In this document: piece by piece, positions 1 to 64,000 of the stretch | Numbering within the stretch: the first letter of the stretch is position 1 | Layout of the letters: the number at the start of each line of letters is the position of its first letter | From: Glycera tridactyla | Lineage: Eukaryota | Direction of reading: 5' to 3' | DNA length: 64,000 nucleotides | NCBI GenBank assembly: GCA_965644265.1 | Contig: CBFFRO010000022.1 | Location: 248,001-312,000 of the forward strand | Translations under genes and position numbers: made by a program | Notes under the pieces: model-generated | What the model saw: only the letters and a program-made list of their open reading frames with translations | Database searches by the model: none | What the model was told of the DNA's origin: nothing

Positions 1-363
1 TAATGGATGTCCATTCAGATGTACAGGTCAACATCATATTAATGAAATATGATAGAATCCACTTTAGAGTTAACCATGATATATATAATTTAGCAGGATT
101 CAGTGTGAAGAGTGTTTCTGCACTTTTATTTGATTCCTCTGTATCATTTCTGATCCTTGCCATCATTTCCCTATTTTCAGATCGCCATGGCATGTAGAGC
201 TGTGAATGTACAGCATATACTGGCATATGCGTTGAACTTTTTACTCTTGAATATTAGATGGATATGAGCAGATCAACGTTACCTAGAAAATGGCAATTTA
301 AACGATGATGGAGCTTAAGAATTGTCAGTGTCTCTCAATGTGCCAAACATATAGGAGTAGCAA

Positions 364-401
<38 letters not shown>

Positions 402-426
402 GCATCAGCATCAGCATCAGCATCAT
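364..426. repeat. (CAT)n microsatellite changing to (CAGCAT)n
   Basis: Directly visible. Confidence 0.95.
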
Positions 427-1161
427 TATTCCTGTCTCCTCCAGTCAGGATACTCATTGCATGAGTATCACATCATGGTATTGAGATGGAATATAATGAC
501 ATCAAGTGAAGCTTGAGTTTCGAACTCCATCTGTTTATGCCTGAGATGTATATCAGCTCCTCTGTGGCACAAATAAAAATGTGATGATAATAAAGCATGG
601 TGAATTGACTGGAGGTAGTGTGTATTTGCTGAGGCAGGCGCCTGTGTACACACACCACTTGTTGCTGTGTGCACTCGATCCACCCACGGCACACACCCGC
701 CCATTGCCCCACCACCACTCTCTGCCGACTTAACCCATGTATATTAGGAAAAATTGCGTAGAAGCACTATGTATGATTGTTGAACTGGATAGAGTCATGG
801 TTAGTCTATTATGATGACCATGATATGGGGCAAAGTCAAGATATTCCAGTATTTAGGACACCGGATGTGAGGGCCCTGTATTTATGACTGTGGGCCAAAG
901 CATAGTCACAGTAGTATCTTATGATGGGGATGTACTCAGCCAGGTGATCTGTGAGTTTTCACGTTTTGTGGGCAGGTATAGCCAGAAATAGTGTGATCAA
1001 AAATGTCTTTTTGTCCCGAATATTTGGGTTTTTAGATCATAAATATTCAATGATTATTAGTGAAGATGGAGCATAGTATATGCCAATGGTTTGACACATA
1101 GCTTGTTATTTTGATGGTCTTTTGTCCTTCTGTCCCCTGGTTGATTCACAATTTTGGCACC

Positions 1162-1334
1162 NNNNNNNNNNNNNNNNNNNNNNNNNNNNNNNNNNNNNNN
1201 NNNNNNNNNNNNNNNNNNNNNNNNNNNNNNNNNNNNNNNNNNNNNNNNNNNNNNNNNNNNNNNNNNNNNNNNNNNNNNNNNNNNNNNNNNNNNNNNNNNN
1301 NNNNNNNNNNNNNNNNNNNNNNNNNNNNNNNNNN
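1162..1334. other. Assembly gap (N run)
   Basis: N characters. Confidence 1.
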
Positions 1335-4300
1335 TTCAGGACTGAATGATAGTACATTTGGGCAATTTCTCACCAATAGATATGGTTCTGTATTGTCGCC
1401 CAGAATCACACTATATATTTAGCTGTGAACTGGGAAAACACATACTAACACATGATAGGAATAAGCTGCATGTACATAATAGAGGCTTGGCATGAAGTTC
1501 TCTTGTGAGTAGAGTTTTTATTTCGTTAGAACCTAAATGTACTCATGGTAAAGCAGGAAATCAGTTGTACTCTATGTGTAGACTATATATTAACCTGATG
1601 GTTGTGTATGTATATGTAGATATATATTGTTCCTTTGGATCACTACATTGTAGATCTCATGTTTAATTGGCTCAGGAATGGAACTGCCTGGCACTCTCTA
1701 GTTTCCACAGTGACAAGGAATACCCACACTGTTTTTCGGAATGCAAATCTCTATTTGTGAGGCAGTCTCGTTTCTTGTTGTTTGTATGTGCACATCTCAC
1801 TTGTTTGTATCTCACTGATTTTCACTGTTGTTTGTTTGTAGAATGGAAGCACACACATATACAGTCCCCAGTACTCACTCCAGGTATGTTTCGCTGCCCA
1901 TCACAACTCCATCTTGTGACTCATCACCACGGCTACCACACATTATCGAGGCTGGAATGTGTTGCATTCTTGCATCGTAATTCCCATCAATATCATCACT
2001 GCAATCATCTTATATTGACTGAAAAATTCACCAACAGTTTAGATTCTACATCTATTGGAATTTCCGGTGTTTCTGGCTAACATTTGGTAGGAACCCTTCT
2101 GGGCCTATTGCCAAATGTGTGCCAGGTTCTTACATCATTTTACAAATCGAGTCAAAAGATTAAAAGTTGTGCATAGAGAATGACTAAACATTTGAGATCA
2201 ATCACTAATCTGTTGGATTTTGAGATTTCTGAAAATGATTGATTTTGATGTGGTCATAATTGCCCTGATGATGTAATTGTTGGTGTGGCACTAAAACAAT
2301 AATGTGCTTGCTCGTGTGCAATTTCTCTCTCTTTTCTCTCTCGTATTATTTTGTATTATATTCCTACCTGAACACAATAGTTTGCTGCTACTGCTGCTGT
2401 TACATCTGCACAATTCAATGTAGTGAATCAGTGATTAATCTTGTGAGAAAAGCTTCAGAGAAACTTTCAGAGCATATGTGTTTCTGGAAAATGGAATAAG
2501 ATCCAGTTGGTTCAAAATTGCTGGTCATTAGGGCAGGTGATCTAATCAGTCAGGTGACTATTGATTGGCACCTTCATGAGTGACGAAGTTTGATTAAACT
2601 TGTTGCCTAGCTCAGGCATTCCATATTGGTGCAAAATATAAACTGAAAATATTGTTCAGGACATGTTTCTGTGCTACATGCAGGAAAATTTGACCCATTT
2701 GGGTATCTCTCTCGCTCTTTCTATGGAAAGAAAATCCAATCATATCTCATTGGCATCACACAGTAGATGCAATGGTAAAGAATGATCACCAGTCAGATAA
2801 ATTGTTTCTCCTCAGTCCACAGGATGTATTGGTGTATTATCATCACCTGGTGTCACATGAGTGAATCATTTTGTCAGCCACCTGGTGTCAAATGCAAGAG
2901 TAACCAATCACACTGTCAGTTGTATCTGTGGATTAATCTGTCACCTGGACAAAGCTACTGAAGAAATATCATCATGGACATATGCCAAGATGGAACATGG
3001 CATTTCAAAACCCTGTCTGTATTCTGGGGTGGATTTTGAGGACAGGAAATCATGTGAGGTACTATTTTGTTCACTGAGTGATGCCAAAATGTCCTGTTGG
3101 ATATTATTGAGCAGGCAATAATGACATAATTAAACCATGACTTCTCACATGAATAGCCTAATATCAAATTTAATGGTTTCAAATATGTCAATGAAAAAGT
3201 TAATGCTGAAATTGATATCAAAACTATTGTTATCAAACACTTGATTACATTGATTTGGAAAAAAAATATTGTAAATCTTGTGAATTCTCAGCTTGTGAAA
3301 TGTTTTTTCCTTCAACTCATTCTTCTTTCTTTTTGGTTTGCTTCGACTTCGCTTTCTGCTTATTTTTGTATGTCAATCTTCCAGTGTGTTTATTTGTTAC
3401 ACAAAACAGTTTTTTGTGTTAACTCTTTGCCTAATGTGGCCACATTTGTGCATCAGCCACAAGTACATGCTGACGTTATCTGTCCATGTTTTGATTGTAT
3501 CCAACTCAGTGAAATCAACAAAAGTAACTGTGAGGGAACAAAAGGAATGTCATGTACAGTGATGTTGATTTTCCAAACGAAATTGAACTCCAAATATTGG
3601 CTGAAAATTTAGATTAAGAAGTTGCAGGAATCAGACTGAAAATTTTCAAAACATATACTTTTACATTGTATTATCTTCAGCGGACTCAAACATACAAATA
3701 TCTGTTGATTTCTTCCCTCGGATTGACATCACTGTATGTACCAGTGTGCTATTGACAAAAGTGGAGGCAGTCGGCAAAGTGTTAATTGCACAGAGCATAG
3801 TAAAAGCATATGCTCAGCATGATACTCACAACATACTACGACACAAGGTGAAATTGTGTTAGGGTTTCGAGGGCTTGGGATCAAAATAAATACTGAATCG
3901 TTTCATCATTGTTTAGTACTGTTGTGATCTCATATGGGCATGGTTTCCTTGCTTTTATGCCACATGATCCAGATACTATGTGCAGGCAACTTGTAGAGTA
4001 ATTGTCATTTGTCAGAGATCTGATTGTGGTATAGAATGCACTTTGGTAACCCACTTGCCAAGCAACTTTGTACTCATGGGTAAATTAGAATCTCCATTAG
4101 AGGGGTGCAACCTTGTACTGGTTCCACTCCTCAAATGTTGATGCTGAAAATTATCATCTATAAGGAGGTCAGTGAAACATTCTTTGCTTGATTCAAGTCA
4201 CTGTTGTCAAGTGTTATCCATTGACTTTGTGTGTGCAGTGTTTACAACTTTCTAGTTTGTTGATTCATAGCCACAAATGTGAAATTTTGGATGAATGTGA

Positions 4301-7300
4301 ATGATTGATAATCACTGACGCATTTTGGAATTGATTGGCCGAGATATATTGTCCTATTCCACCATATTAGTGGGTTGTCTTGACTTGATTTGAGACACAG
4401 GAAGACATTGATTGCTATCACTTTGATTTGAGTTTTTGGTACAAATGATTTCGATTTAGGATGTCTGAAACCTGGCTATCCTATTTGTTGTCTAACCATT
4501 TGCCAAGTACACGAATCAGTTAGCAAAGTTGAGTTTGCTTTCAGTATGGATGATATTGAAAATATTTGAAAAATTGATTTGGCCTGGGTAGGGTTAAGGT
4601 TCACCTTATACTAACATCTGCTTTGATCCTCTCAGCCTCATGATATCCCGATGTTGCCATCATTCTGGTCACTGTCATTCTATGTCCAATTGATGCATTC
4701 TCCATCAGTTTGATTTTGAAACATTATTTATCAAAATTCTTGTTCAATGCCCATCTGCATTGCATTGGTTTAATCCCCAAAATGGCGCATTTTTAGGGTA
4801 ATCATGAGGTTGAATGGGAGATGAATCAGGTTAGATTCTTGGATTGCTTGTCTGCACTCAACCTTGGGCTCCCCAACCCCAACCCCCCACATGACCTCCA
4901 ACCCCTCCTTTCATGCCCTCACAGACTGAGTCAAAAAAGGTGTCAATTGTTTTCTACCTACCCTTCTGATACATCTTCTCGGTACAGTGCATGTTTCAGG
5001 ATCAGGATCCAATGCCAATCGGCAATAGCTCAGAAATAATTCCTGAATTGATTGGCTTAATGGAATCATCAATTAAAGAATAACCTTTGTCCGTGTCTGA
5101 CACAGTACATTATTGTGACATTGTTGAAGAATACTCATTTGTATTCTTCATGTCATCACTGGGTGATTGAAATAAGCGTGATACACAGGGTATCAATCAT
5201 TTGGCAGGTGAAAATTGAAATTATCTCAAAATATTTTGTGGACTTTGAATTATATCACAGACAATTACAGCATCTATGGTTCAAAAAACCATTTACTTTG
5301 CCACAAATTTAATTAAAGTTGCAGTGTATGATTTTTCGGCATACTGAATGTCAATGGCAACGTCCATTGTTTGAATTATGAACCTGATGACGAGAATCAT
5401 ACTATGGGAACATATTATACATACTCTCTGTATACCCAGCAATTGGATGTTTACTTTCTCCAAATCTTCACCTGAACTACTGCAAATATTTAAACACAGA
5501 TATCACATGAGAAATTCAGGATCATGGGATAGGATCTGTCTCATATATATGCAGTCCAAGACGGAATCAATCCAGCATATTTCATATTGCTTACTTTCAA
5601 GACAATCAGCTTTTATCATGCCAAAATTTGGAAGAGATTCTTATGTACGAATAAAATCCTCCATCCCCAATTCCATAGGATCCATCAAACTGTGCCCAGC
5701 CTTGATTGCTTTTTGTCTGGCCAACGAAAATGTATTTTTTGGATATTCTGTTGATTTTCTAGAATGGAGCCTCCCACCTGTACAGTCCATCCTATTCAAT
5801 ACAGGTATGTGCTCAGCCATGGGAGCCTGTGTCATGCAAATCCTGCAGGCAGTCAGCGGTGGTGTGCTCAGGGTGTGACATGCAATGAACAGCCCTGCCG
5901 CTGTCATCATTTAACACACTTCACCAGTATTGATTTATCAACAAGGATAGATACATGTCAAATATAGATAGATAGATAAAGGTCATCAGTGTCTTTCAAA
6001 AAAATTGCTTCACAATTATGAGCTTTGCAAAGCTTTTCATACCTGACAGATTTCCAAAACCAGAAGTGAATAAATCCAATGCAGGTACAACGATCTCAGA
6101 GAGAGGTCTCACCCGGTCAGTTGACAGAACAGGTCCTCGGTGATATAGTGAAGATAATTTTCATTGATCTGTGAATCTGTTCAGTTCATGGAAATGATTC
6201 AGATATTATCCCAATCTGATGCTTCATGGACAGTTGTCAAAATTGCTGCTGAAGATAGATTAATACAAATAGGATAGTTTTGACAGAGTAGATTATTATT
6301 GACAGATTCAGATGGTCATATTACGAAAATTCTCAGTGGAAAAGACACCTGTCTTACCTCTGTCAATGTCTCATTCAGGAAGCGAGTGGCTGCCACTTAA
6401 TTCACGGATTTTTGAGTGAATTCACAGCATTCCGCGCCTATCCACTTCAAAGTAAATTACCCACCAAATAAAATACTCCAAACTACATATGTATCTTCAG
6501 ATCTAGCACTTCCTTGACACAGATGTTGCTAGGAGTAATATGACTGTTGAAATAGTTCCGCTATTGAGGTATGACATCTCTTTGGAAAGCATGAAAGTAG
6601 TAATTGTCACCAACTCGGTCACTGAAATGCAAATCATTACAATTTCAGAGTAATGATTACTCTTCGAGCCAAATTCTTGGTATCTTACGCATGACGTTCC
6701 TCAAATAAATTTGAAATCCTCCTATTCGATCATTGCAAATTCTGACATCATTACTCGTTATAATTAGAATTATTACTATGTTTAGCTATCATAGGTTGGA
6801 AGCTTGCCATCAGATTCATCAATTCAGCCAGAAAGTGTGAAAATTAAAGGCAGCTCTGTCTGCTTGGCTCTGAGCATACACCGTGATTCTCACATTATTT
6901 GAGTGTCACAAACTCCCATGGTTCATCAAACAAATGCTTCCCATGTTAATGCATCTGGTCATTTGTCCACCAATTTATCACATATTGAACCCGGTCAGTC
7001 CATTGCCACTCTCTGTGACAAAGTACCCGTTGCCAGGTACCATCTTCGCATTTTGCAACTTGTCTTGCTTTGTGTCATCACCTAGTAGCTTTTGCTGGGG
7101 ACGAGCTGCTTGCATATTTTCTCCGCACTGATCCTTCCCTCGTGCAAGTCATTTGCATGTTTGTGTTTAGTTTGATGGATTGATTGCTAAGAGTGACCCG
7201 CGAGTGAGGTTTTTAACAGATATCACTATAAATGCGTATTGAATTTGTGTGACATGAATACATAGATGATGTCAAAATATCATCAGCCTTTGCTTTTTTA

Positions 7301-7344
7301 TACCCCGCTTTTGAAAAAGCGGGGTATAATAGTTTCACCTCCGG

Positions 7345-7446
7345 CGTCCGTACGTACGTACATACGTACGTACGTACGTACATACGTACGTACGTCCGTA
7401 CGTACGTACGTACGTACGTACGTACGTCCGTCCGTCCGTCCGTCCG
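7345..7446. repeat. (TACG)n/(TCCG)n tetranucleotide microsatellite within the HINE-like element
   Basis: Directly visible cgtacgtacg...ccgtccgtccg run. Confidence 0.95.
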
Positions 7447-7550
7447 CTCACATTTCATGCAATAACTTTGAATTGGCTGGTCCAATTTTCATAAAACTTC
7501 ATAACTGTGATCTATGAAAAAATCGTATTCGAGAATCTGATTTTCGTACC

Positions 7551-9020
7551 CAAAGGTCAAAGGTCAAGGTCACAGGAGCTATTTATAGATTTTCTTATTT
7601 TACACTCTAACTCAAGTTAGCCTCAATGGATATGCACCAAACTTACGTAAAGTAATGACCCAATGTTGGGCCACCTCCCTTTCGATGCATGTGACCCTAG
7701 GTCAGAGGTCAAGGTCACAGGAGCTATTTATAGATTTTCCCATTTTACACTCCAACTCAAGCGAGCTTGGATGGATATGCACCAAACTTACACAAAGTAA
7801 TGACCTAATGGTAGGCCACCTCCTTTTCGATGCATGTGACCCCAGGTCAAAGGTCAAAGGTCACAGGAGCTATTTATAAATTTTCTTTTTTCACACTCTA
7901 ACTCAAGTTAGCCTGAATGGATATGCATCAAAGTCACGCAAAGTAATGACCTCATGGTAGGCCACCTCCCTTTCGATGCGTGTGACCCTAGGTCAAAGGT
8001 CAAGGTGACAGGAGCTATTTATAGATTTCCTCATTTTACACTCTAACTCAATCGAGCTTCAATGGATGTGCACCAAACTCACACAAAGTAATGACCTAAT
8101 GGTAGGCCACCTTTTTTTTGATGCATGTGACCCCAGGTCAAAGGTCAAGGTCACAGGAGCTATTTATAGATTTCCCCATTTTACACTCTAACTCAAGCCA
8201 GCTCTGATGGATATGCATCAAACTTACACAAAGTAATGACCAAATGGTAGGCCACCTTTCTTTCGATGCATGTGACCCCAGGTCAAAGGTTGAGGTCACA
8301 GGAGCTATTTATAGATTTCCCCATTTTACACTCTAACTCAAGCCAGCTTTGATGGATATGCACCAAACTTACACAAAGTAATGACCTAATGGTAGGCCAC
8401 CTCCCTTTCGATGCATGTGACCCTAGGTCAAAGGTCAAGGTCACAGGAGCTATTTATAGATTTCCCCATTTTACACTCTAATTCAAGCCAGCTCTGATGG
8501 ATATTCACCAAACTTACACAATGTAATGACTTGATGGTAGGCCACCTCCCTTTCGATGCATGTGACCCCATGTCAAAGGTCAAGGTCACAGGAACTATTT
8601 ACAGATTTTCCCATTTCACACTCTAACTCAAGCGAGATGGATATGCATCAAACTTACACAAAGTAATGACCTAATGGTAGGCCACCTCCTTTACGATGCA
8701 TTTGATCCTAGGTCAATGGTCAAGGTCACAGGAACTATTCATAAATTTTCTCATTTCACACTCCAGCTCAAGCTTGCATTGATCAATATGCACCGAAATT
8801 TCACAACGTGAAGACCCAATGGTGAGATATCTCCCATTTGATGCATGTGACCCTGCGTCAAAGGTCAAGGCCATAGGAGCTATTTTTAAATTTCCGCATC
8901 TCACACAATAACTCAGGCTAGCATTGTTGGATGAAGATCAAACTGATCTGGGATGATCAAGCAATGTTACAACATCTCTCTTACAATGCATGTGACCCTA
9001 AGTCATAGGTCAAGGTGAAT
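7551..9020 (+). repeat. Tandem array of about 145-bp monomers, about 10 copies, more diverged at the 3' end
   Basis: The anchor (aaggt)cacaggagctattt recurs at 7571, 7716, 7862, 8007, 8152, 8297, 8442, 8587, 8727, 8872 and, degenerate, 9017; spacing is 145 except one 146 and one 140. Confidence 0.95.
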
Positions 9021-12000
9021 GTTTTAGATGCTACTACATATGTATTAGATTTTCTTATTCTACACAGTGATCCAGTGACATATTACATAGCCAACCAAAC
9101 ATCTCAATGACCTTTTCCGATATGGGTTACCCACTGTGCTCCAGTGTGCGATATGGGTTACCCACTATGCTCCCGTGTGCGGGGTATATTGCCCCTCTGT
9201 GGCCTTGTTCATGTCATTGTGTACATGTTATTTCTACTTAGCCTTTGATTTTATTATCTAAGCTTGATTTGTGTTCAACCTGAATAGGATGTCCAGTATA
9301 AGTATCGATTTGTGCATTGTGGTTTTCTAGTTGGGTATTTCCTCACCAAGGATTTGTTGATTGAATGATGCTGTAGTAACTTTATTTCCTTGTGTACAGA
9401 TATTCTGTCTTCCGTGTCGAAAGACAAAGGATGATTTCACTGAACATTGGGCATGATGGTATCAAAACAATTGGAGTATATTCCCAAACTTCTTCTGTTG
9501 TAAATACATGAAAACCACTGTGACGCAAAGTAAAGATATTTGAGCATGCATTGAAATTGCCACAGATTGGCTGATTCAATTCAATGAGAGTTTTGAGGAC
9601 AATGGACCAATATGGTTATACCTGAATTCAATCAAGCCCCTGCAACTGCCAATTTGGGGCATATACATGAGAATAATCGACTTTCAGAGAGACTTGTATA
9701 CAGTACAAAATTTCATTGACTTTGGTGAAGACTGTAATCTTTACGGAAGAGCTTCATCACTTTTTAGGTATTGAAAAATCTTCTTGTGACGTTTGGTTGA
9801 TACATGCTTTCCATGTTTTGTTTGTTTGAAATGCTTGAACAATTGTCTTTCTCATCCAAAATGTAAGCTAGAATCTGTCAGATGAGTTTACTGTAATTTG
9901 GACTGTCAACAACACATAGAACTACCAGTTCAGTTATTCTTACGAACCGGGGCCACTGCAGGAGTAAAGGGTACTTGAGCAGAGTCTATGCAATCCCTTC
10001 TGCTTTACTCAATGTTGATTGCTTGTTTTTAGATACCATCAGTGATAGTATGTGTGGAGTGCTTGGTTTCTTCACTTGTTCTGAGCTATATCCCCCTTAA
10101 GGGATCAAGAAACATCTGAGCTGATTATTCACTTAGGAATGTGAATGTATAACAAACAATTTAACAACATGAAACCAATGCTGTTCTCTCAAAGAGGATT
10201 GTAACCAAGAGTATCCTGAATTCCTGTCTGTAATTGCTTGATTATATTTCCTTTCCAATATTGGTGAACTACATGGATCTTGAAAATGACATCATGTATT
10301 CTGTAGGTGACATCAAGTGAGATAACAAACAATGTGTGGTATACTTTTAGAGATTATGAGCCCCTTGACTTCCTCCAGTATTATTCATTATGATATATCA
10401 TTCATTATGATATCTCGGTCATTGATTTAGAGTAACCCATTATGCCTCGAATACCACCAGAATCTCTATTCACAGTTTGAATAGAGATTCCGCTTGTACT
10501 CATGGCATACAGGGTGAGTTGAAGATAATTAGGAATTTGTGATCTTGATACATTTCAGTGCATTTTCCGTTAGCTGGCACCCTGTGGTCAGTTGATTACA
10601 ATATCACTCAGCCTTCTGTCTCATGACGGAATGGGTGCGATACAAATCTCTTATTTCATTAACATGGAATTTGGCATCAGTATCACCTTAAGAGTGTTAT
10701 CAGGTATTATCTTTTGGCCTATATTGATACTGCAATTAATCATCAAAATCTCCTCACAATGACACCTAGGCATTTTCCAGAAGAGAGTAAATGTGGACAG
10801 ACGCCATGTCAGATTTTTACATGTATAATTTGAGATGAAGCTGTGTCCATGGCTGCGCCATGTGTTGCATGATCGCCTGATGTGAACTGGTAGCACCAAA
10901 AATCGCAGTACTTAATACTCTTCTTCTCATTTACTCTCGCAGCCGCATGTTGTTAATTGTTTCCCCTTCCAGTCATTATGACAGAAATCGAGCGGTCCGT
11001 GATTAACGCGAGATGGTTGCATGCCAAGTGGCTTTCAAACAAAGTGCATGTACCTGTCGGCTTCTTCGAGTAACTCAATTTCAGGTCTGCTCTGCTACCA
11101 GCAAGCATGTCAGTGGTCCATTTCAGTCATATAAAAGCTTGCGATTCAGTCCAATTTGTTAGTTTGACATGTAGCCTAAATAACATGGGAGTGTGTACCC
11201 AATCCTCACATCATCAATTTAAATCAATTCCAGACTCTTTCAGGAAGGATTTAAAAAGACATAGGAGGCAAGATGCAAGAATAGATTCACTGTTCCATGC
11301 ATTATTATGGAATGTACCCTGGTGCCATCTTTAGGAATATTAGATTGGGATAGAAATCATCCTTAGGAGTGAAAGGACTTGATGCTGAGGTTATATGTCA
11401 AAGAGCTTTGGGATCATTTCAATGGTCAGTCGATGTGGAAAAATTCAACATAACATTCCCAATCATATTATCAATAAACATCGGAATTCTCCAATCAAAT
11501 TCAATTGGACTTCAGGATGATGTTGGGACTGCCTTGCAATTCAAGTTTATGATCTGGGAACGAGTTCAATTTTGGATTTTCTCTGATGAGTGCCAGGCTG
11601 ATGGGTCAATATATCATGCTGTGCTCAATGCTTATGTAGGAATTCATGCCAAAGACATAACTTTGAGAAGGGATCTTTTGAGGCTGATCTGGATTACATG
11701 ATAGTCTCCTTCCATGTGAGATGGTCATGCGTAGAGGATGTATTTGGCCATAAACATTCTGCCAAACTTAACTAATGTAAATCGAGTAATCCATGAGAAT
11801 AAAAGGGGTTTTTAATGGCCTGGTCAGCCATATCGATGATAATGATGGAAAAATGCTTTTCTCATGCAGCTTGTTGAATTATCAGAGAGTCAGATGCTAG
11901 ACTTGAATCTGCCCGACAGGCAAGTACATGCATATTTTGAAGAGTAAAATTTGCATGTTATTCATCGTTATGATGTATGTCCTTTAAGATTATAAATTGG

Positions 12001-12320
12001 CAGAACAAAGTGTTCATTTTGTTCATTTTCTTATACGATATTATCAAGATATGCGCCATTGATTTTAGCTATCCGAAGCCAGAGTCCCCTGTTCCAAGGG
12101 TGTGGTACTTGATTTTGAAAGCAGGCGGGACTAATGTCCCCACAAAGTCAAGATTCAGATCAAGCACTGGTTGTGTGTAGATCAGCCACGGCACATTTTC
12201 TAGGAGTTTCCCCCAATTAGTGTGGGAAGAATAGGTCTTGCAATGATATAATATACTGAGAAAGTCACAGGAGGCTTGGCTGGCTTGTGGTGATTTATGA
12301 AGAAAGACGTAATGTCATTG

Positions 12321-12378
12321 TTGGGGGTGGGGGTGGAGGGGGGAGGTGATAGTAGAAGTGGAGGGGGGGGGGGGGGGG
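12321..12378 (+). repeat. G-rich tract with a long poly-G run (G-quadruplex potential)
   Basis: Several runs of 5 or more G, including a long homopolymer at about 12362-12378. Confidence 0.8.
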
Positions 12379-14765
12379 CTGTCCACGCTGGTGCAACTGC
12401 TTCCAAGCAACTCCTGCATTCCATGGGCCACATAAACAGAATGTATTTGAGGTTACCATGGTTACCTGGTGTGCAGGCTTTCTCCCGTGGCCATGCTATA
12501 TCAATATTATCAGGTCTAAATTGATGAAATTGCAGGAGGTAGTGGCTTACTCTTGTAATCCTATATGTCTGGACTGGAATATATCCCATCACCTTCCATC
12601 TCTCTCCATTGCTTCCCTCCCATACCATTTCAGACTTTCCACAAGTCCAAAAACTGACCCATGACTGATGCGAGCTCTTCACCTTATGATATTGATCCAA
12701 ATCAGGATGGGCTTATTCCATCTTTAAGAATAGTCAGACCTCCCTCCCCTTACTTTATAGAAAATTAGGATTGATTTGTACCCTATTAATTCTCAAAAGT
12801 ATGTCTACATATTCCTGTAAACCATATATTGGCTTGATTTCTAACTTTTAGAAATAAGTGAATTATAAAAGTCACAGTGTGAAAATTCTTAGCAGAAACT
12901 TAAGAAATGCATCCACATTCTTTTGAGACCACTTGGCCTGCAAGTTAGATACGTCTCAGGAGCTCCCCATATATACAGGGGATGGTGTGTCAGCCCTGGT
13001 CCTGTTTGAGCAATAAACAGAGCAAACATTTAAGCATAAATGCTCAAAGATACAGCAATCACGAGATAATGTGAAGGTTGGGAAGTTCCTCATGGTCACT
13101 GCTCAGCTTATGAGCTCAGCTTATTATACAGGGAATGATATTTTGGAAGTTCCTTGAAATGGGAAAAATAATATGACCCTGAAATGGTTCAGGGGTCAGC
13201 CGGAAGATAGGGCCGAATGTGTGTTACTTTATCTTGACACACAGACATGGCCAATAGATATATGGACAGCCATCACGACTGCTGCAGTGCTCTATTCAGC
13301 TCGATTTACTACGACCAACTCTCTCCCAACCAACGCTACCAGGCTTTACCGTCAGTTCGCCTTGCTTCTCTTGATTCGTTCTTCACGAGCAACAATATCA
13401 ATGTTTCTTTGAGTAAGATCATTTGCAGTTGTTATTGACCTGAATAGAATCTATCAGAAATGCCATATTTCACACACAGAAATAGTCGAATCTAGCACAA
13501 ATAGTTGATCAATTCATTGTAGAGTGAATACAGAGCATGCAACCTCCATAGATTAAGAACAAGTGGTATACATAATCTGTTGGGTTGATACTTGTTGTTG
13601 AATTCCAAACAGTCAAAGAAATCTGAACCCATACTGAGAAGCCAGTATTTCAGCCATGAGCTCGAATGGCAACTTCTGGAAATGACTTACTCACATATCT
13701 TGGGACTTGAGATAATGCACCAATCAAAGTGTGCTATGAAGTTGGGTCTCTTTCCAATATGTGATTTGATATGTTTCAAGAGGGGGGCGAGATGGACTTC
13801 CAACATCTGGTGATTCTTTTGCTGATGTGGGTAGGTGTTGAGCAGCAGCCAGTTTGCAGAGATGAGCATTGCCTCATATGGTTACCGTGCTTATTTGTAC
13901 CAGGCATGAGTTGGCGTTGATATCAGCTCACATTGGTGTGATGGTGATTTACGGAAGCGGGTCAGCACTCTATTGCCTGACCAATCAGGCATGATGTTAG
14001 CGGGGTTGCTCGCCTGCGCGATCCGCATGCTGCAAGCTTACCCAATGTCAAACCATATGCTGGCCACTCAGCAATTTTCCCTGCCTAAACTTATGCTGCA
14101 TGTGCTCAACTTGAGCATGGAGCATTTTGCTCTGATCCCCTGGGCATTCAATGTGTTCGATTCACATATTCAAACTTTATTTCAATTTATTGCTTCTACT
14201 GCAAATCCAGATAGTGAGTGACGTTAGTGAAACTTGCCTCTGAGCAACTTGCCCAAGTAATGCTATTGTCTAGGTTGACTTCATTCCAATATCTAGTATC
14301 TTGGGGTCACCTTTTTGTCAGAGGGCGATCATATTTAGTGTGTAATAATTGTGATTTATTTCAAGTCCTCGCTGTCCACTTGGCTCTGGCTTCAAGGTAA
14401 TCCTATTGATTGCCTCTTTCCATTTTCTTCCATTGTCAGGTTCCCCCTATGGGATTAGCTGTAAATATTCCCTTCTAGCTGAGGCTGGCACCACTACTGG
14501 CATTCTCTTTAAGTGTAATTAATGATTAAATTATCATCCTCAAACACACACACACATTTTTTGGGTTGTGTACATGTATTCACAAAGATGAGGAAGTCAT
14601 ACCACAAGAACCTGATAAATGTTAAAATTTCTATCCATATCAGTGCAGTGATTTTTTGTGGAACAGAGTGGTGATGAAATATTTCTTGTTTATTATGATG
14701 CCATATTATTATATATGATAAGTGTGTTCATGTTGTATAATCGAGGATGTTTTAATGTGTTACAG

Positions 14766-14963
14766 AGTCCATATTTGACTGCTTCGATGCACAACGCCGC
14801 CCCTTTCAACCCTTATAGTGTGGGTCACGCGGCCTCGATGAACATGTCTGGAATGATCCAGCAGGTGGATACCGGTTCGACCGTTTCACCTAGTGCGCAG
14901 ATGTCCGTGATGGCTGGATCTGGTGTACAGGCAGCTAAAGTATCCCGTGCTGATCGACTCGAG
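14766..14963 (+). CDS. MBNL: Muscleblind-like exon: linker preceding the ZnF3/4-type pair (SPYLTASMHN...AAKVSRADRLE), phase 0/0
   Basis: Acceptor tgtgttacag| at 14765 and donor GAG|gtagtg at 14964; 198 nt with no stop. Ends RADRLE, like the RTDRLE that precedes ZnF3 in vertebrate MBNL, and joins in frame to VCREFQRG at 23392. Confidence 0.88.
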
Positions 14964-17900
14964 GTAGTGCCAAAACTCATGCCAAAACTCCCTCACAACC
15001 CTTATCACCAACAATGACCACTCCCCCCACCCCCTTTTCCTCCCTTCAATCGGACTATGTACTCTCGAATACCTTTCTGAAGGGTACACATCATGAATGT
15101 CCTTCTCTTACCACTCCAATTAATCACTCATGTATCAGCCAATCAAATAACTGATACAGTTTGTATCAGCCAATCAGGAGGTTGCATACATACACTAACC
15201 ACCATCCACCAATCATCTGATGTTACTTTAGTAGAGATTATATTATTTCCGAGAGCATTTTTATCTTTGTTTATGGTTTAGTTTAGTAATGTGGCATGGG
15301 GTGCAATGGTATTCTGCTTCTTATACATCACTCTTTGACAGTATCACAAAAAAAGCGAGAGCCTACGGTTATCGAATAAAATCACCAAATCCCATCGGCT
15401 GGCACTGCTGTTGAATCTTTTGAGGCTGATGGTTGAGGAAATTTCTATGACAGTATCATCATGTAGGTTTTGATGATTATATTTGGTAACCATTTGCTGT
15501 GAGGTTTCATACCGTCAGAGTTTGTACTCATGAGATGTTTGAATAGACTGTCCCATGAGTGCATATCTGATGTGTTTGGCTGTATCACATAGAGGATATG
15601 ATATCTGTAAGGTATCATACTTGATAGTTCATCTTGGGATTTCCTGAGGCCAGATGAGAGAGAAAATCATGCTTTATGATGCATATGACTGAATAAGGGC
15701 TTTGCTAGATCTAAGGAGAAATTTACTTCTCCATGTGTAGTCAAGACTTTGGGATTATCTAACCAATATTTCATGAGCTTTTTCATAGCATTTCACAGCA
15801 TATTTGTTGAAAATATAGCATTGTCAAAGGATAATGAAGGGATTTGAAATGCACAGAGTGTATGTCACTGTTTCTTTTGGCTCATCCAGTTATTTCTTGG
15901 CGGAAATTAAGATATGCTCCAACACAATCACATTTTACAGTGAAATCTTTCAGTTATCTAATGATCACTTTCACAGATTGTGGACATGAAAATATGTGAG
16001 AGTTGTGCTCATTCTCCAGGAGGCCTTTTTTTTTTAGGAACATAGAATTTTTTAAAATCTGATAGGAGAGTGCATGCTGTACTGCACTCAGCAAAGGATT
16101 TAGATGAAATATGGCTTTTTGAGAGAAGGGGGAACTAGCCAGTATGGTACAGTGATCCCACAGCTTTCATTCAGATGTGATTCTAACAGGCTTGATAGGG
16201 GGTACCATAAAGTTTTTGCCAATTAGCACGAATCCTATGGTCTGGTAGGAAATTCTGTGTAAAAGATGCACTGGTTGTGTGGGTGCCCTGTGTTATTTTG
16301 TGATTTATCCCAGAAGAATGACTGCTTGCAGTTCCAAAGGTCAGATTTCATTTCGTAGGTAATGACACTTTTCTGTGGATATTCTTTCATGATTCTATTA
16401 TTTTCATGTGCTATTATGTTTAGAGATTCCATATGTTTTAAATGTTTTGATCAGCCTCATTTGCCATGCATTGTTGAAGTCAGTGAGTGAAGAATGAAAT
16501 TTCATGTGCCTTACCCAACTGAATATGTTGATTAGATTTTTGTTTCACTATGTCCGGGCGTAATTATGCCACAGATGGTAACCGGATTAGGGGCATGGAT
16601 TATTATTTTCACATTTCATTATTCTCACGCATTCCATGGCTGGTTAGAATTTGGTTCAGAGATACAAAATTTAATCTGTGGCATTAAAGGTTTTTTTTCT
16701 CCTTCATGTGGGTTCTTCTCTAATACCATGAACATGATGAGTAGATATATTTTTTTTATGAGTGATCAAGATATCAAACTGTGGCAGTAATTTTTAATAA
16801 AATCTTGAAACGAAAATTCTCATCAATGTAGAACATCCAATCAGAGGACATTGCCAGAGAATTTTGTCCACTTGTCACCACCATGAAACTTTCATTTCCT
16901 AACAGGTGGAACAAAACATTTTTCAATCTTCTGACCACCCAAATTTATTGTAGAGCCTGTTGCAATTTAAGGGCAGTAATTGTGATTTTGTCAAATTGCT
17001 ATTTAGTACTTGGTGTAGGAAGATTGTAAGGTTCCATTTATCAGACTGGTCTATACAATTTTCTCATAACCAAGTAAGGTTTTTCTACTCAAATTGAGCA
17101 CATGAGATACTGTAATCATTCGGTCCTGTGTCAAGTATTCGGAACTGCAGCACAAACCTGATTCTTTGCTTTGTAGACCTGTGGCGTGTTCTGTGCTAGG
17201 TGGCAGCACAACTGATTTCTTTATATTATCAGTGTTGTTAACTTGTTTGTGATTGGTTGCACTTTCAGCCAATGAGATAGCTGCTGGGATATGAGTGCGA
17301 GCCTGCTCTATGTTGCCATGCTGACTGCTATTTGCTCTCTTTTTATCTCTGGCTCTCAATTCTATTTTATATTTTATCAATTTTTAGCTGTCACTGCTGC
17401 TGCTCTAGTACTTCTTTAGCTGATTCTGCTATCAAATTTGGATGATATTTATGAGCCTTCAATTCAGCTTGCCATCTTACTGCAGCTTCTCACTTTTACA
17501 CTTTTGCTTCTGCCACCTAAATTGTCCTTCCCAAATACCTGCTTATCCTGCTCCCAATTCCTTTACTTCCCTCCAAAGATTGAAGATCATAGAACTTGAT
17601 ATACCTGGAAATATGTTTCTTGTCCATATGGAGCCATCAACCAGTCTTGTGTTAGAAGTCAAGTGGTATCTTCCATACCCAATTTCTTTATATTAGTTGT
17701 TCATCGCATAGAATTACTTGTTAATGCTTTCCAACTGGCCAGTTCACAGGTAGCTGAATATGAATCTACATCCCATAATCCATGTCCACCCAGTTAATGA
17801 GATCTTTCTGTCCGTTGTCATGAATTCTGTTTTTAACCGGGGAAGTTGAAAATGATATGGATTTTTGATGAGGTGTAAAGGATGCCATCGGTGTATGCTA

Positions 17901-20900
17901 TGGCAGTCAATCATCAGATCCTGAATCGGCTGAAGGAGGTGTGATTGCAGTTTAATGCAATAGTTTACACATCATCTCAATCAAATTCTGCCCCCCCCCC
18001 CCCCCACCCACCCAGAACAGTTGGATTTTTCGTAATCCTCCCTATGCTGTCCAGTCTTTGTCTTCCACCACCATCATTTTCCTTCTTGTCTGACACAAAT
18101 TGGATATCATGTTCAGATCAGCCATTTTTCCATCCATACTGAAATCTGCTAAAATCAACGTCCTGCTGTACAGAAGATGTTCCATATACACACAAGATTT
18201 ATGAGCACATATCTCTATCAATTTCACCATTTATTTCTCACTCATAGACATAGTGTGTTGACAGTTTCACCAATCGATCCAAGTAGCTTTTTCGATCTCT
18301 GTTGGCATCTTTTTACATGAAAGTCTTTTCTTCGTGTGTCCTGAACCTTTTATATGAACATCCACTGGGGTATTGTCAAGGTGGCTTCGCCACATTTTAC
18401 CTTTTGATGAATGACTCCTTGAATTTGTGGTAAAAACAAGTCAAAAAGTGGCTTTGGTGAAGAATTCCTATTCGTGCGTCCAATGCTGGTGGGGTCGGAA
18501 CTGTTGTTTTGAATCATAAAATTTGGTCTCAAGATATCTTTCTCTGATGTTTCTGGTAATTCTGGCCGAACCTGTGCCTGATTCACTGGGCAGTTTTTGC
18601 TATCCACTAAACTTAGTTTGAGGTTCACCTGCAATTTTGGAAGTTTCCTCTGGATTTCCTACATAAAATGGCCCACAACTCGGATTTGAGTATGGGGCTG
18701 AATTTGTAAATCTTGTGATTCATTTGGCAATTCATTCAAGAACTCATAAGTCAGCTGTTTTGCAACTTGAATCTCCAAATACTTTAGGTTCACATTCAAT
18801 TTGCCCTTGGGCCTTTTCAGTGTTTGGCTGTGAGAAAGGAATAGCTCAAGAGCAGCTTCTTTTATCAAGATTAGACAAATCTCTGTGCAAGTTCCAACTC
18901 GTTGTTTTTCCACAACTCCAAGAGTATGCATGGACTTGCGAAAGAACTGTATTCTGATGGTAATCTGGCATATTTGGATTGAAATGTACCAAACGAAATC
19001 ATTTTGACAGAATTTTGTCCGAATTGTGTGAGATATGGTCTCATGGTCTTTATTCCTGAGGACCATAAGTTTTCAGTTGATCTGTGAAACACCACAATGA
19101 TCTTTCATTGACTACTTTCGTGAGAAGTTGGTGTTTGTCAGTCAGTATTTCCTTATTACATCTACTATTCTTCTCCTAATTATCCATGTAACATTCTCAA
19201 TGGGATTCCAATTTTTTCATATAATTGAACAAAATATCTTAGCAGTTATAACACCATCTTTGCTGCTTCGTTTGCAAGCCTGTCCATCAATATGTCCTTT
19301 TGCCCCAGCCCCATAATTTTGAGTCTTAAGTATGTATTTTTCTCTTCCATTTTTGTATGAATGAGAGGTTGCTATCCTGTCCTTGAGCACAATGTGGGTT
19401 GAAATAAGTATGAACCACACACATCACGGCTCTCAGTGTTTGAAAAACACATTTACGATGAAAAATGTCAGTTTCTAGTACCAAGTGAAAAATTGGGAAA
19501 TACTGTATCTCTTCTTGCCTCATTGCTAAATTTATCGAAGAATTTCAACTGCATATTGGAATTAATTTTTGTGATTGGCCACCAACAGTGAGTGAAATAT
19601 CAACTAAACCATGCTTCCTGTCATGGATGTTTTAGTTGATATTTTGGTGGGTTTCTTGCATGCACAGGGATTAGTTGTTTTGTGGTTCAGTGTTTTACTA
19701 CACCTAGTGGCAGTCTCTATCGATCTCAGGCCTAGTTCAGCATTGCTCATACTACCTCAGAAAGTCAAATACTGTTGAGGCTATCATTATAGGGTGATAC
19801 ATTTTCTCCAAGTTATTACACATTGTGTATTATATTCTGCATTCATGCCCAGTTTCTATAATCAATGTCACCATGGGGAGTTGAATTCCTGCTGTTTGCC
19901 ATCAGTTTAAAAACAAGGTCATTGATTATCATTATGGAAATGAATGAAATTACTATGGTAATGAGAATGCAAGTTACTGTTATCATGCACCAGATAACTG
20001 TACAAAAAACAATGGTCTTTTCCAACGAGTTATTGGTATATGTTGGATTGCATTTGCTTTGGTTGCTTGTGGCAATTGCGTCAGTGCATTCATCCAGCAT
20101 GTGTGCAAATTATTAAGATTGACAAAATTCTTCTATTTCCATTCAGGGATAGCCCCTCTATGTACACATGTGCTAAAAGGCATGTGAAATTCCATGCCTT
20201 GTGCCCAGAAGGGCACATACTTTCCACCAAAGTTTTATAGTTGTTGGCACATGAAATAATAGAGAAAGCACTTAGATTCACAATTGGTGCACACTCTTGG
20301 AAACTTGCCCAACTGGCCTTAAGCCTAAAATCATGGATTGCTGAAACTGTGTCAACTCACAGATTTCATGAGTGTATGCTGGACTCTGAAATGTGACAAC
20401 ATGTCCTGAGGTCACCACAGAAAGACACTTCACCACAGAGCAATTAGAGCAGATATAGGGTGAATGCTTGCTCCCCTGCCCCCAAACACCCCTTGTGTCT
20501 TCACTCGTGTAGACCGATTGGCAGTTCCCACAAGTTTTCTTACTCCTCTGAAGGACTCTTTTTGGACCGTATATCTTCATTTGATGGTTTCTTTATCTTT
20601 GTTTGGGTTCCAATACAAGTTTCTGCATTGAGTTTGGTGTCTTGAGTAGTGTTGGGGATCAGTTACATATTCAGAATCAATGACTGGGTGAGGCCAATCA
20701 ACTTATTACTGATTACAAATTGGTTAAAGTATGTAAACAATACATTGATACGACAGATTTCATGGGTGAGTCTACTTAGCTGGACAATTTTTCTCACATA
20801 CAGTGTTACATACACTGACATATACTTTGGATTGCCTGGTCCACTTTTCCTGATTGTAATGGACATAATTATTAAAAGTATTCTGAATTCACAATTTTGT

Positions 20901-23280
20901 ACACAAAAGTCGAAGGTGAAGGTCATAGAAGCTATGTAATTTTCCACATTTTACAAAATGACTCAAGGTCATTGCAATCATGCATTCCATTCTTTAATGA
21001 GTCTTCACCATTGCAAAGAGAGCATAATTACATAGTCTATATAATTGATCTCAAAAGAAGAAATTACATGTGGTGGTCATAGCTTCTGGTAGTGATCGCA
21101 CTAAAATCACCATCATCCATTATTACTGCAGATTTGATTGTATTGATAAGGATTGATTGGCTATATGATTCATTTCAACCAGTCATCAACTATGATAAGT
21201 GGCCGACCCAACACTAGTCTCAAGGCCTTGCGACTATGATGTTGTGCAGCTTCCTTGTATCTTGAGGAAATTAACTCCACCATCAATGTCCACACCACTG
21301 AGAGTCAGTCCCTTGTTCAAATGGCTTCAGAATGATCATGATAAACTGAGGGCATGACACATTTAAGTAATCTGTATCTTACCTATTCGGTTAAGTTGTA
21401 CATATTCACATAATTCACTTTGTATTTGAATGTCATACCACGATCACAGAGAGATTTAGCTCTGTGTGCGCTGTATCTACACCGTCATATTATTGACTCA
21501 TTCAAGTGGTAACAATCATTGAATATGTGATCTATTTTCTTCAGTTTGATGATATTATAATCTGAAAGCCAATTGGTGAAAAAATACAAGATTGGTTCAT
21601 CATTATGCTTAAAAAAATAAAAAATTGTAGAATTTTGAAGGGAGCTGATGAAATTCACTGACTAAATTGACAGCTTGAATTGCGTTATAGGGGGTATTTC
21701 ACAGTATTTTCGTAGATCACCTTAGTCTCAGGATACATGTATTTGCAAGCAGGGCCACCCCATGTATCCTTGGTTTCACTGCTTTTCACAAATAAAGAAA
21801 AACAAAGCAACTGAAGGTAGCTCTAAAATTGAAGGCAGCGCATTTAAGGCAACCTTGAATATCAGCATCTTTGACATTGGTTAAGAGGTCACCAACTGCT
21901 CCAAATTCCTGCACAAGGACATAATATTGGTGTGTAATCCATAGTTAAGCCATCGTGAACATCCCTGATGTCTCACCTGTGTTTGTAATCATCAGTTGGC
22001 CCTGTTGAAGAGTTTCCTTGGTTTTTGGTGAGAAAAATTGATGGCTTTTCGGTAGCATCCATCGGAAAATCATGAAGCCTCAGTCCATGTACTCATGTTT
22101 ATCAGTCATGATTCATCACAATTAAATTCATTTGGTTCATGATACCCCTCTGACTGTGAAGTATGTGTTCAGGTAGACTTAGACCTAATTAATAGTTAAG
22201 ACATAGTCAGTATCTCTAGATCCCACTCTTCCTGACTCTCCTCTCCACTCTTGTTACACACTCAAATATTTTTCCCAGGTCTAATACATTTTTGAACTTT
22301 CAAGTTGGAAAATGAAGTTGAGCCCTGTTTGGAAAGTGTTGCAATTATAGCAAGTTTATTGGGTTTCCCAAAGGTTGAAAGGATGACTGCTTTGGAGATT
22401 ATTCCCGGATCAAAAATATTTTATTTTGAATAATTGTCATTCTATTCCTATTAAATAGGATTGATGTATGAAAGCATGGACTGGGACATCAACAAGTTCC
22501 CAATCAGGATCAATTTTATTCTGGTGAATTCTATTGATTTGTTGATACTAGGCAGGATTGTAGAGTCACTCTGTCAGGTATTAGTTCTGGATGTTATTAC
22601 TTTTCACTTAGATTTGTAAAGAACTGAAATATTGACAGGACCAATATTCTGAAGGCATGTTCATATCTACTGCATGGCTGATGAGTTAATTTGCTCCCCA
22701 AAATCTCTTGACTGAATGCAATTGCTCCTTGTTTGCCGCCATCTTGTGGCAGATTATATCATTCATCCAGTACTGTCCTCTAGTGTCAGCTTCTTGGCCA
22801 CTAGATGGCTCTTATTCTCTCACTGCTGCATCTCACATTGGCCATCTATTTCTGACATGGGAATCCACCATGACCGATCATTAGCAGTCTTCAAAATGTG
22901 CCCTACTGGGTTGTCCTCTTTTAACACTCCTGGTATTATTCTCCTGTGCTGCCCATGAGGAAGATATAGCTATCAAAAGATGCTAATGTCTTGTTTGGAT
23001 CAAGCATAGACTAGTCAGAATAGGGGGATATCACTTGTCATGACCTTTTCGAAGTGAGATCGTGTCGGAGAATTTAACAGTCCTCTTCTTGTAATTATAC
23101 TTCAAACACGAGTTAAGACCTTTTCACCCAATATCCCTGCTCCCTGTGGCATGCTTTGGGTACTAAACATGAAATTCCTAGCTTCTGTTTTCCTTTCTTG
23201 AATTCTGGACATATTGCCGTGGCAACTGAGAGAGGTTGTTATGGTGGTGATGTCGTGAATGTGTGTGCGTATTGTTTCAG

Positions 23281-23391
23281 CCCGCATCTTCAACGACAGC
23301 GAGTGTCTCGGAGGCGTCATCATGGTCCGGTGCCGGGTCTTACGCTGACTCTATCGCTCCCAGTTCACAATATTCCCAACTATATTTTCAG
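23281..23391 (+). CDS. MBNL: Candidate 111-nt in-frame alternative exon or 5' extension ([37 protein letters not shown])
   Basis: Acceptor attgtttcag| at 23280, 37 open codons in frame with ZnF3, 9 CpG in 111 nt against a CpG-poor background, ending at CAG|GTATGT. Confidence 0.45.
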
Positions 23392-23724
23392 GTATGTCGT
23401 GAATTTCAAAGAGGTACGTGTGCGCGTCAGCCAAGTGACTGTCGCTACGCACACCCCACTGATAATGTAACGGTTGATCTGACTGACAACTCGGTTACCG
23501 TGTGTATGGATCACGTTAAGGGGAAGTGCTCGCGGGATTCTTGCCGCTACTTTCACCCTCCTGCGCACCTTCAGGTGCAGATTAAAGCCGTTCAACAGCG
23601 GGCTAGTGTCTCGAACGCCGCCACCAACGCTGCTGCCGCCGCCGCCGCCGCTGCTGGTGGCCTCACCTGCCCTGCTACTACTACCGTGCTGCCACCTTCT
23701 GCTGCCCCGCCGCACTCCACCCTG
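23392..23724 (+). CDS. MBNL: Muscleblind-like exon with tandem CCCH fingers (ZnF3/4 type) and a 9-Ala tract, phase 0/0
   Basis: [21 protein letters not shown] (CX7CX6CX3H) and [30 protein letters not shown] (CX7CX4CX3H) match the MBNL signature. Acceptor tatattttcag| at 23391. Donor CTG|gtagga at 23725 is the best candidate; the 3' boundary is less certain than the 5'. Confidence 0.95.
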
Positions 23725-26700
23725 GTAGGAACTCGCTTCCTCTCTTAAATCACAACCCTGAGAGCGAATGCGGATCCAGTGTTGGTGCAACACTGGTCGG
23801 GTGTGAGGACGGGTGTTGCACCAGAACTGGGTGTGCATCACATGCTCTGAAGGGCCCAACTTATCCACTGGCTTCCTCTCATCTCTCTTTCTTCCTATCT
23901 CTCTCTCTCTTCTCACCACTCATCATCTTACACTCACCTCTCACACTACTCATTCCACCTCTCTGTTTCTCTCTCTTGCTCAGTTGCCATGGTAACATGA
24001 CAACATCTGTTCATCTTCTCTACCCTTAGCCTTATATATTTTTTCAAGTCCATCATTGCATTTTGGATACATGCTCCAACTTCTATCTGGGAGCAAATTC
24101 TTTCAATCAATTTGAGAAAAGTCAATTGATCAGCATATAAGGCCGGCAAAAATATTCTCAAATCTTTCCGGAAATATATTTTTGATGATTTTATCCTATT
24201 TTGACAGAGAGTACTTCACACCGAGAGAAGTTGATCTTAATATTTATTCATTCAGAGTTCCATTTTTCTGTCTCTGATTGCAGACATGCATGCAAATTAT
24301 TATAGTTATTATCACTGTTTTATCATTGGGAAAACCGCTGTCATATATTGACAAATTCAGTAATTGCTTTCCTCGGCAAAAGGGAAGCCGGCTAGAATGT
24401 TCTGACTTGGAAAATATATCTCAAAGCACAATCTTCACAAAACAGCTGATTCAATGTAGAATTGATATGGAAAGACATCTCCAGAACTGCACAGAATGTG
24501 AGGCAGCAACTTAATGATTTCAAATTGTGATGAAATGACACCATCAATCCAATCCAGAATGGGTTGGTGAATTGAGAGTCAATTGTAGTCATTCTACAAA
24601 TAATATGTGCTCAGACAACCCAAGATATTCCAATTTTGCGAACATCGAATATCTACCAAAAGTTGGCAGTGCCTTCTTTCGTCCCAGTTGAATTCACGGG
24701 ATGGTCAGACTGTTACTGCAAGATATCTGAGCTTGAGATTGATGAGGAATAGCAGTTCGAATTCATACATGATTTTCATAATAAATCTAGGCCAAGGATT
24801 TCTGGCATTCAGCAATCAGTGCAAAGAATTACCAACAAAAAATCTGAGTAAAACGTCATGCTGAACTACTGTATTCCAGTTTTTCACTAGCTGTTAAAAG
24901 ACACCAAATCCTCTCTATTTAGACCAGCCAACTTCATGGAGGCATGTCCTTCTAGCTCCTTCTCTGACTTGCTACAAAAAACCTACCAACTTTACTCGCT
25001 TACTTACCCGCCCAGAGCCTGCTCTCTCCCTGTCTCTCTCAGTGCCTGGCTTCTCTGTATGAATGCCGCCAAATGACAGTCTTTGAACAGCCAATGAGAT
25101 GCGAGCACACTGTAGATACACTTCCTTTCATGTGCTTGACCAAACCTGCTTCAGCTTACAAAACTTTTTTCCCTCCTGCAGCTAAAGCTATTGCTGCTCT
25201 AGCCGGCTTCGCTTGGCCACATCTATTGTGCTTCAGATGACTAATTCAGTGCCTCTTTAACCCGTCGCCACATGTGTCCACATTCGTCCACGGGTTGCTT
25301 TTGCGATGTAGCCTTTTGCGTACCTTCCAATGTGGCATCGTTTTCACTTTGATCCACTTTGTTCAGTGGATGAAGGTGACGGCTCTGTTTCTGAGGTTGG
25401 TGGGCAAGAGTGGTGCCTATACACTGGCAGGTGGTGGACCAATATGGACCAATGAGGACCAAAAATATGGATGAAAATTCCCGCAAGCACGTCACTGCTG
25501 CTGAGAAATCCAATCTTCACCCTCACTAAGGTTGGGGTAGATCATTTCAGATCCATCATTGGTAGTATACATATTCTACTACTGGATTTGCCGTTTCTCA
25601 AATATTTGACATTGTGACTCAAGGCAAATACATTTAGGAAAAATGAATATCTGGAAATCATTTGTGTCTTAAACATCATATGTGATGATCCATGAATGAA
25701 CCATTGCCAATTAATTTGTTTTTTCAACTTAAAGATGGGATATTTTTTGATGAATCATTTCAGCATGCAAAGATTTTTTTCATGCATCACTGCCATTTTT
25801 GAGTTGTGAATTTCAGTAAATCTTTTCCTTTTGTTTTTTGATGAATAAAAACATTGATGGTTTTTCTACCATAGATGTGGGGAGATTCCCAAATCATATA
25901 AAAACTGTGGCATTTCTAAATTGGGATTGCTTTTTGAAGTTAACCTAGCGAGCATCTAACTTTGATGAGTGGACAAAGCAGAGGGGGGCATTGATTTTTG
26001 CTACAAAAATACAGAATGACCTACCTGATAAAAACCCTCAAACATAAGTGTGCGTGTGTGTGTGTGTGTATGCATGCGTGCATGTGTGACAAAAGATCAT
26101 GTGAATTTGTGTTGGGCATGTTTGTGAAGGACGAACTGACGGAAGGACAGATGACAGACATTGCCCCTATGCACACACATACACACACATTGGTTGTGTT
26201 CAGGTGTGATATTTCAATTGTTAATAACTGAAATGAGATCCCGGACATGTGTGAGAAAATAAGAATTCTCCGGCTCCAATCATCCAGTCCATCAGCTGCC
26301 CCCTGCTTCCACCATCACTGCTTGCGCCCTCACAGTGCAGTAGCATTTAAACTTGCTTTGCTACCCCCTGCTTCATCCCCTCATCACAATGCGCCACCTG
26401 ACCAAAACTCACTCTTCCGGCTTTGCTCGTATTCGAACTGACAACTAAAGTGCGCCAACACAAGCAGGTGACAAGAGATACAATTTTGGCCAAAAGATGA
26501 ATTGCGAGAAAAATGCCACATGTTTTGTCATATCCTGAATCTCATTCATCAAAGAGGGAAAGACTGAGGGGTGGTAAAATATTCATCACTTTGAGTTCAC
26601 TCAGAAGCATTTTTTCTCGTATTTGATTTTTTTCTGAGAGTGAAAAGATGAATGTTCTCATTTATGCTATGTTATGTTGTTTGTTATTTTTAGAACACAA

Positions 26701-26729
26701 AAAGGCATGCTTCTTAGGTTGCTGAATCT

Positions 26730-27010
26730 TATAACCGTAATGCTGGCCTCGAAGGTGTCACACTGTCAGCGCCGTCCGCCGTATGCTCTCCGTATCCGTC
26801 CGTCTTCTTCACCATCAGTCACATGCTGACCACCATCTTACTGACCCATTTGTTCAGTCTCAGAACAAACTCTTCCCATTCACTCATCGAATAAACTTTG
26901 AAATCTCCATTTCCACAGCTGAAACTTTCAGAACACATCAGGGTTTGCACAAAAATTATCAACCATTTTCAGCATCAAAAAGTTCTGAGGTCAAAGTTCT
27001 GTGGCCAGAA
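26730..27010 (+). mobile_element. Possible degenerate HINE-like repeat fragment
   Basis: cgccgtccgccgt...ccgtccgtc motif near 26770-26805 and gaggtcaaag near 26988 echo the 7298 element; no intact terminal hairpin seen. Confidence 0.3.
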
Positions 27011-30000
27011 CTTCTGTAAGATATTCATGTGCAGTGAGGTGAGCAAGTTTGATTCTCACCAATTAGTCATTCACTCATGTATTGGGAAGTGAAGCAGCCC
27101 ACAGTGCAGTCATTTGAACTGTGAACTGCTGTCATTTTGAATGAAAGCAGAAAGAAATAACATCTCAATCATCAGCTTTTTCTCCATGTGTAATTCTTGA
27201 GAGTTGTTCCAGTCTTTGCATAAAAAAATCAACTAACTGTGCCCATGTTTGCATTTTGTTTCATTTTGGTTGATTGTGGGCATGGAAAGTGATTGTTTTG
27301 CACATGTGGTGGAACTCTTCATTGCGATTCATATTTCTAGCAACTCTCATCAGCTCTCGATATGAATTGCAAATGCAAAGTCCTACCCTATCGATTACAA
27401 ACTCAAAGTAGACACACCGTCAAGGAGGTCCCTTAATAACGAGGAATTTCACATTTGAATCTGTCTCCAGCTACCCCTGTAGCTCAAGAAACAGGTTCAG
27501 CATGGAAAATTCCATCTGAGTGTTCTGCCGTTTGATCCTGGACTTGTATCCAAACTGGATATCTGATGTAATTGTTCTAGGCAGCCTGTGTATATACATA
27601 TCCATGTACTTTTCACCCTAGCATGTGTGATTTTTCTCCAGGATTGTGGATGGATGGGTAGGCGTGCGGGTGGGGGGTTTCAATATTTGCACCTGGCCGA
27701 GTGGATGATTTCAGGTGGGATACAATTGTAGTATGGCACCTGGGTCCATCGACGACGCGGACAGTTGCAAATCAGGAAAACTATCAGTTTTAGTTTTGAA
27801 AGCATCTCCTTTCATCTACCAATACTTGATGTTTTCTTTCATTTCATAGCAGTAATTTTAGAAATGGTGCAGAATGATTTGATATACTCAAAAAGTGAAT
27901 ATTTGATGAATAAAAGAGAAGAAAATATGGTATTGATTGTAAACCTTTTTGGTGGAGTAGGTCTGTTGTGATCCAGATATGCGGTTTCCTCTCTACATTT
28001 TACTAGAGTGAATTTAATCCGTTCACTATAGAAAACCCCAATTTCCATTGAATCGATGAGAGTTGAGGTTTTGTTTAGTGGACTTTCTGTGCCTACATCA
28101 ATGCTACTCTTATTTGCTAATAGCTATGCATCAATGTCAGCTATCACAGGTTGAAGTGCAGATAGTTGTTGCAAATGGCTTTGATGCAAGTTTCGATTGT
28201 GCAGCAACTGTACATTTTAGGAAATTGATCTGATGGTCAGCGAAGATGGTCATATCTGGCTTAACTAAATAATTTTGAGTTTCCCCGTCAGCTTGCAATG
28301 GGGACTCATGTGGGGCAGTATGCAACCTTTTTTCTGACTGAACATGCTGGACTTGCTTAGCTGATGTTCAATTCACTCATAGGAGATAAATCATTCTGCA
28401 CATTTCTGGATTACTGTGTCCTATACTACATAAACACACAGACACATGTACACATACACATATACAGTAAGTAAAAACACCATAACTTTTACCCATGTTC
28501 CCCCATTCCCCTGTCCCTCAATTATATCCTTCTGCCAAATATATTCACTATTTCCCTGTTGTGATGCAGAAGACATTTCACATCTCATGATGTTTCTTTG
28601 TCATAGTCCAGTTTCCCCTCCCTACAGTTTTAAGACCCCACCCTATGCTGAATTTTTTCAAGTTCCAATGGTACTCACCCTTTCCCCCTTTTGCTAAATG
28701 AGCCTTCTTCCACAGAAATTACCAGTGGCGGAAATGAGTGAAAATAATTGAAAACACCTCAAGCGGTAACATGGCATCTGTAGATGATTGGGATCTTATC
28801 TTGAGGACATTTGATCAAAACCTCACAAGTTTCCTAAAATTTGCGACTTTGCTAGAATTTTATTATCCAAATGACACCTAGGAAACAATTAAATATATAA
28901 ACAGTGCTTGACAATGGTGTTGAGTTTCTGGGTTAGCATACATTAATTCCACCACGTGATACATAAGGTTTTTCAAGGCCTCAAAATTGTTGCTCAAGTC
29001 TCTGTGATTATCCCTTTTCTTCAGGCATCCACTTCTGTGCACTGCTTCTTGGTGTATATGATCAATACCATATGTTCTACCATTGATGCAAAGTTCTCAT
29101 TATCATTCACCTGCCACCGATGTCCACTGAGCATTTCTCCCCAAGTACATAGCATCCATACTGCTGCTGTTAGGGCAGGAACTGTAGGTGCCATGTTCCA
29201 CTGATGAATGGATAAAAATTAAGATATAGCAAGTAGCAGAGAATGAAAATGGATGCTTGTAGCAGGTGGACATGGACTACCACAAGGCTCATTTCTTTCC
29301 CCAATATGCCCTTTCCCATACCATCCCACCCACCTACCTTGCTTCTTGTCATTTTAACCTCTATCCTGATGTGGATTGAACAGAATATTGCTGGCAAGAA
29401 CACACTGACTGGATGCAAACACATGATTTCAGAATGTTGGTTTCTAACTGCAGGATTTCCAAACTGTCCAGAAATCCAGCTTTTTTCAATTGACAACAAA
29501 CCATTCTGTTCCTTTGTTTCCATGATGCGAGTTCTTGCTTTCATCACACAAATTATGAACCTTTTTATAGCAGTAGTGCCCACTGATAATGATCACAATA
29601 TTCAACATTGTGTCGTTCAATCTCTCTTTTCCTTTCTTTGGTGTATGTTGAAATGGTTAATGTGGGTTTATTCAAGGTTGACTGCTTAAAATTGAGATGT
29701 TTATGACTAAATGGTGGGAAAGTAGTTCATGGGGCATTCATATGAAATGTCCACATCTTACATCCTGCAATTGGTGTAATCCAGCCTAAAATATCATATT
29801 ATCTGGTAATCTGTGAAATGGGCTCTTTTGTACACTTTTGGTACAGATATGTCTCATATATTGCAATATTTGAATGACTGATATCAAATGAGAATGGGGA
29901 ATCCGAGTAAAATTGTTGAGAAATTAGTGATTATTGTTTACCCCATGAACTACTGATGTGATAAACACAATGCATTGGCACCATGCTATGATATTGAGAT

Positions 30001-33000
30001 GTCAGCTTGTTATGTTGTATAGCAAGAATACATGACGAATGTGAAGAGCTGAAAAATAATGGCATCAAATTCAATTAGCTTCACAAAGTCAATAACGCAG
30101 TGCCCAAAAATTCAGCTCTCACAGGATACTAATGTCTTCTTGTTTTTATACCATGGCTACCACGCATTTCACAGAACAAAATGAGCTAATTTGCAGTGGT
30201 ACAATTTTCATCACTGCCTTGATCCACTACTCCACTGGCGGAATTTCAGCCTGTGAATTGATGATTTATTGATATAATTCTGACCATCACGGGTCACACC
30301 GGGTCAAGCCATGGTATGATAATACATGTTTTAACCTCTTGATAACCACAATAATCCCATTCATTAAATAAAAAGCTGTGTGTATATATGTATATGTAAC
30401 TGCTTTATCTTCTCGGGCAAACTTATCTTTTCCAAAGTATATATTTTTGGTCCACAATTCACCTTCATGTCTGTGGGGGAGGGGGTTTGGGGTGGACTCC
30501 CACATTCTATTGTCCTATGAACCTTACGCATATACTTGTGGATATCAATTTTGACTGTGCTGGTTGCATTGTGTGTGTGAGCATGCATGCGTGCATACAA
30601 ACGTGCGTGCACATGTGTGTTATGAAGAAAGAGAGCACTGAATTGCTGAAACCTTTATACATATATACATATTGGCGCCAAAATTTCAGTTCAAAATATG
30701 CTTTGATGTGTGCTTCTAGGATTTGAGATAGTGTCAATTCTTTTTGTATATGTATATATATATTTGCAATGCCATGTTTGATGCCTGGGTTTATTGTGGT
30801 CATGTATCTCTCACTTTGGAAGCATGGGTGGCTGCTGCCTGAACTCTTAGTTTGTCTACTCTCCAGCAGAGCACCGGCCCCACATCTCCTACGCTCTCTG
30901 CCTCACTCAGTGGCTATGGAAAGTGAAATTTATGCTATTCTTCAGCATCATCAGTGGTGTTGACAATCTTGTAGATTGCTCATCCATCCATATCAAAACA
31001 AATCCAGAAACAAATTGACCCATCTGTCATGCATCATTATTGAACTTACTGAGAGTTTCAAAAAAAATATTGGCAACCTCCATTTGATGAATCCCACTCA
31101 ATGGAATTCCAGCCTTACTTCGTGATATGTTGTTCCAAAAAGAGCAGAAAACAAACATGTTCAGTTGCTCCCTGCCCTGAAGTCCTCTTGCCTTAGATTA
31201 AATGTAAATTCCCGGTTTGATGATCCACAAAATCACGGGTCTGTTCCACTAATATGTTGATGCACTTACAAATGAAATAGGTGCTCAAAGTTGCTCTGGT
31301 ATTCTATGAGTACCCTTGATCAACCAAAAACACCATCAAAATTTTCAAGTGTACCTTCAATTAGTGAAATGACCCATGGCGCATGTTTCCTTTCGCTGTA
31401 TTCTGTGCTTGACTTTAGTGGAGATTTCGATAAGAGCTATTTACATTCATATTATGCCCTTCCTAGTTAGTTGTAAACATTTATACCATGGATTTGGCAG
31501 CTCTGTGGCGCCTATATTATGTGTTTCTTCAAATGATCTGTGGTATGAAAGCAAGATCATATTTTCTGTAGTGTGATGAATGCAGTGACTCCTCTACAGA
31601 TTCTGGCATGTTCATTTGCACAATTTTGCTTTCACAGAGGTATAGGTTTACTGAATGAACATTATAGTTGATGCTTCTTTTTGCCATGCCCTCTGGGAAA
31701 ACTGTGGCGATTGAAAGCACCCACTACTGGATTTGGTAGACCTCTACTCTGATCGAATGCATCGCAAAATCTTGTGGTTCTACTTTCATATACAATCAAT
31801 GTATCAACTCAATTAAGAATTATGAGGTAGAGATTTGATATCACAAGCCCTACTCATGGCTTGTACATGCATAATATGCCAAAATCTACACGGTTGAGTC
31901 TTCCCATTCTCCCACACTCAGTCTTATAGTCTTGTCCTAGCCATTTAGTTCTCCCACTTGCTGCCAAAAGGATTCCTGTTTGATAAATGCATTGGCATCA
32001 CCTACTTCACTCACTCCCCGCTTGTGGAATTTCGCCCACCCATTGCAAGATTTTCATTGATGGCTGTGGGTTGTAGAGGCGTACTAGTGAGACACACCAC
32101 TGGGTGACATCACCATCACCTTTCTAACATTCATGCATGATCCTATTACCTCAGAACTGATGATTTACAAAAGGCATTTGACAAGAGATATCATAACTGA
32201 TATTTACTCCATTTTCCAACCAAAAATGGATCATACCAATTTCAAATTTATATTTGGTAAATGTGCCTAGTTCCAACATTGCTGAACTTTTGTTCCATGG
32301 CCACTACCATAATATCCAATTGAGAGCTCAAACCTGATGAGTGAAGCTTTTACTGAACAAAATATCAGGTTTTTGCTGGTTGAGTGTAAGTGGGTGCATG
32401 CTTAAGATCTCATTGGGTCAGTGTGTTGGAGCCTGGTGAGGACACCACTCTATGTGGTTTCCTGCATGAGGTTCTATATGAAAGCTGATCATTTGGGATT
32501 TTGCTAAGCATGAACAGCTGCTACGGATTTCAATGGTGAATTGTGATCATCAGAGATGCAAAAAACTACATAATCTGAGGGGTAATTCCAAGGATTTATC
32601 GAAATTGCATCCCATCCAGGAAATCTCCTGCTTTCATAACTCTCAGTAAGAAAAGTCTTAGTTACAGTGTCATAGGTCCCCTGTGGCTTCATAAGATATC
32701 CCAAAATAATGATTGATGACGATAGTAAAAGATTTTGCATTCAGTATGATGATGGTAGTGAATTTCAGTGAATCAAGGATGATGTTTGGAAAATTGTGCT
32801 GATATTCATTGTCTTTGTCATTCATGAAAATTCTTGAAAAGTTATATTGAAAATTACTGATTTGTCAGTGAGGAAAATTGGGTCTTTACCTCCTGATTGG
32901 CCATTCTCATTGCACCCTGCCCTCCAAACTCAGTGTCTGACACTGATAGGCTCTGTATTGTTGCATGATCAACCACCCATCACTGATTGGCTCAGCATTG

Positions 33001-34742
33001 TCACATTCCCCCCACTGGTTGGTTCTGTCGAGTCATGTGACTAGAAGGCCTGCCAGATTGGCTCAGCTAGATCACATGATGATGAGACTAGTCTGTGACT
33101 GGTTGTAGTCCGTTCAGGTTCAGGTGCAGGCACCCATTCTTTAGAACATATTATGACAACATTTGCAGGTGGTTAGTGGGCACAACTGGCCGCTGGGAAA
33201 GTAAAAAGGCCCCACGTCAAGCTTTTATTTTGTGTGTAACACTGCCTTTTCTCCGACAACTTGCTGATATGATCTTCTCTTTTACCACATGCAGATGGTC
33301 ACTCAACTAAAGAGGCTACATTCTTGTGGTTCACAAACACAATACGTTGTTGGTTCTGACCTGTGACCATGGCAACATGTTCATGGATGCTGAGGATACC
33401 GATTGGTGCCAAGTAATTTGACAGGCTCCTTTCATTCCAGTGCCCAAAAAGGAAACCCCATCATCATCAGCACCCAATTTGGAAGTCTTTACTCTGTCAG
33501 TTTTTATCGCAGCCATCCCGCACTTGGCATTTCACTGCTGCTTTCTTTCAGAACAACTGGGTCTCATCTCCCTTTTCTTAAAGAAATTGAAATGTCCCAA
33601 TGCTAGAGCCAACAGCTTTGGATGGTTTGACCCTTTCTGTACCGATGAAACTAGCAGTATTCATTGTATCATAATTATAGGTATGTGGCATGTCCAGTCT
33701 GCATATCAAGGTTCTACAGTGAACTCAGATACAGATACAACTCTTAAGATGGTTGTATTATCTGTCGTGGAAGCCGAATATATCCGGCCATATTGTATCA
33801 TATGGCAATTGTAAATAGACTTCTGATGAATGCTGTTATTTATTTATTTCCATGGAAATCTTGTTTGTGTCCCAATGGGATGTCCATGATGAAAAAGTCA
33901 GTAAGCAGATATTGACATTTCCATTATACAAAGTATATATAAATCATTGCATCATATTATTTCCAAGATGTATTGGTACAGAAAGGGTTGAGGTTTTTTT
34001 TGCTAGTTCTAGCTCTATATGCATCATCCAGTTCTTCACGTCTAATCAACAGAGCATCGTCACCAGCTTGTTTTGTTTTGTAGACATCACACCATCCCCA
34101 AAACACCATTCATCCAATCTGACAATAAAACAGTACTTTCTCAAACAGAATGGCAAGCAAATTCATGAGCCACCACCACCGATGATTCTCATGTATCCGA
34201 TTATTATACACTGTCTTGAATATTGTGAGGCTTATTTTCAGTCGTGGGCTTGCCTTTCACAGAGCTCTGACCTATTTATGAAATTTTTATTGTGTTGGCG
34301 TGCGCTCTGTTTTTTGCACCAATCCGCGTGCCGCTACTATTCTGTGTTCCACATGGTCGTGGCTTTCGGTAGAGGTTGTAGCTAGGGGGTCACGGGATCA
34401 TTACGCCTATGTTGCATGAGTGTGCATACAGGGGTCGCTAGTGTATTTTATAAACACCAGATGTTGCTGCTAACCACCTGTTTAGTGTCATGTCTCATCC
34501 ACGTCTGCAACGTTTCTATAGTGCGCAATTCTTCACATCTCTGAGTTGTAATGTCTCTATTCCTCACGTGATACATATTAATACGTTTTTCAGTGGCCTC
34601 TACCTAATTTATGTTAATTAAAACCTTATAATCTATATGGAGTCACCTATGATGAAAGGCATGCACCAAGACTGAAAAAGAGCTTCCTCATTTTTTCTCT
34701 CAAACTATTGGATTGCATGATGTTAAACTGTTTTACCAACAG

Positions 34743-34859
34743 TGCTGTTTTTTTCTTATTTCCCCATGATGCCTTGCCGCTTGCTGTTGTCATGTGCTGC
34801 GAACCCTGCCATGCTGCCATTTCATTGGCCAATTGCCAACGTGCTCGCATACTAATTAG
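34743..34859 (+). promoter_or_regulatory. YGCY-rich AG-exclusion zone upstream of the NLS exon (probable MBNL autoregulatory element)
   Basis: No AG from 34743 to 34857; 11 YGCY motifs counted by eye; no polypyrimidine tract next to the 3' splice site. Confidence 0.7.
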
Positions 34860-34931
34860 CCGCAAATGGTAGAGGTCATGACGGCCGCGGGCAAGAAACG
34901 ACCTCGTGACCCTGGCGATGATTTCATTCTG
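34860..34931 (+). CDS. MBNL: 72-nt cassette exon with NLS-like motif (PQMVEVMTAAGKKRPRDPGDDFIL), equivalent to vertebrate MBNL1 exon 5; phase 0/0; absent from the ORF track
   Basis: Acceptor ctaattag| at 34859 and donor CTG|gtacta at 34932; frame-preserving and CpG-rich. KKRPR lies between the ZnF3/4 exon and the KRAA exon, as the KRPL motif does in MBNL1 exon 5. Confidence 0.8.
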
Positions 34932-37215
34932 GTACTATGACCCATCATGCTTTGCATGTAGCCAGTAGTCTGCTTAGGATGATGTTTTGCACAGTCACAT
35001 GACAAAACCATGACTACCTATCGCTTCCTTGGTAATTTGTGTAGGCACGACTCTTGGTACTGGATTTCCCCACTCCCCAAACACTACGGTTTTTTTTTAG
35101 CGCGTCCGCTACATTGAAGGAGCCTTGGACCAGTCAGTACATGCACCTTGCTGTGGGTCTTGAGGGATCATGAATAATGAAAGGGAAATAAAGAACTGCG
35201 AGCTACTAAATTGGTTCTACAATGAGAAAATATCTGTGCTTTAATTCCTACCATATGTCTACTCTTTGACTCATGCACTCTTTTATCTGTTCTTGAATAT
35301 CTTGTAACTTTGAACAGACATTCTTTTCGTAATGTCTTATCCAGATTTTGCTTTCCAAACTTCATGACAGAAGCCTATAAGCGTGGTATAGGTGTGCAGG
35401 ACCGAGTATAAAGCAGTGCATGAGTTTCTCTTTGGACATTTATGGTAGAAATAAAGTGATACCTTTCCACCTTTATGTTTTAAGAAATCAGCAATTTGAT
35501 CAAGTTTGTGATAGACTTTAGAGCAATTCAATCTCCAGATTAGTATGTAGGAGCTTTCATTCAGGAAGATCAAATCAGAAATCTTTCACAAGTCTCACTT
35601 TCTCATAGAAATAATATGACATGAGAAATCTGGGAGAAAGTTTTTTCATATGGAATGTAGTCGAAATTCACTTCACACTGTATTTCTTGTGAACATTCAT
35701 GTAATCAGGAACATCGCAATAAATGATGATATATAATGAAGTCACTATTTTAAAACAGCACAATATGGATATTTTAACTATGCATTTGTCATTCATCTCA
35801 CTTCTACATATCACTATGCTGTAGAAGTGTTGGCAATCGAGAATCAAAATTTTTTCAATCTATTGGATTTTTTCCAATATCGAGCATCTTTCCAAGATGT
35901 TGGCTCCTGTCCATAGGTTACTAGGTATTTGGACAGGTATAAATACATGTATGTGTGACACAATTTAGAAATGGCATAGATTCTTTTATAGTAAGCATGG
36001 GGACAATTGCGTTCTCGTGATGATCTATCTGAGGGTGTTGGTTGAGATCTGCTTACAGTGAGGTGCATGTATACAGTGTCCTGCGCTCATCGTTTACACT
36101 GCTTGCATGTCAGGCACACTTTGGAGATCTTGATCATTTCACCTCTTCTCCTGTGTGCGGGCTAAGAGGTTTGGGCGCACTTTAATTTGACCATTCCTGA
36201 TTCCCATATTTCCTTATATAAAATGCTATTGATAGCCCTAGATAATAATACATAGACATGCAACACAGTTTATGGTGTTGGTTTTAAACTTGCACACCTG
36301 TTAATTAAAGATAGCCTTTCATCATTCGTTCTGGACTCTCTCATTCCTCAGATGCTCTCTTTCTGTCATGAATTGTGTGTCTAAATTGTACACTTTTGGT
36401 ATTGCTTTATATTCGACTAACGTGAAGAAGAATGCTGGAAAAGCTGCCAATGTCTTTCTTTCATCAGGCCACTAACGAGCATGCTTATATCTGTTACCAT
36501 CTTATTAGGAAGCAAGTTTCGGACATATTCTGTTCATTTATTGGCTGTAGAATGTTATCTGCACTGGGACAAAAATTGGCAAATTATTGAGGAAGAGCTT
36601 CTGTGACAATCCTCAATGCAGTTACTGGAGTTGATGTTGATCCATGGTTGAGCCTCTCCTCATAGGCTTGACCATGATTCATCTGCCAATTTTAACAACT
36701 GCAGGTCATTATCTAAACACGATGGAATTCCAGGGGTGGGATCAGCTTTCCGTATGTAGCCCTCAGTTCAGAGCAAAAGTTCCAGGAGGAAAATATTACT
36801 TGCCTAGAAATTTCAGGAAGAAAAACACAAAAAAGGTCTGACACTTGTCATGTGATTCTGCAAACTGAAGTAAACAAATATATGAAATTAGTTTATTTGA
36901 TATTTAAGTTAATGTGAAGCACATGTTGTAACTGTAGTCATCACCGGCAATGAGTTAGTATATACATGCATTGAGAGATAACAACTGTCTCTGTTTATTT
37001 CTTTGCTCAATTTTTCGGTATTTGATTACCAATTATATTTAATGCCGGGTTCAGATGGAGATGTAACCTGTAAATTGTCTTGTCTCCATCTCTTGAAACT
37101 GTAAATGAGCTTCACATATCAATCACAGCTGAGCCATGTGTGCGGTGAAATCAAACAAGCAATCAGAAGACAGGGACTTGTTGTATTTTAGGTTATTGTT
37201 GGTTATTCTTATTTG

Positions 37216-37216
<1 letters not shown>

Positions 37217-37257
<41 letters not shown>
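37217..37257. repeat. (TA)n microsatellite
   Basis: Directly visible. Confidence 0.95.
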
Positions 37258-37259
<2 letters not shown>

Positions 37260-37694
37260 CTTTTTCAGTTGATATAAGATCATTTGCCAGAACTGTAACT
37301 TCTGCATATTAGGCAAGCAGTCTTGCTAGGGAAATGCTGTTTTAATTCTGCTTCCGCAAATTTTTGTTATGTATGGTTCATGGAATTGGGGGACCGTATC
37401 TAGAAGGAGGGATTGGGATAGTTATTGTTGTATACAGTTTTATTTAGTAAGTTTGTATGTAAATGGACCAATCGCAGAACTATCTAACGGAAGAAAATTC
37501 TTCAACTGTCAGGATTCAGTATTATATGAAATAATATCAACAATATTGGTAGTGATAGTGTTCATGATGATGACATCCGGGGATTCTGCAAGTATCTAGC
37601 ATTGGTGATACTGTACCTAGTTCATATCTGAGCAACACCATGAATAGCATCAATAAAAATTATATTCATGCTGATAATGATGGTATTGGTGGTG

Positions 37695-37709
37695 ATAATA
37701 ATAATAATG

Positions 37710-37757
<48 letters not shown>
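37695..37757. repeat. (AAT)n microsatellite
   Basis: Directly visible. Confidence 0.95.
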
Positions 37758-37759
<2 letters not shown>

Positions 37760-40700
37760 ATTGTGGTGATATCAATAGTAACATGAACAACAATATAAGC
37801 AGCAAATATAACATTGGCAATAATCATATTACAGTTGATAGTGTAACTAGAAATTGATTCCCAAGAAATGGCTTTTACTCAAATTGTGATAGTAGATAGG
37901 TTGTTTTGCTGTGTAGCATTTCCACTTGGTACTGCTACTGCATATTGCATTGAAGCACAGCTGTATAACAAAAAAGATACAACTGGTCAATCCATAACTT
38001 GGAATTCTCATTAAATAAGCATTTGGGTATATACTGGTGGCATGCATCAGGGTTGGCAGTCTTCACTATTTTGTTATATACTTCAGACTCACTATATGTA
38101 AGTCACATTTAGGTTGCAGTGATCTGATATTATATTGTAAGTCATGTCACAAAAATGGATGATCAATTTTAAATAATAGGACACAATTCATCACTCTTAA
38201 TAATGCTCGAAGTGAATATTGCAGCACGAACAATCTTATACAAATTAGTGCTTTCTCGTGATTCTTCTTGTTCATCTCAGGTATCAGATAGAGACAATTT
38301 TGCATAAATTTTGTGATAAGTATTTATGCAGATTTGGGTTGAGGGAATGGGAGGGAGGTGAATGAGTCTTTGAAAATGGTCAGAATGAGCAAGTGTTTCA
38401 CACACTTAGGATCACTAAGCAATCACATGCAGATGTCCAAAAGCCATGCATGAATTACCAAACACTTGTCAGATACACGTCAGCTTTCAGATCAGATCAA
38501 CGTGTCGCAGTTCAGCGTAGATTCGATATAGAGAGGCAGATCTCCCAGCTACTTGGTGTTATTTTCTGATGTCATTGCTATTTGATCTTGTGCTGTCTTC
38601 AGTGTTATCATTTCACCGAATTCTGTTAGGCGTCCAATGCTCAGATTCTTCATCAGAGTGTCACCTATCTGCAACTGCGATGTCATGCAGCTGTTAAGAA
38701 AAATTCATTGGAATTTTCCAGAATTGTTCAAAATGCATTGGTTTTTATGAATTGCACAGTCTATGTTTTCTATGTTCCAATTCATCTCAATGATGAAAGT
38801 AAAAAGTCAACTTAAGTAGACTGTCTCATAAAATTTCAACTGGTGCTCAACATATTGTTAGCAACTGCCATATTATTCTGCTTTGTGCTCTACTGAAAGC
38901 TCAGAATACAGAATAATGTTGTTAGTTTCCCCAAGACGCTGGATGCACAACATGTATGGCATTTGTGAGACTCATACGTTTCTCAAAACAGTGACTACCA
39001 TCTTTGTTGCCCGTTATATGCAACATCTGATGGTTGCATGCTCTATGCAATGTGGGTATTACAACCTCATCTTTCAGCAAATGAACATCAGACTAGAATT
39101 CAACAGATAGGTGTACATTATTGGTGAATTGGTGACAAGCGTGAGGTTGAGGTGCTCAAGATTACTTGAGTTAGCTAATTTATTTGCTTGTTTATCTTTC
39201 ATGAGCTGCATCCCGTCTGGTTCCATTCCAGTTTCAGTATCTGGCTTCACACATTGTCCTTATGCCACACTTATGCCTGTCCAGAAGGCTAAATTTAGCA
39301 GGCACAGGATGTTGGTTTTTGATATTGCTTGGCATGGTCATATGACTACGTCTCTGCCCGAACCTCAATTTATTTGCCTGCCTGCTGTGCAGAGTTGAAG
39401 CATGTATTACAAGGCCTATATCAAGTCAAAGACTGAAGTGTGGCATAACTACAAGATGTCCTATGCATGTGATATGGGTGAGAATGGATGGCACTTTTGG
39501 AGTATGCTATCCCATGGAATGTTGTAGTGGCAAAAGTCTGTCTTATGTGTTTTTCTCATTCATATCCTGTGCGTAGGGCATTATTGTCATGAACTCACCA
39601 GCGTATTGTCAATCATTTCTCACCACCACTGCTCTTCATGCTCCGCTTGGCTTCTGTATCGGCAGGAAGTAAAATTTGCAGCTCAGTGGTTTCAACATGG
39701 TGGCACACACTAGCTTTCTGATTTTTAGTTTTTCTTGACCCTCTCTCCTGCTCCCCCTCTTTTGCCATTGCAAAATCTCAACAGATGATACCCCAGCATG
39801 AACGTGATTTGCCACCACTCGGTGGTGATATCATCAGCTATGAACCCATCTTGTGGTGACCTGTCAAAGCTAGATGCCTCACTTTTATTCTTTTCGAATT
39901 CACCTGGAGGTCAAACACTAATTGGTATGGCTGGACTGCTCTAATCACCTGTGTGCTACTCCGTATTCTTGGTGTCCGTGTGTCTTTATTGAGCTGATGA
40001 TGGCTGAGGCTTGTTTTCTGTTCATATTCGTTGATAACTAATTCAATGTTAATGTTGAAACAGGCACACCGTCCTTACCCAATGCCGGGTGTACCACTCT
40101 ATGTGCCAGGGCCAGGTCAGTAAGCGTATTACCGTAGGAATGGCATTCTTGCAACGGCTTTTAATGTTGCTTTTACTCCGTAAGCAGTTGTGACTCGCTT
40201 GACATGATTATTGTGGCAAAACACTCGCTGCTGCAGGCATATCTTGTTAGTGCCACTTGCTTTTCACTCAATCATTCAGCGGTCCCGATTTGTATATCCG
40301 GTATGGGCTTTGGAACCTGATTGCTAAAAACTCTTGTTTGTGTCAGTGGGGGAGTTTAATTACAGGGCATGGAGAAGTCTCTGAATTGGCTTAGCATCCA
40401 AGATTGAAAATGCATTGACCATAATTGAGCTGTAGATAAGTTCTTTTTTCATCTTAGTCCCTTTTACACTAAACTTGTGTTGATTTCATTAAAATGCTTA
40501 ATTATCTATTTAACAATATATTTATCGACAAAAGTGTCATAAATATAAAATAAACCATGTGTCTTGATGTGGCATGCTGATTGTCCGTTGTATCCGGCAT
40601 ATTTACTATACAGCCCTGTCTGCTAGCCCCCCTCTTCCAGTATTAACCTATAACATGTTAATCTCCTCAGAAGCACATCAAAAAAGCACTTGTGGTGATA

Positions 40701-42599
40701 CGTCTTGGTTAGGTGGATGTTTCTCGATGAAGAAAATCCCTGTCCTATATTGATTTTCTTGGGATAGCCTCTGAAAGGCCAAATTCAGGCCTATCATTTC
40801 ATGGGTGATACCCTAATACATCAGAAACTATTTGAGCATTGACACATCTCGCGTGATCATAATGGAAGTTCTAGTCGGTTCAATGTTTCATTTTTCAAGT
40901 TGATTGGAAGTTGCAAACTGCACTGCAGACTAGCCCCCCGAAATATGTGATACAAGGCGTATGCTTTGAAATAACCCGTATCTCTTTGAGCCATACCTTT
41001 CGAAATTGTCACTTGCCTCTGAATGGTCATCAGGGGCAAGAGTACTACTTGGATATTCTGAGGGTGGATTGTGGATTCAATGGAAGTTTGTGGTGGGACA
41101 CTGGGCAGCAGTTAGCTCCAGTGGACAACAGTTCTGTACATGGAAAAGTAAGTGGCCAGCCTACTAAGTTTTCTACTGGTGTTGACGTCCATTGTCAAAA
41201 GAGATTCACGATCAGGGAGTTCACAGTTTTGTCACTGAGATCTGCATCAGTTTTTTCATCTTTGTTAGTGCTTCCCCAGAGAGTGGAATAGTCAGGCTGT
41301 TAATACTCCATCTACCTTACAGTTGTGTTCATCAGTTTCTTCCAGTCGATGCCCAGTTGGGGTTATTTTTCTACTGTGATACCCACTTCTCTTGGCTAAG
41401 GGTTCTTGGGTACATTTATTGACTTATGCATTGGAGAGTGTTGGATGAGACTGCTTCTTGCAAGAATGAACAGCTTGGGAAGATTTTCAGCTAAGCAGGG
41501 AAGTAGTTTTGAGGATCCAGTTATGAGGCAAATCTGTGAATGGTGGTTTTTGCTTTGTTCATGAGAATGGAACATGATATGGAGAAAGGGATGACTTACA
41601 ATACCCAAGTTATGTGTAATGATAAATGTCGTCATAATCCATCCAGAAAAATACAATCACAGTCAGGAATAAATTAAGAATAAGTACACTATGCTTGATC
41701 TAATTTAACGAAGCATTAGAGATAAACTAACAAAATTATTCAGGAATGGATGTTCACTCGAGAATGCGCTACCAGTAATCATTCCAGGGTAACAAACAAT
41801 CAAGGGTCCAGGGACTGAAGGTCTCCTCCATACATTTCAAACCTGCGGAGCATTTAGAATTCATGCAGAATGATCTAGTACATATCAATACACCAATGCG
41901 GAATAAGTGATTAAGTGTTGCAGACACATTAGCAACGTAAATCATATGAACGTTGATGAGCAGAAGGTCCAAGCATATCTTGGATGTATCATCAGAACAT
42001 AAAGCAATTTTATTGGCCTAAATAGGTCCATATTCATACTGGATTTGTTCCACTCTTTTTCCGCTATGCATCTTGTATGTATTACCAGATCAACGTAATT
42101 TGTTTTCAGCCTTGTGACAGTCTTCACACTGCTGTAGGCTTTCGAGGGTGAATAATTGTCATTGGTTATGTGGCTCAAACAATTGGCTATGCCGCATTTG
42201 TAGAGAAAGACTTAGCGGCTGCCGCTGCTTCGATGTAGCGCACCAATGAGATTGCTTGTTTCATTTCTCGCTCGCCATGGTTTCTATAGTTACCAGTTCT
42301 TTCCTTACTATGTTACAAATGGTCACATTCTATGTTATTTTTTCTGTAAGAGTACTTAATATGCCATCACTTCTCACATTTGGAATGGCAAGGAAATTAA
42401 CTGTCTGTCTGCCATAGTCAGTGTTGTCAACTTGTAATGCTATACACCTGATTTCAATCAAAATTAATAAATTAGTAACAATGAGAAGAAGTGTAGCTGT
42501 AGTGAGACTTTAATGATTTTTATTTTCGTTTTCTCAACAATAGCCACCTGGTGGCATCTAGCGGAGTGTCTACATTTGATGACTTGCTCCGCATTGCAG

Positions 42600-42759
42600 G
42601 GTATGTCAGTACCGGGTATGGTACCTATGGTGAAGCGTGCAGCGGTTGCCGATAACAAGAGTGGAATTCCTATGTATCAGCCCGGCGCTGGTGCCGCGGC
42701 CTACCAACAAGCAGCTCTTGCTGCTATGCATATGCAACAACCATTTGTGCCCGTAACCA
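42600..42759 (+). CDS. MBNL: Muscleblind-like exon-6-like segment (GMSVPGMVPMVKRAAVADNKSGIPMYQPG...QQPFVPVT), phase 0/1
   Basis: Acceptor gcattgcag| at 42599 and donor CCA|gtgagt at 42760. The KR..A...G.P.YQ....YQQ...QQPFVPV pattern is typical of Muscleblind C-terminal regions. Confidence 0.9.
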
Positions 42760-45700
42760 GTGAGTAATTGTCTATCATTTTTTTCCAATCGAGAGATAAA
42801 ACCGAGTTCACTATGGTTGTCATTCTTCCCAATGGATCCTTGTTTCGCAACATTCCATCGTCTGATCTGTGTGTGCACTTGGTTCTTTCACTTGAGTGAT
42901 TTACAAATTGGAGCACCATCTCTATCAGAATGACCCTGCAATGCACATTCAAGCATTATATTCAATCAGTGCACAAATGTATTGCCCACTCCACGTCTCT
43001 TATCAGGATAGGTTTGGCAGTATATACTGTTACAACACTTCAATGGGATATACCTGGAATAGTGTGCATCAAGTATAACGCTATGCAAAGATGCAAGTAT
43101 TGAAGATAAACTTATCTGAATGTAGAGTGGCCATATTGAATTGTTCCAGTCTTCTTTCACACTCAAGCTCACATCATGAGCCATAAATTCATTCTACCCA
43201 ATTGGATCTTTCATAGCAAACAGTTCATAATTAGTGTTGATGGATAATTGATATGTAAATGAAATGCAAGAATGGCCATGATGATGTCTATGTCAAAGAG
43301 CCATGCTTACCAAAGTAGAGGTGAACTTAGATATGCAGCATTTGTTTTTAATTTTTCGTATTCATACCATGCCATTCTGACAACACCCTTAACAAATTTG
43401 GGTGCACATATGTATATTAACATTGATATAACTATTAGTATCATATTATTATCAATGATGAGGATGTAGTAAGAGTAATACAATAAAGAGACTCACAGCA
43501 CCAATGGAGATGGATTAGAGATTGTGCTTTGATTTAGGGAGTCATCCAAGTGTCGTTGACTGATGTGTACACAGAACAGATGCACATGGATTCATATTTC
43601 TCTATTATACGCATGTGTATACCTGAACTTATATACATATGTGTGTATACATGTCAAAAACAAGTGTGAAAGGCCAGATAATTCCTGGTTCAGAGCTTCG
43701 TTGATATTGGTACGTCCATGGAGTGAATAGGTAGTGTACAGCTTGATGTCGAACCAACGCTGTTCAAAGCTTAGCCCTTTGACCTGTGTGATTGGGACAG
43801 TGGGGTTGGACTTGGCCAGCTATGAAAGGGGCTTTTTGCTAGATAATCGCTAAGCTGTCCAAGTTGAAATGTGTGGATAATCTTACCTCTAGATCTTTCT
43901 CTCACCAGCTTCATTTCACTCTCTGCCAGTAAGCTTTCACCATTGTAGGAGGCTTCTGTCTTCCCGTCTCTTCAACTCAAGCCGGATAAACCCTTTCTCT
44001 CTCGAGTTCCTCCATATGCAAGCAGAATTTGCTGCATCATATTCAGTGCTGATTATTTTATTTGACTCAAAATATTAGTATCACTTCTTAAGATCATCTC
44101 ATGATCTAGATCTATTCAATTTGTTTTGGATTTGATGGCTGCCTATTAGTCTTCAATGCTCGTAATTCTCTTGATCATTCTCATGCATTTTCAAAATGGA
44201 GGCTGATCCATACTGGAATGAAGTACCCATACTGCTGATTCTGAAATCATGGATGTTAAGCTTTGCAAATGATTTTTCTCTTTGGAACGAACATTGCAAG
44301 AGATGGGAAAATGAAATCTGGGTGTAATCAAATTCTACAAAATTATCCTTGCTTGAGAAACTGCCGGATTGAGCATTTAACTGTCACCATTGATATTGAG
44401 ATTATCAATGCTATATATTTCCTTGGGTGAACAGTTAAATGTCTTATGGCAGATGATCAGTGCCAAGCCATCTCTTTTGGATAGTGAATGTCAAATTGTA
44501 CCTCATATAAACATTTGAGTTTCTGTTAAGATTTTTGATTAATCTAAGAAATCATTAGCAACTGAAATGCATTCATGTTCCATTCCCAAACAAGAGCCTT
44601 TATTTTTATCAGGAAAAAAATATAATGTTGCACTTAGGAAAGTTCTTACCTGTGACATCTCCCGAAATTGAAGTCTGCTTACCCCTTTGTTTGCCTGCGC
44701 ATGGTATTTGCAAGATGTGTTGAGATTAAATCCCATGCATGGTCGCAGCATTCTATCCATTGTTGTTATGGTGGGTCTGGAGCCCATGCTTGCCAGCTTT
44801 GAGCCTAAAGAGTTTGGTAAGGTGCTTGACTAGATCGATTGTAAATTCGATCAGCTGAGGCAGTCGTACAAGATGTAAGTTTGCTACATTAAGCCATGTA
44901 CTGAGTATAACCTGTCTGATACTTGTAGTGACCAGATATGCAGATACTGTAGTACACATCAGATACTCCAGTTCTCAGTCTCATCAAATCCTACTCAAAC
45001 TTTTCATGTATCAATCACCTACATTATGCAGGGATGGGAATAATTCAGTTCTGCAGAAGCCCATGTTTGTCAATAGTAGCTCGCTCACCTGGTTTTTGGA
45101 CGAACAAAATCAGACCACAATTAGTGGAGATAGAATTGAGAATAAGGAGATGATTCAACATGCCTGTCCTCTTGCTTGTCTTTTGTCATGATATTCATTT
45201 ATTGGCAGATGTTGAAATTTGCATCATTTACAAATGGGCTTCATGCACATATACCATGTTGTTTGGGGGCTCAGCCATCCCTGACTGGGAATTACCATTT
45301 ATCATAAGATGAATTCCAGATAAACATATACACAAAATCTATCATCGAAATTCTCAGCAGGTTATCAGGTGATCATACCTCAGTGTAGCAAACTGGAATC
45401 CATTTGTAGTATGTATGCAATAAGCTTATTATTATATTCATGAGATAAATGAGCAAAAGATTGGATATAGTGTAATTGAGCTGCTGTTGCTATAGAGATT
45501 TGGTACGATTTGTAGATGCGAGCAGTTAGTGAGCTTGGCAAGCTCTTTTAACAACTTGTGATAAGTACAAGCTGCAGTCAGTCTAGGGGCTTTGCGCACT
45601 GGCAATGTGCCCGCAGCAGTTTGTGCCATTGAATGCCAGCTGCCGCAGTCCTCCCTCAACACACTTCGAGTAGAATATCACCATCACTTGCAATGTATCT

Positions 45701-45786
45701 TGTCTTTCCATGGCTATGCACGATCAGTCTTTTTTCTCAAATTGAAAAAAAGTAGAGGAGTGATTCAAATGCTAAATTTGGATGTA

Positions 45787-45964
45787 CAGTCAAACCTGTT
45801 TATAAAGGCCACCTACGGTTGCATAAAAAAGTGGCCTTTATAGGCAGGTGGCCTTTATAGAGAGGTCATTTACTGTTGAAAGTATCATAACGGTCGCAGC
45901 TCAGGGTGGCCTTTACAAGCAGGTGGCCTTTATTGAGAGGTGGCCTCTCGAGCAGGTTCAACTG
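45787..45964. mobile_element. 178-bp MITE with TA target-site duplication and CAGT termini (Tc1/mariner-pogo type)
   Basis: TA|cagtcaaacctgtttataaaggccacct ... aggtggcctctcgagcaggttcaactg|TA: imperfect terminal inverted repeat of about 27 bp, with internal GTGGCCT(TTA) repeats. Confidence 0.8.
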
Positions 45965-46962
45965 TATATGCTTTTGATTTGGACAGATATTATCGTAATT
46001 TATAGTTGACTAGATAAAATATTTGCTGTAGTTCGATAAATTGCAATAGTTGCTCACTTGCTGTGACCATGCCAGGCATCAAGATGTTCAATAATTGTAT
46101 GTTTTAAGTATCAGGTACTAAGATGATGATGAAAAGAATGTTGATGAAATGTGATAATTTGAAGATGACATGTGATGTTTTATACCACAAATATTGCATC
46201 ATCAGTGGGATGTCAATGTGAGGTCCTGCTTATCTTGCACATCCTGACTGCAATGGATGGCATCCAATATTTGTGGTATAAAAGTGAGAAATTTTTTCTG
46301 TGAAAGATTCAAATTAGACCACATTTGGGAGGGTAGGACGCTCCCTGCCTTGAGCTCCTCCCAGTGAGATTCTTCTGGTATCTTTCACATGCATGATTTC
46401 TTGCTATAATTTATAATAAATACATTGATGAAAATGACATGATGGTAATTTTTTGTCATGTCCAACTCATGCTGTGTTTTTTAATCATTGGTCTCTTGGA
46501 AGCACTAGGTCTCCAGGACGTACATCTATTTCAGCTGCTGGCAACTTTCATATTTCTGTCAAGTCGGCAGCTACTGAAATTTCACTCATTACTTCAGAGA
46601 TGTCAAGGTGATGTGTTTCATAATCTTGAAAATGAGCCATTTGTTTGATTTGAGGAGGAAAGATAATGCATACATGATGCTATCCATATTATGATCTTTG
46701 ATTTGCACAGTATGGGTTGAACTCATGAGATTGAATGTGAAATGAGGGGAATAAATCAGATTCAGATTCAGTTCTCTGTGGGTTTTGAAGATTCTTGTTA
46801 ATCTGGGAACTATTGTGAGCTTGAGTTGATATGCTTATTTTCTCTTTATCTGTGTAGAGTTGGATGACAATATTTTTGTTTTGATGGGCTTTATGCACTT
46901 GGTTTGGCTTGGGCTTTGGTTTCTGTAGAGCAGAAGGTGATGGTTGCAGCTTGATTGAATGA

Positions 46963-47130
46963 NNNNNNNNNNNNNNNNNNNNNNNNNNNNNNNNNNNNNN
47001 NNNNNNNNNNNNNNNNNNNNNNNNNNNNNNNNNNNNNNNNNNNNNNNNNNNNNNNNNNNNNNNNNNNNNNNNNNNNNNNNNNNNNNNNNNNNNNNNTGGG
47101 CGTATGGATGTGTATGTGTGTGGGTGGGGG

Positions 47131-47180
<50 letters not shown>

Positions 47181-47740
47181 TACATGCGTGCATGTGGCGG
47201 ACTTTATATAGGATTGATCCTATTTCCCATTTCCTGGGTGCATGTGCACTTGCAAGTGCATGCATGCATACCTACTCAACTCTGAATGTGTTATTTCAGC
47301 ACATTTATGCACACCGAATGGGAATTGNNNNNNNNNNNNNNNNNNNNNNNNNNNNNNNNNNNNNNNNNNNNNNNNNNNNNNNNNNNNNNNNNNNNNNNNN
47401 NNNNNNNNNNNNNNNNNNNNNNNNNNNNNNNNNNNNNNNNNNNNNNNNNNNNNNNNNNNNNNNNNNNNNNNNNNNNNNNNNCGGGTGTGTGTGTATGTGT
47501 TCACGGGTGTGTATGTGTTCGCGCAATTGACAAGGNNNNNNNNNNNNNNNNNNNNNNNNNNNNNNNNNNNNNNNNNNNNNNNNNNNNNNNNNNNNNNNNN
47601 NNNNNNNNNNNNNNNNNNNNNNNNNNNNNNNNNNNNNNNNNNNNNNNNNNNNNNNNNNNNNNNNNNNNNNNNNNNNNNNNNNNNNNNNNNNNNNNNNNNN
47701 NNNNNNNNNNNNNNNNNNNNNNNNNNNNNNNNNNNNNNNN
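46963..47740. other. Three assembly gaps (46963-47096, 47328-47481, 47536-47740)
   Basis: N characters. Confidence 1.
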
Positions 47741-47762
47741 AAAAGGTGCAAATATGTGCACT

Positions 47763-47800
<38 letters not shown>

Positions 47801-47830
47801 CGTGTGTGTGTATGCATGCTTGCGTGTATG
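47097..47830. repeat. (TG)n-rich low-complexity region broken by assembly gaps
   Basis: (TG)n runs at about 47133-47178 and 47766-47810 beside N blocks. Confidence 0.85.
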
Positions 47831-47881
47831 CGGCATGTATGTGTGTGTCACATCCAGTAGTCTCTTCATTATCACTCACAG

Positions 47882-48099
47882 CATTTGTTCTCTCTGACTT
47901 CTCTTTCATGCCCTGCCCCATCACTACTCCAACCACAACCTGTTGTTGCTTACCAAAAAACAAAAAACAAAAATCTGCTCACCACACACTGCATGCTGCG
48001 CTACCAACTCACACACGCTTTCCACCAATCGCTGATCTCCTCTCAACCTGCCTTCACCGAACCGACCAATCGCTGGCCGTGTCTCAACCATGCCATCAG
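47882..48099 (+). promoter_or_regulatory. 216-nt AG-exclusion zone with YGCY motifs upstream of the 98-nt exon
   Basis: No AG between 47882 and 48097; 11 YGCY motifs; branch-like CTGAC (47894) and CTGAT (48032) each followed by pyrimidines. Confidence 0.6.
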
Positions 48100-48197
48100 T
48101 GTCATTGCTACCGGGCACACAAGCAGCGCTAGCAACCGGAAGTATGGCGATGGTTACTAACGCCGCTAGCGTCAATTATTTTGACGAATCAAACCAG
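48100..48197 (+). CDS. MBNL: 98-nt exon (M)SLLPGTQAALATGSMAMVTNAASVNYFDESNQ, phase 1/0; needed to put the extra zinc-finger pair in frame
   Basis: First AG after a 216-nt AG-free stretch (catcag| at 48099); donor CAG|gttagc at 48198. Phase 1 matches the 42759 donor (a+tg=ATG) and phase 0 matches the 52495 acceptor. Confidence 0.78.
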
Positions 48198-51100
48198 GTT
48201 AGCTAAGATACCGCAAAGTCATGGCACGGTGCAGGCTTGCTGCCATTGGTGGTTGCTGCTTGCTGATATTATAAGCCGGATATTGTCCTAGCTGCACCCG
48301 CAGCATTTGGGGGTCCTCTATTGGGGCCCTCCATTGGCAGCTGGCTTTGAGTCCTCCCTCACCTTTGTCTAGCCCCTCCTCCTCCTCTCCCTCTCTCACC
48401 CCTCTCTCTGGCTCTATGGCACTTCCCTGTTCACTGATATAGAAATAGTTGCAGAATAGTCTTTAGAGGAGGCATACAATAGTTGTGCTTAGCCGAAAAT
48501 TCACTCTGTATCAATTTGGAGGTCGTAAGTACTTTTTTTGTTTCTCCCAAGTCAAATTGATCCTGCTGCTGAGTTTCATCTATTCTGACATCAAAATCGG
48601 CATAGATACGTTTGCCTTGGATGATGTACATTATCTTCAAACTACTGAGGATTTTCACCATTTAGAGCACAATCATTTCATATATGCCATCCATCAGGAT
48701 TTTGAAGACATGATTTCTCTTATAGGCATAAATTGCCACATTTCAAGCCTGATATTGCAAAAACTAGTATCAATGATTCTGAAAATTGGCATCATAACAA
48801 TCCTTGCTAATCAAGTTTTAGCATCCCTGCTACTTGCATTCACATACGTGCAAAACTTTGGGAGAAATAGTGCTCATCTCCTGATGATTTGGAGAAAGAT
48901 GACGATCGCAATCGTCTATGACTCTTCCAGAGTAATCCAGTTATCACTAATGGATTGTTGATGATAGATGTGTGGGACAATGTAGTGAGATGTTCTCTAT
49001 GACTCCAATGAGACATTAATCAACCAACAAAACAAGACAGACCCCTTAATCATTGTATACAATTAGTTCATATGAGTTTTGGTATTCCATTTGATTCATG
49101 TGGGTGAAAGCTGTAGAAACTCCAAGGTATATGATGATTTATTCTGACTGGTGATATCCTGAACCCAGGGCATTTAATACAATGATGCATAGGTAAATTT
49201 GTAGCGTCCTGTTGCACAATCCCACTCCTGTGTTTCATCAAGAATCAGAACCAGGCCATTTTCATTTGGTGTATTTGTTTTATTTTATCTCTTTCCATCA
49301 TGCGAATGATTCCAGTTGCCAAACCATTCATAGCCCAAACAATCGAAACTGCAATGTCAGTGCAAATATGTCGATTGAGCAAGCATTTTCTTTCTTGCTT
49401 ATTTGTTTTGTTCTGTTTATTCTGATGATGCCCTGGCCAATTGGTGTGTACATGCTTTGTTGTCTCTTCATGCTTATTCCATATCATGCCTCTCAAATAA
49501 TTCAAGCCAGGGTTGAACAGATGTAAAAAGCAATCATTTACTCAAACCTTATCTTGATCTCACCCCGCTGTGGAAGAGTGTTACCAGGGGTTGAGATATC
49601 TCTCATTGTGGAATATCTGGCACACATACAGGCATACATACATACTCAGGCATTGATACCAGTCTAAAAGAGACAGATGAACAATATCAAACATTTATGT
49701 GAAAATATTGTACATTTATCAAATGATGCCTTCAAGATGCAACATTCCATGCAACAAGACTGGAATGAAAACAGGTTTGGCGCTGATTTCTCCGTCCAGT
49801 TCATAGTTTGTGCACCAGGGAATCTTCAAATTCATTACGAATTTGGAGTAATGACTTCTTTCCTTGGCTGAGATTTTGACAGCTCACACATCACAATAAT
49901 CAAGGAAATTTAGATTTTTTAATGTGCTCATTGGTATTACTCCATCAATATAAAGAGGTCAATTTTGCCACTCTTTTCATGAAAATGATAAGCTGTGTAC
50001 ATGTGCAATCCATGGGATGATCACTTGTAGCAGTGGAAGAAGGGATTTGCGATGTAGGGACCTGGATTTGCTGTAGATGTTGGTGAAACAGAATCCCATA
50101 TTCAACCAACTCTTTGATCATTGCAAATACATTGACAATGACAATGACAATATCTTTTATTTTATAATAATACATTGTACTGCCATCAGTACTCAGTTCA
50201 TTACTGATTTTGGAAATCGAGGGTGGCATCTCTGAGTTTATTTTGTATTTTATTGGTATTATTTGAGTTCATTGATCATCAGCTTATGTTGGTAACCTCC
50301 TGCCGCCCCAAACTCTTCATCACCAGTCTCTTCTCATTGAATGTCTCACACATCTCTCAAACTTCAAATCCATAAAGTGTGAACCATGGTTTGATCTTGT
50401 GGGAGACCACAAGTATTCAATATCAGTTCGATGTGACTTTATTTATTCTGAAGCCTCCATGTGACTGTCCCATAACAGGTATGATTGTGTTACCTATCAA
50501 TAGGTTTGAGTTATCTTTGTATTTCAATAGAAATAGTATTTGTATGAGCGATGTAAAGATCGAGAACAGATTATGAAGATCATTGCCCAATAAGATTCAG
50601 GAATAATTTGCCTCCTCATAGACTATTCTCCACCACAATCACATTGCCTCCTGTGCCATAATTGCTCCCTATAGTTCAGCATTCCTCCTATGCAGTTAAC
50701 TACCACAGTTAAAAATCCATTATCAACGAAGAATTTACTGAAATGCTTCATCATAGATTCAAATACACCTTTCAAAGATAGATTTTCATGCTGTTTTTGG
50801 AAAGATAGCAGTTTTTTCTCATCAGATATAGAAGTTGACTGTTTCAACAGCTTATATATAAATGAACATCAGAGCTTTCCCACTTTGGTTGGTCCATTGT
50901 TGATGATTGGGACTGTGTGTATTTTCTGCATGGAGTGTTATTGGTAGTGCTCTCTACTGGCACACGCCGCCGCCGCCATCACTGCAGCAGCAAGCCTCCA
51001 CTGGTGTCCCTGTCGCCATGCCGATGGGAATTTCTTCTCTTCTCTTTTTGCCGTGACCTCATTCTCTGCAGGCTTTGCAGTGGTGTATTTCTTGCAGGGA

Positions 51101-52494
51101 ATGAAGTGACTCCACTACTGAGCACCTCACAACCCTTGGTTGGAGTCCTCTCTGTGTGTGATCCACCCAATGGTGTTGGGATGCTTGCTTCATTTTCAGG
51201 TTCCTGTTTGAACAATGCAAATCTTTTAGTTCAATATCATCCCTTGGTCATCGAAACACACCCATGTATGTACAATCTGATAAAGATAACATCTATAAAT
51301 TTGGGCATTTCTTATTGGCGCCAATAATAGAATTATTTGTTTGGAGTAAACACCAAACAATTGTCCCAAAGTGTCCATTCACATTGAAATTGAGTGTAGT
51401 TTGGAGATTCTTCTCAGTTAGCATTACATAGCAGTGCCTTCTATGTGAAGTGTGCAGATCATGTATCAGATTTGTGTGCTGGTGCTATCAAGAAGCACTT
51501 CCCAGTCTTTTCAAAAGTGTAAAATTAATACCCATGAGCTGGTAACTAGAACGGCTCAGTCAGAATTGCTTTTGGTGAATTACTAGTTGATATTGGGGAA
51601 AATGGAATTTTGCGTATGCATAGATCTGATTTTATCATAATTCACATAAGTTGTGGAGGGCATCATCCTTTTATGAGGGTATTTTAGGTGCTCTGCCTGA
51701 GAGGCTGTGAAACTTTGCTGGAAGTATTTTGAATTCTGGATGAATTTGTAAAAGATTTGCATTGGAGCACGGGTTCCTGAAGTATGTTCTGTGAAATAAC
51801 TACTTTGCCTGATGAAAACTCTGCTTCATAGTTAACATGATTGTCCATAGATTTAAAAACAGACTGAACTCACAAGTTTCCATTTCTCTGCTAGAATCAT
51901 TTCACAGTTTTCTTCTTAGTGAAATAAAATCTGAATTTTGTGCCATACCAAGATGATGGACTTGAGAGACAAATGATCTCCATCTGAATTCATCTTCCTG
52001 GCAACATTTCTGAAATCATACTTTTCAGCATATTATAACCAAAAAGAATATGATTTTTCAGCATGTACATGTAGAATCCAAAACATGAGGTCAAAGGATC
52101 TCATAATGATAATTGTTTCCAGTTTCATAGAACACACTGGTTTACATTCAGCAATATTGCATTCATGTAAGCCATACAGGAAAACTGATACTGAACATCA
52201 TTCAAGAAGTTCTTTTAGTCGGGGAAATTGAAAATTTGATCATGAGTAGTTGGTTGATCTTTCCTAGATGTGCTTTGAAGTATTTCCTAGCAATAACAAA
52301 GTAATTTCTATATACAACTGGAGCTTTTATGCATTAAACTTTCAACACTTGTTCAACTCTGCTCAGATCTGCTTTGCTAGCTGTGTTTTCAATGAATGAG
52401 TGACTAGAGGGTATGTCTTGCTGATGATGTTTCCTTGTGATCGCTCTCCATCTACCGATTCTCCAAACTGATGAAATGTGAATTGTTCTTACAG

Positions 52495-52579
52495 TTGCTG
52501 GACACCCTCCCAGTGTGCAGAGATTTTAAGTCTGGACAGTGCAAGCGGCCACAATGCAAATATGTTCACCTTGTAGAAG
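52495..52579 (+). CDS. MBNL: Exon encoding an additional CCCH finger (LLDTLPVCRDFKSGQCKRPQCKYVHLVE), phase 0/1; absent from the ORF track
   Basis: Acceptor ttgttcttacag| at 52494 and strong donor AAG|gtgagt at 52580; CX7CX4CX3H preceded by the MBNL-type (L)xVC motif. Confidence 0.9.
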
Positions 52580-52734
52580 GTGAGTAAACATGAGATACTT
52601 GTGTATAATCGTGCATACATGCATACAGTAGATATGATTTGTTGTTATTACATCATCTCAATACTCATTGATGTTTTTTTCTCACTCATCAAATCATATT
52701 CATCGATTGTGATTCAGAATTATATCCACATGCA

Positions 52735-52739
52735 CACCC

Positions 52740-52803
<64 letters not shown>
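52735..52803. repeat. (CA)n microsatellite
   Basis: Directly visible. Confidence 0.95.
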
Positions 52804-52804
<1 letters not shown>

Positions 52805-52989
52805 TTTTTTTAGTGATAGAAATCATGTCAGAGACATATTTCCAGATTGTACTGGCAACAGGTCCATGAAATGTGTTCCAAATGCCCAAATTATTTTTTG
52901 GCTTGTATGGGATTTGAACCATCAACCTTCCAGTTTGGCACCCTCGCCAGCAACAAACTGCCAACGCTCTTGTCCTCTGCCCCACGGCA

Positions 52990-53853
52990 NNNNNNNNNNN
53001 NNNNNNNNNNNNNNNNNNNNNNNNNNNNNNNNNNNNNNNNNNNNNNNNNNNNNNNNNNNNNNNNNNNNNNNNNNNNNNNNNNNNNNNNNNNNNNNNNNNN
53101 NNNNNNNNNNNNNNNNNNNNNNNNNNNNNNNNNNNNNNNNNNNNNNNNNNNNNNNNNNNNNNNNNNNNNNNNNNNNNNNNNNNNNNNNNNNNNNNNNNNN
53201 NNNNNNNNNNNNNNNNNNNNNNNNNNNNNNNNNNNNNNNNNNNNNNNNNNNNNNNNNNNNNNNNNNNNNNNNNNNNNNNNNNNNNNNNNNNNNNNNNNNN
53301 NNNNNNNNNNNNNNNNNNNNNNNNNNNNNNNNNNNNNNNNNNNNNNNNNNNNNNNNNNNNNNNNNNNNNNNNNNNNNNNNNNNNNNNNNNNNNNNNNNNN
53401 NNNNNNNNNNNNNNNNNNNNNNNNNNNNNNNNNNNNNNNNNNNNNNNNNNNNNNNNNNNNNNNNNNNNNNNNNNNNNNNNNNNNNNNNNNNNNNNNNNNN
53501 NNNNNNNNNNNNNNNNNNNNNNNNNNNNNNNNNNNNNNNNNNNNNNNNNNNNNNNNNNNNNNNNNNNNNNNNNNNNNNNNNNNNNNNNNNNNNNNNNNNN
53601 NNNNNNNNNNNNNNNNNNNNNNNNNNNNNNNNNNNNNNNNNNNNNNNNNNNNNNNNNNNNNNNNNNNNNNNNNNNNNNNNNNNNNNNNNNNNNNNNNNNN
53701 NNNNNNNNNNNNNNNNNNNNNNNNNNNNNNNNNNNNNNNNNNNNNNNNNNNNNNNNNNNNNNNNNNNNNNNNNNNNNNNNNNNNNNNNNNNNNNNNNNNN
53801 NNNNNNNNNNNNNNNNNNNNNNNNNNNNNNNNNNNNNNNNNNNNNNNNNNNNN
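52990..53853. other. Assembly gap in the intron between the two fingers of the extra pair
   Basis: N characters. Confidence 1.
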
Positions 53854-54018
53854 GGTTTCATACAGGGTTTGAACCCACAACCACAGCCAGCAACACACTG
53901 CCAGCTCTCGTGACTGCTACACAACCAAGTGCCCCTTCCCCACAAACACATCTGGAATTTACTAGGTGTATCAGTGATGAACAGTGCTTCTATTATTGGA
54001 TGTTTTATCTCATTTCAG

Positions 54019-54137
54019 ATTATGTAGAAGTTTTGGACGGCAAAGTAACAGTATGCCGAGATGCGGCAAAAGGGAAATGCTCTCGTGCCATGTGCAAGTA
54101 TTATCATATACCAATACTGCCGCATCTACTTATCTAG
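54019..54137 (+). CDS. MBNL: Terminal coding exon with the second finger of the extra pair ((D)YVEVLDGKVTVCRDAAKGKCSRAMCKYYHIPILPHLLI*)
   Basis: Acceptor ttttatctcatttcag| at 54018; g+at=GAT joins the phase-1 donor at 52579. CX7CX4CX3H preceded by VTVC as in MBNL even-numbered fingers; TAG at 54135-54137. Confidence 0.9.
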
Positions 54138-56257
54138 CCCGTTTCTCATCTTGTTGAATTATATTCCTGCAGGAATCAACTCAGTCCATCATGCGCCATG
54201 AGTTAGGTTGATGGATCGGAATACATTTTGACATAAGCTTTAATATGAACCTGGTTTCAGTCACTTCCTATCATTAGGCGTCATGGATATGTCTTGTTAA
54301 ATGTTGGTGAATTAAGTACAACCGGTGTCATATTCTTCATGAGGAATTGGGCTACATAGTACACACATCCATGATGATGTCCCACGACGCTAGTGACACT
54401 GTCAAGAAGGATGACGACATGTTATCTTCTGTAACAGCGGGAGCAGCACAATCTGCGATATTGGACCAGCACAAAGTGTGATTTCAACTTCCATGTAGAT
54501 TATTGTAGAATGTCAGTACTTCCTGTCTATGTCTGATACTAAATAGTCCAACTATGACCGACCCTGCACCCCACTAGTGTCACTGTCCAATGTTGTTTCC
54601 ACTGTTGCACTGGGGATTGATACAGACAGCTTTCTTCCACAGTCCAGACGGGAATAAGGTGTTGTACCTATCTCCATATATATGTTGTTATCAGTCCCTT
54701 AGGACATTAAAACTACCACCGAGGACAAGAACAGCAATCTTCGAAGTGAAATGTTGTGGGTCAACTTATTAAGGTGTGTGTACATGAGATATATTCCAAA
54801 ACTTCACATAAATTTGTATATGTATTTTTTTAATTTCGTTTTTTGACATCATGTTAGTTTTGAGATTTGATTTATACACTGATTTTATGACATGTTAATT
54901 GAAAAGCAAGCTGGTCGGATTTTATACACAGAAGGACTGCCCAGTAGATGGCACTGTTTCCGGGCCAGAACATTGATCACCGGTAAGCTGAGAAGCACTG
55001 TCTTGTGCAGTCTTTGTCTCTGCGTTTTGGTGCTTATTTGTTTTACATGTTACATATGGTGCAAAAATTCTACAACAGAAATGGTGCCTTGTGTGCTTAA
55101 AAACTGACCGATGCTATTGAAGGATTTGTACTGATTGCAAGTGAAGCAGTTTGTCATAACTGCTCAGTGCAAAAATCACTTCACGGAGATAGCAGGTTGT
55201 AGTGATTTGATGAGATCTTGTTGATGTGTGAAAACAGACTCGTGACCTGAATATCGGACTGCGATTTGGTCAGGTCAGTTGCTTCATCAGGTGCAAGGCA
55301 ACAGCATCGAGTGAGGAGGTGGTCAAAGTGGATCATTTGTATAAACTATCTGCGATCAGATCTTTAGTGTGCCATATTCTATGTACAAGTGCAGATTCTA
55401 TTGAAACCATTTTTGTGTTTTCATGAGGCCTTTTAAAGGTTATATATGTATATTTCCCAGTTTCCGTTGGTTAAGTTTCTTATCCTTGGATTTTGGCATT
55501 AGCAAATATACTTAGACTTAAAGTAATCTTGTGTATTTTAGTGACTGTATATGGGAAACCATTTACCTTAAGGCGTAGATAGCTACATGTAAAATGTTGG
55601 ACATATACATATAAATATATATGAAATATACATATTCAAGCATTTCTCTTCCAAATCATAACCCTTTTCAGAGGGCTGTGAATGTTGTTTTACCTTCTAT
55701 TCAATGGAGGACTTTGTATTGGTCCCCATAGTTTCTCTCATATATTATGCATTGTCAACCTTAGATACCTTTGTGATGGGTGTTTCTATGGTAATTATAT
55801 TCATCATACTAATATGTTAACCTCTTTGTCTCTCCCATACTTTGCTGGTATAGGTTTGAACAAATTCTGTTGTGATATGAAAATAATTCCCATTAGGCAT
55901 AGCCACGTGACCTTCCTCATACACATAATTTTAATATATTTTGCTATAGATTGTTTGCTAGTGCCCATCATATGATATTATCATATCATGATATTATCAT
56001 AGAAAAATACCATCAAGAAAGATTCAAGTCCCCTGATATGGAAGATTGATTTGAGAAAAATCTGTTGTGCCTAATCCAGTACCTTTATTGCTTACCATAA
56101 TCAATATGGCACTATTTGATTGGCACAATGTTAGGATATGAAATTCCATCCGTTATTACTGGGGTATGATTCTTTACACCTATACAACTTACATATGGCT
56201 TTTCATAGCTTGCACTGATTTGAGAATTGGTGTTTGTATATTGGTATGATGAATGTA

Positions 56258-56263
56258 AATAAA
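56258..56263 (+). terminator. Candidate polyadenylation signal AATAAA for the muscleblind transcript, overlapping a Pumilio-type TGTAAATA (56254-56261)
   Basis: First AATAAA I found after the 54137 stop; a variant ATTAAA lies at 54706. Use is unproven. Confidence 0.3.
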
Positions 56264-59200
56264 CGTTATGTGATACATACTGTCCCCAGAAATGAATGAG
56301 AGCATGGACTGTGCATCGCCACTGACTACGAATTTTCAGTCACATCATGTGCACATTCACAGACAGGAGCTTTTTTCTGAACTGCTTTGGGAGGGTTTCC
56401 TCTGCAGATGAAGATATTGCTGATGCGATGTGATGGTGTAAAGTGTGGTGAATTTGTGGTCAGATGCTCTGCGAGCACATCAGGGGGCTAGCTACCTACT
56501 GGTAACACACTAGCATTAGTTTTCTTATCTCTGTCCTCCTCCCTCTAGATAATCAGTGGTCTTATATGAATATACCTGTTGATATGTGTATATGTGTCAC
56601 GTCTACGTATATATACATATCTGATGAAATAGCACAGTGATTCAAATCAGATTTTGTCCTCAATGTCAAAACTTGCATGTATCCATTCAAGTATCTGGTA
56701 TGATTCATGCAGCATGTGTTTTGATGGGTATCATTTCTTATTCCAGTGTCAGTACTGTACGAAGTACATTGTCTAGTGTGTTTTGTTCTTATTTTTTTTT
56801 CCATATTTTTGCATGATGGAATCATGATGGATAGACTGTTTTCTTGATTACAAGAAAGTAAAACCACCAAAGCCATTATCATATGAAAGTCGTGTTCCTA
56901 TAGGTAACATCCTACCAAACCATCTGCATGATACATTGGCATCACTATTTGATTTTACATAAATTTAAGATGAGATAGACATGCCTCTACGATGGCAAGT
57001 GATACATCTCCAGGTGTGTGTTTGTGTGTACATGTTTTTCACACATTGTGCATGCACACACTCATCCACCCACACCAATACACATGTCTCGCGTATATAC
57101 AACTCAATAACTCACAGACACACACATACATACATGTTTTGACATGACACTCAGTTGGATAACTGTGCTATTCTTAACAGTAGTGTTTGGACAATACCTT
57201 GGGGTGCTTATAAGTGATAGACAATTCTGTGATTCTATTTTCTAAGTGTTCATAGCTCGATTGAGAAACAAAGATAAAAAGTATCTGTCAGCACCTGTGG
57301 TGTTTGTTTAGAGTCCAGAGCTGTTGAGTGACCACGTTCGACAATCCCAAATCATCAGTTGGTCATTTTTGACGTCTGTGGCCAACTTGCACCATTAGGT
57401 GCCAAAACCATTTGTTGTCATTTCATATATTTCTCACTGTAAACTATGTAAACGGTTATACATATTATACATGTCATTGTAATTGTGTGCTAATCATGTT
57501 ACGAATGTTGTCTGTGGCATTTAATCATCTGGCCCCCACCCTTGACTCCCCAAATGTGAGTTCATGGTCTCTCATCTCAGTAATAGTCACATCCCTTCCA
57601 TGCTTGGAGATTTGCTTCCCTAAGTAGAATCACATCAACTCATCATTGGCATCAATGAATTGGAAAGTTAGGAAAGTATTCCAATCCTTGCAATTATTTC
57701 CGTTTGGCTTGCGATGCAACTGTTCCCCATTCAGCTCGGTTCAGAATTTCCATCATTAACACTCATTTTTCAGAATGAATCACTACTCGATTCAGAATTT
57801 GTACATGTAAGATACAAAACCAAAACTGAGTGAGTATAGAAGGGTGTGAAAATTATTGATTAATAACTATTATTGTAAAACTGTCCTTATATAAAACTGT
57901 TGTCTAGTGTTCTCTAGATCTGTATCATCACAACGAAATGTTCATATTAAGTCTGGGGAGAGGTATCACCCGTGATAGATGTGAATTTTTTCCGGGGGTA
58001 TCTAATGTGCCGAGTGTCTACTGAGAGTTTCATTGAAAAACCCTCAGAGGACAGCAAAGATGTCAAGCAGTGTTAACCCAAAAGTGCCAGGTATATGCCC
58101 ATGATTATTTAAGAAAAAATCTTTGGCAGAGATGTTGAAAATTACCAGCTGTTTATTTTAGTTGTAAAGTCTGAGTTGTAGTATTGTATGTTTTGGATCT
58201 TGTCTTGAAATAGTTATACACCTCTGTTAGATTTAACTAGTGAGTTAGCATGTGGGTTAGCTACTACTATTACTACTACAGAAGGGAATTGACAGTTGGG
58301 GAGAAGATGATGTAATCTTAAGTGCCATTTTACAGAGGCAACATGCTGATTGAGCGTGGCCCCCTGTGTGCCATCAATGATGTATTGAGAATTGGACCAT
58401 GTACAATTTAGGCAAAATGAGACAGAACATCATGACAGCATTGATGATGAGTGCACAAGTTTCACGCAGAGTAGTTCTAATCTAGGGGGCATGTTCATTT
58501 GTCATGTTAGCATTGAGAGGAAGCATTCTGGGCCAACTGAGTAGACAGTACCCCTTTATTGAAACTATGTGATGGATTTATTAGACATATCATGAATGTA
58601 TTTCCCTCATATGAACCTCAAAAATGCATCCTCATCTTGGAGGTTCCTGTGAAAGGTTAGCCATTTTGCACACATCAATATCTATACTTCATTATGGTCA
58701 AATGGACACAGAATCAAGAAAAAACTCCTGGGAGAATCTTTCAGGTTTTATTTGTTGATCATAATACTTGACTCAAATCTTCACAAGAGTTGTTTCTTCA
58801 GCACGAAGATTGCTGCATTTCCCTGAACTTCTTGCCTGATTTTGTGTCAGTGATTTCTTCTCATTTCTATGCATATGAAACAGGCCTAGTTGCCTTTCAG
58901 ACCAATCCTTGAGTTACCTACAAATACTGAAGTGCAACTGGTGTGTGCTTGCATTTGCATATGAATCCGAGAGGAAACCATTGCATTTGACCCTTCTGTG
59001 TACATCACCCAATATCCCCATGTTCGTAGATATCTCCATGTTTATTCATGCACCGTAGACGATAGAAATTTTTAGACATTTTACAAATTTTCAAAGAAAA
59101 TCAAGTTGTAAGAAAAGACAAATTGAGCAACCTGTCCAGATTTCCACAGGCAAGTTTCTCCTAGTTAACTGTCTGATACATACCCAGCAAAGGCAACTAT

Positions 59201-62200
59201 GAGCTGATTCTACCGGTGTCATGTTCTGATGAATGATGATTTACATACTCCAGTCAGGATAGATCATTCAAGTTTGTTCTTTAAAATTTCCATCACATTC
59301 TATGAGATGATTTCTGATTTTTTGAGAACATACAGGGAAATATGCAAATGTAAAGCTTCAAATATCGTATGCCAGGAAGTAGACAGAATATTGTGTTCAA
59401 TTCGATAAACCAACAGGTTGTTGCAGGTGAAATAATGAGATCAGTTGCATCATTGTTGCATTATAAATCCGGACATGACATGAGGCAGTGTGACACATAT
59501 TCAGATATTGGATACATGCACATCATTCCACTAAATGTGATCATATAACTACTGAACTACACCATCAGTTAGTTGGGTGAAAGAAATAGCACCTTCATCT
59601 CTTGAATATCACATCTTTGTCACTGTTTATACACCATAAAGTGACACCTGCAGTTTGAGTTTTTGAATTGGCAACAGTCATCACCAGAATGACCTGCATA
59701 TATTTTTAATTAATTTTCATTCTGTTTTGAAATGATGTAAATAATCAGAAAAAGAGGCATATTCCTGCATTCAACAGAACAAATTCAGCCTTCAAGGTGC
59801 CTATGGTGGGTATATATGCAGTGCTCAGAATTCTTCATATCATCACACATTTTTGTTGCTATGGTGATCATAAGTGTGATTGGAGAATGAATAATTCTAA
59901 TCACTGTAGAAGGGATGTAAGTTAGTGTTATCACATGTATTGTTCTTTATATTTTAATCCATATATGTTAGTTGATATTTTTATGTGGATAAACGAAATG
60001 AGTTGATTGTATGTTGGAAACGAAAAAGAAAACAAAGTTGGAGTATTCACATAATTTTTGTGATATTTTATTATTACTGGTTGTGTCACACAATAACGAT
60101 AATATATAGATAGTGTATTGAAGGTTCTTTCTCTAGGTTAGAATTTTGTGAGCAGCTCTTGGTTTCTCAGTTTCTGTTGTCTCCTAAGGTTTATGTTGGG
60201 GATGCGTTTATGTCTCCCGCACATTTTATATAAATGTTGTAAGTTGAACTTACAGTTAGTTACCCTGCTCAACATATACCACAGATCTGTCAAAAGTGTG
60301 TTAATATGTACGTCACAAGCATCCACGGTATGCATAAATCCACAGCATAACAACCAGTTAAGCAGTAGACTTCACAGATTTTGCCCAATATTTTAGCACT
60401 AGTCAGAACACCGACAAGTGGCTTCAGAAAAAGCTTGCTTGTTTTTATCCTGATGAAGTTCAACTATTTTATCAATAAGTGCCATTTCTGTAAGTCTAAT
60501 GATATTTATCACATGCAGTGAATAATTTGTTGGCTCAAAACCAAGTACAACCATCTGTGAAATATTTTCATATAGGAAATACAAAGCAGTGTCTTTCTCA
60601 CTCTGTTGCCATATTTGAACTGGACTACTTTCCAAATTAGCATGCATGTATATAGAGCTCTTTTCATGAAAGTCTCCATGGAATGCATAATAGCTGAATA
60701 TGGATGGATGTGATGCCATTTTTGCACTCCCCTGATCGATCTAAAACCACACGTCATATACAATAAATCTTTAAAGTCTACCGTGATGTCATGATGACAT
60801 GGTTTTTAGAAGAGATGTCGATTTTTCCATTTGTATTTTTACCAGTATATCATTTATTCAAATGTTAGTGCCATATTTGCATGTGTGTATCATATACTGG
60901 GCTATATTTATATTCATATGTCATTGTGATTGAGATATTTTCACTGTAGTTATCCATATACATATAACTATGTACTCTTTTGTCATTGTTATCTGAGGTT
61001 TACAAACAGTTAGGAGGTTGTTCCATCAAAATCATTTTGGAGGCCATTTTTTCTTACTTTGGAATTTATCACTTCCAATCGTGTAGTATCCTTATATTCA
61101 ATTCGGGCATCATCTCCATAAGTCAAATGGTGGTTTTAGGCTAATGTATTTCAAGAAGTAAAGAAATACTCATTGTTCAGTTCACAACACCCACTGATTT
61201 GATTCTACTAGATTGTGCATATTTTATATTTTTATATATGATTTGCAGCAAAATGAAAACATCAGAGAACATATAAAATATGTGTTTCATTTTCATGAGC
61301 CTTGCTGAGCATCTGTGTAGGATGAAAATGAATGCCTATCATGCCTCAATTTTCCAATCTCATTTGGAATTTTTAAGTGCCGGCCTTTTCTCAGTATCAG
61401 TATGTGAGAAAAATTTGTTTTGGAAGAAAATTTGAGATTAGGATTTTTCTGCATCCATTCCATGGATAAGTAGGATATTCTTTTCGTCAATTGTCGGTGT
61501 ATTACTGCATATGCAGGGCTCATATACCACATATCACTTCTTACTTCTTACTTTTGAACCTATTGTCATATTATGCACAAAGTTGAAAAACGATTGCAGT
61601 GCCATACGAGAACCTGTGCTTCATCATTGGAGAAGATGGATTATTTTCTGTCAGATGGACTTGAGACTTTCTATGAAATTGGTCTTCCATGTAACCAAGA
61701 TTTTATCTGTCTTTGGAGCCATCAATAGGCAGTGTACAAACCAAAATAACGATGTTGGTCAGGTTGTTTGAACATGTTTGAAGAATTCCAGCAGCATTCT
61801 GGTGATGTTAATGGTGGTTAGGTGATATATGTTGAGCAGAGTACAGGGAAAGGGAGAATTGTGTGTGCGTGTGTGTGCGTGTAAATATATATATATATTG
61901 TCTTGCAGCTCTTTTCATATGTGTTATGTCACTACTGTAAACTAACCAACAATTTCATTTTATGGCTGGGTGAAAAAAAAAGATATACTCCATACTCTAG
62001 TTGGTCATTGCCAGTGTATGCTCCACTTGTGGCTGATTTGTGGGATGAAGGTTGCTTAATGAGACCTGCCAGAAAAAGTTTGTATTCTTATTATATTGTG
62101 TTTTTTTTTCTTATATTGGTACCTGTTTCATCTGGAAACTACACATAAAAATGCTCTTCAAGGCATCAGCAGACCCTCATATCATTGTGCTCTTCATCAA

Positions 62201-64000
62201 AATGTTTAGAAAAATTGCCGAGGTATCATGTTGATTGAACATGCCTGTGAGATCTCCTTCATATTCATTGTAATTTGATGAAAAACCGTGGCACAGACTC
62301 GATTTGGCCAGTGACAAACTTCAGCAGATATGAGTGGACAGTGGCTGAAACTATCCGTGGCTGCCATCCACAACTACTTTCACATAGATGTTTCTTGCAT
62401 TCAAATACCTATGATGGTGCTTACTTTAGTTGATATCGATGACTTCTCTCCTTGGACTAGTTGATAACTGTATGGTGCTTGTACTGAAATTCCAGTGATT
62501 GTTTGTTAATGGCTTATACAGTCTCAGGATGAGGCACATGTGGAGCATATACCTGCAAGGATCTGACAAGGGTTTTTAGTTCAGTTGTGTTCTGTTGATA
62601 CAATTATATACTGTATATGTGTGTGTATATCTATAATTGAGCGTACTCTCTGAATGGCGGGCGTGTCAAACACGACGCATCATTCTTAACTCTGTTACAG
62701 TCGTTGTTATTCCAGATTGGATTTGTTTATTTTTTAACAAAGGTATAGAACAGACATGAAATGTACTGTTAATTGCCATGTATAGGATAAATGATGATAA
62801 TGATACTGATGATAAGGTGACACTGTTATCATAATCATGATGTTGATTGCCTGTTTGGGCTTATGGTGCTCCAAGGCTTTAGTGGCTTCTGATCGATCGG
62901 CAGACCATGCCTATGATGCTCCTCTCTCTGATTTATGACATTGCATATAGGGATATTCATGAATGGGGCTCAAAATATCAGCAGAACACTTAGACTTCAT
63001 CTCTGAGTGACATCCAGAGCAGGTGCTTATAGGTTAAAAGAAAAGTAGGAAATTTATTTGCTGGACAATTGGTTGCAATCACAGTGCAGGGGAAATTATG
63101 GAAATGTTAATCAAAGGAAGTCATTTCCCTGAAAAGCTGTCCACACAGTGGGTACTGATTCATATTACTGTTTGCAGGCATATTGCTAATTTAGGTATGA
63201 TTTGGCCATAGTCCTCATTACATGTTACGCTCATTATGTCACCAGGAATTTTCTCATGACAACTTAGAATAGCACAGCCACGGCAAAAGTAACAAACAAT
63301 CAACTGCTTAGAGATTGGCCATGAAAGCCTAACGATGGTCATTATTGTCTGTGCAAATGAGTGAATCAATCCATTGATGGTATGGCATGTCATCCATTGC
63401 AACAGTCATGAATTCAGTAAACCACACTGGGTGTGGCAGATTTCTAGTGAATGATTTGTCAGATGGTGTCGAAAATGTTATATTTGTATTGGTGCTGAAT
63501 AATGGTCAACATTGCATGAAATCATTCTGGGAGTGCAAGCAGACATATGTTTTGGCTGGAAGATTATGTGCTTTTTGGTAGTCCATTGTCTATGCCGATA
63601 TCCCATGAATCTCAGGAGAGAGTTAGAGAATTCCATATCTGTAATGGCATTCACGAAGCTATGCAGATCATCAGAAGTCACTGCTTAATTTGATGGTTAA
63701 AAACTCATATTGGCACATTCTTGTGAATACATGGAGGATGGGCCTGTATGATGCCTCCATCAATATCATGGCCATTTCCACTTGCAGCAGGGTGATAGTG
63801 ACAGCATTCCAGATACACAGTGATTCACATGGAACAGATAGTCCCTAGACAGAATCTCCCACATGCATCTTTGAATATGCCGAATGGCATTATTGGAAAA
63901 TGAGTATTCTTTGATTGTACCAAGAGACCAATACATTTGCTTCATAAGTTACGTTTAAGAAATGTGTTGAAAAATTCAACAATTCTGATACAAGTCTTCT

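Follow-up and report, generated by a model that had tools for sequence, protein, structure and literature searches.

Here, we report the middle and 3' part of a muscleblind (mbl/MBNL) gene from Glycera tridactyla, found within a 64-kb window (the whole stretch of DNA analyzed; contig C36, positions 248001 to 312000) and best explained as a whole, with a probability of roughly 0.65, as a muscleblind gene carrying two splice switches (exons c and e) on which the Mbl protein would feed back, the feedback being the weaker part of the case for e. By analogy with known systems, multi-exon feedback of Mbl on its own splicing would be likely for c and is speculative for e. The initial annotation had named three switch exons (34860, 48100, and 23984), each said to change a functional module; those at 34860 (c) and 48100 (e) are real, c carrying the NLS and e setting both the frame that is read and how many CCCH pairs are made, whereas 23984 is without support.

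Judged from its sequence, the locus is a muscleblind orthologue, as had been claimed, and the only one of this organism. Tandem CCCH fingers (spacing C-x7-C-x4-6-C-x3-H) are paired by a linker of ~14 to 15 residues, and Pfam zf-CCCH_10 is matched with bit scores of 92 in exon b (ZnF3/4), 29 in exon f (ZnF5), and 43 in exon g (ZnF6). The exons a to g form a homology-supported chain that is open in one frame and collinear over its whole length with muscleblind-like proteins of Pecten, Centruroides, Nephila, Nymphon, and Saccoglossus. Exon 1, which carries ZnF1 and half of ZnF2, lies ~150 kb upstream of the window. Exon a is homologous to the linker ending in DRLE of scallop, scorpion, and acorn-worm proteins, and exon b is present in some RefSeq isoforms but absent from Argopecten X9 to X12 and Centruroides X5. 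Downstream of the coding exons, the 3' untranslated region (UTR) was traced through contig sets, with 86 to 88% of positions 54019 to 58018 found in 8 small contig sets (2 studies). This layout, three tandem CCCH pairs plus several splice switches, would be the ancestral bilaterian one. Feature coordinates are collected in Table 1.

Table 1. Features of the muscleblind locus (window coordinates)
Feature	Position	Strand	Description	Evidence
Exon a	14766..14963	+	Linker, C-terminal end ...RADRLE, phase 0-0	Splice sites, frame
Exon b	23392..23724	+	ZnF3/4 tandem CCCH pair and poly-Ala tail, 333 nt, phase 0-0	Pfam zf-CCCH_10 (E=1.5e-26), two CCCH motifs
CT-rich AG-free tract and proposed 8-nt exon	23852..23991	+	Proposed exon 23984-23991, unsupported	Conservation, divergence
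Intronic element	34726..34859	+	Pyrimidine tract, YGCY cluster, invariant UGCUUGCUG core, ACUAAUUAG at acceptor	Alignments, YGCY count
Exon c	34860..34931	+	72-nt cassette PQMVEVMTAAGKKRPRDPGDDFIL, first KR/NLS motif (KKRPR)	Frame, orthologous peptides
Conserved intron stretch 3' of exon c	34932..35004	+	Carries CUUUGCAUGUA (UGCAUG, Rbfox-type motif)	Inside 80% Pecten blastn block
Exon h (new)	40064..40115	+	52 nt, AHRPYPMPGVPLYVPGP, spliced straight to f, into short tail	RNA contigs
Exon d	42600..42759	+	160 nt, second KR motif (PMVKRAAV), ends in phase 1	Frame, homology
AG-free zone before e	47882..48099	+	Distal pyrimidine tract, then 11 YGCY; may be exonic in a long form	Scan of window
Exon e	48100..48197	+	98-nt frame-switch exon (MSLLPGTQ...VNYFDESNQ)	Frame logic, orthologous exons
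Exon f	52495..52579	+	Dual-frame: frame 0, ZnF5 (LLDTLPVCRDFKSGQCKRPQCKYVH); frame +1, (I/V)AGHPPSVQRF	Pfam, RNA junctions
Exon g	54019..54137	+	ZnF6 (CRDAAKGKCSRAMCKYYH) and long-isoform stop 54135-54137	Pfam (E=4e-11)
3' UTR	54138..64000	+	Extends past window end	Contig sets, spliced contigs

Exon c and its neighbor d have the arrangement of an exon-5-type NLS cassette, with GKKRPRD in c and MVKRAA in d, and the same arrangement is found in relatives. Orthologous exon-c peptides (PQVVEVIPGKKRPRD..) are present in some RefSeq isoforms of Argopecten and Centruroides and absent from others, which bears out in scallop and scorpion the proposal that the NLS is an alternative module. The acceptor at 34860 was preferred over the one at 34875, which would leave a 57-nt exon and was dropped, because all orthologues start with PQ/H-x-VE; use of 34875 as an in-frame alternative acceptor is possible.

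The long AG-free zone that had been described before each candidate exon is present in all three cases, measuring 115 nt before c (99.7th percentile), 216 nt before e (99.97th percentile, exceeding every other non-N AG-free stretch of the 64 kb), and 129 nt before 23984; of the two zones called YGCY-dense, that of c is strongly so and that of e modestly. Upstream of the acceptors of exons a, b, d, and g, AG-free stretches span only 18 to 32 nt. The last 100 nt before c hold 10 YGCY motifs (99.8th percentile), and in an unbiased scan the element around c, with 11 in 120 nt, ranked second in the window. Before e there are 5 in the last 100 nt and 11 across the zone, a cluster that ties with three other places in the window. 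The enrichment is strong against background and is mostly accounted for by dinucleotide composition (dinucleotide-preserving shuffles, p=0.08 for c and p=0.05 for e).

Ahead of exon c, a distal branch region (its branch point inferred from sequence alone) is followed by a pyrimidine tract, a YGCY cluster of ~90 nt, and a weak UAG acceptor. Alignments show conservation of this element in Lophotrochozoa, Ecdysozoa, and Deuterostomia: identity is 80% over 316 nt to Pecten (blastn), 76% over 120 nt to Saccoglossus, and 66% over 221 nt to the spider Caerostris. No other DNA is as well conserved between the window and the Pecten locus, the ZnF3/4 exon (74.5% nucleotide identity) included. Because it is conserved in molluscs, spiders, and acorn worms, it ranks among the rare noncoding elements common to protostomes and deuterostomes and provides a compact substrate for testing the autoregulatory mechanism. 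Its AG-free length is 115 nt in the window, 168 nt in Pecten, 109 nt in Caerostris, ~189 nt in Saccoglossus, and 249 nt in cobra MBNL3, with 10, 11, 9, 7, and 7 YGCY motifs per 100 nt, respectively, and in the loci compared the AG-free zones before c and e are all at or above the 99th percentile of their own locus. The UGCUUGCUG core, which comprises two YGCY motifs, is invariant in all five loci. The UGCAUG 3' of exon c is retained in Pecten and Caerostris and nearly so in the Naja MBNL3 locus. Against the cobra locus no significant blastn match was obtained, and the shared features are the core, the acceptor motif, and the layout; in a fish MBNL3-like locus no recognizable exon 5 was found. 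Homology of the c element to the vertebrate element would accordingly rest on a 9-nt core, an acceptor motif, and a layout, with no significant alignment.

Autoregulation of exon c by Mbl is, by analogy, likely. Modeled on vertebrate MBNL1 exon 5 and Caenorhabditis elegans mbl-1 exon 7, nuclear Mbl would bind the YGCY cluster upstream of exon c and block use of its acceptor, and therefore a high Mbl level would yield the form without the NLS exon. Mbl might also act on the AG-free zone before exon e, where the inference is weaker and autoregulation is speculative.

Exon e gates ZnF5/6 through its length (98 nt, 2 mod 3), and its orthologues in Pecten (116 nt) and Saccoglossus (68 nt) are also 2 mod 3. 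The exon keeps both this frame-restoring length and a conserved ..NYFD..NQ end. With e included, f and g are read in the ZnF5/6 frame; with e skipped, f is read into the short tail IAGHPPSVQRF*. Both frames of exon f yield conserved products, and RNA carries the d-f junction of the skipped form. The AG-free zone before e (216 nt) has counterparts in Pecten (179 nt) and Saccoglossus (176 nt), to neither of which its sequence aligned. Divergence between C34 and C36, the two genome copies of the locus, was set aside as a test of constraint on this zone, since 819 nt including the flanks are ~100% identical.

Inclusion of e would turn f and g into a third MBNL-type tandem zinc finger and give a six-finger protein, whereas skipping of e, or replacement of d and e by exon h, would place f one frame over, end the protein after 11 codons with AGHPPSVQRF*, and make the ZnF5/6 sequence 3' UTR. 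Across f and g the ZnF frame is open, with the eight zinc ligands all preserved. Exon f is 82% identical in nucleotides to the spider exon, and ZnF6 is 70 to 81% identical to the C-termini of muscleblind-like proteins of Nephila, Centruroides, Pecten, Argopecten, Nymphon, and Saccoglossus. ZnF5/6 of the Centruroides protein (residues 355 to 431), used as the phmmer query in place of the window's own residues, aligned end to end with the solved MBNL1 ZnF1/2 and ZnF3/4 domains (PDB 5u6l, 3d2q, and 3d2n; E=7e-13 to 8e-12, at least 60 residues). The sole difference from the MBNL1 domains is an x4 spacing in the first finger instead of x6. The aromatic and Arg positions are presumably conserved relative to the 3D2S complex, and binding of YGCY RNA by ZnF5/6 is putative. 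The extra finger pair put forward in the initial annotation is thus real and conserved: the third pair and the short tail both occur in predicted mollusc and chelicerate muscleblinds, and the pair also occurs in a hemichordate. The ZnF5/6 frame was found in at least seven taxa and the short tail in at least five protostome taxa, with the e-skipped tail AGHPPS(L/V)(P/Q)RF* in proteins of Mizuhopecten, Centruroides vittatus, Octopus, and Bradybaena. The short-frame stop (TAA, 52527-52529) falls 50 nt before the last junction, as it does in Pecten. Exon h is flanked by ACAG upstream and GTCAGT downstream, and no counterpart was found in the Pecten, Saccoglossus, or Caerostris loci.

RNA contigs of this organism from four runs (X1, X2, X7, and X8; 2 studies) were compared with the e-g region. 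The f-g splice (52579|54019, GT..AG) was present in contigs of all four runs, and contigs carrying it were 5.9 to 14 kb long. Because these contigs join 52579 to 54019, both sides of the assembly gap inside intron f-g (52990-53853), which they bridge, belong to one in-frame transcript. The d-f junction, in which the last 30 nt of d are joined to 52495, was found in three runs (X1, X7, and X8) and spans three further assembly gaps (46963-47740) in intron d-e; because this junction is observed, exon e is skipped in these transcripts. Contigs of three runs (X1, X2, and X7) gave the h-f junction, their loose end before 52492 matching 40083-40112 exactly and at no other site. The e-skipped form is dominant in the sampled RNA. 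At the level of junctions, for which RNA-seq had been proposed as the check, these contigs confirm e skipping and the f-g splice, and spliced inclusion of e was not seen in the four libraries (neither splicing at 48100 nor an e-f junction). The organism's own e-f-g product was not recovered by protein word searches, which have length limits and act on contigs that break at junctions, so that absence is not implied.

Autoregulation of vertebrate MBNL1 exon 5 was reportedly described by Gates et al. in 2011. The mammalian exon is repressed by MBNL1; its branch point is at -141, its YGCY region covers 90 nt, and its AAG acceptor is weak (PMC7901844). Exon c resembles it in being a small cassette that carries the first KR/NLS motif while the next exon carries the second KR, in its long AG-free interval (115 nt, compared with the mouse branch point at -141; PMC7901844), in a pyrimidine tract that adjoins the distal branch region, in the ~90-nt YGCY cluster, in conserved flanking introns, and in a weak acceptor (UAG here, AAG in MBNL1), and it shares with the cobra MBNL3 locus the UGCUUGCUG core and a CUAAUUA(A)G acceptor motif. 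It differs in size (72 nt; MBNL1 exon 5 is 54 nt) and lacks a significant nucleotide alignment to the vertebrate locus. C. elegans mbl-1 autoregulates its exon 7, and alternative use of the KR exon extends across bilaterian phyla (Verbeeren et al. 2023, PMC10773944). Exon c is likewise an invertebrate KR-motif exon, comparable to exon 7, which is repressed by MBL-1 and co-regulated via intronic GCAUG; unlike in the gene described here, the worm exon contributes 75 aa to a protein that has one finger pair. Ambulacraria are excepted in that study (PMC10773944), yet the Saccoglossus locus has a KKRAR exon and the conserved upstream element.

Five vertebrate MBNL exons (e1, e3, e5, e7, and e8) are under MBNL feedback, one of which shifts the frame (PMC13044900). 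Exon e is like e8 in being 2 mod 3 and in altering the C-terminal frame when included, the MBNL feedback being that of e8 (PMC13044900). Chelicerate exon-e peptides align to the vertebrate VPMMHGA...ANQ exon with z scores of 3.7 to 6.6, and the window's own exon e does so weakly (z ~1). The vertebrate frames lead to two short tails, whereas here and in other invertebrates one frame leads to a whole extra tandem zinc finger. Drosophila mbl isoforms have one or two tandem zinc fingers, with at most two pairs described (Irion 2012, PMC3315501); as here, splicing sets the number of finger pairs, ZnF3/4 lies on one cassette-like exon, and intron positions are conserved. The "second" pair of the Drosophila RF transcript is poorly conserved (PMC3315501) and may be the counterpart of ZnF5/6. 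Module order, e-f-g junction phases, and alternative tail are shared with RefSeq six-finger isoforms such as those of Pecten maximus (X1 to X6) and Centruroides sculpturatus (X1 to X3), which are automatic predictions; scallops have an additional exon between d and e. In the literature searched, no description of a six-finger or three-pair muscleblind was found.

The AG-free, pyrimidine/GC-rich zones could instead be the usual distal-branch-point architecture, read by Rbfox, SF1/Quaking-type STAR proteins, and PTB and not by Mbl, in which case the exons would still be alternative and the loop would not be autoregulatory. Because the c element also bears conserved UGCAUG (~145 nt upstream and ~25 nt downstream of the exon) and a conserved ACUAAU at the acceptor, other factors may control exon c; co-regulation of the C. 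elegans KR exon by FOX-1 (PMC10773944), YGCY counts near dinucleotide-shuffle expectation, and the general frequency of far-distal branch points upstream of regulated cassette exons (PMC7901844) point the same way. The invariant core with its two YGCY in all five loci argues for Mbl, as does the Mbl dependence of the orthologous c exon in mammals (PMC7901844) and nematodes (PMC10773944), and we regard control by other factors alone as rather unlikely. A different doubt concerns the zone before e, which might belong to a longer exon (47882-48197, 316 nt; acceptor 47880-47881) that, read from d, would meet TAG at 48130-48132 and yield either a third tail or a "poison" form subject to nonsense-mediated decay. 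A decent pyrimidine tract and CAG (47860-47881) and a frame open from 47884 to 48129 would suit such an exon, as would the length of run X8 contig 22 (318 nt, depth 4), which equals 47882-48197 plus one letter per end and which covers 48090-48197 plus ~209 nt upstream, unspliced at 48100. That fit upstream of 48090 is one of length alone, however; the two low-depth contigs that read through the acceptor of e have a depth of 3.5 to 4, equal to intron background and to scattered intronic contigs of the same runs, the X7 contig extends upstream beyond 47881, and by homology the ZnF frame needs the acceptor at 48100. The longer exon is accordingly unlikely.

Skepticism may also be directed at the third finger pair itself. 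Were ZnF5/6 a relic in this organism, f and g would be only the terminal coding exon of the short tail and 3' UTR, with no six-finger protein ever produced, as the missing e-f junction in four RNA libraries and the short-tail frame of both partners seen for f (d and h) might suggest. Those four libraries are of unstated tissue and stage, though, and a relic would hardly retain an open ZnF frame through f and g with its eight zinc ligands, 70 to 81% identity to spider and hemichordate proteins, and an exon e with a frame-restoring length and the ..NYFD..NQ end; we consider it very improbable. That f and g form a separate downstream gene, a tandem muscleblind duplicate, is scarcely credible: together they do resemble a ZnF1/2 unit split by an intron, but RNA contigs join d and h directly to f (which also rules out a second gene beginning at exon f), the third pair is the C-terminus of one protein in relatives, and both exons have acceptors and no start codon context.

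Beyond a muscleblind gene with switches at c and e, a broader joint reading is possible, which we put forward tentatively and hold in some doubt. The bilaterian ancestor would have had three pairs; through exon e, a frame-switch exon, the protein would alternate between six fingers and four fingers with an AGHPPSxxRF end, the dual-coding exon involved having its short-frame stop just 50 nt ahead of the final junction; Mbl would set both e and the NLS exon through the YGCY/AG-free zones; and vertebrates would have lost the third pair while retaining the frame-switch exon and its feedback. If this were true, one protein level would therefore tune its own localization and RNA-binding valency. The NLS switch itself and multi-exon MBNL feedback, including the NLS and a frame-shifting exon, are not new and are established in vertebrates (PMC13044900). 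The view in the field is of one finger pair in invertebrates and two in vertebrates (PMC13044900), and a conserved third pair, switched by a 98-nt exon via a dual-coding exon, would revise how the ancestral protein is pictured. MBNL proteins play a central part in myotonic dystrophy and in developmental splicing, and a switchable third pair would offer a natural experiment on finger number and target choice.

The 8-nt micro-exon at 23984, which had been proposed as an alternative exon changing the frame, was rejected. It has no conservation with Pecten and no homologous insertion in any relative's protein, its tract holds only 1 YGCY, and divergence there is neutral-like (5 differences per 140 nt between C34 and C36, with 0 in the adjoining 800-nt block). 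A protein atlas search returned generic muscleblind clusters only. YGCY motifs are densest in the window at the 3' end of exon b, with 19 in 120 nt.

The window (G000:C36:248001-312000, from an assembly of 2.04 Gb) was examined by CCCH scan and six-frame reading, and its muscleblind exons form an in-frame chain on the plus strand. Exons b, f, and g match Pfam zf-CCCH_10, exon 1 (MAMVNQ..., ZnF1 and half of ZnF2) lies on the same contig ~150 kb upstream, and the closest named relatives by the ZnF3/4 exon are gastropods and bivalves (69 to 77% identity). The whole locus is present twice in the assembly, on C36 and on a second contig (C34, ~54.777 to 54.978 Mb, minus strand), with equal exon spacing and mosaic identity (~100% around e, 99% around c, 96% around b, 91 to 93% around exon 1); the C34 copy is probably an uncollapsed haplotype, not a paralogue.

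Muscleblind exons read in the window
Exon	Position	Strand	Remarks
a	14766-14963	+	linker, RADRLE at end
b	23392-23724	+	ZnF3/4
c	34860-34931	+	PQMVEVMTAAGKKRPRDPGDDFIL
d	42600-42759	+	MVKRAA present
h (new)	40064-40115	+	52 nt, AHRPYPMPGVPLYVPGP, ACAG/.../GTCAGT, joins f in short-tail frame
e	48100-48197	+	98 nt
f	52495-52579	+	ZnF5
g	54019-54137	+	ZnF6 and stop

With ZnF6 as query, a word search returned muscleblind-like proteins from spiders, a scorpion, scallops, a sea spider, and the hemichordate Saccoglossus (70 to 81% identity), and in these relatives the extra finger pair lies at the C terminus every time, after an exon-e-like segment. The ZnF5/6 unit of the scorpion Centruroides orthologue (protein record P0002, 355-431), used as query, aligned end to end with the solved ZnF3/4 and ZnF1/2 domains of MBNL1 (E ~1e-12), the sole departure being first-finger spacing (x4 versus x6). 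Judged by the matches across taxa, the C-terminal place, and the domain alignment, ZnF5/6 is a genuine third MBNL-type tandem finger, older than the protostome/deuterostome split. The initial annotation had proposed a finger pair beyond those of vertebrate MBNL; the pair is real and is conserved in chelicerates, scallops, and Saccoglossus. A 2026 review gives invertebrates one finger pair and vertebrates two (PMC13044900), and full-text literature searches found no paper on a six-finger muscleblind. The poorly conserved "second" pair of the Drosophila RF transcript (Irion 2012; PMC3315501) might be a counterpart of the third. At the Saccoglossus locus (L010), the ZnF6 exon is a tandem duplicate (17426-17526 and 17654-17750); the current RefSeq model joins parts of both copies, which suggests either a faulty prediction or a mutually exclusive exon pair.

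Exon d ends in phase 1, and the length of exon e is 2 mod 3, as are those of its orthologues in Pecten (116 nt) and Saccoglossus (68 nt). By frame reading, inclusion of e has f and g translated as ZnF5/6, and skipping shifts f by one frame, ending the protein in ...VPVT-IAGHPPSVQRF-stop. The tail AGHPPS(L/V)(P/Q)RF-stop also terminates predicted proteins of Mizuhopecten, Centruroides vittatus, Octopus, and Bradybaena, and in two spiders, transcript- and genome-derived ORFs represent e-skipped mRNAs in the finger frame. The stop of the short frame (52527-52529) precedes the last exon junction by exactly 50 nt, as in Pecten. Exon f has 82% DNA identity to spider, versus 66% for the ZnF3/4 exon, as a dual-coding exon would show. 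Vertebrate MBNL genes likewise have a C-terminal frame-shifting exon under feedback (PMC13044900); chelicerate exon-e peptides aligned with the vertebrate VPMMHGA...ANQ exon (z 3.7 to 6.6), and that of the window aligned weakly. Protein record P0157 (UniRef A0A4Q8K339, Liphistius) is the ORF of an e-skipped muscleblind mRNA, made up of out-of-frame exon d and then ZnF5/6, and its name, "U64-Liphistoxin," looks like a mis-annotation.

Eight small RNA contig sets (two studies) contain 86 to 88% of 54019-58018, so exon g is apparently followed by a long 3' UTR; two runs of another organism (B) contain 15% of the words of this stretch, a hint of conserved 3' UTR blocks. Four of the eight runs were compared with 48090-54089. 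The joint 52579/54019 (GT..AG) was present in 4/4, in contigs of 5.9 to 14 kb; the runs are therefore RNA, and the gap at 52990-53853 is intronic, its two sides belonging to a single transcript, in frame. Before 52495, the loose end in three runs was the last 30 nt of exon d, so exon e is skipped in those transcripts. Another loose end, before 52492, matched uniquely to 40083-40112, within exon h, which was spliced straight to f in three RNA runs, without d and e. Exons h and d may be mutually exclusive, since both have the same phase; searches of the Pecten, Saccoglossus, and spider loci gave no counterpart of h.

Exon e was covered in only two runs of one study, at the depth of scattered intronic contigs (3.5 to 4), and both contigs over it continue through the 48100 acceptor; being unspliced there and at intronic depth, they do not show spliced e, and spliced inclusion was not seen in the four runs compared. 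One contig, at 318 nt, is of a length compatible with an exon at 47882-48197 using the upstream AG, a reading that we consider unlikely. The four-finger short-tail form is dominant in the sampled RNA. On either side of the assembly gap (52690-52989 and 53854-53900) are copies of a repeat with a tRNA-like B-box (GGTTTGAACC), at RNA contig depths of 2000 to 3000 versus ~100 for the gene. ARAGORN found no tRNA in them; the repeat is SINE-like and probably caused the gap.

Exons c and e and a candidate at 23984 had been proposed as switches behind AG-free zones, two of them YGCY-dense. The zones are there: 216 nt before e (the longest non-N one in the window), 115 nt before c, and 129 nt before 23984, against merely 18 to 32 nt before a, b, d, and g. 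Equivalent zones measure 179 nt (Pecten) and 176 nt (Saccoglossus) before e, and 168 nt (Pecten), 109 nt (Caerostris), ~189 nt (Saccoglossus), and 249 nt (cobra MBNL3) before c; all of these zones are at least at the 99th percentile of their own locus. The conserved AG-free length and the pyrimidine tract at its distal end argue that exon e has a distal branch point and is regulated in its use. YGCY density before c is 10 per 100 nt (99.8th percentile; 11, 9, 7, and 7 in Pecten, Caerostris, Saccoglossus, and cobra MBNL3), and the zone before e holds 11 within 216 nt, but dinucleotide-preserving shuffles gave p=0.08 (c) and p=0.05 (e), and the excess is therefore mostly local GC and pyrimidine content. 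An unbiased scan of the window put first the poly-Ala end of exon b, with 19 in 120 nt, followed by the c element with 11; the e cluster (8) is equal to three other places. Mbl as regulator of exon e is a tentative, somewhat doubtful proposal. The poly-Ala coding end (23605-23727; GCU/GCC repeats), the densest cluster, is AG-free for 120 nt and a possible Mbl site within the ZnF3/4 exon.

The proposal that each choice changes a functional module was right for c (KR) and e (finger frame) and was unsupported at 23984, a would-be 8-nt micro-exon behind a CT-rich tract with one YGCY. This micro-exon was rejected for now, because none of the relatives carries an insertion there, conservation against Pecten is absent, and the genome copies diverge there in a neutral-like manner, adjoining an 800-nt block around exon b (23092-23891) with zero differences between C34 and C36 (flanks differ by 5 to 8%). 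The 111 nt before the exon b acceptor (23281-23391) are an open in-frame extension (PASSTTAS...YFQ), open and similar in read-through gene calls of related organisms (P0036, a protein record). The 5' junction of exon b, CAG/GTATGT, could be usable as acceptor or donor, and scallop and scorpion have isoforms that lack exon b.

Against the 96-kb Pecten locus, the best nucleotide match of the whole window fell not on a coding exon but on 34700-35004, exon c with both intron flanks (80% over 316 nt; ZnF3/4 exon, 74.5%). Purely intronic 34748-34856 matched Saccoglossus (76% over 120 nt, E=2e-10), and the c element matched the spider Caerostris (66% over 221 nt, E=2e-12). Common to the alignments are a T-rich tract at the distal end, an invariant core (UGCUUGCUG, two YGCY motifs), blocks CCAUGCUGCC and CAUUGGCC, the acceptor motif ACUAAU(U)A(A)G, and UGCAUG ~145 nt upstream and ~25 nt downstream. 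This layout is that of mammalian MBNL1 exon 5, with its branch point at -141, weak AAG acceptor, and ultraconserved flank, where deleting a 90-nt YGCY region abolishes MBNL1 repression (PMC7901844). The cobra MBNL3 locus has the core, acceptor motif, and layout, but no significant alignment. In C. elegans, MBL-1 represses the KR exon, with FOX-1 as co-regulator via intronic GCAUG, and KR exons are reported to be alternative across Bilateria, Ambulacraria excepted (PMC10773944). Given the shared layout, the cobra core, and the C. elegans control, autoregulation of exon c is likely and well founded by analogy (probability about 0.7) and of a kind already known. The initial annotation was largely right; its autoregulatory wiring is likely at c, speculative at e, and without support at 23984.

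Beyond the published picture are the conserved third pair, gating by a frame-switch exon via a dual-coding exon, and an intron element kept across the protostome-deuterostome divide, all evident in public predicted proteins and genomes; our literature search found no paper describing any of them. Despite the Ambulacraria exception, Saccoglossus L010 has a KKRARD exon (~10324-10390) with the conserved upstream element, and the exon that follows it has KK, not KR.

What the first reader, a model, noticed from the sequence alone, without database searches (positions are those of the whole stretch)
34743..34970. MBNL1 exon-5-like NLS exon whose intronic flanks resemble the vertebrate ultraconserved autoregulatory element
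Seen: a 72-nt KKRPR exon, an AG-free upstream zone with 11 YGCY, and blocks ccccatgatgc, gcttgctgtt, gaaccc, tggccaattgcca, gtgctcgc and ctaattag|; downstream CTG|gtactatgacc...gcatgtagc. Established: human MBNL1 exon 5 contributes to nuclear localisation and is repressed by MBNL through a highly conserved YGCY element with a distant branch point. From memory, these blocks occur in the same order around human exon 5; I could not align them here. If confirmed, this is nucleotide-level conservation of a splicing element between vertebrates and an invertebrate.
Basis: partly seen in the sequence, partly recalled or inferred. Interest (0 to 1): 0.85.

Follow-up and report, generated by a model that had tools for sequence, protein, structure and literature searches.

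The report
Ancient self-regulating splice switch in muscleblind
The short optional exon of this invertebrate's muscleblind (MBNL) gene is flanked by intron sequence that matches, block for block, the ultraconserved element through which vertebrate MBNL controls its own nuclear localisation, so this non-coding switch probably dates back to the common ancestor of bilaterian animals.

Summary
Observation confirmed and interpretation supported. The window holds a lophotrochozoan-type MBNL gene on the + strand. A 72-nt, frame-preserving exon (34860-34931, ...GKKRPRDPGDDFIL) lies between the ZnF3/4 exon and the KR-containing next exon, as vertebrate exon 5 does.

Upstream is a 115-nt AG-free zone with 11 YGCY and no antisense-type RGCR.

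I fetched MBNL loci from a pearl oyster, horseshoe crab, acorn worm, starfish, seahorse (mbnl1), arowana (mbnl2) and a coral. Intron-only profiles built from invertebrates hit the two fish loci only at the 3' end of intron 4 (E about 2e-8). A fish intron profile hits the 64-kb window only at 34761-34858 (E=2e-5). Printed mouse Mbnl1 oligos are identical to the seahorse sequence.

Flanks of the neighbouring constitutive exons do not align even to the oyster. The coral shares the architecture but no significant sequence similarity.

Most likely mechanism, inferred and not tested here: MBNL binds the YGCY array between a distant branch point and the 3' splice site and represses an exon that carries half of a bipartite NLS. 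Conserved UGCAUG sites suggest Rbfox input.

The exon and its autoregulation across bilaterians were published in 2023. I found no report of cross-phylum nucleotide conservation of the introns. The scan's earlier notes do not report this element on other DNA.

The parts
34699..35004 (+). Full extent of the conserved element: intron 4 end, cassette exon and intron 5 start
   Evidence: Searching the window's whole introns (23725-42599) against whole orthologous loci gave one significant blastn hit for Pinctada, Limulus, Saccoglossus and Scleropages, always this stretch: 34701-35004 vs Pinctada (E=9e-56), 34743-34962 vs Limulus (3e-24), 34699-34954 vs Saccoglossus (4e-16), 34761-34962 vs Scleropages mbnl2 (3e-4). 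Hippocampus gave only an unrelated short hit elsewhere (window 26048-26088) and Stylophora none.
34714..34719 (+). Upstream UGCAUG (Rbfox-type site) just 5' of the predicted branch point
   Evidence: One TGCATG lies at -146 to -203 in all eight species compared, coral included. In C. elegans a GCAUG upstream of the homologous exon mediates FOX-1 repression (PMC10773944).
34731..34737 (+). Predicted distant branch point (TTTTACC, A at 34735, 125 nt from the exon)
   Evidence: This is the yUnAy match at the 5' edge of the AG-free zone. Equivalent matches (TTTAC, CTGAC, CTTAC) lie at -125 to -141 in Pinctada, Limulus and Saccoglossus. The mouse branch point was mapped 141 nt upstream (PMC7901844). 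Prediction only.
34743..34857 (+). AG-free, YGCY-rich zone: the putative MBNL-binding silencer
   Evidence: 115 nt without AG, with 11 YGCY and 0 RGCR. In the other seven species the AG-free zone is 127-190 nt, with 6-11 YGCY against 0-1 RGCR in the last 120 nt.
34762..34788 (+). Conserved blocks CCCCATGATGCC and GCTTGCTGTT
   Evidence: GCTTGCTG is invariant in the six bilaterians aligned. CCCCATGATGC is identical in both fish, and CCCATGATGC is shared with Saccoglossus. The mouse oligo as5 contains GCTTGCTGTT.
34823..34859 (+). Conserved blocks CATTGGCCAATTGCCA, GTGCTCGC and ATACTAATTAG, ending at the 3' splice site
   Evidence: Seahorse and Saccoglossus read CATTGGCCCATTGCCA (15 of 16 identical to the window). 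GTGCTCG is shared with both fish and with mouse oligo as7. CTAATTAG corresponds to the vertebrate mbnl1 CTAATTAAG.
34860..34931 (+). 72-nt cassette exon encoding PQMVEVMTAAGKKRPRDPGDDFIL (first KR motif of the bipartite NLS)
   Evidence: AG|...|GT boundaries, and only one open frame. Homologous peptides occur in annotated MBNL isoforms of Lineus, Octopus, Nucella, Biomphalaria, Limulus, Glandiceps, Acanthaster and Stylophora, and as vertebrate exon 5. Lineus isoform X8 has the exon and isoform X2 lacks it.
34932..34942 (+). Weak, conserved 5' splice site GTACTATGACC
   Evidence: CTG|GTACTATGACC is identical in seahorse mbnl1, and mouse oligo as10 covers it as far as CTG|GTACTATG. CTG|GTAYT is found in all eight species. 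Positions +4 to +6 do not match the U1 consensus.
34949..34963 (+). Downstream block GCTTTGCATGTAGCC containing UGCAUG (34953-34958)
   Evidence: 14 of its 15 nt are identical in arowana mbnl2 and Pinctada. TTTGCATGTAGC also occurs in Limulus, always 21-29 nt after the exon.
23392..23724 (+). Context: the ZnF3/4 exon of the same MBNL gene
   Evidence: CCCH scan and tblastn: 70-79% identical to Lineus and Pinctada ZnF3/4. phmmer E=1e-65 and below to MBNL proteins.
42600..42759 (+). Context: exon-6-like exon carrying the second KR motif (MVKRAAVADNKSG...)
   Evidence: It aligns to the Lineus and Pinctada exon that follows the cassette.

Best explanation
This is the invertebrate orthologue of the vertebrate MBNL exon-5 autoregulatory cassette. 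It was inherited, together with its flanking intron sequence, from the last common ancestor of bilaterians.

The 72-nt exon adds a KKRPR motif. With the KR motif of the next exon, this completes a bipartite nuclear localisation signal.

The exon's splice sites are deliberately poor:
- The branch point is predicted about 125 nt upstream.
- There is no pyrimidine tract next to the AG.
- The 5' splice site is non-consensus (GUACUA).

The roughly 115 nt between the branch point and the 3' splice site is a single-stranded array of YGCY motifs. When nuclear MBNL is abundant it binds this array and blocks use of the 3' splice site. The exon is then skipped and the new protein is less nuclear, which makes a negative feedback on nuclear MBNL. 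The UGCAUG sites just upstream of the branch point and about 22 nt downstream of the exon would let Rbfox proteins tune the switch.

Shown here: the anatomy, and sequence homology of the introns across phyla.
Inferred from work in mammals and C. elegans: alternative use of the exon, MBNL binding, branch-point position and NLS function in this animal.
For: Position and peptide
- The exon lies between the ZnF3/4 exon and the KR exon and preserves the reading frame.
- Homologous peptides occur in MBNL isoforms from cnidarians to vertebrates.

Intron homology, using intron sequence only
- blastn of the window's upstream 160 nt against whole loci: E=7e-31 for Pinctada, 7e-11 for Limulus, 2.8e-4 for arowana mbnl2. 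Each is the top hit and lies at or within about 16 nt of the exon.
- nhmmer profiles: invertebrate profile against fish E=1.5e-8 and 2.4e-8; fish profile against the window E=2.1e-5; protostome-only profile against seahorse 8.8e-4, Saccoglossus 3.7e-14 and Asterias 2.7e-8.
- Dinucleotide shuffles: z=5.1-5.7 upstream and 4.7-8.6 downstream against the two fish.

Specificity
- Flanks of the ZnF3/4 exon and of exon 6 give no orthologous hit in any locus.
- For four of the six loci, the whole 18.9 kb of introns matches only at this element.
- The exon itself gives no nucleotide hit to the fish.

RNA-level signature
- 6-11 sense YGCY against 0-1 antisense in all eight species, and AG-free zones of 115-190 nt.

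Vertebrate mechanism
- MBNL1 represses exon 5 through the YGCY region between a branch point at -141 and a weak AAG (PMC7901844).
- Ciona, fly, worm and Trichoplax MBL proteins all repress the human exon-5 minigene (PMC5041496).
- C. elegans MBL-1 represses its KR exon, and that exon makes the protein nuclear (PMC10773944).
Against: - No transcript of this species was found, so inclusion and skipping are not shown here.
- No binding or splicing data exist for this animal.
- Pairwise similarity to vertebrates is modest without gaps: 67% over 90 nt.
- A gap-tolerant global aligner that gives 83 of 103 identical positions also gives 68 +/- 6 for random segments. Only the local-alignment and profile statistics should be relied on.
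- The coral shows the architecture but no significant sequence similarity.
- Several of the best conserved blocks (CATTGGCCNATTGCCA, CTAATTA) contain few or no YGCY, so factors other than MBNL must contribute.
Confidence: 0.8

Rival explanations
1. The element is homologous and acts on splicing, but MBNL is not the main reader. The conservation would mainly reflect other factors (Rbfox at UGCAUG, PTB or CELF on the pyrimidine- and UG-rich stretches, or the core splicing machinery at an unusual 3' splice site), and in this lineage there would be no autoregulation.
For: - UGCAUG is conserved on both sides of the exon.
- The longest invariant blocks contain few or no YGCY.
- A UACUAAU branch-site-like heptamer abuts the AG.
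- FOX-1 co-regulates the nematode exon.
Against: - The strand-specific YGCY excess is kept in every species even where the surrounding sequence has diverged, coral included.
- MBNL dependence has been shown in mammals and in C. elegans.
Confidence: 0.12
2. The conserved DNA is a transcriptional enhancer or other DNA-level element that merely sits next to the exon.
For: - Most deeply conserved non-coding elements studied so far are enhancers (PMC3410860).
- ATTGGCCAAT contains CCAAT on both strands.
Against: - The element abuts both splice sites in the same orientation in every species.
- Motif content is strongly strand-asymmetric: 11 YGCY against 0 RGCR.
- AG dinucleotides are excluded on the sense strand only as far as the splice site.
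Confidence: 0.04
3. The resemblance is convergent. Independent lineages would have built YGCY clusters upstream of an MBNL-regulated exon, and the shared blocks would be chance.
For: - The coral has the same architecture without detectable sequence similarity.
- YGCY-rich sequences share composition, which inflates gap-tolerant alignments.
Against: - Profile E-values of 1e-8 and below, each a unique hit at the orthologous site in 90-220 kb.
- Colinear non-YGCY blocks.
- A graded series from protostomes through hemichordate and echinoderm to vertebrates, including a 25-nt stretch identical between starfish and seahorse.
Confidence: 0.03
4. The conservation reflects a conserved RNA secondary structure or a hosted non-coding RNA.
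For: RNAalifold proposes a 7-bp interrupted pairing between GCTTGC upstream and GCATGTAGC downstream, which would loop out the exon.
Against: - Consensus energy is only -3.25 kcal/mol, with a positive covariation term. The proposed exon-bridging pairs show no compensatory changes.
- The single-sequence fold has z=+0.33 against shuffles.
- There is no Rfam match at E up to 1.
Confidence: 0.03

Closest known systems
Vertebrate MBNL1/MBNL2 exon 5 (54 nt) autoregulatory ultraconserved element (Gates et al. 2011, cited in PMC7901844; the cited papers number it exon 5, an alternative numbering from my own knowledge calls it exon 7)
   Same: - Same gene and same position, after ZnF3/4 and before the KR exon.
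- A frame-preserving short exon with K(K)RP that ends in CTG.
- The same weak 5' splice site, CTG|GTACTATGACC.
- A long AG-free zone with a YGCY array.
- Colinear shared blocks: CCCCATGATGC, GCTTGCTG, GAACCC, CATTGGCCNATTGCCA, GTGCTCGC, CTAATTA(A)G, GCATGTRGC.
   Different: - The exon is 72 nt rather than 54 nt, and its 5' half is unrelated.
- The 3' splice site is UAG rather than AAG.
- About 18 extra nt (TGCCATGCTGCC...), shared with Saccoglossus and Pinctada, lie where the fish read ATGTTAATGCGCTT.
- Identity to vertebrates is partial, far from the 100% that defines a UCE.
- Function in this animal is untested.
C. elegans mbl-1 exon 7 autoregulation and the bilaterian KR-motif exon (Verbeeren et al. 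2023, PMC10773944)
   Same: - Homologous KR-motif cassette exon.
- Inclusion makes the protein nuclear.
- MBL-1 represses the exon.
- A GCAUG/FOX-1 site lies in the upstream intron.
- That paper infers a bilaterian origin from peptides and annotated isoforms.
   Different: - The paper compares exon peptides across phyla, but compares introns only within Caenorhabditis.
- It states that conservation is almost limited to the KR motifs and that Ambulacraria lack the double motif.
- Here the introns themselves align across phyla, and hemichordates and echinoderms carry the exon and the element. Their second motif reads KK rather than KR.
Bicores: human enhancers conserved between deuterostomes and protostomes (Clarke et al. 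2012, PMC3410860)
   Same: - Non-coding sequence of about 100 nt conserved across the protostome-deuterostome split.
- Short invariant blocks in fixed order.
- Found in slowly evolving lineages (molluscs, chelicerates, ambulacrarians).
   Different: - Bicores are DNA-level enhancers upstream of genes, whereas this element is an RNA-level splicing element abutting an exon.
- That screen removed 150 nt on each side of every exon, so it could not have found this element.

Membership tests
MBNL exon-5 autoregulatory cassette | Lies in an MBNL gene between the ZnF3/4 exon and the exon with the second KR motif | tested here: met
   ZnF3/4 exon at 23392-23724, cassette at 34860-34931, KR exon at 42600-42759, all on the + strand and in phase.
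MBNL exon-5 autoregulatory cassette | Short frame-preserving exon encoding a K(K)RP motif that completes a bipartite NLS | tested here: met
   72 nt encoding ...GKKRPRDPGDDFIL. The next exon has MVKRAAV. NLS activity itself was not tested.
MBNL exon-5 autoregulatory cassette | Exon is alternatively included or skipped | not testable with these tools
   No transcript of this species was found. In orthologues, Lineus isoform X8 has the exon and X2 lacks it, and the Pinctada gene model skips an intact exon.
MBNL exon-5 autoregulatory cassette | Cluster of YGCY motifs in the last 90-120 nt of the upstream intron | tested here: met
   11 YGCY against 0 RGCR. This is in the top 0.23% of windows and is reached by 0 of 2000 shuffles.
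MBNL exon-5 autoregulatory cassette | Far-distal branch point (over 100 nt) with a long AG-exclusion zone and a weak 3' splice site | tested here: inconclusive
   The AG-free zone of 115 nt is met. The branch point is only predicted (TTTAC, A at 34735). There is no pyrimidine tract next to the AG.
MBNL exon-5 autoregulatory cassette | Intron sequence homologous to the vertebrate element | tested here: met
   Fish intron profile against the window: E=2.1e-5 at 34761-34858. Invertebrate intron profile against fish: E about 2e-8. Mouse oligos as5, as7 and as10 have their best window match at the orthologous spots.
MBNL exon-5 autoregulatory cassette | Exon inclusion is repressed by MBNL protein | not testable with these tools
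   Known for mammals and C. elegans. Distant MBL proteins repress the human minigene.
Ultraconserved element in the strict sense (Bejerano 2004) | At least 200 nt identical between human, mouse and rat | tested here: not met
   The definition applies to the mammalian copy only. The window shares short identical blocks of up to 14 nt with vertebrates. It is a homologue of the element, not itself ultraconserved.

The most novel reading that the evidence does not exclude
The intronic silencer around the MBNL NLS exon is a single homologous RNA regulatory element that has been kept at nucleotide level since before the protostome-deuterostome split. Its architecture may reach back to the cnidarian-bilaterian ancestor. 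It still works as an MBNL autoregulatory switch in this animal. That would make it one of the oldest known conserved non-coding regulatory sequences in animals, in a class (exon-adjacent splicing elements) that genome-wide screens for deep conservation excluded by design.
Probability: 0.6. Interest if true: 0.82.

Novelty: new member of a known kind. Interest (0 to 1): 0.72.

Why it matters
Nucleotide-level conservation of non-coding sequence between protostomes and vertebrates is extremely rare. The one systematic screen I read found two human elements, and it excluded the 150 nt beside every exon.

Here a medically important element, the switch that sets nuclear MBNL and is disturbed in myotonic dystrophy, has recognisable orthologues in a lophotrochozoan, a bivalve, a horseshoe crab, an acorn worm and a starfish.

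This gives three things:
- A natural mutational series showing which nucleotides of the vertebrate ultraconserved element are truly indispensable: 38 of the last 130 positions are invariant in six bilaterians.
- Evidence that factors beyond MBNL read the element, because several invariant blocks lack YGCY.
- A concrete system for asking why some regulatory RNA is frozen for over half a billion years.

It also corrects two published generalisations. Ambulacrarians do carry the exon. Many invertebrate MBNL genes encode four to six zinc fingers.

Tried and rejected
- Searching the paper library for the sequence blocks as text found nothing relevant.
- Gates et al. 2011 (PMC3190765) is not held in the library.
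- The look-up of encoding contigs failed for Lineus X8, Octopus and Nucella.
- The lamprey protein turned out to come from an intronless copy, so it was no use for introns.
- The amphioxus gene is too long for its DNA to be returned.
- No Rfam family matches the region.
- The element shows no unusual folding stability.
- There is no covariation-supported structure.
- The coral was never detected by blastn, shuffle tests or profiles, so I do not claim sequence homology for Cnidaria.
- A gap-tolerant global alignment gave attractive identities (83 of 103 to seahorse). Its null is 68 +/- 6, so I do not use it as evidence.
- The default MAFFT alignment misplaces the CCCCATGATGC block between protostomes and vertebrates.
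- A search for transcripts of this species containing the exon found only relatives.
Full report
**What is in the window**

A six-frame scan for CCCH zinc fingers and the ORF list show a muscleblind-like (MBNL) gene on the + strand.
- The exon at 23392-23724 encodes the ZnF3/4 pair. It reads VCREFQRG...CRYAHP...[27 protein letters not shown] and is bounded by cag|GTA and CTG|gtagga.
- The exon at 42600-42759 encodes GMSVPGMVPMVKRAAVADNKSGIPMYQP..., the homologue of the vertebrate exon that follows exon 5.
- The ZnF1/2 exons lie outside the window.

A phmmer search with the ZnF3/4 exon returned MBNL proteins from across animals. Among the hits whose source could be named, the closest were molluscs and a nemertean, plus a 98%-identical ORF from an unnamed ENA contig. 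Earlier notes of this scan call the genome "probably annelid". I did not test that.

The exon is 34860-34931 (72 nt). It is open in one frame only and reads PQMVEVMTAAGKKRPRDPGDDFIL, with ctaattag|CCG and CTG|gtactatg boundaries. Upstream there is no AG between 34743 and 34857, and there are 11 overlapping YGCY. The YGCY count falls in the top 0.23% of 120-nt windows of this window and is never reached in 2000 shuffles. The antisense-type motif RGCR occurs zero times.

**The exon is the homologue of vertebrate exon 5**

Peptides of the same form, sitting between ZnF4 and the KR exon, occur in annotated isoforms of the following:
- Lineus: PQVVEVLKGKKRPLDSAEELIL
- Octopus, Nucella and Biomphalaria
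- Limulus
- Glandiceps: KSNKKRARDPADEILHL
- Acanthaster
- the coral Stylophora: GSRKRPHDTLTEL
- lamprey and hagfish
- jawed vertebrates: TQSAVKSLKRPLEATFDL

Lineus isoform X8 contains the exon and X2 lacks it. The Pinctada gene model skips an intact copy.

**Getting vertebrate sequence without typing it**

PMC7901844 prints 17 antisense oligos tiling mouse Mbnl1 intron 4, exon 5 and intron 5. The paper states that the region is an ultraconserved element, with a branch point 141 nt upstream of a weak AAG and a YGCY region that mediates repression by MBNL1.

Through look-up of encoding contigs I fetched these genomic MBNL loci:

| Locus | Species |
|---|---|
| L001 | Limulus polyphemus |
| L002 | Scleropages formosus mbnl2 |
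| L003 | Stylophora pistillata |
| L005 | Pinctada imbricata |
| L006 | Hippocampus comes mbnl1 |
| L007 | Saccoglossus kowalevskii |
| L008 | Asterias amurensis |

Mouse oligos as6 to as11 are exactly present, in order, in the seahorse locus. So L006 stands in for the mammalian element.

**The intron flanks are homologous**

Read side by side, all the bilaterian loci show the same colinear series:
- UGCAUG, then a branch-site-like motif, then a pyrimidine run
- C(C)CCATGATGC
- GCTTGCTG
- CATTGGCCNATTGCCA
- (CAT)GTGCTC
- GC.T.CTAAT.A(A)G at the 3' splice site
- the exon, ending in CTG
- GTAYT at the 5' splice site
- GCTTTGCATGTAGC

I tested this with intron sequence only.
1. blastn of the window's upstream 160 nt against whole loci gave E=7e-31 (Pinctada), 7e-11 (Limulus) and 2.8e-4 (arowana). 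Each was the top hit and lay at or within about 16 nt of the exon. The downstream 80 nt gave 2e-8 (Pinctada) and 0.006 (arowana).
2. Local-alignment scores against 2000 dinucleotide shuffles, for window versus each species:

| Species | Upstream z | Downstream z |
|---|---|---|
| Saccoglossus | 16.8 | not significant |
| Limulus | 14.0 | 5.4 |
| arowana mbnl2 | 5.7 | 8.6 |
| seahorse mbnl1 | 5.1 | 4.7 |

3. nhmmer profiles:
- A profile of four invertebrate upstream introns hit the two fish loci only at the end of intron 4 (E=1.5e-8 and 2.4e-8 in 92 kb).
- A profile of the two fish introns hit the 64-kb window only at 34761-34858 (E=2.1e-5). It also hit Saccoglossus (1.7e-13) and Asterias (1.7e-10).
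- A protostome-only profile hit seahorse (8.8e-4), arowana (5.3e-3), Saccoglossus (3.7e-14) and Asterias (2.7e-8).

Starfish and seahorse share a 25-nt identical run. In a local-pair alignment of the last 130 nt, 38 columns are invariant in six bilaterians and 63 are conserved in at least five.

**Controls**

- The flanks of the neighbouring ZnF3/4 exon and exon 6 find nothing orthologous in any locus, not even Pinctada, although the ZnF3/4 exon aligns in every locus and exon 6 aligns to Pinctada.
- The window's entire introns (18.9 kb) searched against the whole loci gave a single significant hit for four of the six, always this element at 34699-35004. Seahorse gave only an unrelated short hit and the coral none.
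- The cassette exon gives no nucleotide hit to fish. Between phyla, the introns are therefore better conserved than most of the exon they flank.

A caution on identities: a gap-tolerant global aligner yields 82-105 identical positions of about 105-115 aligned, but random segments yield 68 +/- 6. I rely on the local and profile statistics only.

**Limits of the conservation**

The coral has the same architecture:
- UGCAUG at -159
- a 127-nt AG-free zone
- 9 YGCY against 1 RGCR
- a 45-nt KR exon ending CTG|GTACTA

No test detects sequence similarity to it. Homology of the cnidarian introns is therefore open.

**RNA level or DNA level, and structure**

The element abuts both splice sites in the same orientation everywhere. 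In all eight species YGCY outnumbers RGCR by 6-11 to 0-1, and AG is excluded for 115-190 nt. There is no Rfam match, no excess folding stability (z=+0.33), and only a weak consensus structure without covariation. This fits a single-stranded protein-binding platform in the pre-mRNA.

**Likely mechanism**

The model follows mammals and C. elegans. MBNL binds the YGCY array between a distant branch point (predicted A at 34735) and the 3' splice site and represses the exon. Skipping removes the KKRPR half of the bipartite NLS, so the new protein is less nuclear.

That MBL proteins from Ciona, fly, worm and Trichoplax all repress the human exon-5 minigene shows the protein side is conserved. This report shows the RNA side is conserved too.

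The positionally conserved UGCAUG upstream (all species) and downstream (five of eight) point to Rbfox co-regulation, as found for FOX-1 in the nematode. Invariant blocks with few or no YGCY imply further readers. All functional steps in this animal are inferred.

**Novelty**

Verbeeren et al. 2023 already showed that the KR exon and its alternative splicing are present across bilaterian phyla and that C. elegans autoregulates it. They compared introns only within Caenorhabditis. They state that conservation is almost limited to the KR motifs and that Ambulacraria are an exception.

Clarke et al. 2012 reported only two human non-coding elements shared with protostomes, after removing 150 nt around every exon.

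Six library searches and eight papers read gave no report of cross-phylum conservation of these introns. The library does not cover most subscription journals, so prior description cannot be excluded.

I file this as a new member of a known kind, with an unusually deep and previously unremarked nucleotide conservation.

Noticed in passing
window 52516-52569 and 54054-54107: Two further CCCH fingers lie downstream in the same gene (VCRDFKSGQCKRPQCKYVH and VCRDAAKGKCSRAMCKYYH). The same C-terminal pair is found in annotated MBNL proteins of Pinctada, a tick, Glandiceps, Stylophora and hagfish. Six-finger isoforms therefore look ancestral, which contradicts the review statement that invertebrates have one finger pair.
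   Followed up: partly
window 34849-34859: A UACUAAU heptamer, close to the canonical branch-site consensus, sits 5-11 nt from the 3' splice-site AG. That is too close to act as the branch point. CUAAU is kept there in seven of the eight species: all except arowana mbnl2, which reads CUAUU, and the coral. It may be a decoy branch site or a binding site for another factor.
   Followed up: no
L004:1001-2901 (Petromyzon marinus): A 447-aa lamprey MBNL protein that includes the KSLKRP exon-5 peptide is encoded by a gene range of only 1.9 kb. This looks like an intronless, retrogene-like copy fixed in the exon-included form.
   Followed up: no
L007:10324-10389 and L008:81289-81354: Hemichordate and starfish MBNL genes carry the KKRAR exon and the full intronic element. 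The published 'all bilaterian phyla except Ambulacraria' therefore applies only to the second motif, which reads KK rather than KR in Glandiceps.
   Followed up: partly
L005:33447-33512 (Pinctada imbricata): The deposited gene model (KAK3104468.1) skips an intact 66-nt KKRPRD exon with conserved flanks. The annotation therefore misses this isoform.
   Followed up: yes
window 34983-35004: A further downstream stretch (cacagtcacatgaca) is shared with Pinctada only, about 50-70 nt after the exon. This may be a lophotrochozoan-specific extension of the element.
   Followed up: no
proteins P0312 and P0330 (transcript-derived, unnamed species): Some lophotrochozoan-like transcripts join the linker directly to the exon-6-like sequence, skipping the ZnF3/4 exon. 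This suggests two-finger isoforms from a four- to six-finger gene.
   Followed up: no

What the first reader, a model, noticed from the sequence alone, without database searches (positions are those of the whole stretch)
47882..48270. 98-nt frame-switch exon bracketed by YGCY on both sides, with an upstream alternative acceptor
Its length is not a multiple of 3, so inclusion decides which frame of exon 52495 is read. It has a 216-nt AG-free zone with 11 YGCY upstream and 5 YGCY within about 48235-48266 downstream. Established: upstream MBNL sites tend to repress and downstream sites to activate. The acceptor at 47881 (cactcacag|) is also phase-compatible but stops at 48130-48132, 65 nt before the donor, which predicts an NMD substrate.
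Basis: partly seen in the sequence, partly recalled or inferred. Interest (0 to 1): 0.7.

Follow-up and report, generated by a model that had tools for sequence, protein, structure and literature searches.

The report
Conserved frame-switch exon in muscleblind
This 98-base piece of a worm's muscleblind gene is a real optional exon, the counterpart of the 95-base frame-shifting exon of vertebrate MBNL genes; including it decides whether the protein ends in an extra pair of RNA-binding zinc fingers or in an 11-residue tail.

Summary
The exon is 48100-48197 (98 nt, 2 mod 3). It has a 216-nt AG-free zone upstream, 11 YGCY upstream and 5 downstream, and an upstream AG at 47881 whose frame stops at 48130-48132.

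The window is a muscleblind (Mbl/MBNL) locus. Inclusion puts exon 52495 in its zinc-finger frame (fingers 5 and 6). Skipping gives the tail IAGHPPSVQRF*.

Orthologous exons in a bivalve, a limpet, a butterfly and a hemichordate are 107, 101, 53 and 68 nt, all 2 mod 3. The peptide aligns with the vertebrate 95-bp exon; in lamprey that exon is still followed by fingers 5 and 6.

All five species share a 134-219-nt AG-free zone with the pyrimidine tract at its far end, which suggests a distant branch point. Four of five have UGCAUG 64-110 nt upstream.

YGCY is in the top 1% for the locus, but only P=0.05 against local composition. The downstream cluster is not conserved.

Four RNA-like runs show only skipping junctions (42759>52495, 40115>52495). 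No inclusion was seen, and nothing covers the proposed upstream acceptor.

Mbl autoregulation is plausible by homology with the vertebrate exon but untested. The NMD acceptor idea is unsupported. Earlier scan notes on this same window cover the neighbouring two-frame exon.

The parts
40064..40115 (+). 52-nt upstream alternative exon; its donor is joined directly to 52495 in RNA-like contigs
   Evidence: Loose end before 52492/52495 in all four runs, mapped at 40087-40112; sequence
42600..42759 (+). e6-type exon (ends ..QQPFVPVT); leaves 1 nt (A), so the next exon starts in phase 1
   Evidence: Sequence. The donor at 42759 is confirmed by contigs joining ..CCCGTAACCA to 52495. The peptide is conserved in Lineus, Eurosta and others
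47880..47881 (+). AG proposed as an alternative acceptor; here read as the 5' boundary of the AG-free zone
   Evidence: zero depth over 47741-48072 in four runs
47882..48097 (+). 216-nt AG exclusion zone holding 11 YGCY
   Evidence: equivalent zones of 157, 219, 134 and 176 nt in four other species
47888..47907 (+). Candidate distant branch point (CTGAC, A at 47897) with adjoining pyrimidine runs
   Evidence: The most pyrimidine-rich 50-nt window of the zone lies at its 5' end in all five species
47990..47995 (+). TGCATG (Rbfox-type motif), 110 nt upstream of the exon
   Evidence: The same hexamer lies at -71, -64 and -77 in Pinctada, Patella and Saccoglossus. P about 3e-4 for 4 of 5 within 150 nt
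48032..48044 (+). Second branch-point candidate (CTGAT, A at 48035) plus a 9-nt pyrimidine run
48100..48197 (+). 98-nt frame-switch exon, coding frame from 48102 (32 codons, ends ..NAASVNYFDESNQ)
   Evidence: orthologous peptides and exons; alignments A1 and A4
48198..48203 (+). Donor GTTAGC (T at +3, C at +6: weak)
   Evidence: the orthologues have GTA at +1 to +3
48238..48264 (+). Downstream cluster of 5 YGCY
   Evidence: not above local composition; not conserved
48352..48401 (+). CU-rich tract, 90% pyrimidine over 50 nt (PTB-type), worm only
   Evidence: top 0.03% of windows in the locus
52495..52579 (+). 85-nt two-frame exon: zinc finger 5 after inclusion, tail ..AGHPPSVQRF* after skipping
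   Evidence: deep contigs and both flanking junctions
54019..54137 (+). Exon for zinc finger 6 with stop codon
   Evidence: junction 52579>54019 in all four runs; 663 relatives found

Best explanation
The stretch 48100-48197 is a genuine, optionally used coding exon of a muscleblind gene. It is orthologous to the 95-bp frame-shifting exon of vertebrate MBNL1/2/3.

Shown:
- The exon is 98 nt and follows an exon that leaves one base. Including it puts the next exon (52495-52579) into the frame that encodes a third pair of CCCH zinc fingers (fingers 5 and 6, continued at 54019).
- Skipping it reads the same exon one base out of register, giving an 11-residue tail and a stop.
- In the samples available the exon is skipped.

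Inferred:
- The exon is held off by default and released in particular cells.
- Its acceptor has almost no pyrimidine tract of its own. It probably depends on a branch point and pyrimidine tract about 65 to 200 nt upstream.
- The AG-free stretch in between would then be a landing platform for repressors: Mbl itself on YGCY, an Rbfox protein on UGCAUG at -110, and PTB-type proteins on CU tracts.
- If Mbl is one of them, this is negative feedback on its own isoform mix, as in vertebrates.
For: Frame logic comes straight from the sequence.

RNA-like contigs confirm donor 42759, acceptor 52495, donor 52579 and acceptor 54019, and they show skipping.

Conservation of the peptide:
- The peptide just before finger 5 (..NAxSVxY.D..xQ | LLDTLPVC) is conserved in molluscs, insects, a barnacle, chelicerates, basal nematodes, a cestode, hemichordates and amphioxus.
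- One fly has both annotated forms. Eurosta X27 carries the exon plus fingers, and X24/X25 end in ..PVS|FTGHPPGVPRFQ*.

Conservation of the exon and its intron setting:
- Genomic exons in Pinctada, Patella, Papilio and Saccoglossus are 107, 101, 53 and 68 nt, all 2 mod 3.
- All five species have a 134-219-nt AG-free zone. Only 0.03-0.5% of AG gaps per locus are that long. The strongest pyrimidine tract sits at its far end.
- TGCATG lies at -64 to -110 in four of five species.
- YGCY in the last 100 nt numbers 3-5 against a background of 0.7-1.75; the combined P is 0.001 against locus background.

Link to vertebrates:
- Lamprey MBNL1 has the vertebrate-type exon peptide (VPMIPGP..SLPF..ANQ) followed directly by fingers 5 and 6. 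This ties the exon to the gnathostome 95-bp exon.
- In the literature, the 95-bp exon shifts the frame, is repressed by MBNL1, and iCLIP shows binding upstream of and inside it (PMC9943662).
- Long AG-free zones mark distant branch points and alternative exons (PMC1431707).
- Tpm1 exon 3 is repressed by MBNL1 and PTB through UGC clusters and pyrimidine tracts on both sides (PMC3643581).
Against: No contig in four RNA-like runs joins 42759>48100 or 48197>52495. The only cover of the exon is depth-2 unspliced pieces, no deeper than the intronic background. Inclusion in this species is therefore inferred from conservation, not seen.

Contigs drop rare forms, and the tissues sampled are unknown.

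Against local dinucleotide composition, YGCY is only marginally enriched upstream (P=0.05 in the worm; combined 0.055 over four species) and not enriched downstream.

The downstream cluster and the CU tract are specific to the worm.

No conserved RNA structure was found (z=-0.07).

The intron flanks do not align between species beyond short motifs.

The finger frame could also be reached by splicing an upstream phase-0 exon straight to 52495, as in tick models P0010 and P0019.
Confidence: 0.72

Rival explanations
1. The switch is real, but Rbfox and PTB-type proteins run it in a tissue-specific way. Mbl autoregulation plays no part, and the YGCY count is a by-product of a C-rich, AG-free intron segment.
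For: UGCAUG upstream is the best conserved motif, present in 4 of 5 species (P about 3e-4). YGCY is barely above local composition. Pyrimidine tracts stand at the zone's 5' end in all species, and there is a 90%-pyrimidine tract downstream in the worm. FOX-1 co-regulates another mbl-1 exon in C. elegans through an upstream GCAUG (PMC10773944).
Against: The vertebrate orthologous exon is repressed by MBNL1, with iCLIP binding upstream and inside. YGCY in the last 100 nt is above locus background in all five species (combined P=0.001). There are four YGCY inside the worm exon. The two modes of control are not exclusive.
Confidence: 0.3
2. The exon is a relic in this worm. It is conserved in sequence by descent but no longer spliced in, so fingers 5 and 6 are either unused or reached by another splice.
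For: No inclusion junction was found in four RNA-like runs, although exon 52495 has depth 30-200. The donor is weaker than in the other species (GTT at +1 to +3).
Against: The open frame, both splice sites, the 2-mod-3 length and the conserved C-terminal motif are all intact. Finger 5 is 27/28 identical to a tick's, which needs translation in that frame. The 216-nt AG-free zone is maintained. Logan contigs drop rare variants.
Confidence: 0.1
3. One reading: the AG at 47881 is an alternative acceptor, making a 316-nt exon with a premature stop at 48130-48132. That would be a poison isoform removed by NMD.
For: It is preceded by a fair pyrimidine tract, and the stop lies 65 nt before the donor. 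In Pinctada and Patella the AG at the zone's 5' edge also follows a good pyrimidine tract, and the extension carries stops.
Against: Depth is zero over 47741-48072 in four runs, while the neighbouring intron shows background cover. The AG lies 16 nt upstream of the best branch-point candidate, so it is more simply the edge of the exclusion zone (model in PMC1431707). The extension lengths (218, 159, 221, 136 nt) and their frames are not conserved, and in Papilio the extension stays open. NMD products would be rare without an NMD block, so absence is weak evidence.
Confidence: 0.1

Closest known systems
Vertebrate MBNL 95-bp exon (Mbnl2 exon 9, called e8 in the common MBNL1 numbering; PMC9943662, PMC13044900)
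   Same: It has the same position after the ..YQQAL..QQ..F.P exon and the same length class (95 and 98 nt, both 2 mod 3). The peptide is homologous, ending ..SV.(Y/F)....NQ (A1, A4). Inclusion shifts the frame and changes the C-terminus. In mouse it is an alternative cassette repressed by MBNL1, which binds upstream and inside.
   Different: In jawed vertebrates the shift only exchanges short tails (in MBNL2, with or without a PEST degron). Here and in most invertebrates, and in lamprey, it switches a third pair of zinc fingers on or off. Regulation by Mbl has not been tested in any invertebrate for this exon.
Rat Tpm1 exon 3 (MBNL1 plus PTB repression; PMC3643581)
   Same: It has a distant branch point with an adjoining pyrimidine tract. 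A cluster of UGC/YGCY motifs lies between that tract and the exon. A second UGC cluster and a pyrimidine tract lie downstream. The exon is skipped when the repressors are present.
   Different: It is an unrelated gene and a mutually exclusive exon, not a frame switch. In the worm the branch point and protein binding are inferred from sequence only, and the downstream half of the layout is not conserved in other species.
Exons with long AG exclusion zones and distant branch points (Gooding et al. 2006, PMC1431707)
   Same: The AG-free zone is well over 100 nt, the branch-point-like motif and pyrimidine tract lie at its 5' end, the exon is alternative, and regulatory motifs lie in between.
   Different: That class was defined in human genes. 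Here the zone is conserved at one orthologous exon in five animals from four phyla.
C. elegans mbl-1 exon 7 and vertebrate MBNL1 exon 5 autoregulation (PMC10773944)
   Same: They are optional exons of muscleblind genes, repressed by the gene's own product and co-regulated by FOX-1/Rbfox through an upstream GCAUG.
   Different: Those exons are in frame and carry a nuclear localisation motif. They are a different exon of the gene; its counterpart in this window lies near 34.7 kb.

Membership tests
MBNL 95-bp-type frame-shifting cassette exon | Lies in a muscleblind gene directly after the e6-type exon (..YQQA..QQ..F.P.) | tested here: met
   CCCH finger exons at 23.4, 52.5 and 54.0 kb and the e6-type exon 42600-42759; the same order in four other loci
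MBNL 95-bp-type frame-shifting cassette exon | Length not divisible by 3 (2 mod 3), so the downstream frame changes | tested here: met
   98 nt in the worm; 107, 101, 53 and 68 nt in the orthologues; 95 bp in mouse
MBNL 95-bp-type frame-shifting cassette exon | Encoded peptide homologous to that of the vertebrate exon | tested here: met
   Alignments A1 and A4: 21-36% identity over about 32 residues in A4 (28-30% in A1), shared .P(M/L).. ..SV.(Y/F).. ..NQ. Lamprey P0417 links the vertebrate-type peptide to fingers 5/6. The peptides are short, so the statistics are weak; position and phase carry the argument
MBNL 95-bp-type frame-shifting cassette exon | Both the included and the skipped form exist as RNA | tested here: inconclusive
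   Skipping is seen (42759>52495 in X1, X3, X4). Inclusion is not seen in four runs of contigs. Both forms are annotated in Eurosta
MBNL 95-bp-type frame-shifting cassette exon | Inclusion repressed by MBNL/Mbl bound upstream of and inside the exon | not testable with these tools
   Motifs only: 11 YGCY upstream and 4 in the exon; top 1% of the locus but P=0.05 against local composition
Distant-branch-point (long AG exclusion zone) exon | AG-free zone of 100 nt or more upstream of the acceptor | tested here: met
   216 nt, the longest gap in the window; 134-219 nt in four other species
Distant-branch-point (long AG exclusion zone) exon | Branch-point sequence and pyrimidine tract towards the 5' end of the zone, used in splicing | tested here: inconclusive
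   CTGAC plus pyrimidine runs at -212 to -193, but also CTGAT plus a run at -65. The pyrimidine maximum lies at the 5' end in all species. Use of either needs lariat mapping
Rbfox-regulated exon | (U)GCAUG within a few hundred nt of the exon, conserved in orthologues | tested here: met
   TGCATG at -110, -71, -64 and -77 in four of five species; chance about 3e-4. Binding and effect were not tested
Poison (NMD) exon variant by alternative 3' splice site | The upstream acceptor is used in RNA | tested here: not met
   No contig covers 47741-48072 in four runs. This is weak evidence, because NMD targets are rare and contigs drop rare forms

The most novel reading that the evidence does not exclude
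The frame-shifting 95-nt exon of vertebrate MBNL genes would be the remnant of an ancient bilaterian switch. Its original job was to add or remove a third pair of RNA-binding zinc fingers. It would have been controlled through a distant branch point with an Rbfox site, and probably Mbl's own sites, in the AG-free spacer. Jawed vertebrates lost the fingers but kept the switch. The switch and its intron architecture would be over 500 million years old, and Mbl would tune its own RNA-binding valency by feedback.
Probability: 0.45. Interest if true: 0.65.

Novelty: new member of a known kind. Interest (0 to 1): 0.5.

Why it matters
MBNL proteins are central to myotonic dystrophy, and their self-regulated exons are being explored for therapy.

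The results here show three things:
- The 95-nt frame-shift exon has an orthologue across bilaterians.
- Outside jawed vertebrates it toggles a whole extra RNA-binding module.
- Its unusual intron layout is conserved: a long AG-free spacer, a distant pyrimidine tract and an upstream UGCAUG.

This gives an evolutionary rationale for the exon. It also yields a short list of cis-elements that can be tested directly in tractable invertebrates. I found no paper describing a six-finger muscleblind or this switch in invertebrates, although the isoforms are present in automatic annotations.

Tried and rejected
Reads:
I used 47741-52700 instead, so the 42759>48100 junction could be seen only as a loose end, and none appeared.

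Structure and alignment:
- Pairing between the exon and the downstream YGCY cluster was tested by folding 48095-48290. The fold is no better than shuffles (z=-0.07), so I rejected it.
- Nucleotide alignment of the upstream introns of four species shows no conserved block beyond short motifs.

YGCY tests:
- The downstream YGCY cluster as a conserved activator is rejected. It numbers 0, 1 and 0 in Pinctada, Patella and Saccoglossus, and composition explains it in Papilio.

Look-ups that failed or found nothing:
- Exact-protein look-ups failed for Lineus, Glandiceps, Biomphalaria, Amphibalanus and Nymphon, because only the longest isoform of a gene is on record.
- No annelid six-finger protein was among the listed hits, so the nearest relatives of this worm were not compared.
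- There is nothing of note on the minus strand.
- A literature search for six-finger muscleblind found nothing relevant.

Left out by rule:
Exons were searched by reference only.
Full report
**What is there.** The window carries a muscleblind (Mbl/MBNL) gene on the + strand.
- A scan for C-x7-C-x4-6-C-x3-H found a tandem finger exon at about 23.4 kb and single fingers at 52516 and 54054.
- Exon 42600-42759 encodes the conserved ..YQQAALAAM..QQPFVPVT segment and leaves one base.
- The candidate exon 48100-48197 is 98 nt, with acceptor ccatcag|T and donor CAG|GTTAGC. It is open only in the frame that this leftover base dictates.
- With the exon included, exon 52495-52579 is read as LLDTLPVCRDF.. 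(finger 5) and continues into 54019-54137 (finger 6, then stop).
- With the exon skipped, the same exon reads IAGHPPSVQRF and stops.

**Check of the observation.** All counts are right: 216 AG-free bases, 11 YGCY upstream, 5 at 48238-48261, and TAG at 48130-48132 in the frame that starts at 47882.
- The AG-free gap is the longest of 3,260 gaps in the window. Other acceptors of this gene have 31-83 nt.
- Eleven YGCY in 218 nt is a top-1% value for the locus.
- Dinucleotide-preserving shuffles of the same stretch give 7.7 on average (P=0.05). The downstream five are not above local expectation (P=0.29).

**RNA evidence.** One search found four small runs of one study, kept as contigs and labelled RNA by guess. 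Laid on 47741-52700, they behave as RNA.
- Exon 52495-52579 has depth 30-200, while introns have about 2.
- Loose ends before 52495 read ..CCCGTAACCA, the end of exon 42759, in three runs. In all four runs they also read the end of a 52-nt exon at 40064-40115. The loose end behind 52579 is the start of exon 54019.
- Both upstream junctions give the tail frame.
- No contig joins the 98-nt exon to anything. It is covered only by unspliced pieces of depth about 2 (48113-48279, 48160-48310), like the rest of the intron. Nothing covers 47741-48072.
- Skipping is therefore shown. Inclusion is not seen in these samples, and the proposed upstream acceptor has no support. Contigs show presence, not absence.

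**Is the exon real?** I searched the finger-6 exon peptide (by reference) against 1.84 billion representative proteins. This gave 663 hits, many with six matched fingers.
- The sources name them muscleblind proteins of corals, molluscs, insects, a barnacle, ticks, nematodes, a cestode, echinoderms, hemichordates, tunicates and others.
- In these proteins the residues just before finger 5 match the worm exon. The worm has ..TNAASVNYFDESNQ|LLDTLPVC. The others:
  - Pinctada ..TNAHSINYFDGNQQ|LLDT
  - scorpion ..CNAASVTYCDEKGQ|LLDT
  - Manduca ..ANAPYVVYTDERGQ|LLDT
  - Trichuris ..SSSVEYFDESGK|LLDT
  - Glandiceps ..AANVPYYNAQNQ|LVET

- The fly Eurosta has both annotated forms. Isoform X27 has the exon and the fingers. 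X24 and X25 end ..QQPFVPVS|FTGHPPGVPRFQ.
- Lineus and Patella isoforms end in the same tail.

**Genomic comparison.** I fetched four loci and located the orthologous exon in each.

| Species | Locus | Exon | Length |
|---|---|---|---|
| Pinctada | L001 | 38271-38377 | 107 nt |
| Patella | L002 | 60568-60668 | 101 nt |
| Papilio | L003 | 46349-46401 | 53 nt |
| Saccoglossus | L004 | 15746-15813 | 68 nt |

- All four, like the worm's 98 nt, are 2 mod 3. All lie between the e6-type exon and a two-frame finger-5 exon.
- Each is preceded by an AG-free zone of 157, 219, 134 and 176 nt. Gaps that long make up 0.03-0.5% of AG gaps in the respective locus.
- In every species the acceptor itself has a poor pyrimidine tract. 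The most pyrimidine-rich 50 nt lie at the far (5') end of the zone, with branch-point-like YTRAY motifs there.
- This is the layout described for exons with distant branch points, which are mostly alternative and carry regulatory elements in the spacer (PMC1431707).

**Motifs in the spacer.**
- TGCATG lies at -110 (worm), -71, -64 and -77. Papilio has none. The chance of four of five loci having one within 150 nt is about 3e-4.
- YGCY in the last 100 nt numbers 5, 3, 3, 4 and 5, against locus means of 0.7-1.75. The combined P is 0.001 against locus background, but only 0.055 against local dinucleotide composition over four species.
- Downstream YGCY is 5 in the worm and 9 in Papilio (8 in the shuffle test's window; explained by a 72% G+C flank there). 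It is 0-1 in the other three.
- The worm alone has a 90%-pyrimidine tract at 48352-48401.
- In the worm the order is: pyrimidine tract, YGCY cluster, exon, YGCY cluster, pyrimidine tract. This resembles Tpm1 exon 3, which MBNL1 and PTB repress together through exactly such elements (PMC3643581).

**Link to vertebrates.**
- Word searches from a hemichordate and an amphioxus protein reached vertebrate MBNLs.
- Their 95-bp-exon peptide (VPMMHGATP..TSVPFA..ANQ in Callorhinchus, Pleurodeles and a seal) aligns with the invertebrate peptides (A1).
- A third search found lamprey MBNL1 isoforms in which the vertebrate-type peptide (VPMIPGP..SLPFVTSSSANQ) is followed directly by fingers 5 and 6. This settles the orthology by position.
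- The mouse exon is 95 bp, shifts the frame to another C-terminus, is repressed by MBNL1, and binds MBNL1 upstream and inside in iCLIP (PMC9943662; review PMC13044900).

**How it most likely works.**
- Shown: the frame logic, the skipping, and the conservation of the exon, its length class and the AG-free zone.
- Inferred: the exon is off by default and depends on a distant branch point. Repressors bound in the spacer decide its use. Rbfox is likely from the conserved UGCAUG. Mbl is plausible by homology and by motif excess against the locus. PTB-type proteins are possible in the worm.
- My estimates:

| Claim | Probability |
|---|---|
| Real alternative exon orthologous to the 95-bp exon | 0.85 |
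| Distant-branch-point control | 0.6 |
| Mbl autoregulation | 0.4-0.5 |
| Rbfox input | 0.5 |
| NMD acceptor at 47881 | 0.1 |

**The upstream acceptor.**
- The AG at 47880-47881 lies 16 nt upstream of the best branch-point candidate (A at 47897). It is more simply the edge of the exclusion zone.
- In Pinctada and Patella the corresponding AG also follows a good pyrimidine tract. However, the extensions (218, 159, 221 and 136 nt) have no common frame behaviour.

**Limits.**
- The tissue of the four runs is unknown and the contigs are not quantitative.
- No annelid relative was compared.
- Branch points and protein binding are sequence inferences.

**Earlier notes of this scan on this window.**
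- s1-312381 describes the two-frame exon at 52495. I re-derived its claim of a tail shared with molluscs and insects.
- s1-312414 is the six-finger note. Searches confirm six-finger proteins.

Noticed in passing
window 40064-40115 and 42600-42610: A 52-nt exon is spliced directly to 52495 in all four runs, skipping the e6-type exon as well. If both exons are used together, the frame fits only with a second acceptor 10 nt inside the e6-type exon (..gtcag|TACC at 42609/42610). That would be an alternative acceptor pair.
   Followed up: partly
window 52527-52579: In the dominant (skipped) mRNAs the tail's stop codon TAA (52527-52529) lies 50 nt upstream of the 52579|54019 junction. The finger 5/6 exons then serve as a spliced 3' UTR, right at the 50-55-nt rule for NMD.
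   Followed up: no
P0417, P0407 (Petromyzon), P0412 (Lampetra): Lamprey MBNL isoforms keep zinc fingers 5 and 6 after the 95-bp-type exon. The jawed-vertebrate proteins seen here end in ..IPIISxxHLTSHKYVTQM instead. The shared K-Y-V with finger 5 (..CKYVHL) may or may not be a remnant.
   Followed up: partly
window 48024-48048 and 48065-48089: There is a 25-nt direct repeat (80% identity, 41 nt apart) inside the AG-free zone. Each copy starts ACCAATCGCTG and carries one YGCY. The first copy holds the CTGAT branch-point candidate.
   Followed up: no
window 48154-48160; L001 about 38334-38340: TACTAAC, the perfect branch-point consensus, lies inside the exon in both the worm and Pinctada (codons ..T ACT AAC). 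The 15 bases TCAATTATTTTGACG are identical in the two species, which is more than the protein needs.
   Followed up: no
P0089 (Patella vulgata isoform X2): This isoform has a 32-residue insert between the e6-type exon and the tail, read in the tail frame. It is a further in-frame alternative exon, not the frame-switch exon.
   Followed up: no
P0006, P0013, P0015; P0006 named: Six-CCCH proteins with the same finger-pair layout were found. P0006 is from the green alga Closterium; P0013 and P0015 were not identified. They are either very old relatives or convergent.
   Followed up: no
window 47765-47850 and 52735-52805: Long (TG)n and (CA)n microsatellites lie in the introns on either side. Three N runs (46963-47740) lie just upstream of the finding, so the intron further upstream could not be read.
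   Followed up: no

What the first reader, a model, noticed from the sequence alone, without database searches (positions are those of the whole stretch)
52495..52529. Dual-coding exon: zinc finger in one frame, GHPP...RF* tail in the other
With the 98-nt exon, this exon reads LLDTLPVCRDFK...; without it (a+tt) it reads IAGHPPSVQRF* (TAA 52527-52529). From memory, many arthropod Muscleblind isoforms end FVPVS-FTGHPPGVPRF*, which would mean both frames have been kept under selection across distant bilaterians. The alternative stop lies 50 nt before the next junction, at the edge of the 50-55-nt NMD rule, so the short form may escape decay.
Basis: partly seen in the sequence, partly recalled or inferred. 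Interest (0 to 1): 0.8.

Follow-up and report, generated by a model that had tools for sequence, protein, structure and literature searches.

The report
Two-frame exon in worm muscleblind gene
In this worm's muscleblind gene, the first 35 bases of one exon are read in two frames: one gives the start of an extra pair of RNA-binding zinc fingers, the other an 11-residue protein tail shared with molluscs and insects, and both readings have been kept by selection for hundreds of millions of years.

Summary
Exon 52495-52579 (85 nt) reads LLDTLPVCRDFK... in frame 0, the first finger of a third muscleblind-type CCCH pair. In frame +1 it reads (I)AGHPPSVQRF, with TAA at 52527-52529, 50 nt before the last junction.

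- **Junctions.** RNA contigs from four public runs (two studies) contain 42759>52495. This is the main path. They also contain 40115>52495 and 52579>54019.
- **Tail distribution.** 123 of 225 fetched muscleblind clusters end in the tail motif: insects, myriapods, Limulus, a tick, bivalves, Patella, Octopus, a ribbon worm and siboglinid annelids. 63 arthropod clusters end in exactly FTGHPPGVPRF.
- **Both frames kept.** Seven DNA sequences (this window, four annelid-like and two bivalve-like mRNAs) keep both frames. Silent variation in the finger frame is about six-fold lower inside the overlap than outside (Fisher p 8e-4 to 2e-6).
- **Tail selected on its own.** Two tail-only mRNAs, one arthropod-like, keep the peptide with different codons and have no finger in the other frame.

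Weak point: inclusion of the 98-nt frame-switch exon (48100-48197) was not seen above intron background in this species' runs. The long form rests on comparative evidence.

Closest known cases are the fly MblC-type C-terminus and the 95-nt frame-shifting exon 8 of vertebrate MBNL1/2. I rate it a new variant of a known kind. This scan had noted the stretch only in this window, not on other DNA.

The parts
52495..52529 (+). Two-frame overlap. Frame 0 reads LLDTLPVCRDF(K), the start of finger 5. Frame +1 reads (I/V)AGHPPSVQRF plus stop.
   Evidence: It is 86-100% identical at DNA level among 7 species, against 52-92% for the rest of the exon.
52527..52529 (+). TAA stop of the short (tail) form, 50 nt before the last exon junction.
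   Evidence: A stop stands at the same position in all six short-form mRNAs of relatives that keep the finger frame.
52495..52579 (+). 85-nt exon. It codes finger 5 in the long form; in the short form it codes the tail and then becomes 3' UTR.
   Evidence: RNA contigs cover exactly 52495-52579 in 4 runs. Pfam PF22628.
54019..54137 (+). Last coding exon of the long form, (D)YVEVLDGKVTVCRDAAKGKCSRAMCKYYHIPILPHLLI plus TAG (finger 6). It is 3' UTR in the short form.
   Evidence: Junction 52579>54019 is seen as a loose end in 4 runs. Pfam PF22628 at E 4e-11. The pair aligns to MBNL1 ZnF3/4 and ZnF1/2 structures at E about 1e-12, tested on the orthologous L006.
48100..48197 (+). 98-nt cassette exon (phase 1 to phase 0) that switches the next exon from the tail frame to the finger frame. 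It encodes ...LLPGTQAALATGSMAMVTNAASVNYFDESNQ.
   Evidence: The ...NYFD..NQ ending is conserved in bivalve long forms. RNA coverage here reaches only intron-background depth.
42600..42759 (+). 160-nt exon (phase 0 to phase 1) coding the MblC-type region ...MVKRAAVADNKSGIPMYQPG...QQPFVPVT. It is spliced directly to 52495 in the main mRNA.
40064..40115 (+). 52-nt alternative exon (phase 0 to phase 1), also spliced directly to 52495. It gives ...PLYVPGP-V-AGHPPSVQRF stop.
   Evidence: The loose end before 52492/52495 in runs X1, X2 and X7 matches 40083-40112 exactly.
47800..48099 (+). Intron stretch upstream of the 98-nt exon with 12 YGCY motifs per 300 nt. It is a candidate muscleblind binding region.
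   Evidence: The window mean is 3.5 per 300 nt, the 95th percentile 8 and the 99th 13. This is a moderate enrichment only.

Best explanation
This is the 3' part of the animal's single muscleblind (MBNL-family) gene. One 85-nt exon is translated in two frames, and upstream splicing decides which.

**Short form.** An upstream exon that ends in phase 1 (the 160-nt exon ending at 42759, or the 52-nt exon ending at 40115) is joined directly to 52495. The exon is then read in frame +1. The protein ends after 11 residues with the ancient MblC-type tail (I/V)AGHPPSVQRF. The rest of the exon and the next exon become 3' UTR. This step is shown by RNA.

**Long form.** When the 98-nt exon 48100-48197 is included, the phase is reset to 0. 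The same bases then encode the start of a fifth CCCH finger and the next exon a sixth, giving a third tandem finger pair. This is inferred for this species. It is shown by annotated long forms in bivalves and a siboglinid annelid, and by the conserved reading frame.

**Selection and history.** Both products are under selection. The finger frame is the older reading, because it is homologous to the other finger pairs. The tail is an overprint on it that became important enough to outlive the fingers in at least some arthropod-like lineages (inferred).

**Regulation.** The switch is probably controlled by muscleblind itself through YGCY sites upstream of the 98-nt exon, as in vertebrate MBNL genes (inferred, weakly supported).
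For: - **Gene identity.** The ZnF3/4 exon matches MBNL1/2 structures at E 1e-28 to 3e-33. tblastn of relatives lays out the exons.
- **Junctions in RNA.** 42759>52495, 40115>52495 and 52579>54019 appear in contigs of four runs from two studies. In X8 the 14-kb main contig (depth 80) carries the skip junction.
- **Tail is widespread.** Many of the 56 phmmer hits to the 160-nt exon end 11-12 residues after the match. 123 of 225 fetched clusters carry the motif, with G3, H4, P5, P6, R10 and F11 nearly invariant. Named taxa are Lineus, Patella, Mya, Dreissena, Potamilus, Octopus, Limulus, Rhipicephalus, many insects, Strigamia and Lamellibrachia.
- **Both frames in one DNA.** Six short-form mRNAs of other species keep the 67-codon two-finger frame intact after the tail's stop. 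Dreissena has both annotated forms and they fit one DNA. The Ridgeia long form and the Lamellibrachia tail are jointly encodable, while 0 of 20000 shuffled tails are.
- **Silent-site suppression.** Among codons with an invariant amino acid, 3 of 9 vary inside the overlap against 26 of 28 outside. Mean silent differences per codon are 0.10 against 0.61. Fisher p is 8e-4 for seven sequences and 2e-6 for the window plus two bivalve-like sequences.
- **Tail selected on its own.** L004 (arthropod-like) and L007 keep FAGHPPGVPRF and FTGHPPGLPRF with different codons at 7 silent positions, and the other frame is not a finger.
- **Finger pair is muscleblind-type.** It matches MBNL1 ZnF3/4 and ZnF1/2 in the PDB at E 1e-12, and the overlap aligns to the DRLEVCREY stretch before the first cysteine. 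Pfam PF22628 matches both fingers.
Against: - In the four runs laid, the 98-nt exon has only contigs of depth 3.5-4.1. That is the same as stray intronic contigs, and no 48197>52495 joint was reported. The long form is therefore not shown to be made in this species.
- The runs are assembled contigs, which cannot measure isoform ratios and drop rare variants.
- Only seven DNA sequences, from two clades, went into the silent-site test, and they share ancestry.
- The first 35 nt of an alternatively used exon could also be conserved for splicing signals.
- No protein-level evidence (mass spectrometry) was available for either product.
- The function of the tail is unknown.
Confidence: 0.85

Rival explanations
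1. The tail in spiralians is only a by-product. Strong selection on the finger sequence LLDTLPVCRDFK freezes most bases, so the other frame looks conserved without being selected.
For: The finger-frame amino acids of the overlap are almost invariant. Several tail differences between species (A/T, P/A, S/G, Q/P) are silent or Arg-to-Arg in the finger frame.
Against: Finger-frame third positions are free under this model. Yet 6 of 9 conserved codons never vary in the overlap, while 26 of 28 vary outside it. The tail is kept with other codons where there is no finger (L004, L007). The tail form is the main mRNA here. In siboglinids the finger frame changed from LLDT to SPGI while the tail stayed AGHP, which requires changes that are silent in the tail frame.
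Confidence: 0.05
2. The finger frame is a relic in this animal. The gene now makes only tail forms, and the downstream fingers 5 and 6 are untranslated 3' UTR that has not yet decayed.
For: No clear RNA support for inclusion of the 98-nt exon in four runs. At least two tail-only lineages have lost the fingers.
Against: Five annelid-like sequences keep all eight zinc ligands, the same length and the same stop position, while 26 of 28 conserved codons carry silent changes. That is the signature of protein-level selection. A siboglinid annelid has an annotated long form. The end of the 98-nt exon, NYFD..NQ, is conserved with bivalves. The exon may be included only in tissues or stages not sampled.
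Confidence: 0.1
3. The base-level conservation of the first 35 nt reflects RNA signals (splicing enhancers or silencers, muscleblind binding, structure) and not a second protein reading.
For: The exon follows a regulated cassette. The overlap holds one YGCY (TGCT at 52496-52499), and the base after the stop is also invariant.
Against: This does not explain why the peptide, and not the bases, is what survives in the tail-only mRNAs. It also does not explain why 123 protein clusters from several phyla end in this motif. It may add to the constraint, but it cannot replace the constraint from the tail peptide.
Confidence: 0.05
4. The short form is an unproductive, decay-targeted splice product used only to lower muscleblind output.
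For: Its stop lies upstream of an exon junction and is followed by a 3' UTR many kb long.
Against: The stop is 50 nt from the junction, inside the usual 50-55 nt safe distance (established rule, not tested in annelids). The short form is the dominant assembled mRNA at depth 70-207. Its product is a conserved protein ending, annotated in many phyla and equal to the best-conserved fly isoform type (PMC2238819).
Confidence: 0.03

Closest known systems
Vertebrate MBNL1/MBNL2 exon 8 (95 nt) frame-switch and the dual-coded C-terminal exon
   Same: A cassette exon whose length is 2 modulo 3 (95 nt there, 98 nt here) lies after the exon coding the ...YQQA...QQ... region, and shifts the reading frame of the downstream coding exon to give two C-termini (PMC6530876; PMC13044900). 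Both frames are reported as preserved across vertebrates (bioRxiv 10.64898/2026.05.28.727796). Inclusion is repressed by MBNL itself (PMC13044900, citing PMC9943662). Here there is only a moderate YGCY cluster upstream of the cassette.
   Different: In vertebrates both readings are disordered tails. Here one reading is a folded finger pair and the other an 11-residue tail.
Drosophila MblC-type isoform (MblC-specific C-terminal region with the FKRP motif)
   Same: The 160-nt exon plus tail is the counterpart of the MblC-specific sequence (...KRPA..KSGIPVYQP...FVPVS + FTGHPPGVPRF in insects). That region was already called the most ancient isoform, conserved across protostomes (PMC2238819).
   Different: In the arthropod-like mRNA sampled, the tail exon has no second reading. 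The paper deals with the FKRP motif and does not describe the last 11 residues as a unit or any overlap with fingers. Whether D. melanogaster MblC itself ends in this tail was not checked here.
MBNL tandem zinc-finger pairs ZnF1/2 and ZnF3/4 (PDB 3D2N, 3D2Q, 5U6H, 5U6L)
   Same: Fingers 5 and 6 align over the whole pair at E about 1e-12, with all eight zinc ligands and the short inter-finger linker.
   Different: The first finger of the new pair has C-x4-C in place of C-x6-C (a two-residue deletion). It is a third pair at the C-terminus, whereas a 2026 review still states one pair in invertebrates and two in vertebrates (PMC13044900). Irion 2012 showed two pairs in insects (PMC3315501).

Membership tests
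Muscleblind / MBNL family | Tandem CCCH fingers with C-x7-C-x4-6-C-x3-H spacing, homologous to MBNL ZnF pairs | tested here: met
   The exon at 23281-23745 matches MBNL1/2 ZnF3/4 structures at E 1e-28 to 3e-33. Pfam PF22628 at E 1e-26. Fingers 5/6 match at E 1e-12.
Muscleblind / MBNL family | Binding of YGCY RNA and regulation of splicing | not testable with these tools
Only the sequence similarity of the fingers is available.
Alternatively spliced dual-coding region | The same bases lie in the coding part of two mRNA isoforms in different frames | tested here: inconclusive
   The tail-frame mRNA is shown in this species. The finger-frame mRNA is not seen above intron background here. Both forms are annotated in Dreissena and fit one DNA. 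A long form is annotated in Ridgeia and a tail form in Lamellibrachia.
Alternatively spliced dual-coding region | Evidence of selection on both frames | tested here: met
   Finger frame: ligands and length are kept with many silent changes. Tail frame: six-fold lower silent variation in the overlap, and the peptide is kept with other codons in tail-only mRNAs.
MblC-type isoform | Region with the (F/V)KRP-type motif, KSG(I/V)P(V/M)YQP and ...(F/Y)(V/I)PV(S/T) after the fingers, followed by a short C-terminus | tested here: met
   Window 42600-42758 reads ...MVKRAAVADNKSGIPMYQPG...QQPFVPVT. phmmer gives 56 hits. Alignments to Lineus, Patella and Pinctada proteins.
Vertebrate MBNL exon-8 frame-switch module | Cassette of length 2 modulo 3 between the YQQ-region exon and the last coding exons | tested here: met
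   98 nt at 48100-48197. 95 nt in MBNL1/2 (PMC6530876).
Vertebrate MBNL exon-8 frame-switch module | Sequence homology of the cassette and of the downstream dual-coded exon | not tested
Vertebrate MBNL exon-8 frame-switch module | Autoregulation by MBNL binding near the cassette | tested here: inconclusive
   12 YGCY in the 300 nt upstream. That is above the 95th percentile of the window but below the 99th.
Transcripts that escape nonsense-mediated decay by the 50-55 nt rule | Stop no more than about 50-55 nt upstream of the last exon junction | tested here: met
   TAA ends at 52529 and the junction is at 52579, so the distance is 50 nt. The short form is the main contig. Whether the rule applies in annelids is not known.

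The most novel reading that the evidence does not exclude
The whole switch (a cassette exon of length 2 modulo 3, plus a downstream exon read in two frames) is homologous to the 95-nt exon-8 switch of vertebrate MBNL1/2. It would then date to the bilaterian ancestor. That ancestor's muscleblind would have had six fingers, with the third pair overprinted by the tail. Arthropods then kept only the tail, and vertebrates kept only the frame-switch with degenerate remnants. The tail itself (PPG/S followed by a hydrophobic residue, then PRF at the very end) would be a docking motif for a conserved partner, for example a GYF-domain protein. That last idea comes from memory of the PPG-hydrophobic motif and is untested.
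Probability: 0.3. Interest if true: 0.85.

Novelty: new variant of a known kind. Interest (0 to 1): 0.68.

Why it matters
- **A conserved element with no known function.** Muscleblind proteins are master regulators of developmental splicing and the proteins lost in myotonic dystrophy. Their C-terminal isoform differences affect stability, location and activity. This finding identifies an 11-residue ending as one of the most conserved non-finger elements of the family across protostomes, and it can be tested directly in the fly MblC models already in use.
- **A third finger pair.** Annelids and molluscs have a third finger pair, which current reviews do not mention.
- **A clear case of two-frame coding.** The tail and the first finger of that pair share 35 bases in different frames. 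The arrangement is kept in lineages that separated in or before the Cambrian. It is unusual because one reading is a folded domain and the other a short motif.
- **A link to vertebrates.** The mode of switching matches the vertebrate exon-8 switch. This makes the origin of MBNL C-terminal isoform control a testable evolutionary question.

Tried and rejected
- **Genomic DNA of named species.** Look-ups for Limulus (P0079, P0080) and Lineus (P0005) found no record, because only the longest product of a gene is indexed. So I could not test whether chelicerates or ribbon worms keep the finger frame.
- **An out-of-frame scan.** The first Pfam scan of the last exon used coordinates one base out of frame (protein 3) and found nothing. 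I repeated it in frame with a clear hit.
- **An off-by-one exon start.** My first codon table used 54018 as the exon start. I corrected this to 54019.
- **98-nt exon coverage.** I considered the low-depth contigs over 47831-48197 as proof that the 98-nt exon is included. I rejected this because stray intronic contigs in the same runs have the same depth.
- **Upstream acceptor variant.** The variant using the acceptor at 47882 (316 nt) has an in-frame stop. It is not a coding alternative.
- **A third-frame protein.** P0056 reads the exon in the third frame (CWTPSQCAEILS...). It follows an intron read-through and is most likely a faulty gene model.
- **Paper searches that found nothing.** Searches for the tail letters with muscleblind, for a third finger pair, and for muscleblind in spiralian model species gave nothing relevant.
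- **Irion 2012.** The paper does not mention the tail or an overlap.

Full report
**1. What is in the window**

The + strand carries the 3' two-thirds of a muscleblind (MBNL-family) gene with introns of 2-19 kb.

- An exon at about 23281-23745 encodes a finger pair that matches solved MBNL1/MBNL2 ZnF3/4 structures at E 1e-28 to 3e-33. It also matches Pfam PF22628 at E 1e-26.
- tblastn with relatives places further exons at about 14751-14966, 34860-34931, 42600-42759, 48100-48197, 52495-52579 and 54019-54137.
- Other notes of this scan call the genome probably annelid. In line with that, the closest sequences to this gene's C-terminal exons share its VT-I-AGHP junction, and named siboglinid annelids carry the same features.

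**2. The observation**

- The exon starts at 52495 after ttcttacag and ends at 52579 before gtgagt, so it is 85 nt.
- Frame 0 reads LLDTLPVCRDFKSGQCKRPQCKYVHLVE, a CCCH finger.
- The upstream 160-nt exon ends at 42759 with one spare base, A. Joined directly, A+TT gives Ile, followed by AGHPPSVQRF and TAA at 52527-52529. The stop ends 50 nt before the junction. All coordinates in the finding are right.
- The 98-nt exon that restores frame 0 is 48100-48197. Of eight open AG...GT candidates of that length, it is the only one that resembles relatives, ending ...SVNYFDESNQ.
- With it, the predicted C-terminus runs ...FVPVT-MSLLPG...NYFDESNQ-LLDTLPVCRDFK... through a second finger to LLI and a stop at 54135-54137.

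**3. RNA evidence in this species**

Four public runs from two studies hold the 3' end of the gene. They are assembled contigs and proved to be spliced, so they are RNA.

- In all four runs a contig covers exactly 52495-52579.
- The sequence hanging off before 52495 is the last 30 bases of the exon ending at 42759.
- The sequence hanging off after 52579 is the start of the exon at 54019.
- In run X8 the 14-kb main contig (depth 80) itself carries the 42759>52495 junction.
- A second overhang in three runs matches 40083-40112 exactly. This is the end of a 52-nt exon at 40064-40115 with good splice sites. Joined to 52495 it also ends in phase 1 and gives ...PLYVPGP-V-AGHPPSVQRF stop.

So at least two different upstream exons feed the tail frame.

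The 98-nt exon is covered only by contigs of depth 3.5-4.1 in two runs. Stray intronic contigs have the same depth, and no 48197>52495 joint was reported. The long form is therefore not demonstrated here. Contigs cannot give isoform ratios and they drop rare forms.

**4. The tail in other animals**

A full HMMER search with the 53 residues of the 160-nt exon found 56 proteins. Many of them end 11-12 residues after the match, with endings such as FAGHPPSVPRF, IAGHPPSVPRF, FTGHPAGVPRF and FAGHPPSVQRF. Three word-index searches and two cluster look-ups gave names:

- Lineus longissimus (ribbon worm)
- Patella vulgata, Mya arenaria, Dreissena polymorpha, Potamilus streckersoni and Octopus bimaculoides (molluscs)
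- Limulus polyphemus and Rhipicephalus appendiculatus (chelicerates)
- Strigamia and Chamberlinius (myriapods)
- many insects of four orders
- Lamellibrachia satsuma (annelid)

Over all 225 proteins fetched, 123 carry the motif, with G3, H4, P5, P6, R10 and F11 nearly invariant. Priapulus has a degenerate version.

**5. The fingers in other animals**

Oysters, scallops, Pinctada and Dreissena have annotated long forms ending ...NYFD..NQ-LLDTLPVC...CKYYHIP.... So does the annelid Ridgeia. The 67-residue pair aligns over its full length to MBNL1 ZnF3/4 and ZnF1/2 structures at E about 1e-12. The overlap region lies on the DRLEVCREY stretch before the first cysteine. Both fingers match PF22628. 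The first finger has C-x4-C where other muscleblind first fingers have C-x6-C.

**6. Both frames in one DNA**

Six mRNA contigs of other species that encode short forms were fetched: L001, L002, L003 and L006 (annelid-like), and L005 and L008 (bivalve-like). L008 is identical in fingers 5/6 to a Saccostrea protein. In every one, the tail and its stop are followed, in the other frame, by an intact two-finger reading frame of the same length ending at the same place.

- **Base identity.** The first 35 bases are 86-100% identical in all pairs. The remaining 50 bases of the exon are 52-92% identical and the next exon 55-76%.
- **Silent variation.** Among codons whose amino acid never changes, 3 of 9 vary in the overlap against 26 of 28 outside. 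Mean silent differences per codon are 0.10 against 0.61. One-sided Fisher p is 8e-4 for seven sequences, unchanged without the near-duplicate L006, and 2e-6 for the window plus the two bivalve-like sequences.
- **One species explains all variation.** The three variable overlap codons all come from L003, whose tail is changed accordingly to ITGHTPGVPRF.
- **Dreissena.** Its two annotated forms (LLDNLPVCKDFK and FAGQPPSVQRF) fit a single DNA.
- **Siboglinids.** The Ridgeia finger start (SPGILPVCRDFK) and the Lamellibrachia tail (LAGHPPGMPRF) are jointly encodable, whereas 0 of 20000 shuffled tails are. There the finger frame has changed from LLDT to SPGI while the tail kept AGHP. This requires changes that are silent in the tail frame. 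That inference comes from proteins, not from DNA I could read.

**7. The tail without the fingers**

Two short-form mRNAs lack a finger in the other frame.

- L004's protein has an insect-like N-terminus, and its nearest named relatives are insect muscleblinds.
- L007 is of unknown phylum.

Both keep the peptide (FAGHPPGVPRF and FTGHPPGLPRF). They differ from each other at seven silent positions and even in the stop codon. The tail is therefore selected as a peptide in its own right. The frozen codons of the spiralian sequences are what two simultaneous constraints would produce.

**8. How it most likely works**

- *Shown:* upstream exons ending in phase 1 splice directly to 52495, and the protein ends with the tail. 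This is the main mRNA in the samples available.
- *Inferred:* inclusion of the 98-nt exon shifts the phase, so that the same bases start a third finger pair.
- *Inferred:* because the finger reading is homologous to the other pairs, it is the older one and the tail is an overprint on it. The simplest history puts the overlap before the annelid-mollusc split. If the arthropod tail exon descends from the same exon, it dates before the protostome radiation, with later loss of the fingers in arthropods.
- *Weakly supported:* muscleblind regulates the cassette. There are 12 YGCY motifs in the 300 nt upstream, which lies between the 95th and 99th percentile of the window.
- *Decay:* the stop is 50 nt from the last junction in every species that keeps the fingers, since the exon length is fixed. 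The short mRNA is abundant, so it is not obviously a decay target.

**9. Comparison with what is known**

- **MblC.** The region coded by the 160-nt exon plus tail corresponds to the MblC-specific sequence of Drosophila. That sequence was described in 2008 as the most ancient isoform, found from nematodes to flies, with an FKRP motif (PMC2238819).
- **Vertebrate exon 8.** Vertebrate MBNL1 and MBNL2 have a 95-nt exon 8 whose inclusion shifts the frame to a new C-terminus (PMC6530876; PMC13044900). Two 2026 preprints list MBNL1 (one also MBNL2) among dual-coding regions, and one describes the MBNL1/2 region as preserved across vertebrates. The cassette here has the same length class and the same position. 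I could not test sequence homology.
- **Number of finger pairs.** Irion 2012 showed two finger pairs in insects (PMC3315501). A 2026 review still gives one pair for invertebrates and two for vertebrates.
- **This overlap.** I found no paper on a third pair or on this overlap. The isoforms themselves are present in public automatic annotations.

**10. Verdict**

The finding is a new variant of a known kind, an alternatively spliced dual-coding region in a muscleblind gene. What is new is that one frame is a folded finger and the other a deeply conserved terminal motif. The main open point is direct proof of the six-finger form in this species.

Noticed in passing
window 40064-40115: A 52-nt alternative exon is spliced directly to 52495 in RNA contigs of three runs. 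If it and the 160-nt exon at 42600-42759 were both included, a stop would follow after 35 codons. The two therefore behave as mutually exclusive routes into the tail frame.
   Followed up: partly
window 47882-48197: A contig in run X8 spans 47881-48197 and ends exactly at the donor of the 98-nt exon. The longer exon version from the acceptor at 47882 (316 nt) has an in-frame stop. Its depth equals the intron background, so it may be pre-mRNA.
   Followed up: partly
window 52530 (base after the TAA): The G that follows the tail's stop is invariant in all seven two-frame sequences, although it is a silent site of the Lys codon AAG in the finger frame. This may reflect the termination context of the short form.
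   Followed up: no
window 54138 onward: The mRNA contigs that start at 52495 run on for 8-14 kb. The 3' UTR is therefore very long, and it is shared by both forms.
   Followed up: no
window 52729-52989, then N run 52990-53853: A long (CA)n microsatellite lies in the intron after the two-frame exon, directly before a masked or gap stretch. It draws thousands-fold contig depth from unrelated repeats in all runs.
   Followed up: no
P0056 (bivalve-like gene model): A 450-residue database protein reads the orthologous exon in the third frame (CWTPSQCAEILS...) after an intron read-through. It is most likely a faulty gene model and not a third product.
   Followed up: partly
P0227 (Ridgeia) and P0051 (Lamellibrachia): In siboglinid annelids the finger frame starts SPGI in place of LLDT, while the tail keeps AGHP. 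The four base changes needed are all silent in the tail frame. In that part of the overlap the tail seems to be the more constrained reading.
   Followed up: partly
window 42597-42606: The 160-nt exon begins cag|GGTATGT, so the acceptor is followed at once by a donor-like GTATGT. This is the same kind of site another note flags at the ZnF3/4 exon.
   Followed up: no
P0055 (Priapulus caudatus, partial): The priapulid protein ends ...YIPVSFADTSSVPANF. This is a degenerate version of the tail, of the same length and with the same final F.
   Followed up: no

What the first reader, a model, noticed from the sequence alone, without database searches (positions are those of the whole stretch)
52495..54137. 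Extra C-terminal tandem CCCH pair with atypical spacing, implying up to six fingers
Vertebrate MBNL has two pairs, each CX7CX6CX3H plus CX7CX4CX3H. Here the ZnF3/4-type pair is followed by another pair in which both fingers are CX7CX4CX3H, split by a phase-1 intron. ZnF1/2 are inferred to lie upstream of the window, so a six-finger isoform is predicted, possibly with different RNA specificity.
Basis: partly seen in the sequence, partly recalled or inferred. Interest (0 to 1): 0.7.

Follow-up and report, generated by a model that had tools for sequence, protein, structure and literature searches.

The report
Ancient third zinc-finger pair of muscleblind
The two short exons really do encode a third pair of RNA-binding zinc fingers in this animal's muscleblind gene, but the pair is an old, widely shared part of the gene from corals to sea squirts that vertebrates lack, and here most transcripts read the first exon in another frame and stop before the fingers.

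Summary
Exon A (52495-52579) and exon B (54019-54137) each encode one MBNL-type CX7CX4CX3H finger, and both score above the Pfam cut-off. The assembly gap lies inside the intron between them. RNA contigs from three studies splice 52579 to 54019 (GT..AG), so the gap does not affect the reading frame.

The pair is not a peculiarity of this genome. It is the orthologue of a third tandem pair (ZnF5/6) annotated in muscleblind proteins of corals, molluscs, ticks, flies, a sea urchin, an acorn worm and sea squirts. All of these have 7-4/7-4 spacing. The ZnF5 exon is 85 nt in the coral, the oyster and this window, and the phase-1 intron sits at the same place.

Entry in the finger frame needs a 98-nt frame-switch exon (48100-48197). 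The assembled RNA here instead joins the 42.6 kb exon directly to exon A. That gives the short tail ending AGHPPSVQRF and a stop, which leaves ZnF5/6 in the 3' UTR. A six-finger mRNA is therefore likely from conservation but is not shown for this animal, and ZnF1/2 are outside the window.

I tested both and reuse them. The scan holds no such note on other DNA.

Verdict: real; a new member of a known kind.

The parts
14766..14963 (+). Linker exon ending ..RADRLE, 198 nt, phase 0 to 0. Context: it is the exon before ZnF3/4.
   Evidence: Splice sites read. Collinear tblastn match to the Pinctada, Patella and tick proteins.
23392..23724 (+). ZnF3/4 exon (CX7CX6CX3H plus CX7CX4CX3H), 333 nt, ending in phase 0.
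   Evidence: Finger profiles: Z3 62.7 bits and Z4 76.0 bits are the best scores. It groups with the TZF2 units in the tree.
34875..34931 (+). 57-nt KKRPRD (NLS-type) cassette exon. Context only; its boundaries are inferred.
   Evidence: Sequence. Weak tblastn matches to P0018 and P0078. This exon is the subject of another finding.
40064..40115 (+). 52-nt alternative exon (phase 0 to 1) spliced directly to exon A in RNA contigs.
   Evidence: The loose end before 52492 in X2 and X5 maps uniquely to 40091-40112. Splice sites read.
42600..42759 (+). MblC-type exon (..KSGIPMYQPG..QQPFVPVT), 160 nt, ending in phase 1. It is the main partner of exon A in RNA.
   Evidence: Sequence and tblastn. The loose end before 52495 in X2, X5 and X7 equals 42730-42759.
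48100..48197 (+). 98-nt frame-switch cassette exon (phase 1 to 0, ending ..VNYFDESNQ). Its inclusion puts exon A in the zinc-finger frame.
   Evidence: Only one frame is open. It matches the exon before ZnF5 in Pinctada. The equivalent exons in Pinctada, Stylophora and Ciona are 107, 50 and 155 nt, all 2 mod 3. RNA support here is weak (X7 record 19).
52495..52579 (+). Exon A, 85 nt. In frame 0 it encodes ZnF5 (CX7CX4CX3H at 52516-52569). With phase-1 entry it encodes the tail ..AGHPPSVQRF and a stop.
   Evidence: The Z5 profile scores 71.7 bits against 40.0 for the next best. The orthologous exon is also 85 nt in Pinctada and Stylophora.
52527..52529 (+). TAA stop of the four-finger (MblC-type) frame, 50 nt before the last exon junction.
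   Evidence: Read. Frame worked out. The tail is identical to that of Patella P0186/P0089.
52580..54018 (+). Phase-1 intron between ZnF5 and ZnF6. It contains a (CA)n run at 52735-52823, the assembly gap 52990-53853, and copies of a high-copy repeat on both sides of the gap.
   Evidence: A GT..AG joint skipping 1439 nt is seen in four runs. Alignment of the gap flanks.
54019..54137 (+). Exon B: the linker (D)YVEVLDGKVTV, ZnF6 (CX7CX4CX3H at 54054-54107), a short tail, and the TAG stop at 54135-54137.
   Evidence: The Z6 profile scores 72.1 bits against 48.9 for the next best. Relatives found.
54138..56280 (+). 3' untranslated region after exon B. AATAAA is at 56258. The real 3' end is uncertain because RNA contigs run further.
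   Evidence: Runs hold 0.82 of the words of 53854-56400. Contigs of 4.9 and 14 kb contain exons A and B. Poly(A) signal scan.

Best explanation
Exons A and B are the last two exons of this animal's muscleblind gene. They encode its third tandem CCCH pair (ZnF5/6), the orthologue of a module that predates the split between cnidarians and bilaterians. The pair is translated only when the upstream reading phase is shifted. The 42.6 kb MblC-type exon ends in phase 1. Spliced straight to exon A, it yields the short tail ending AGHPPSVQRF and a stop, giving a four-finger protein with ZnF5/6 lying in the 3' UTR. If the 98-nt cassette (48100-48197) is included, the phase returns to 0, exon A is read as ZnF5 and exon B as ZnF6. 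That adds a third RNA-binding pair, for up to six fingers.

Shown: the fingers, their orthology, the A-B splice, and the phase-1 entry in the main transcripts. Inferred: that the 98-nt exon is used in this animal, that ZnF1/2 lie upstream, that the third pair binds GC steps as the other pairs do, and that YGCY clusters before the 98-nt exon let muscleblind control its own switch.
For: Finger identity: Pfam PF22628 above its cut-off for both exons. The best solved relatives are MBNL1/2 pairs.

Orthology: a search with exon B returns 663 proteins, led by six-finger muscleblind proteins whose best match is their C-terminal finger. These come from Stylophora, Pinctada, Rhipicephalus, Glandiceps, Ciona, Styela, Eurosta and Biomphalaria, and all have ZnF5 and ZnF6 at 7-4 spacing. 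Profiles of the individual fingers place exon A with Z5 (71.7 bits, next 40.0) and exon B with Z6 (72.1 bits, next 48.9). The third pair forms its own branch, coral included, with support 99/98.

Gene structure: the window's exons are collinear with the Pinctada six-finger protein. The ZnF5 exon is 85 nt and goes from phase 0 to phase 1 in the window, Pinctada and Stylophora. The intron lies at the same linker position in all of them, and in Ciona too. The exon before it is always 2 mod 3.

Fold: an AlphaFold model of an orthologue that is 86% identical to its nearest aligned relatives has pLDDT 86.4. It matches only MBNL pairs, with TM 0.72-0.76 and rmsd 1.7-2.0 A.

RNA: the 52579|54019 joint is seen in four runs from three studies, and upstream exons ending at 42759 and 40115 are joined to 52495.

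Selection: all eight zinc ligands are kept, together with Arg after the second Cys and the aromatic residue before His. The latter corresponds to MBNL1 Phe202/Tyr236, which intercalate at the GC step (PMC9780971). The 98-nt exon keeps the peptide motif N-x-x-x-V-x-Y-F/Y..Q, which is shared with mollusc, fly and acorn-worm proteins.

Possible control: there are 11 YGCY in the 200 nt before the 98-nt exon, in the top 0.6% of 200-nt windows here.
Against: No assembled contig in the four runs joins 48197 to 52495. The only hint is one low-depth contig (depth 4.1 against 79.6) that stops one letter past the donor at 48197, while other low-depth contigs read through that donor unspliced.

ZnF1/2 were not found in the window.

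Some annotated relatives combine the third pair with only one other pair: D. simulans P0035 and Ciona P0167.

Most orthologue proteins are computer gene models. The fold and the residue conservation were tested on orthologues and single exons, not on the joined product of this window.
Confidence: 0.75

Rival explanations
1. In this animal exons A and B serve only as the 11-residue MblC-type tail plus 3' UTR. The ZnF5/6 reading frame is an inherited relic that is no longer translated.
For: All long RNA contigs enter exon A from 42759 or 40115 in phase 1, which puts the stop at 52527-52529. No contig shows the 48197|52495 joint.
Against: An untranslated frame would not keep all eight zinc ligands, 93% identity to tick ZnF5, and profile scores of about 72 bits. 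Only the first 33 nt of exon A are constrained by the other frame. The 98-nt exon keeps an open frame and a conserved peptide motif that has meaning only if it is read into ZnF5. Contigs also drop rare isoforms (tool notes).
Confidence: 0.12
2. The third pair is translated, but never together with both other pairs. The isoforms carry four fingers in a different combination (TZF1+TZF3 or TZF2+TZF3), so no six-finger protein exists here.
For: Such combinations are annotated in D. simulans P0035, Lepidoptera P0041, sea urchin P0021 and the cDNA-derived Ciona protein P0167. Tick models splice the ZnF3/4 exon straight to ZnF5. In the window that exon also ends in phase 0.
Against: Six-finger models exist in two molluscs, the relatives closest to this window by ZnF3/4 similarity (Pinctada, Biomphalaria), and in six other lineages. 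In the window the ZnF3/4 exon appears constitutive in the path to the 42.6 kb exon.
Confidence: 0.1
3. Exons A and B belong to a separate downstream paralogue with its own start, not to the gene that holds ZnF3/4.
For: The exons lie 29 kb from the ZnF3/4 exon. Another muscleblind note exists on a different piece of this genome.
Against: Exon A begins at an acceptor and has no start codon of its own. RNA contigs join it to the 42.6 kb and 40.1 kb exons. The exon order is collinear with single genes in Pinctada, Stylophora and Ciona.
Confidence: 0.03

Closest known systems
Third tandem pair (ZnF5/6) of annotated six-finger muscleblind isoforms, for example Pinctada imbricata KAK3104468.1, Biomphalaria glabrata XP_055868931.1, Glandiceps talaboti XP_077987304.1, Ciona intestinalis XP_009862110.1 and Stylophora pistillata XP_022791213.1
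   Same: The 7-4/7-4 spacing and the position at the 3' end of the gene are the same. The ZnF5 exon is 85 nt and the phase-1 intron sits in the same place in the linker. A frame-shifting exon lies just upstream. Identity reaches 93% in ZnF5 (tick) and 70% in ZnF6 (Pinctada).
   Different: For this animal the in-frame mRNA is not yet shown. The C-terminal tail after ZnF6 (..IPILPHLLI) is short, and is shared only with an unnamed ENA protein (P0031).
Drosophila Muscleblind isoform F (transcript RF), described as having a poorly conserved second tandem zinc-finger motif (Irion 2012, PMC3315501, citing Fernandez-Costa and Artero 2010/2011)
   Same: It is very probably the same module. Fly proteins P0035 (D. 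simulans) and P0008 (Eurosta) carry a 7-4/7-4 pair that classifies with ZnF5/6. That pair is 38% identical to a vertebrate-like ZnF3/4, close to the 32% reported for MblF.
   Different: I could not read the MblF sequence or the original papers, so the equation is an inference. The published fly isoform has four fingers (TZF1 plus this pair), not six.
Vertebrate MBNL1 tandem pairs ZnF1/2 and ZnF3/4 (PDB 3D2N, 3D2Q, 3D2S, 5U6H)
   Same: The tandem-pair fold is the same, with TM 0.72-0.76 on an orthologue model. The Arg after the second Cys and the aromatic residue before His are conserved. The linker is about 15 residues and includes the GKVTVC strand.
   Different: The first finger has 4 rather than 6 residues between the second and third Cys. 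The intron lies in the linker (phase 1), whereas ZnF1/2 is split inside ZnF2 (phase 0) and ZnF3/4 sits in one exon. ZnF6 has Ala where ZnF4 has Tyr224. Vertebrates have no third pair, a point that rests on established knowledge and was not tested here.
Drosophila MblC-type C-terminus, called the 'most ancient isoform' (Vicente-Crespo 2008, PMC2238819)
   Same: The main transcript here is of this type. It has a 42.6 kb exon with the KR..KSGIP.YQPG..QQPFVPV motif, followed by a tail ending GHPPSVQRF.
   Different: Here, and in Pinctada and a fly, that tail is encoded in the second frame of the ZnF5 exon. I did not find this stated in the papers I read.

Membership tests
Muscleblind/MBNL tandem CCCH zinc-finger pair | Two fingers of the form C-x7-C-x4-6-C-x3-H | tested here: met
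   52516-52569 and 54054-54107 are both 7-4-3.
Muscleblind/MBNL tandem CCCH zinc-finger pair | A match to the curated finger profile used for MBNL fingers (Pfam PF22628) above its cut-off | tested here: met
   29.3 and 42.7 bits against a cut-off of 27. The window's ZnF3/4 exon scores 94.2 bits.
Muscleblind/MBNL tandem CCCH zinc-finger pair | The closest solved relatives are MBNL pairs, not other CCCH proteins | tested here: met
   MBNL1/2 chains score E 2e-10 and 4e-09. The next family, CPSF30, scores E 0.006-0.4.
Muscleblind/MBNL tandem CCCH zinc-finger pair | Two fingers held in the fixed MBNL pair fold by a linker of about 14-16 residues | tested here: met
   The linker across the splice is 15 residues. 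The fold was tested on orthologue P0031:77-143, not on the joined window product: pLDDT 86.4, and the top ten structural matches are all MBNL pairs with TM 0.65-0.76.
Muscleblind/MBNL tandem CCCH zinc-finger pair | RNA-contact residues: an aromatic residue two after the third Cys (MBNL1 Phe202/Tyr236) and an Arg two after the second Cys | tested here: met
   The window has CKYVH and CKYYH, and CKRPQC and CSRAMC. R18 and R51 (Arg) and Y57 (the aromatic before His in the second finger) are nearly invariant across 45 orthologues. The role of Phe202/Tyr236 is taken from PMC9780971.
Muscleblind/MBNL tandem CCCH zinc-finger pair | Binds YGCY/GC-step RNA | not testable with these tools
   This needs a binding assay on the isolated pair.
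Third pair (ZnF5/6) of non-vertebrate muscleblind genes | Both fingers have 7-4 spacing and classify with ZnF5 and ZnF6 rather than ZnF1-4 | tested here: met
   Profile scores are 71.7 (Z5) and 72.1 (Z6), against 40.0 and 48.9 for the next best. Spacing across the relatives is given.
Third pair (ZnF5/6) of non-vertebrate muscleblind genes | Encoded by the last exons of the gene, with the ZnF5 exon going from phase 0 to 1 and an intron in the linker before D/N-x-VE-V | tested here: met
   The exon is 85 nt in the window, Pinctada and Stylophora and 142 nt in Ciona. The intron place and phase are the same in all four.
Third pair (ZnF5/6) of non-vertebrate muscleblind genes | Preceded by an exon that shifts phase 1 to phase 0 (length 2 mod 3) | tested here: met
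   The lengths are 98 nt here and 107, 50 and 155 nt in the three orthologue loci.
Third pair (ZnF5/6) of non-vertebrate muscleblind genes | An mRNA that reads the pair in frame exists in this animal | tested here: inconclusive
   The A-B splice is shown. Entry into exon A is seen only in phase 1, from 42759 and 40115. There is a single low-depth hint at the 48197 donor.
Six-finger muscleblind isoform | ZnF1/2 are encoded by the same gene and joined to ZnF3/4 and ZnF5/6 | not testable with these tools
   No ZnF1/2 exon is present in the window. Orthologues have all three pairs.

The most novel reading that the evidence does not exclude
The third pair and its frame-switch exon form an ancestral animal-wide switch between four-finger and six-finger muscleblind. 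Muscleblind itself controls the switch through YGCY clusters. Vertebrates have lost it. The module has never been described as such, and the third pair has its own RNA preference, so that invertebrate muscleblind has a mode of target selection that the vertebrate-centred literature has missed.
Probability: 0.3. Interest if true: 0.6.

Novelty: new member of a known kind. Interest (0 to 1): 0.42.

Why it matters
Muscleblind/MBNL proteins are central splicing regulators and the proteins sequestered in myotonic dystrophy. The literature describes one tandem finger pair in invertebrates, or two, and two in vertebrates (Irion 2012, PMC3315501; the 2026 review PMC13044900 mentions no third pair). 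This window, with its orthologues, shows that a third pair is part of the ancestral gene. Its exon size and intron phase have been kept since before corals and bilaterians split, and it is reached through a frame-shifting cassette exon. For this genome the result is an annotation: the last two exons, two alternative C-termini and a dual-frame exon. For the field it points to a cheap experiment, measuring what a third pair adds to RNA binding and to splicing maps. The Ciona protein used by Oddo et al. 2016 (PMC5041496, 'Zinc-finger X1') may already have been a six-finger form.

Tried and rejected
1. A separate downstream gene was rejected, because RNA contigs join exon A to upstream exons.

2. 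A recent duplication of ZnF1/2 or ZnF3/4 was rejected. The intron positions differ: ZnF1/2 is split inside ZnF2 in phase 0 and ZnF3/4 is unsplit. The third pair also forms its own deep branch.

3. Disruption of the coding sequence by the gap was rejected, because the gap is intronic and is spliced out.

4. Literature searches for 'six zinc fingers', 'third TZF', 'ZnF5/ZnF6' and 'MblF' together with muscleblind gave nothing beyond Irion 2012. The Fernandez-Costa 2010 paper is not held. The Oddo 2016 supplements held as text do not state the finger number of the Ciona protein.

5. The Glandiceps locus could not be fetched.

6. The promoter/terminator scan is a bacterial-type tool and told nothing here.

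7. The word-index protein search was not used. Its length filter makes single exons useless as queries, and the protein was not left open.

8. Each exon was searched by reference, and orthologue proteins stood in for the joined product. The gap was neither filled nor looked up.

Full report
**What is in the sequence.** The window carries most of an animal muscleblind (MBNL) gene on the + strand. A six-frame scan for C-x7-C-x4-6-C-x3-H finds four fingers:
- two in one exon at 23395-23556, with spacing 7-6 then 7-4;
- one at 52516-52569, spacing 7-4;
- one at 54054-54107, spacing 7-4.

Exon A is 52495-52579 (85 nt; acceptor tacag|, donor gaag|gtgagt). Exon B is 54019-54137 (acceptor tttcag|, stop TAG at 54135-54137). 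Fifteen residues separate the His of the first finger from the Cys of the second, as in MBNL pairs. Both exon translations hit Pfam PF22628 above its cut-off, at 29.3 and 42.7 bits against 27. Their best solved relatives are MBNL1/2 finger pairs, E 4e-09 and 2e-10, and the next family (CPSF30) is far behind.

**The assembly gap.** The gap 52990-53853 lies inside the intron, 410 nt after the donor of exon A and 165 nt before the acceptor of exon B. Both flanks of the gap are copies of one repeat, which is very abundant in RNA contigs (bins 52699-53098). That probably explains why the assembly broke there. RNA contigs of all four runs laid (X1, X2, X5, X7; three studies) skip 52580-54018 with GT..AG ends at depths of 30-80. 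Continuity and frame across the gap are therefore set by splicing, and the gap has no bearing on the coding sequence. I did not fill it or look it up.

**What the pair is.** A full HMMER search with exon B alone found 663 proteins at E <= 0.001. The list is led by proteins in which six fingers match and the best match is the C-terminal one. Their names are muscleblind-like isoforms or unnamed models from:
- a coral (Stylophora, Pocillopora);
- molluscs (Pinctada, Biomphalaria);
- a tick (Rhipicephalus);
- a fly (Eurosta);
- an acorn worm (Glandiceps);
- sea squirts (Ciona, Styela).

Proteins with the first pair plus this pair come from a sea urchin, a shrimp, a barnacle, Lepidoptera, Drosophila simulans and Trichinella. 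In every one of these the last two fingers have 7-4 spacing, so the spacing is the norm for this pair and not atypical.

I built profiles for each of the six fingers from eight six-finger proteins. Exon A scores 71.7 bits with the ZnF5 profile (next best 40.0) and exon B scores 72.1 bits with ZnF6 (next best 48.9). The window's 23.4 kb exon classifies as ZnF3 and ZnF4. In a tree of whole pairs the third pair is one side of a branch with 99/98 support, and the coral sits at its base.

**Gene structure.** tblastn of the orthologues maps the window's exons in the same order as in the six-finger Pinctada protein:

| Exon | Coordinates |
|---|---|
| Linker exon | 14766-14963 |
| ZnF3/4 | 23392-23724 |
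| KKRPRD cassette | about 34875-34931 |
| MblC-type exon | 42600-42759 |
| 98-nt exon | 48100-48197 |
| Exon A | 52495-52579 |
| Exon B | 54019-54137 |

I fetched the Pinctada, Stylophora and Ciona loci and reconstructed their exact exon junctions. The ZnF5 exon is 85 nt in the mollusc, in the coral and in this window; in Ciona it is 142 nt. It always enters in phase 0 and leaves in phase 1. The intron always lies just before the D/N-x-VE-V of the linker. The exon before it always converts phase 1 to phase 0, at 98, 107, 50 and 155 nt, all 2 mod 3. By contrast ZnF1/2 is split inside ZnF2 in phase 0, and ZnF3/4 sits in one exon, as Irion 2012 also states (PMC3315501). The third pair is therefore an old, independent module of the gene and not a recent copy of either other pair.

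**How it is reached.** The 42.6 kb exon ends in phase 1. Spliced straight to exon A, it gives ..PFVPVT-I-AGHPPSVQRF and a TAA stop at 52527-52529. This tail is identical to the last ten residues of four-finger Patella isoforms and close to those of another lophotrochozoan-like protein and of a fly. It is the MblC-type C-terminus, called the most ancient isoform by Vicente-Crespo 2008 (PMC2238819).

The 98-nt exon has only one open frame, enters in phase 1 and leaves in phase 0. With it included, exon A is read as ..VNYFDESNQ-LLDTLPVCRDF.., that is, as ZnF5. The end of that exon carries a motif (N-x-x-x-V-x-Y-F/Y-..-Q) that is shared with the Pinctada, Biomphalaria, Eurosta and Glandiceps proteins.

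Two earlier notes of this scan on the same window proposed the dual-frame exon and the 98-nt switch. I tested both and they hold at the level of sequence and comparison.

**What the RNA shows in this animal.** The long contigs that hold exons A and B (4.9 kb in X1 and X2, 1.9 kb in X5, 14 kb in X7) continue upstream of 52495 with letters that match 42730-42759 exactly. A second form continues with 40091-40115, the end of a 52-nt exon that also ends in phase 1.

Exons A and B are thus certainly joined to the upstream muscleblind exons. However, in the assembled, dominant transcripts exon A is read in the tail frame. The protein stops 50 nt before the last exon junction, and ZnF5/6 lie in the 3' UTR. 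No contig joins 48197 to 52495.

The only hint of use of the 98-nt exon is a 318-nt contig in X7, at depth 4.1 against 79.6, that ends one letter past its donor. Low-depth contigs in X1 and X2 read through that donor unspliced. Contigs drop rare isoforms, so this is absence of evidence only.

**Why I still think the pair is translated.** Only the first 33 nt of exon A are constrained by the tail frame. The remaining 52 nt and all of exon B keep every zinc ligand, are 93% (tick ZnF5) and 70% (Pinctada ZnF6) identical to orthologues, and keep the residues that are nearly invariant across 45 orthologues. An untranslated 3' UTR would not do this across hundreds of millions of years. Nor would the 98-nt exon keep an open frame and a conserved peptide.

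**How it probably works.** An AlphaFold model of the third pair of a close orthologue (P0031:77-143, with 45 aligned orthologues) has pLDDT 86.4. Its ten best structural matches are all MBNL1/2 pairs, with TM 0.65-0.76; the best have rmsd 1.7-2.0 A over 59-64 columns. The aromatic residue before His (MBNL1 Phe202/Tyr236, which intercalate at the GC step; PMC9780971) and the Arg after the second Cys are present in both window fingers.

The simplest reading is a third GC-step binding unit, which raises valency for clustered YGCY sites. Two differences might tune preference: the shorter loop in ZnF5, and Ala at the ZnF4 Tyr224 position in ZnF6. This is untested.

The 200 nt before the 98-nt exon hold 11 YGCY, in the top 0.6% of windows here. 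That would fit repression of the exon by muscleblind itself, but this is inference only and is the subject of another finding.

**Comparison with what is known.** Six-finger isoforms are present in public annotation for many phyla. In the literature I could search, the only trace is the Drosophila isoform F with a 'considerably lower' conserved second pair (Irion 2012). Fly proteins in my hits carry the third-pair type in that architecture, and it is 38% identical to a vertebrate-like ZnF3/4, so MblF is very probably this module. I could not read its sequence.

Oddo et al. 2016 used Ciona 'Zinc-finger X1'. The current X1 and X2 records have six fingers, but the paper's text does not give the number. 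Searches for six fingers or a third pair in muscleblind found nothing else.

I therefore file this as a new member of a known kind. The module is known to databases and only faintly to the literature, and the window adds one more orthologue.

**Limits.** ZnF1/2 are not in the window. Most orthologues are gene models. The fold and the tree used orthologues, because joined exons of this window were not to be searched. RNA evidence comes from contigs, not reads. The organism is not known to me; by ZnF3/4 similarity it is closest to molluscs.

Noticed in passing
window 40064-40115: A 52-nt exon (phase 0 to 1, encoding ..HRPYPMPGVPLYVPGP) is spliced directly to exon A in RNA contigs of two runs, skipping the 42.6 kb exon. 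It is an alternative route to the same AGHPPSVQRF tail.
   Followed up: partly
window 52495-52529; L001 42242-42326; proteins P0180 and P0183: The MblC-type tail (..GHPPxVxRF) is encoded in the second frame of the ZnF5 exon in this window, in Pinctada and in a fly (Eurosta), but not in the coral or in Ciona. The dual-frame use therefore looks protostome-wide.
   Followed up: partly
window 52527-52579: The stop codon of the main (four-finger) frame lies 50 nt before the last exon-exon junction, right at the usual limit for nonsense-mediated decay.
   Followed up: no
window 52850-52989 and 53854-53960: Both flanks of the assembly gap are copies of one repeat that is extremely abundant in RNA contigs (depth 1,700-6,800). 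It is probably a SINE-like element and the reason for the gap.
   Followed up: partly
window 47900-48099: There are eleven YGCY motifs in the 200 nt before the 98-nt frame-switch exon. Only 0.6% of 200-nt windows of this window reach that count.
   Followed up: partly
window 54138 to beyond 58800: RNA contigs holding exons A and B extend 4.8 kb (X1, X2) and 13.6 kb (X7) past exon B, so there is either a very long 3' UTR or run-on transcription. The first AATAAA is at 56258.
   Followed up: no
protein P0006 (Closterium sp. NIES-68, GJP29920.1): A protein with six MBNL-like fingers is labelled as coming from a green alga. This is either contamination of that assembly or an unexpected relative.
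   Followed up: no
L003 19667-19720 and 20214 onwards (Ciona): Ciona has an extra phase-1 intron inside ZnF6, absent from the coral, the mollusc and this window.
   Followed up: no
window 23281-23391: An open frame continues upstream of the ZnF3/4 exon from a second acceptor at 23281, and the Biomphalaria protein P0018 aligns across it. This may be an alternative 5' extension that replaces the RADRLE box. It is the subject of another note.
   Followed up: no
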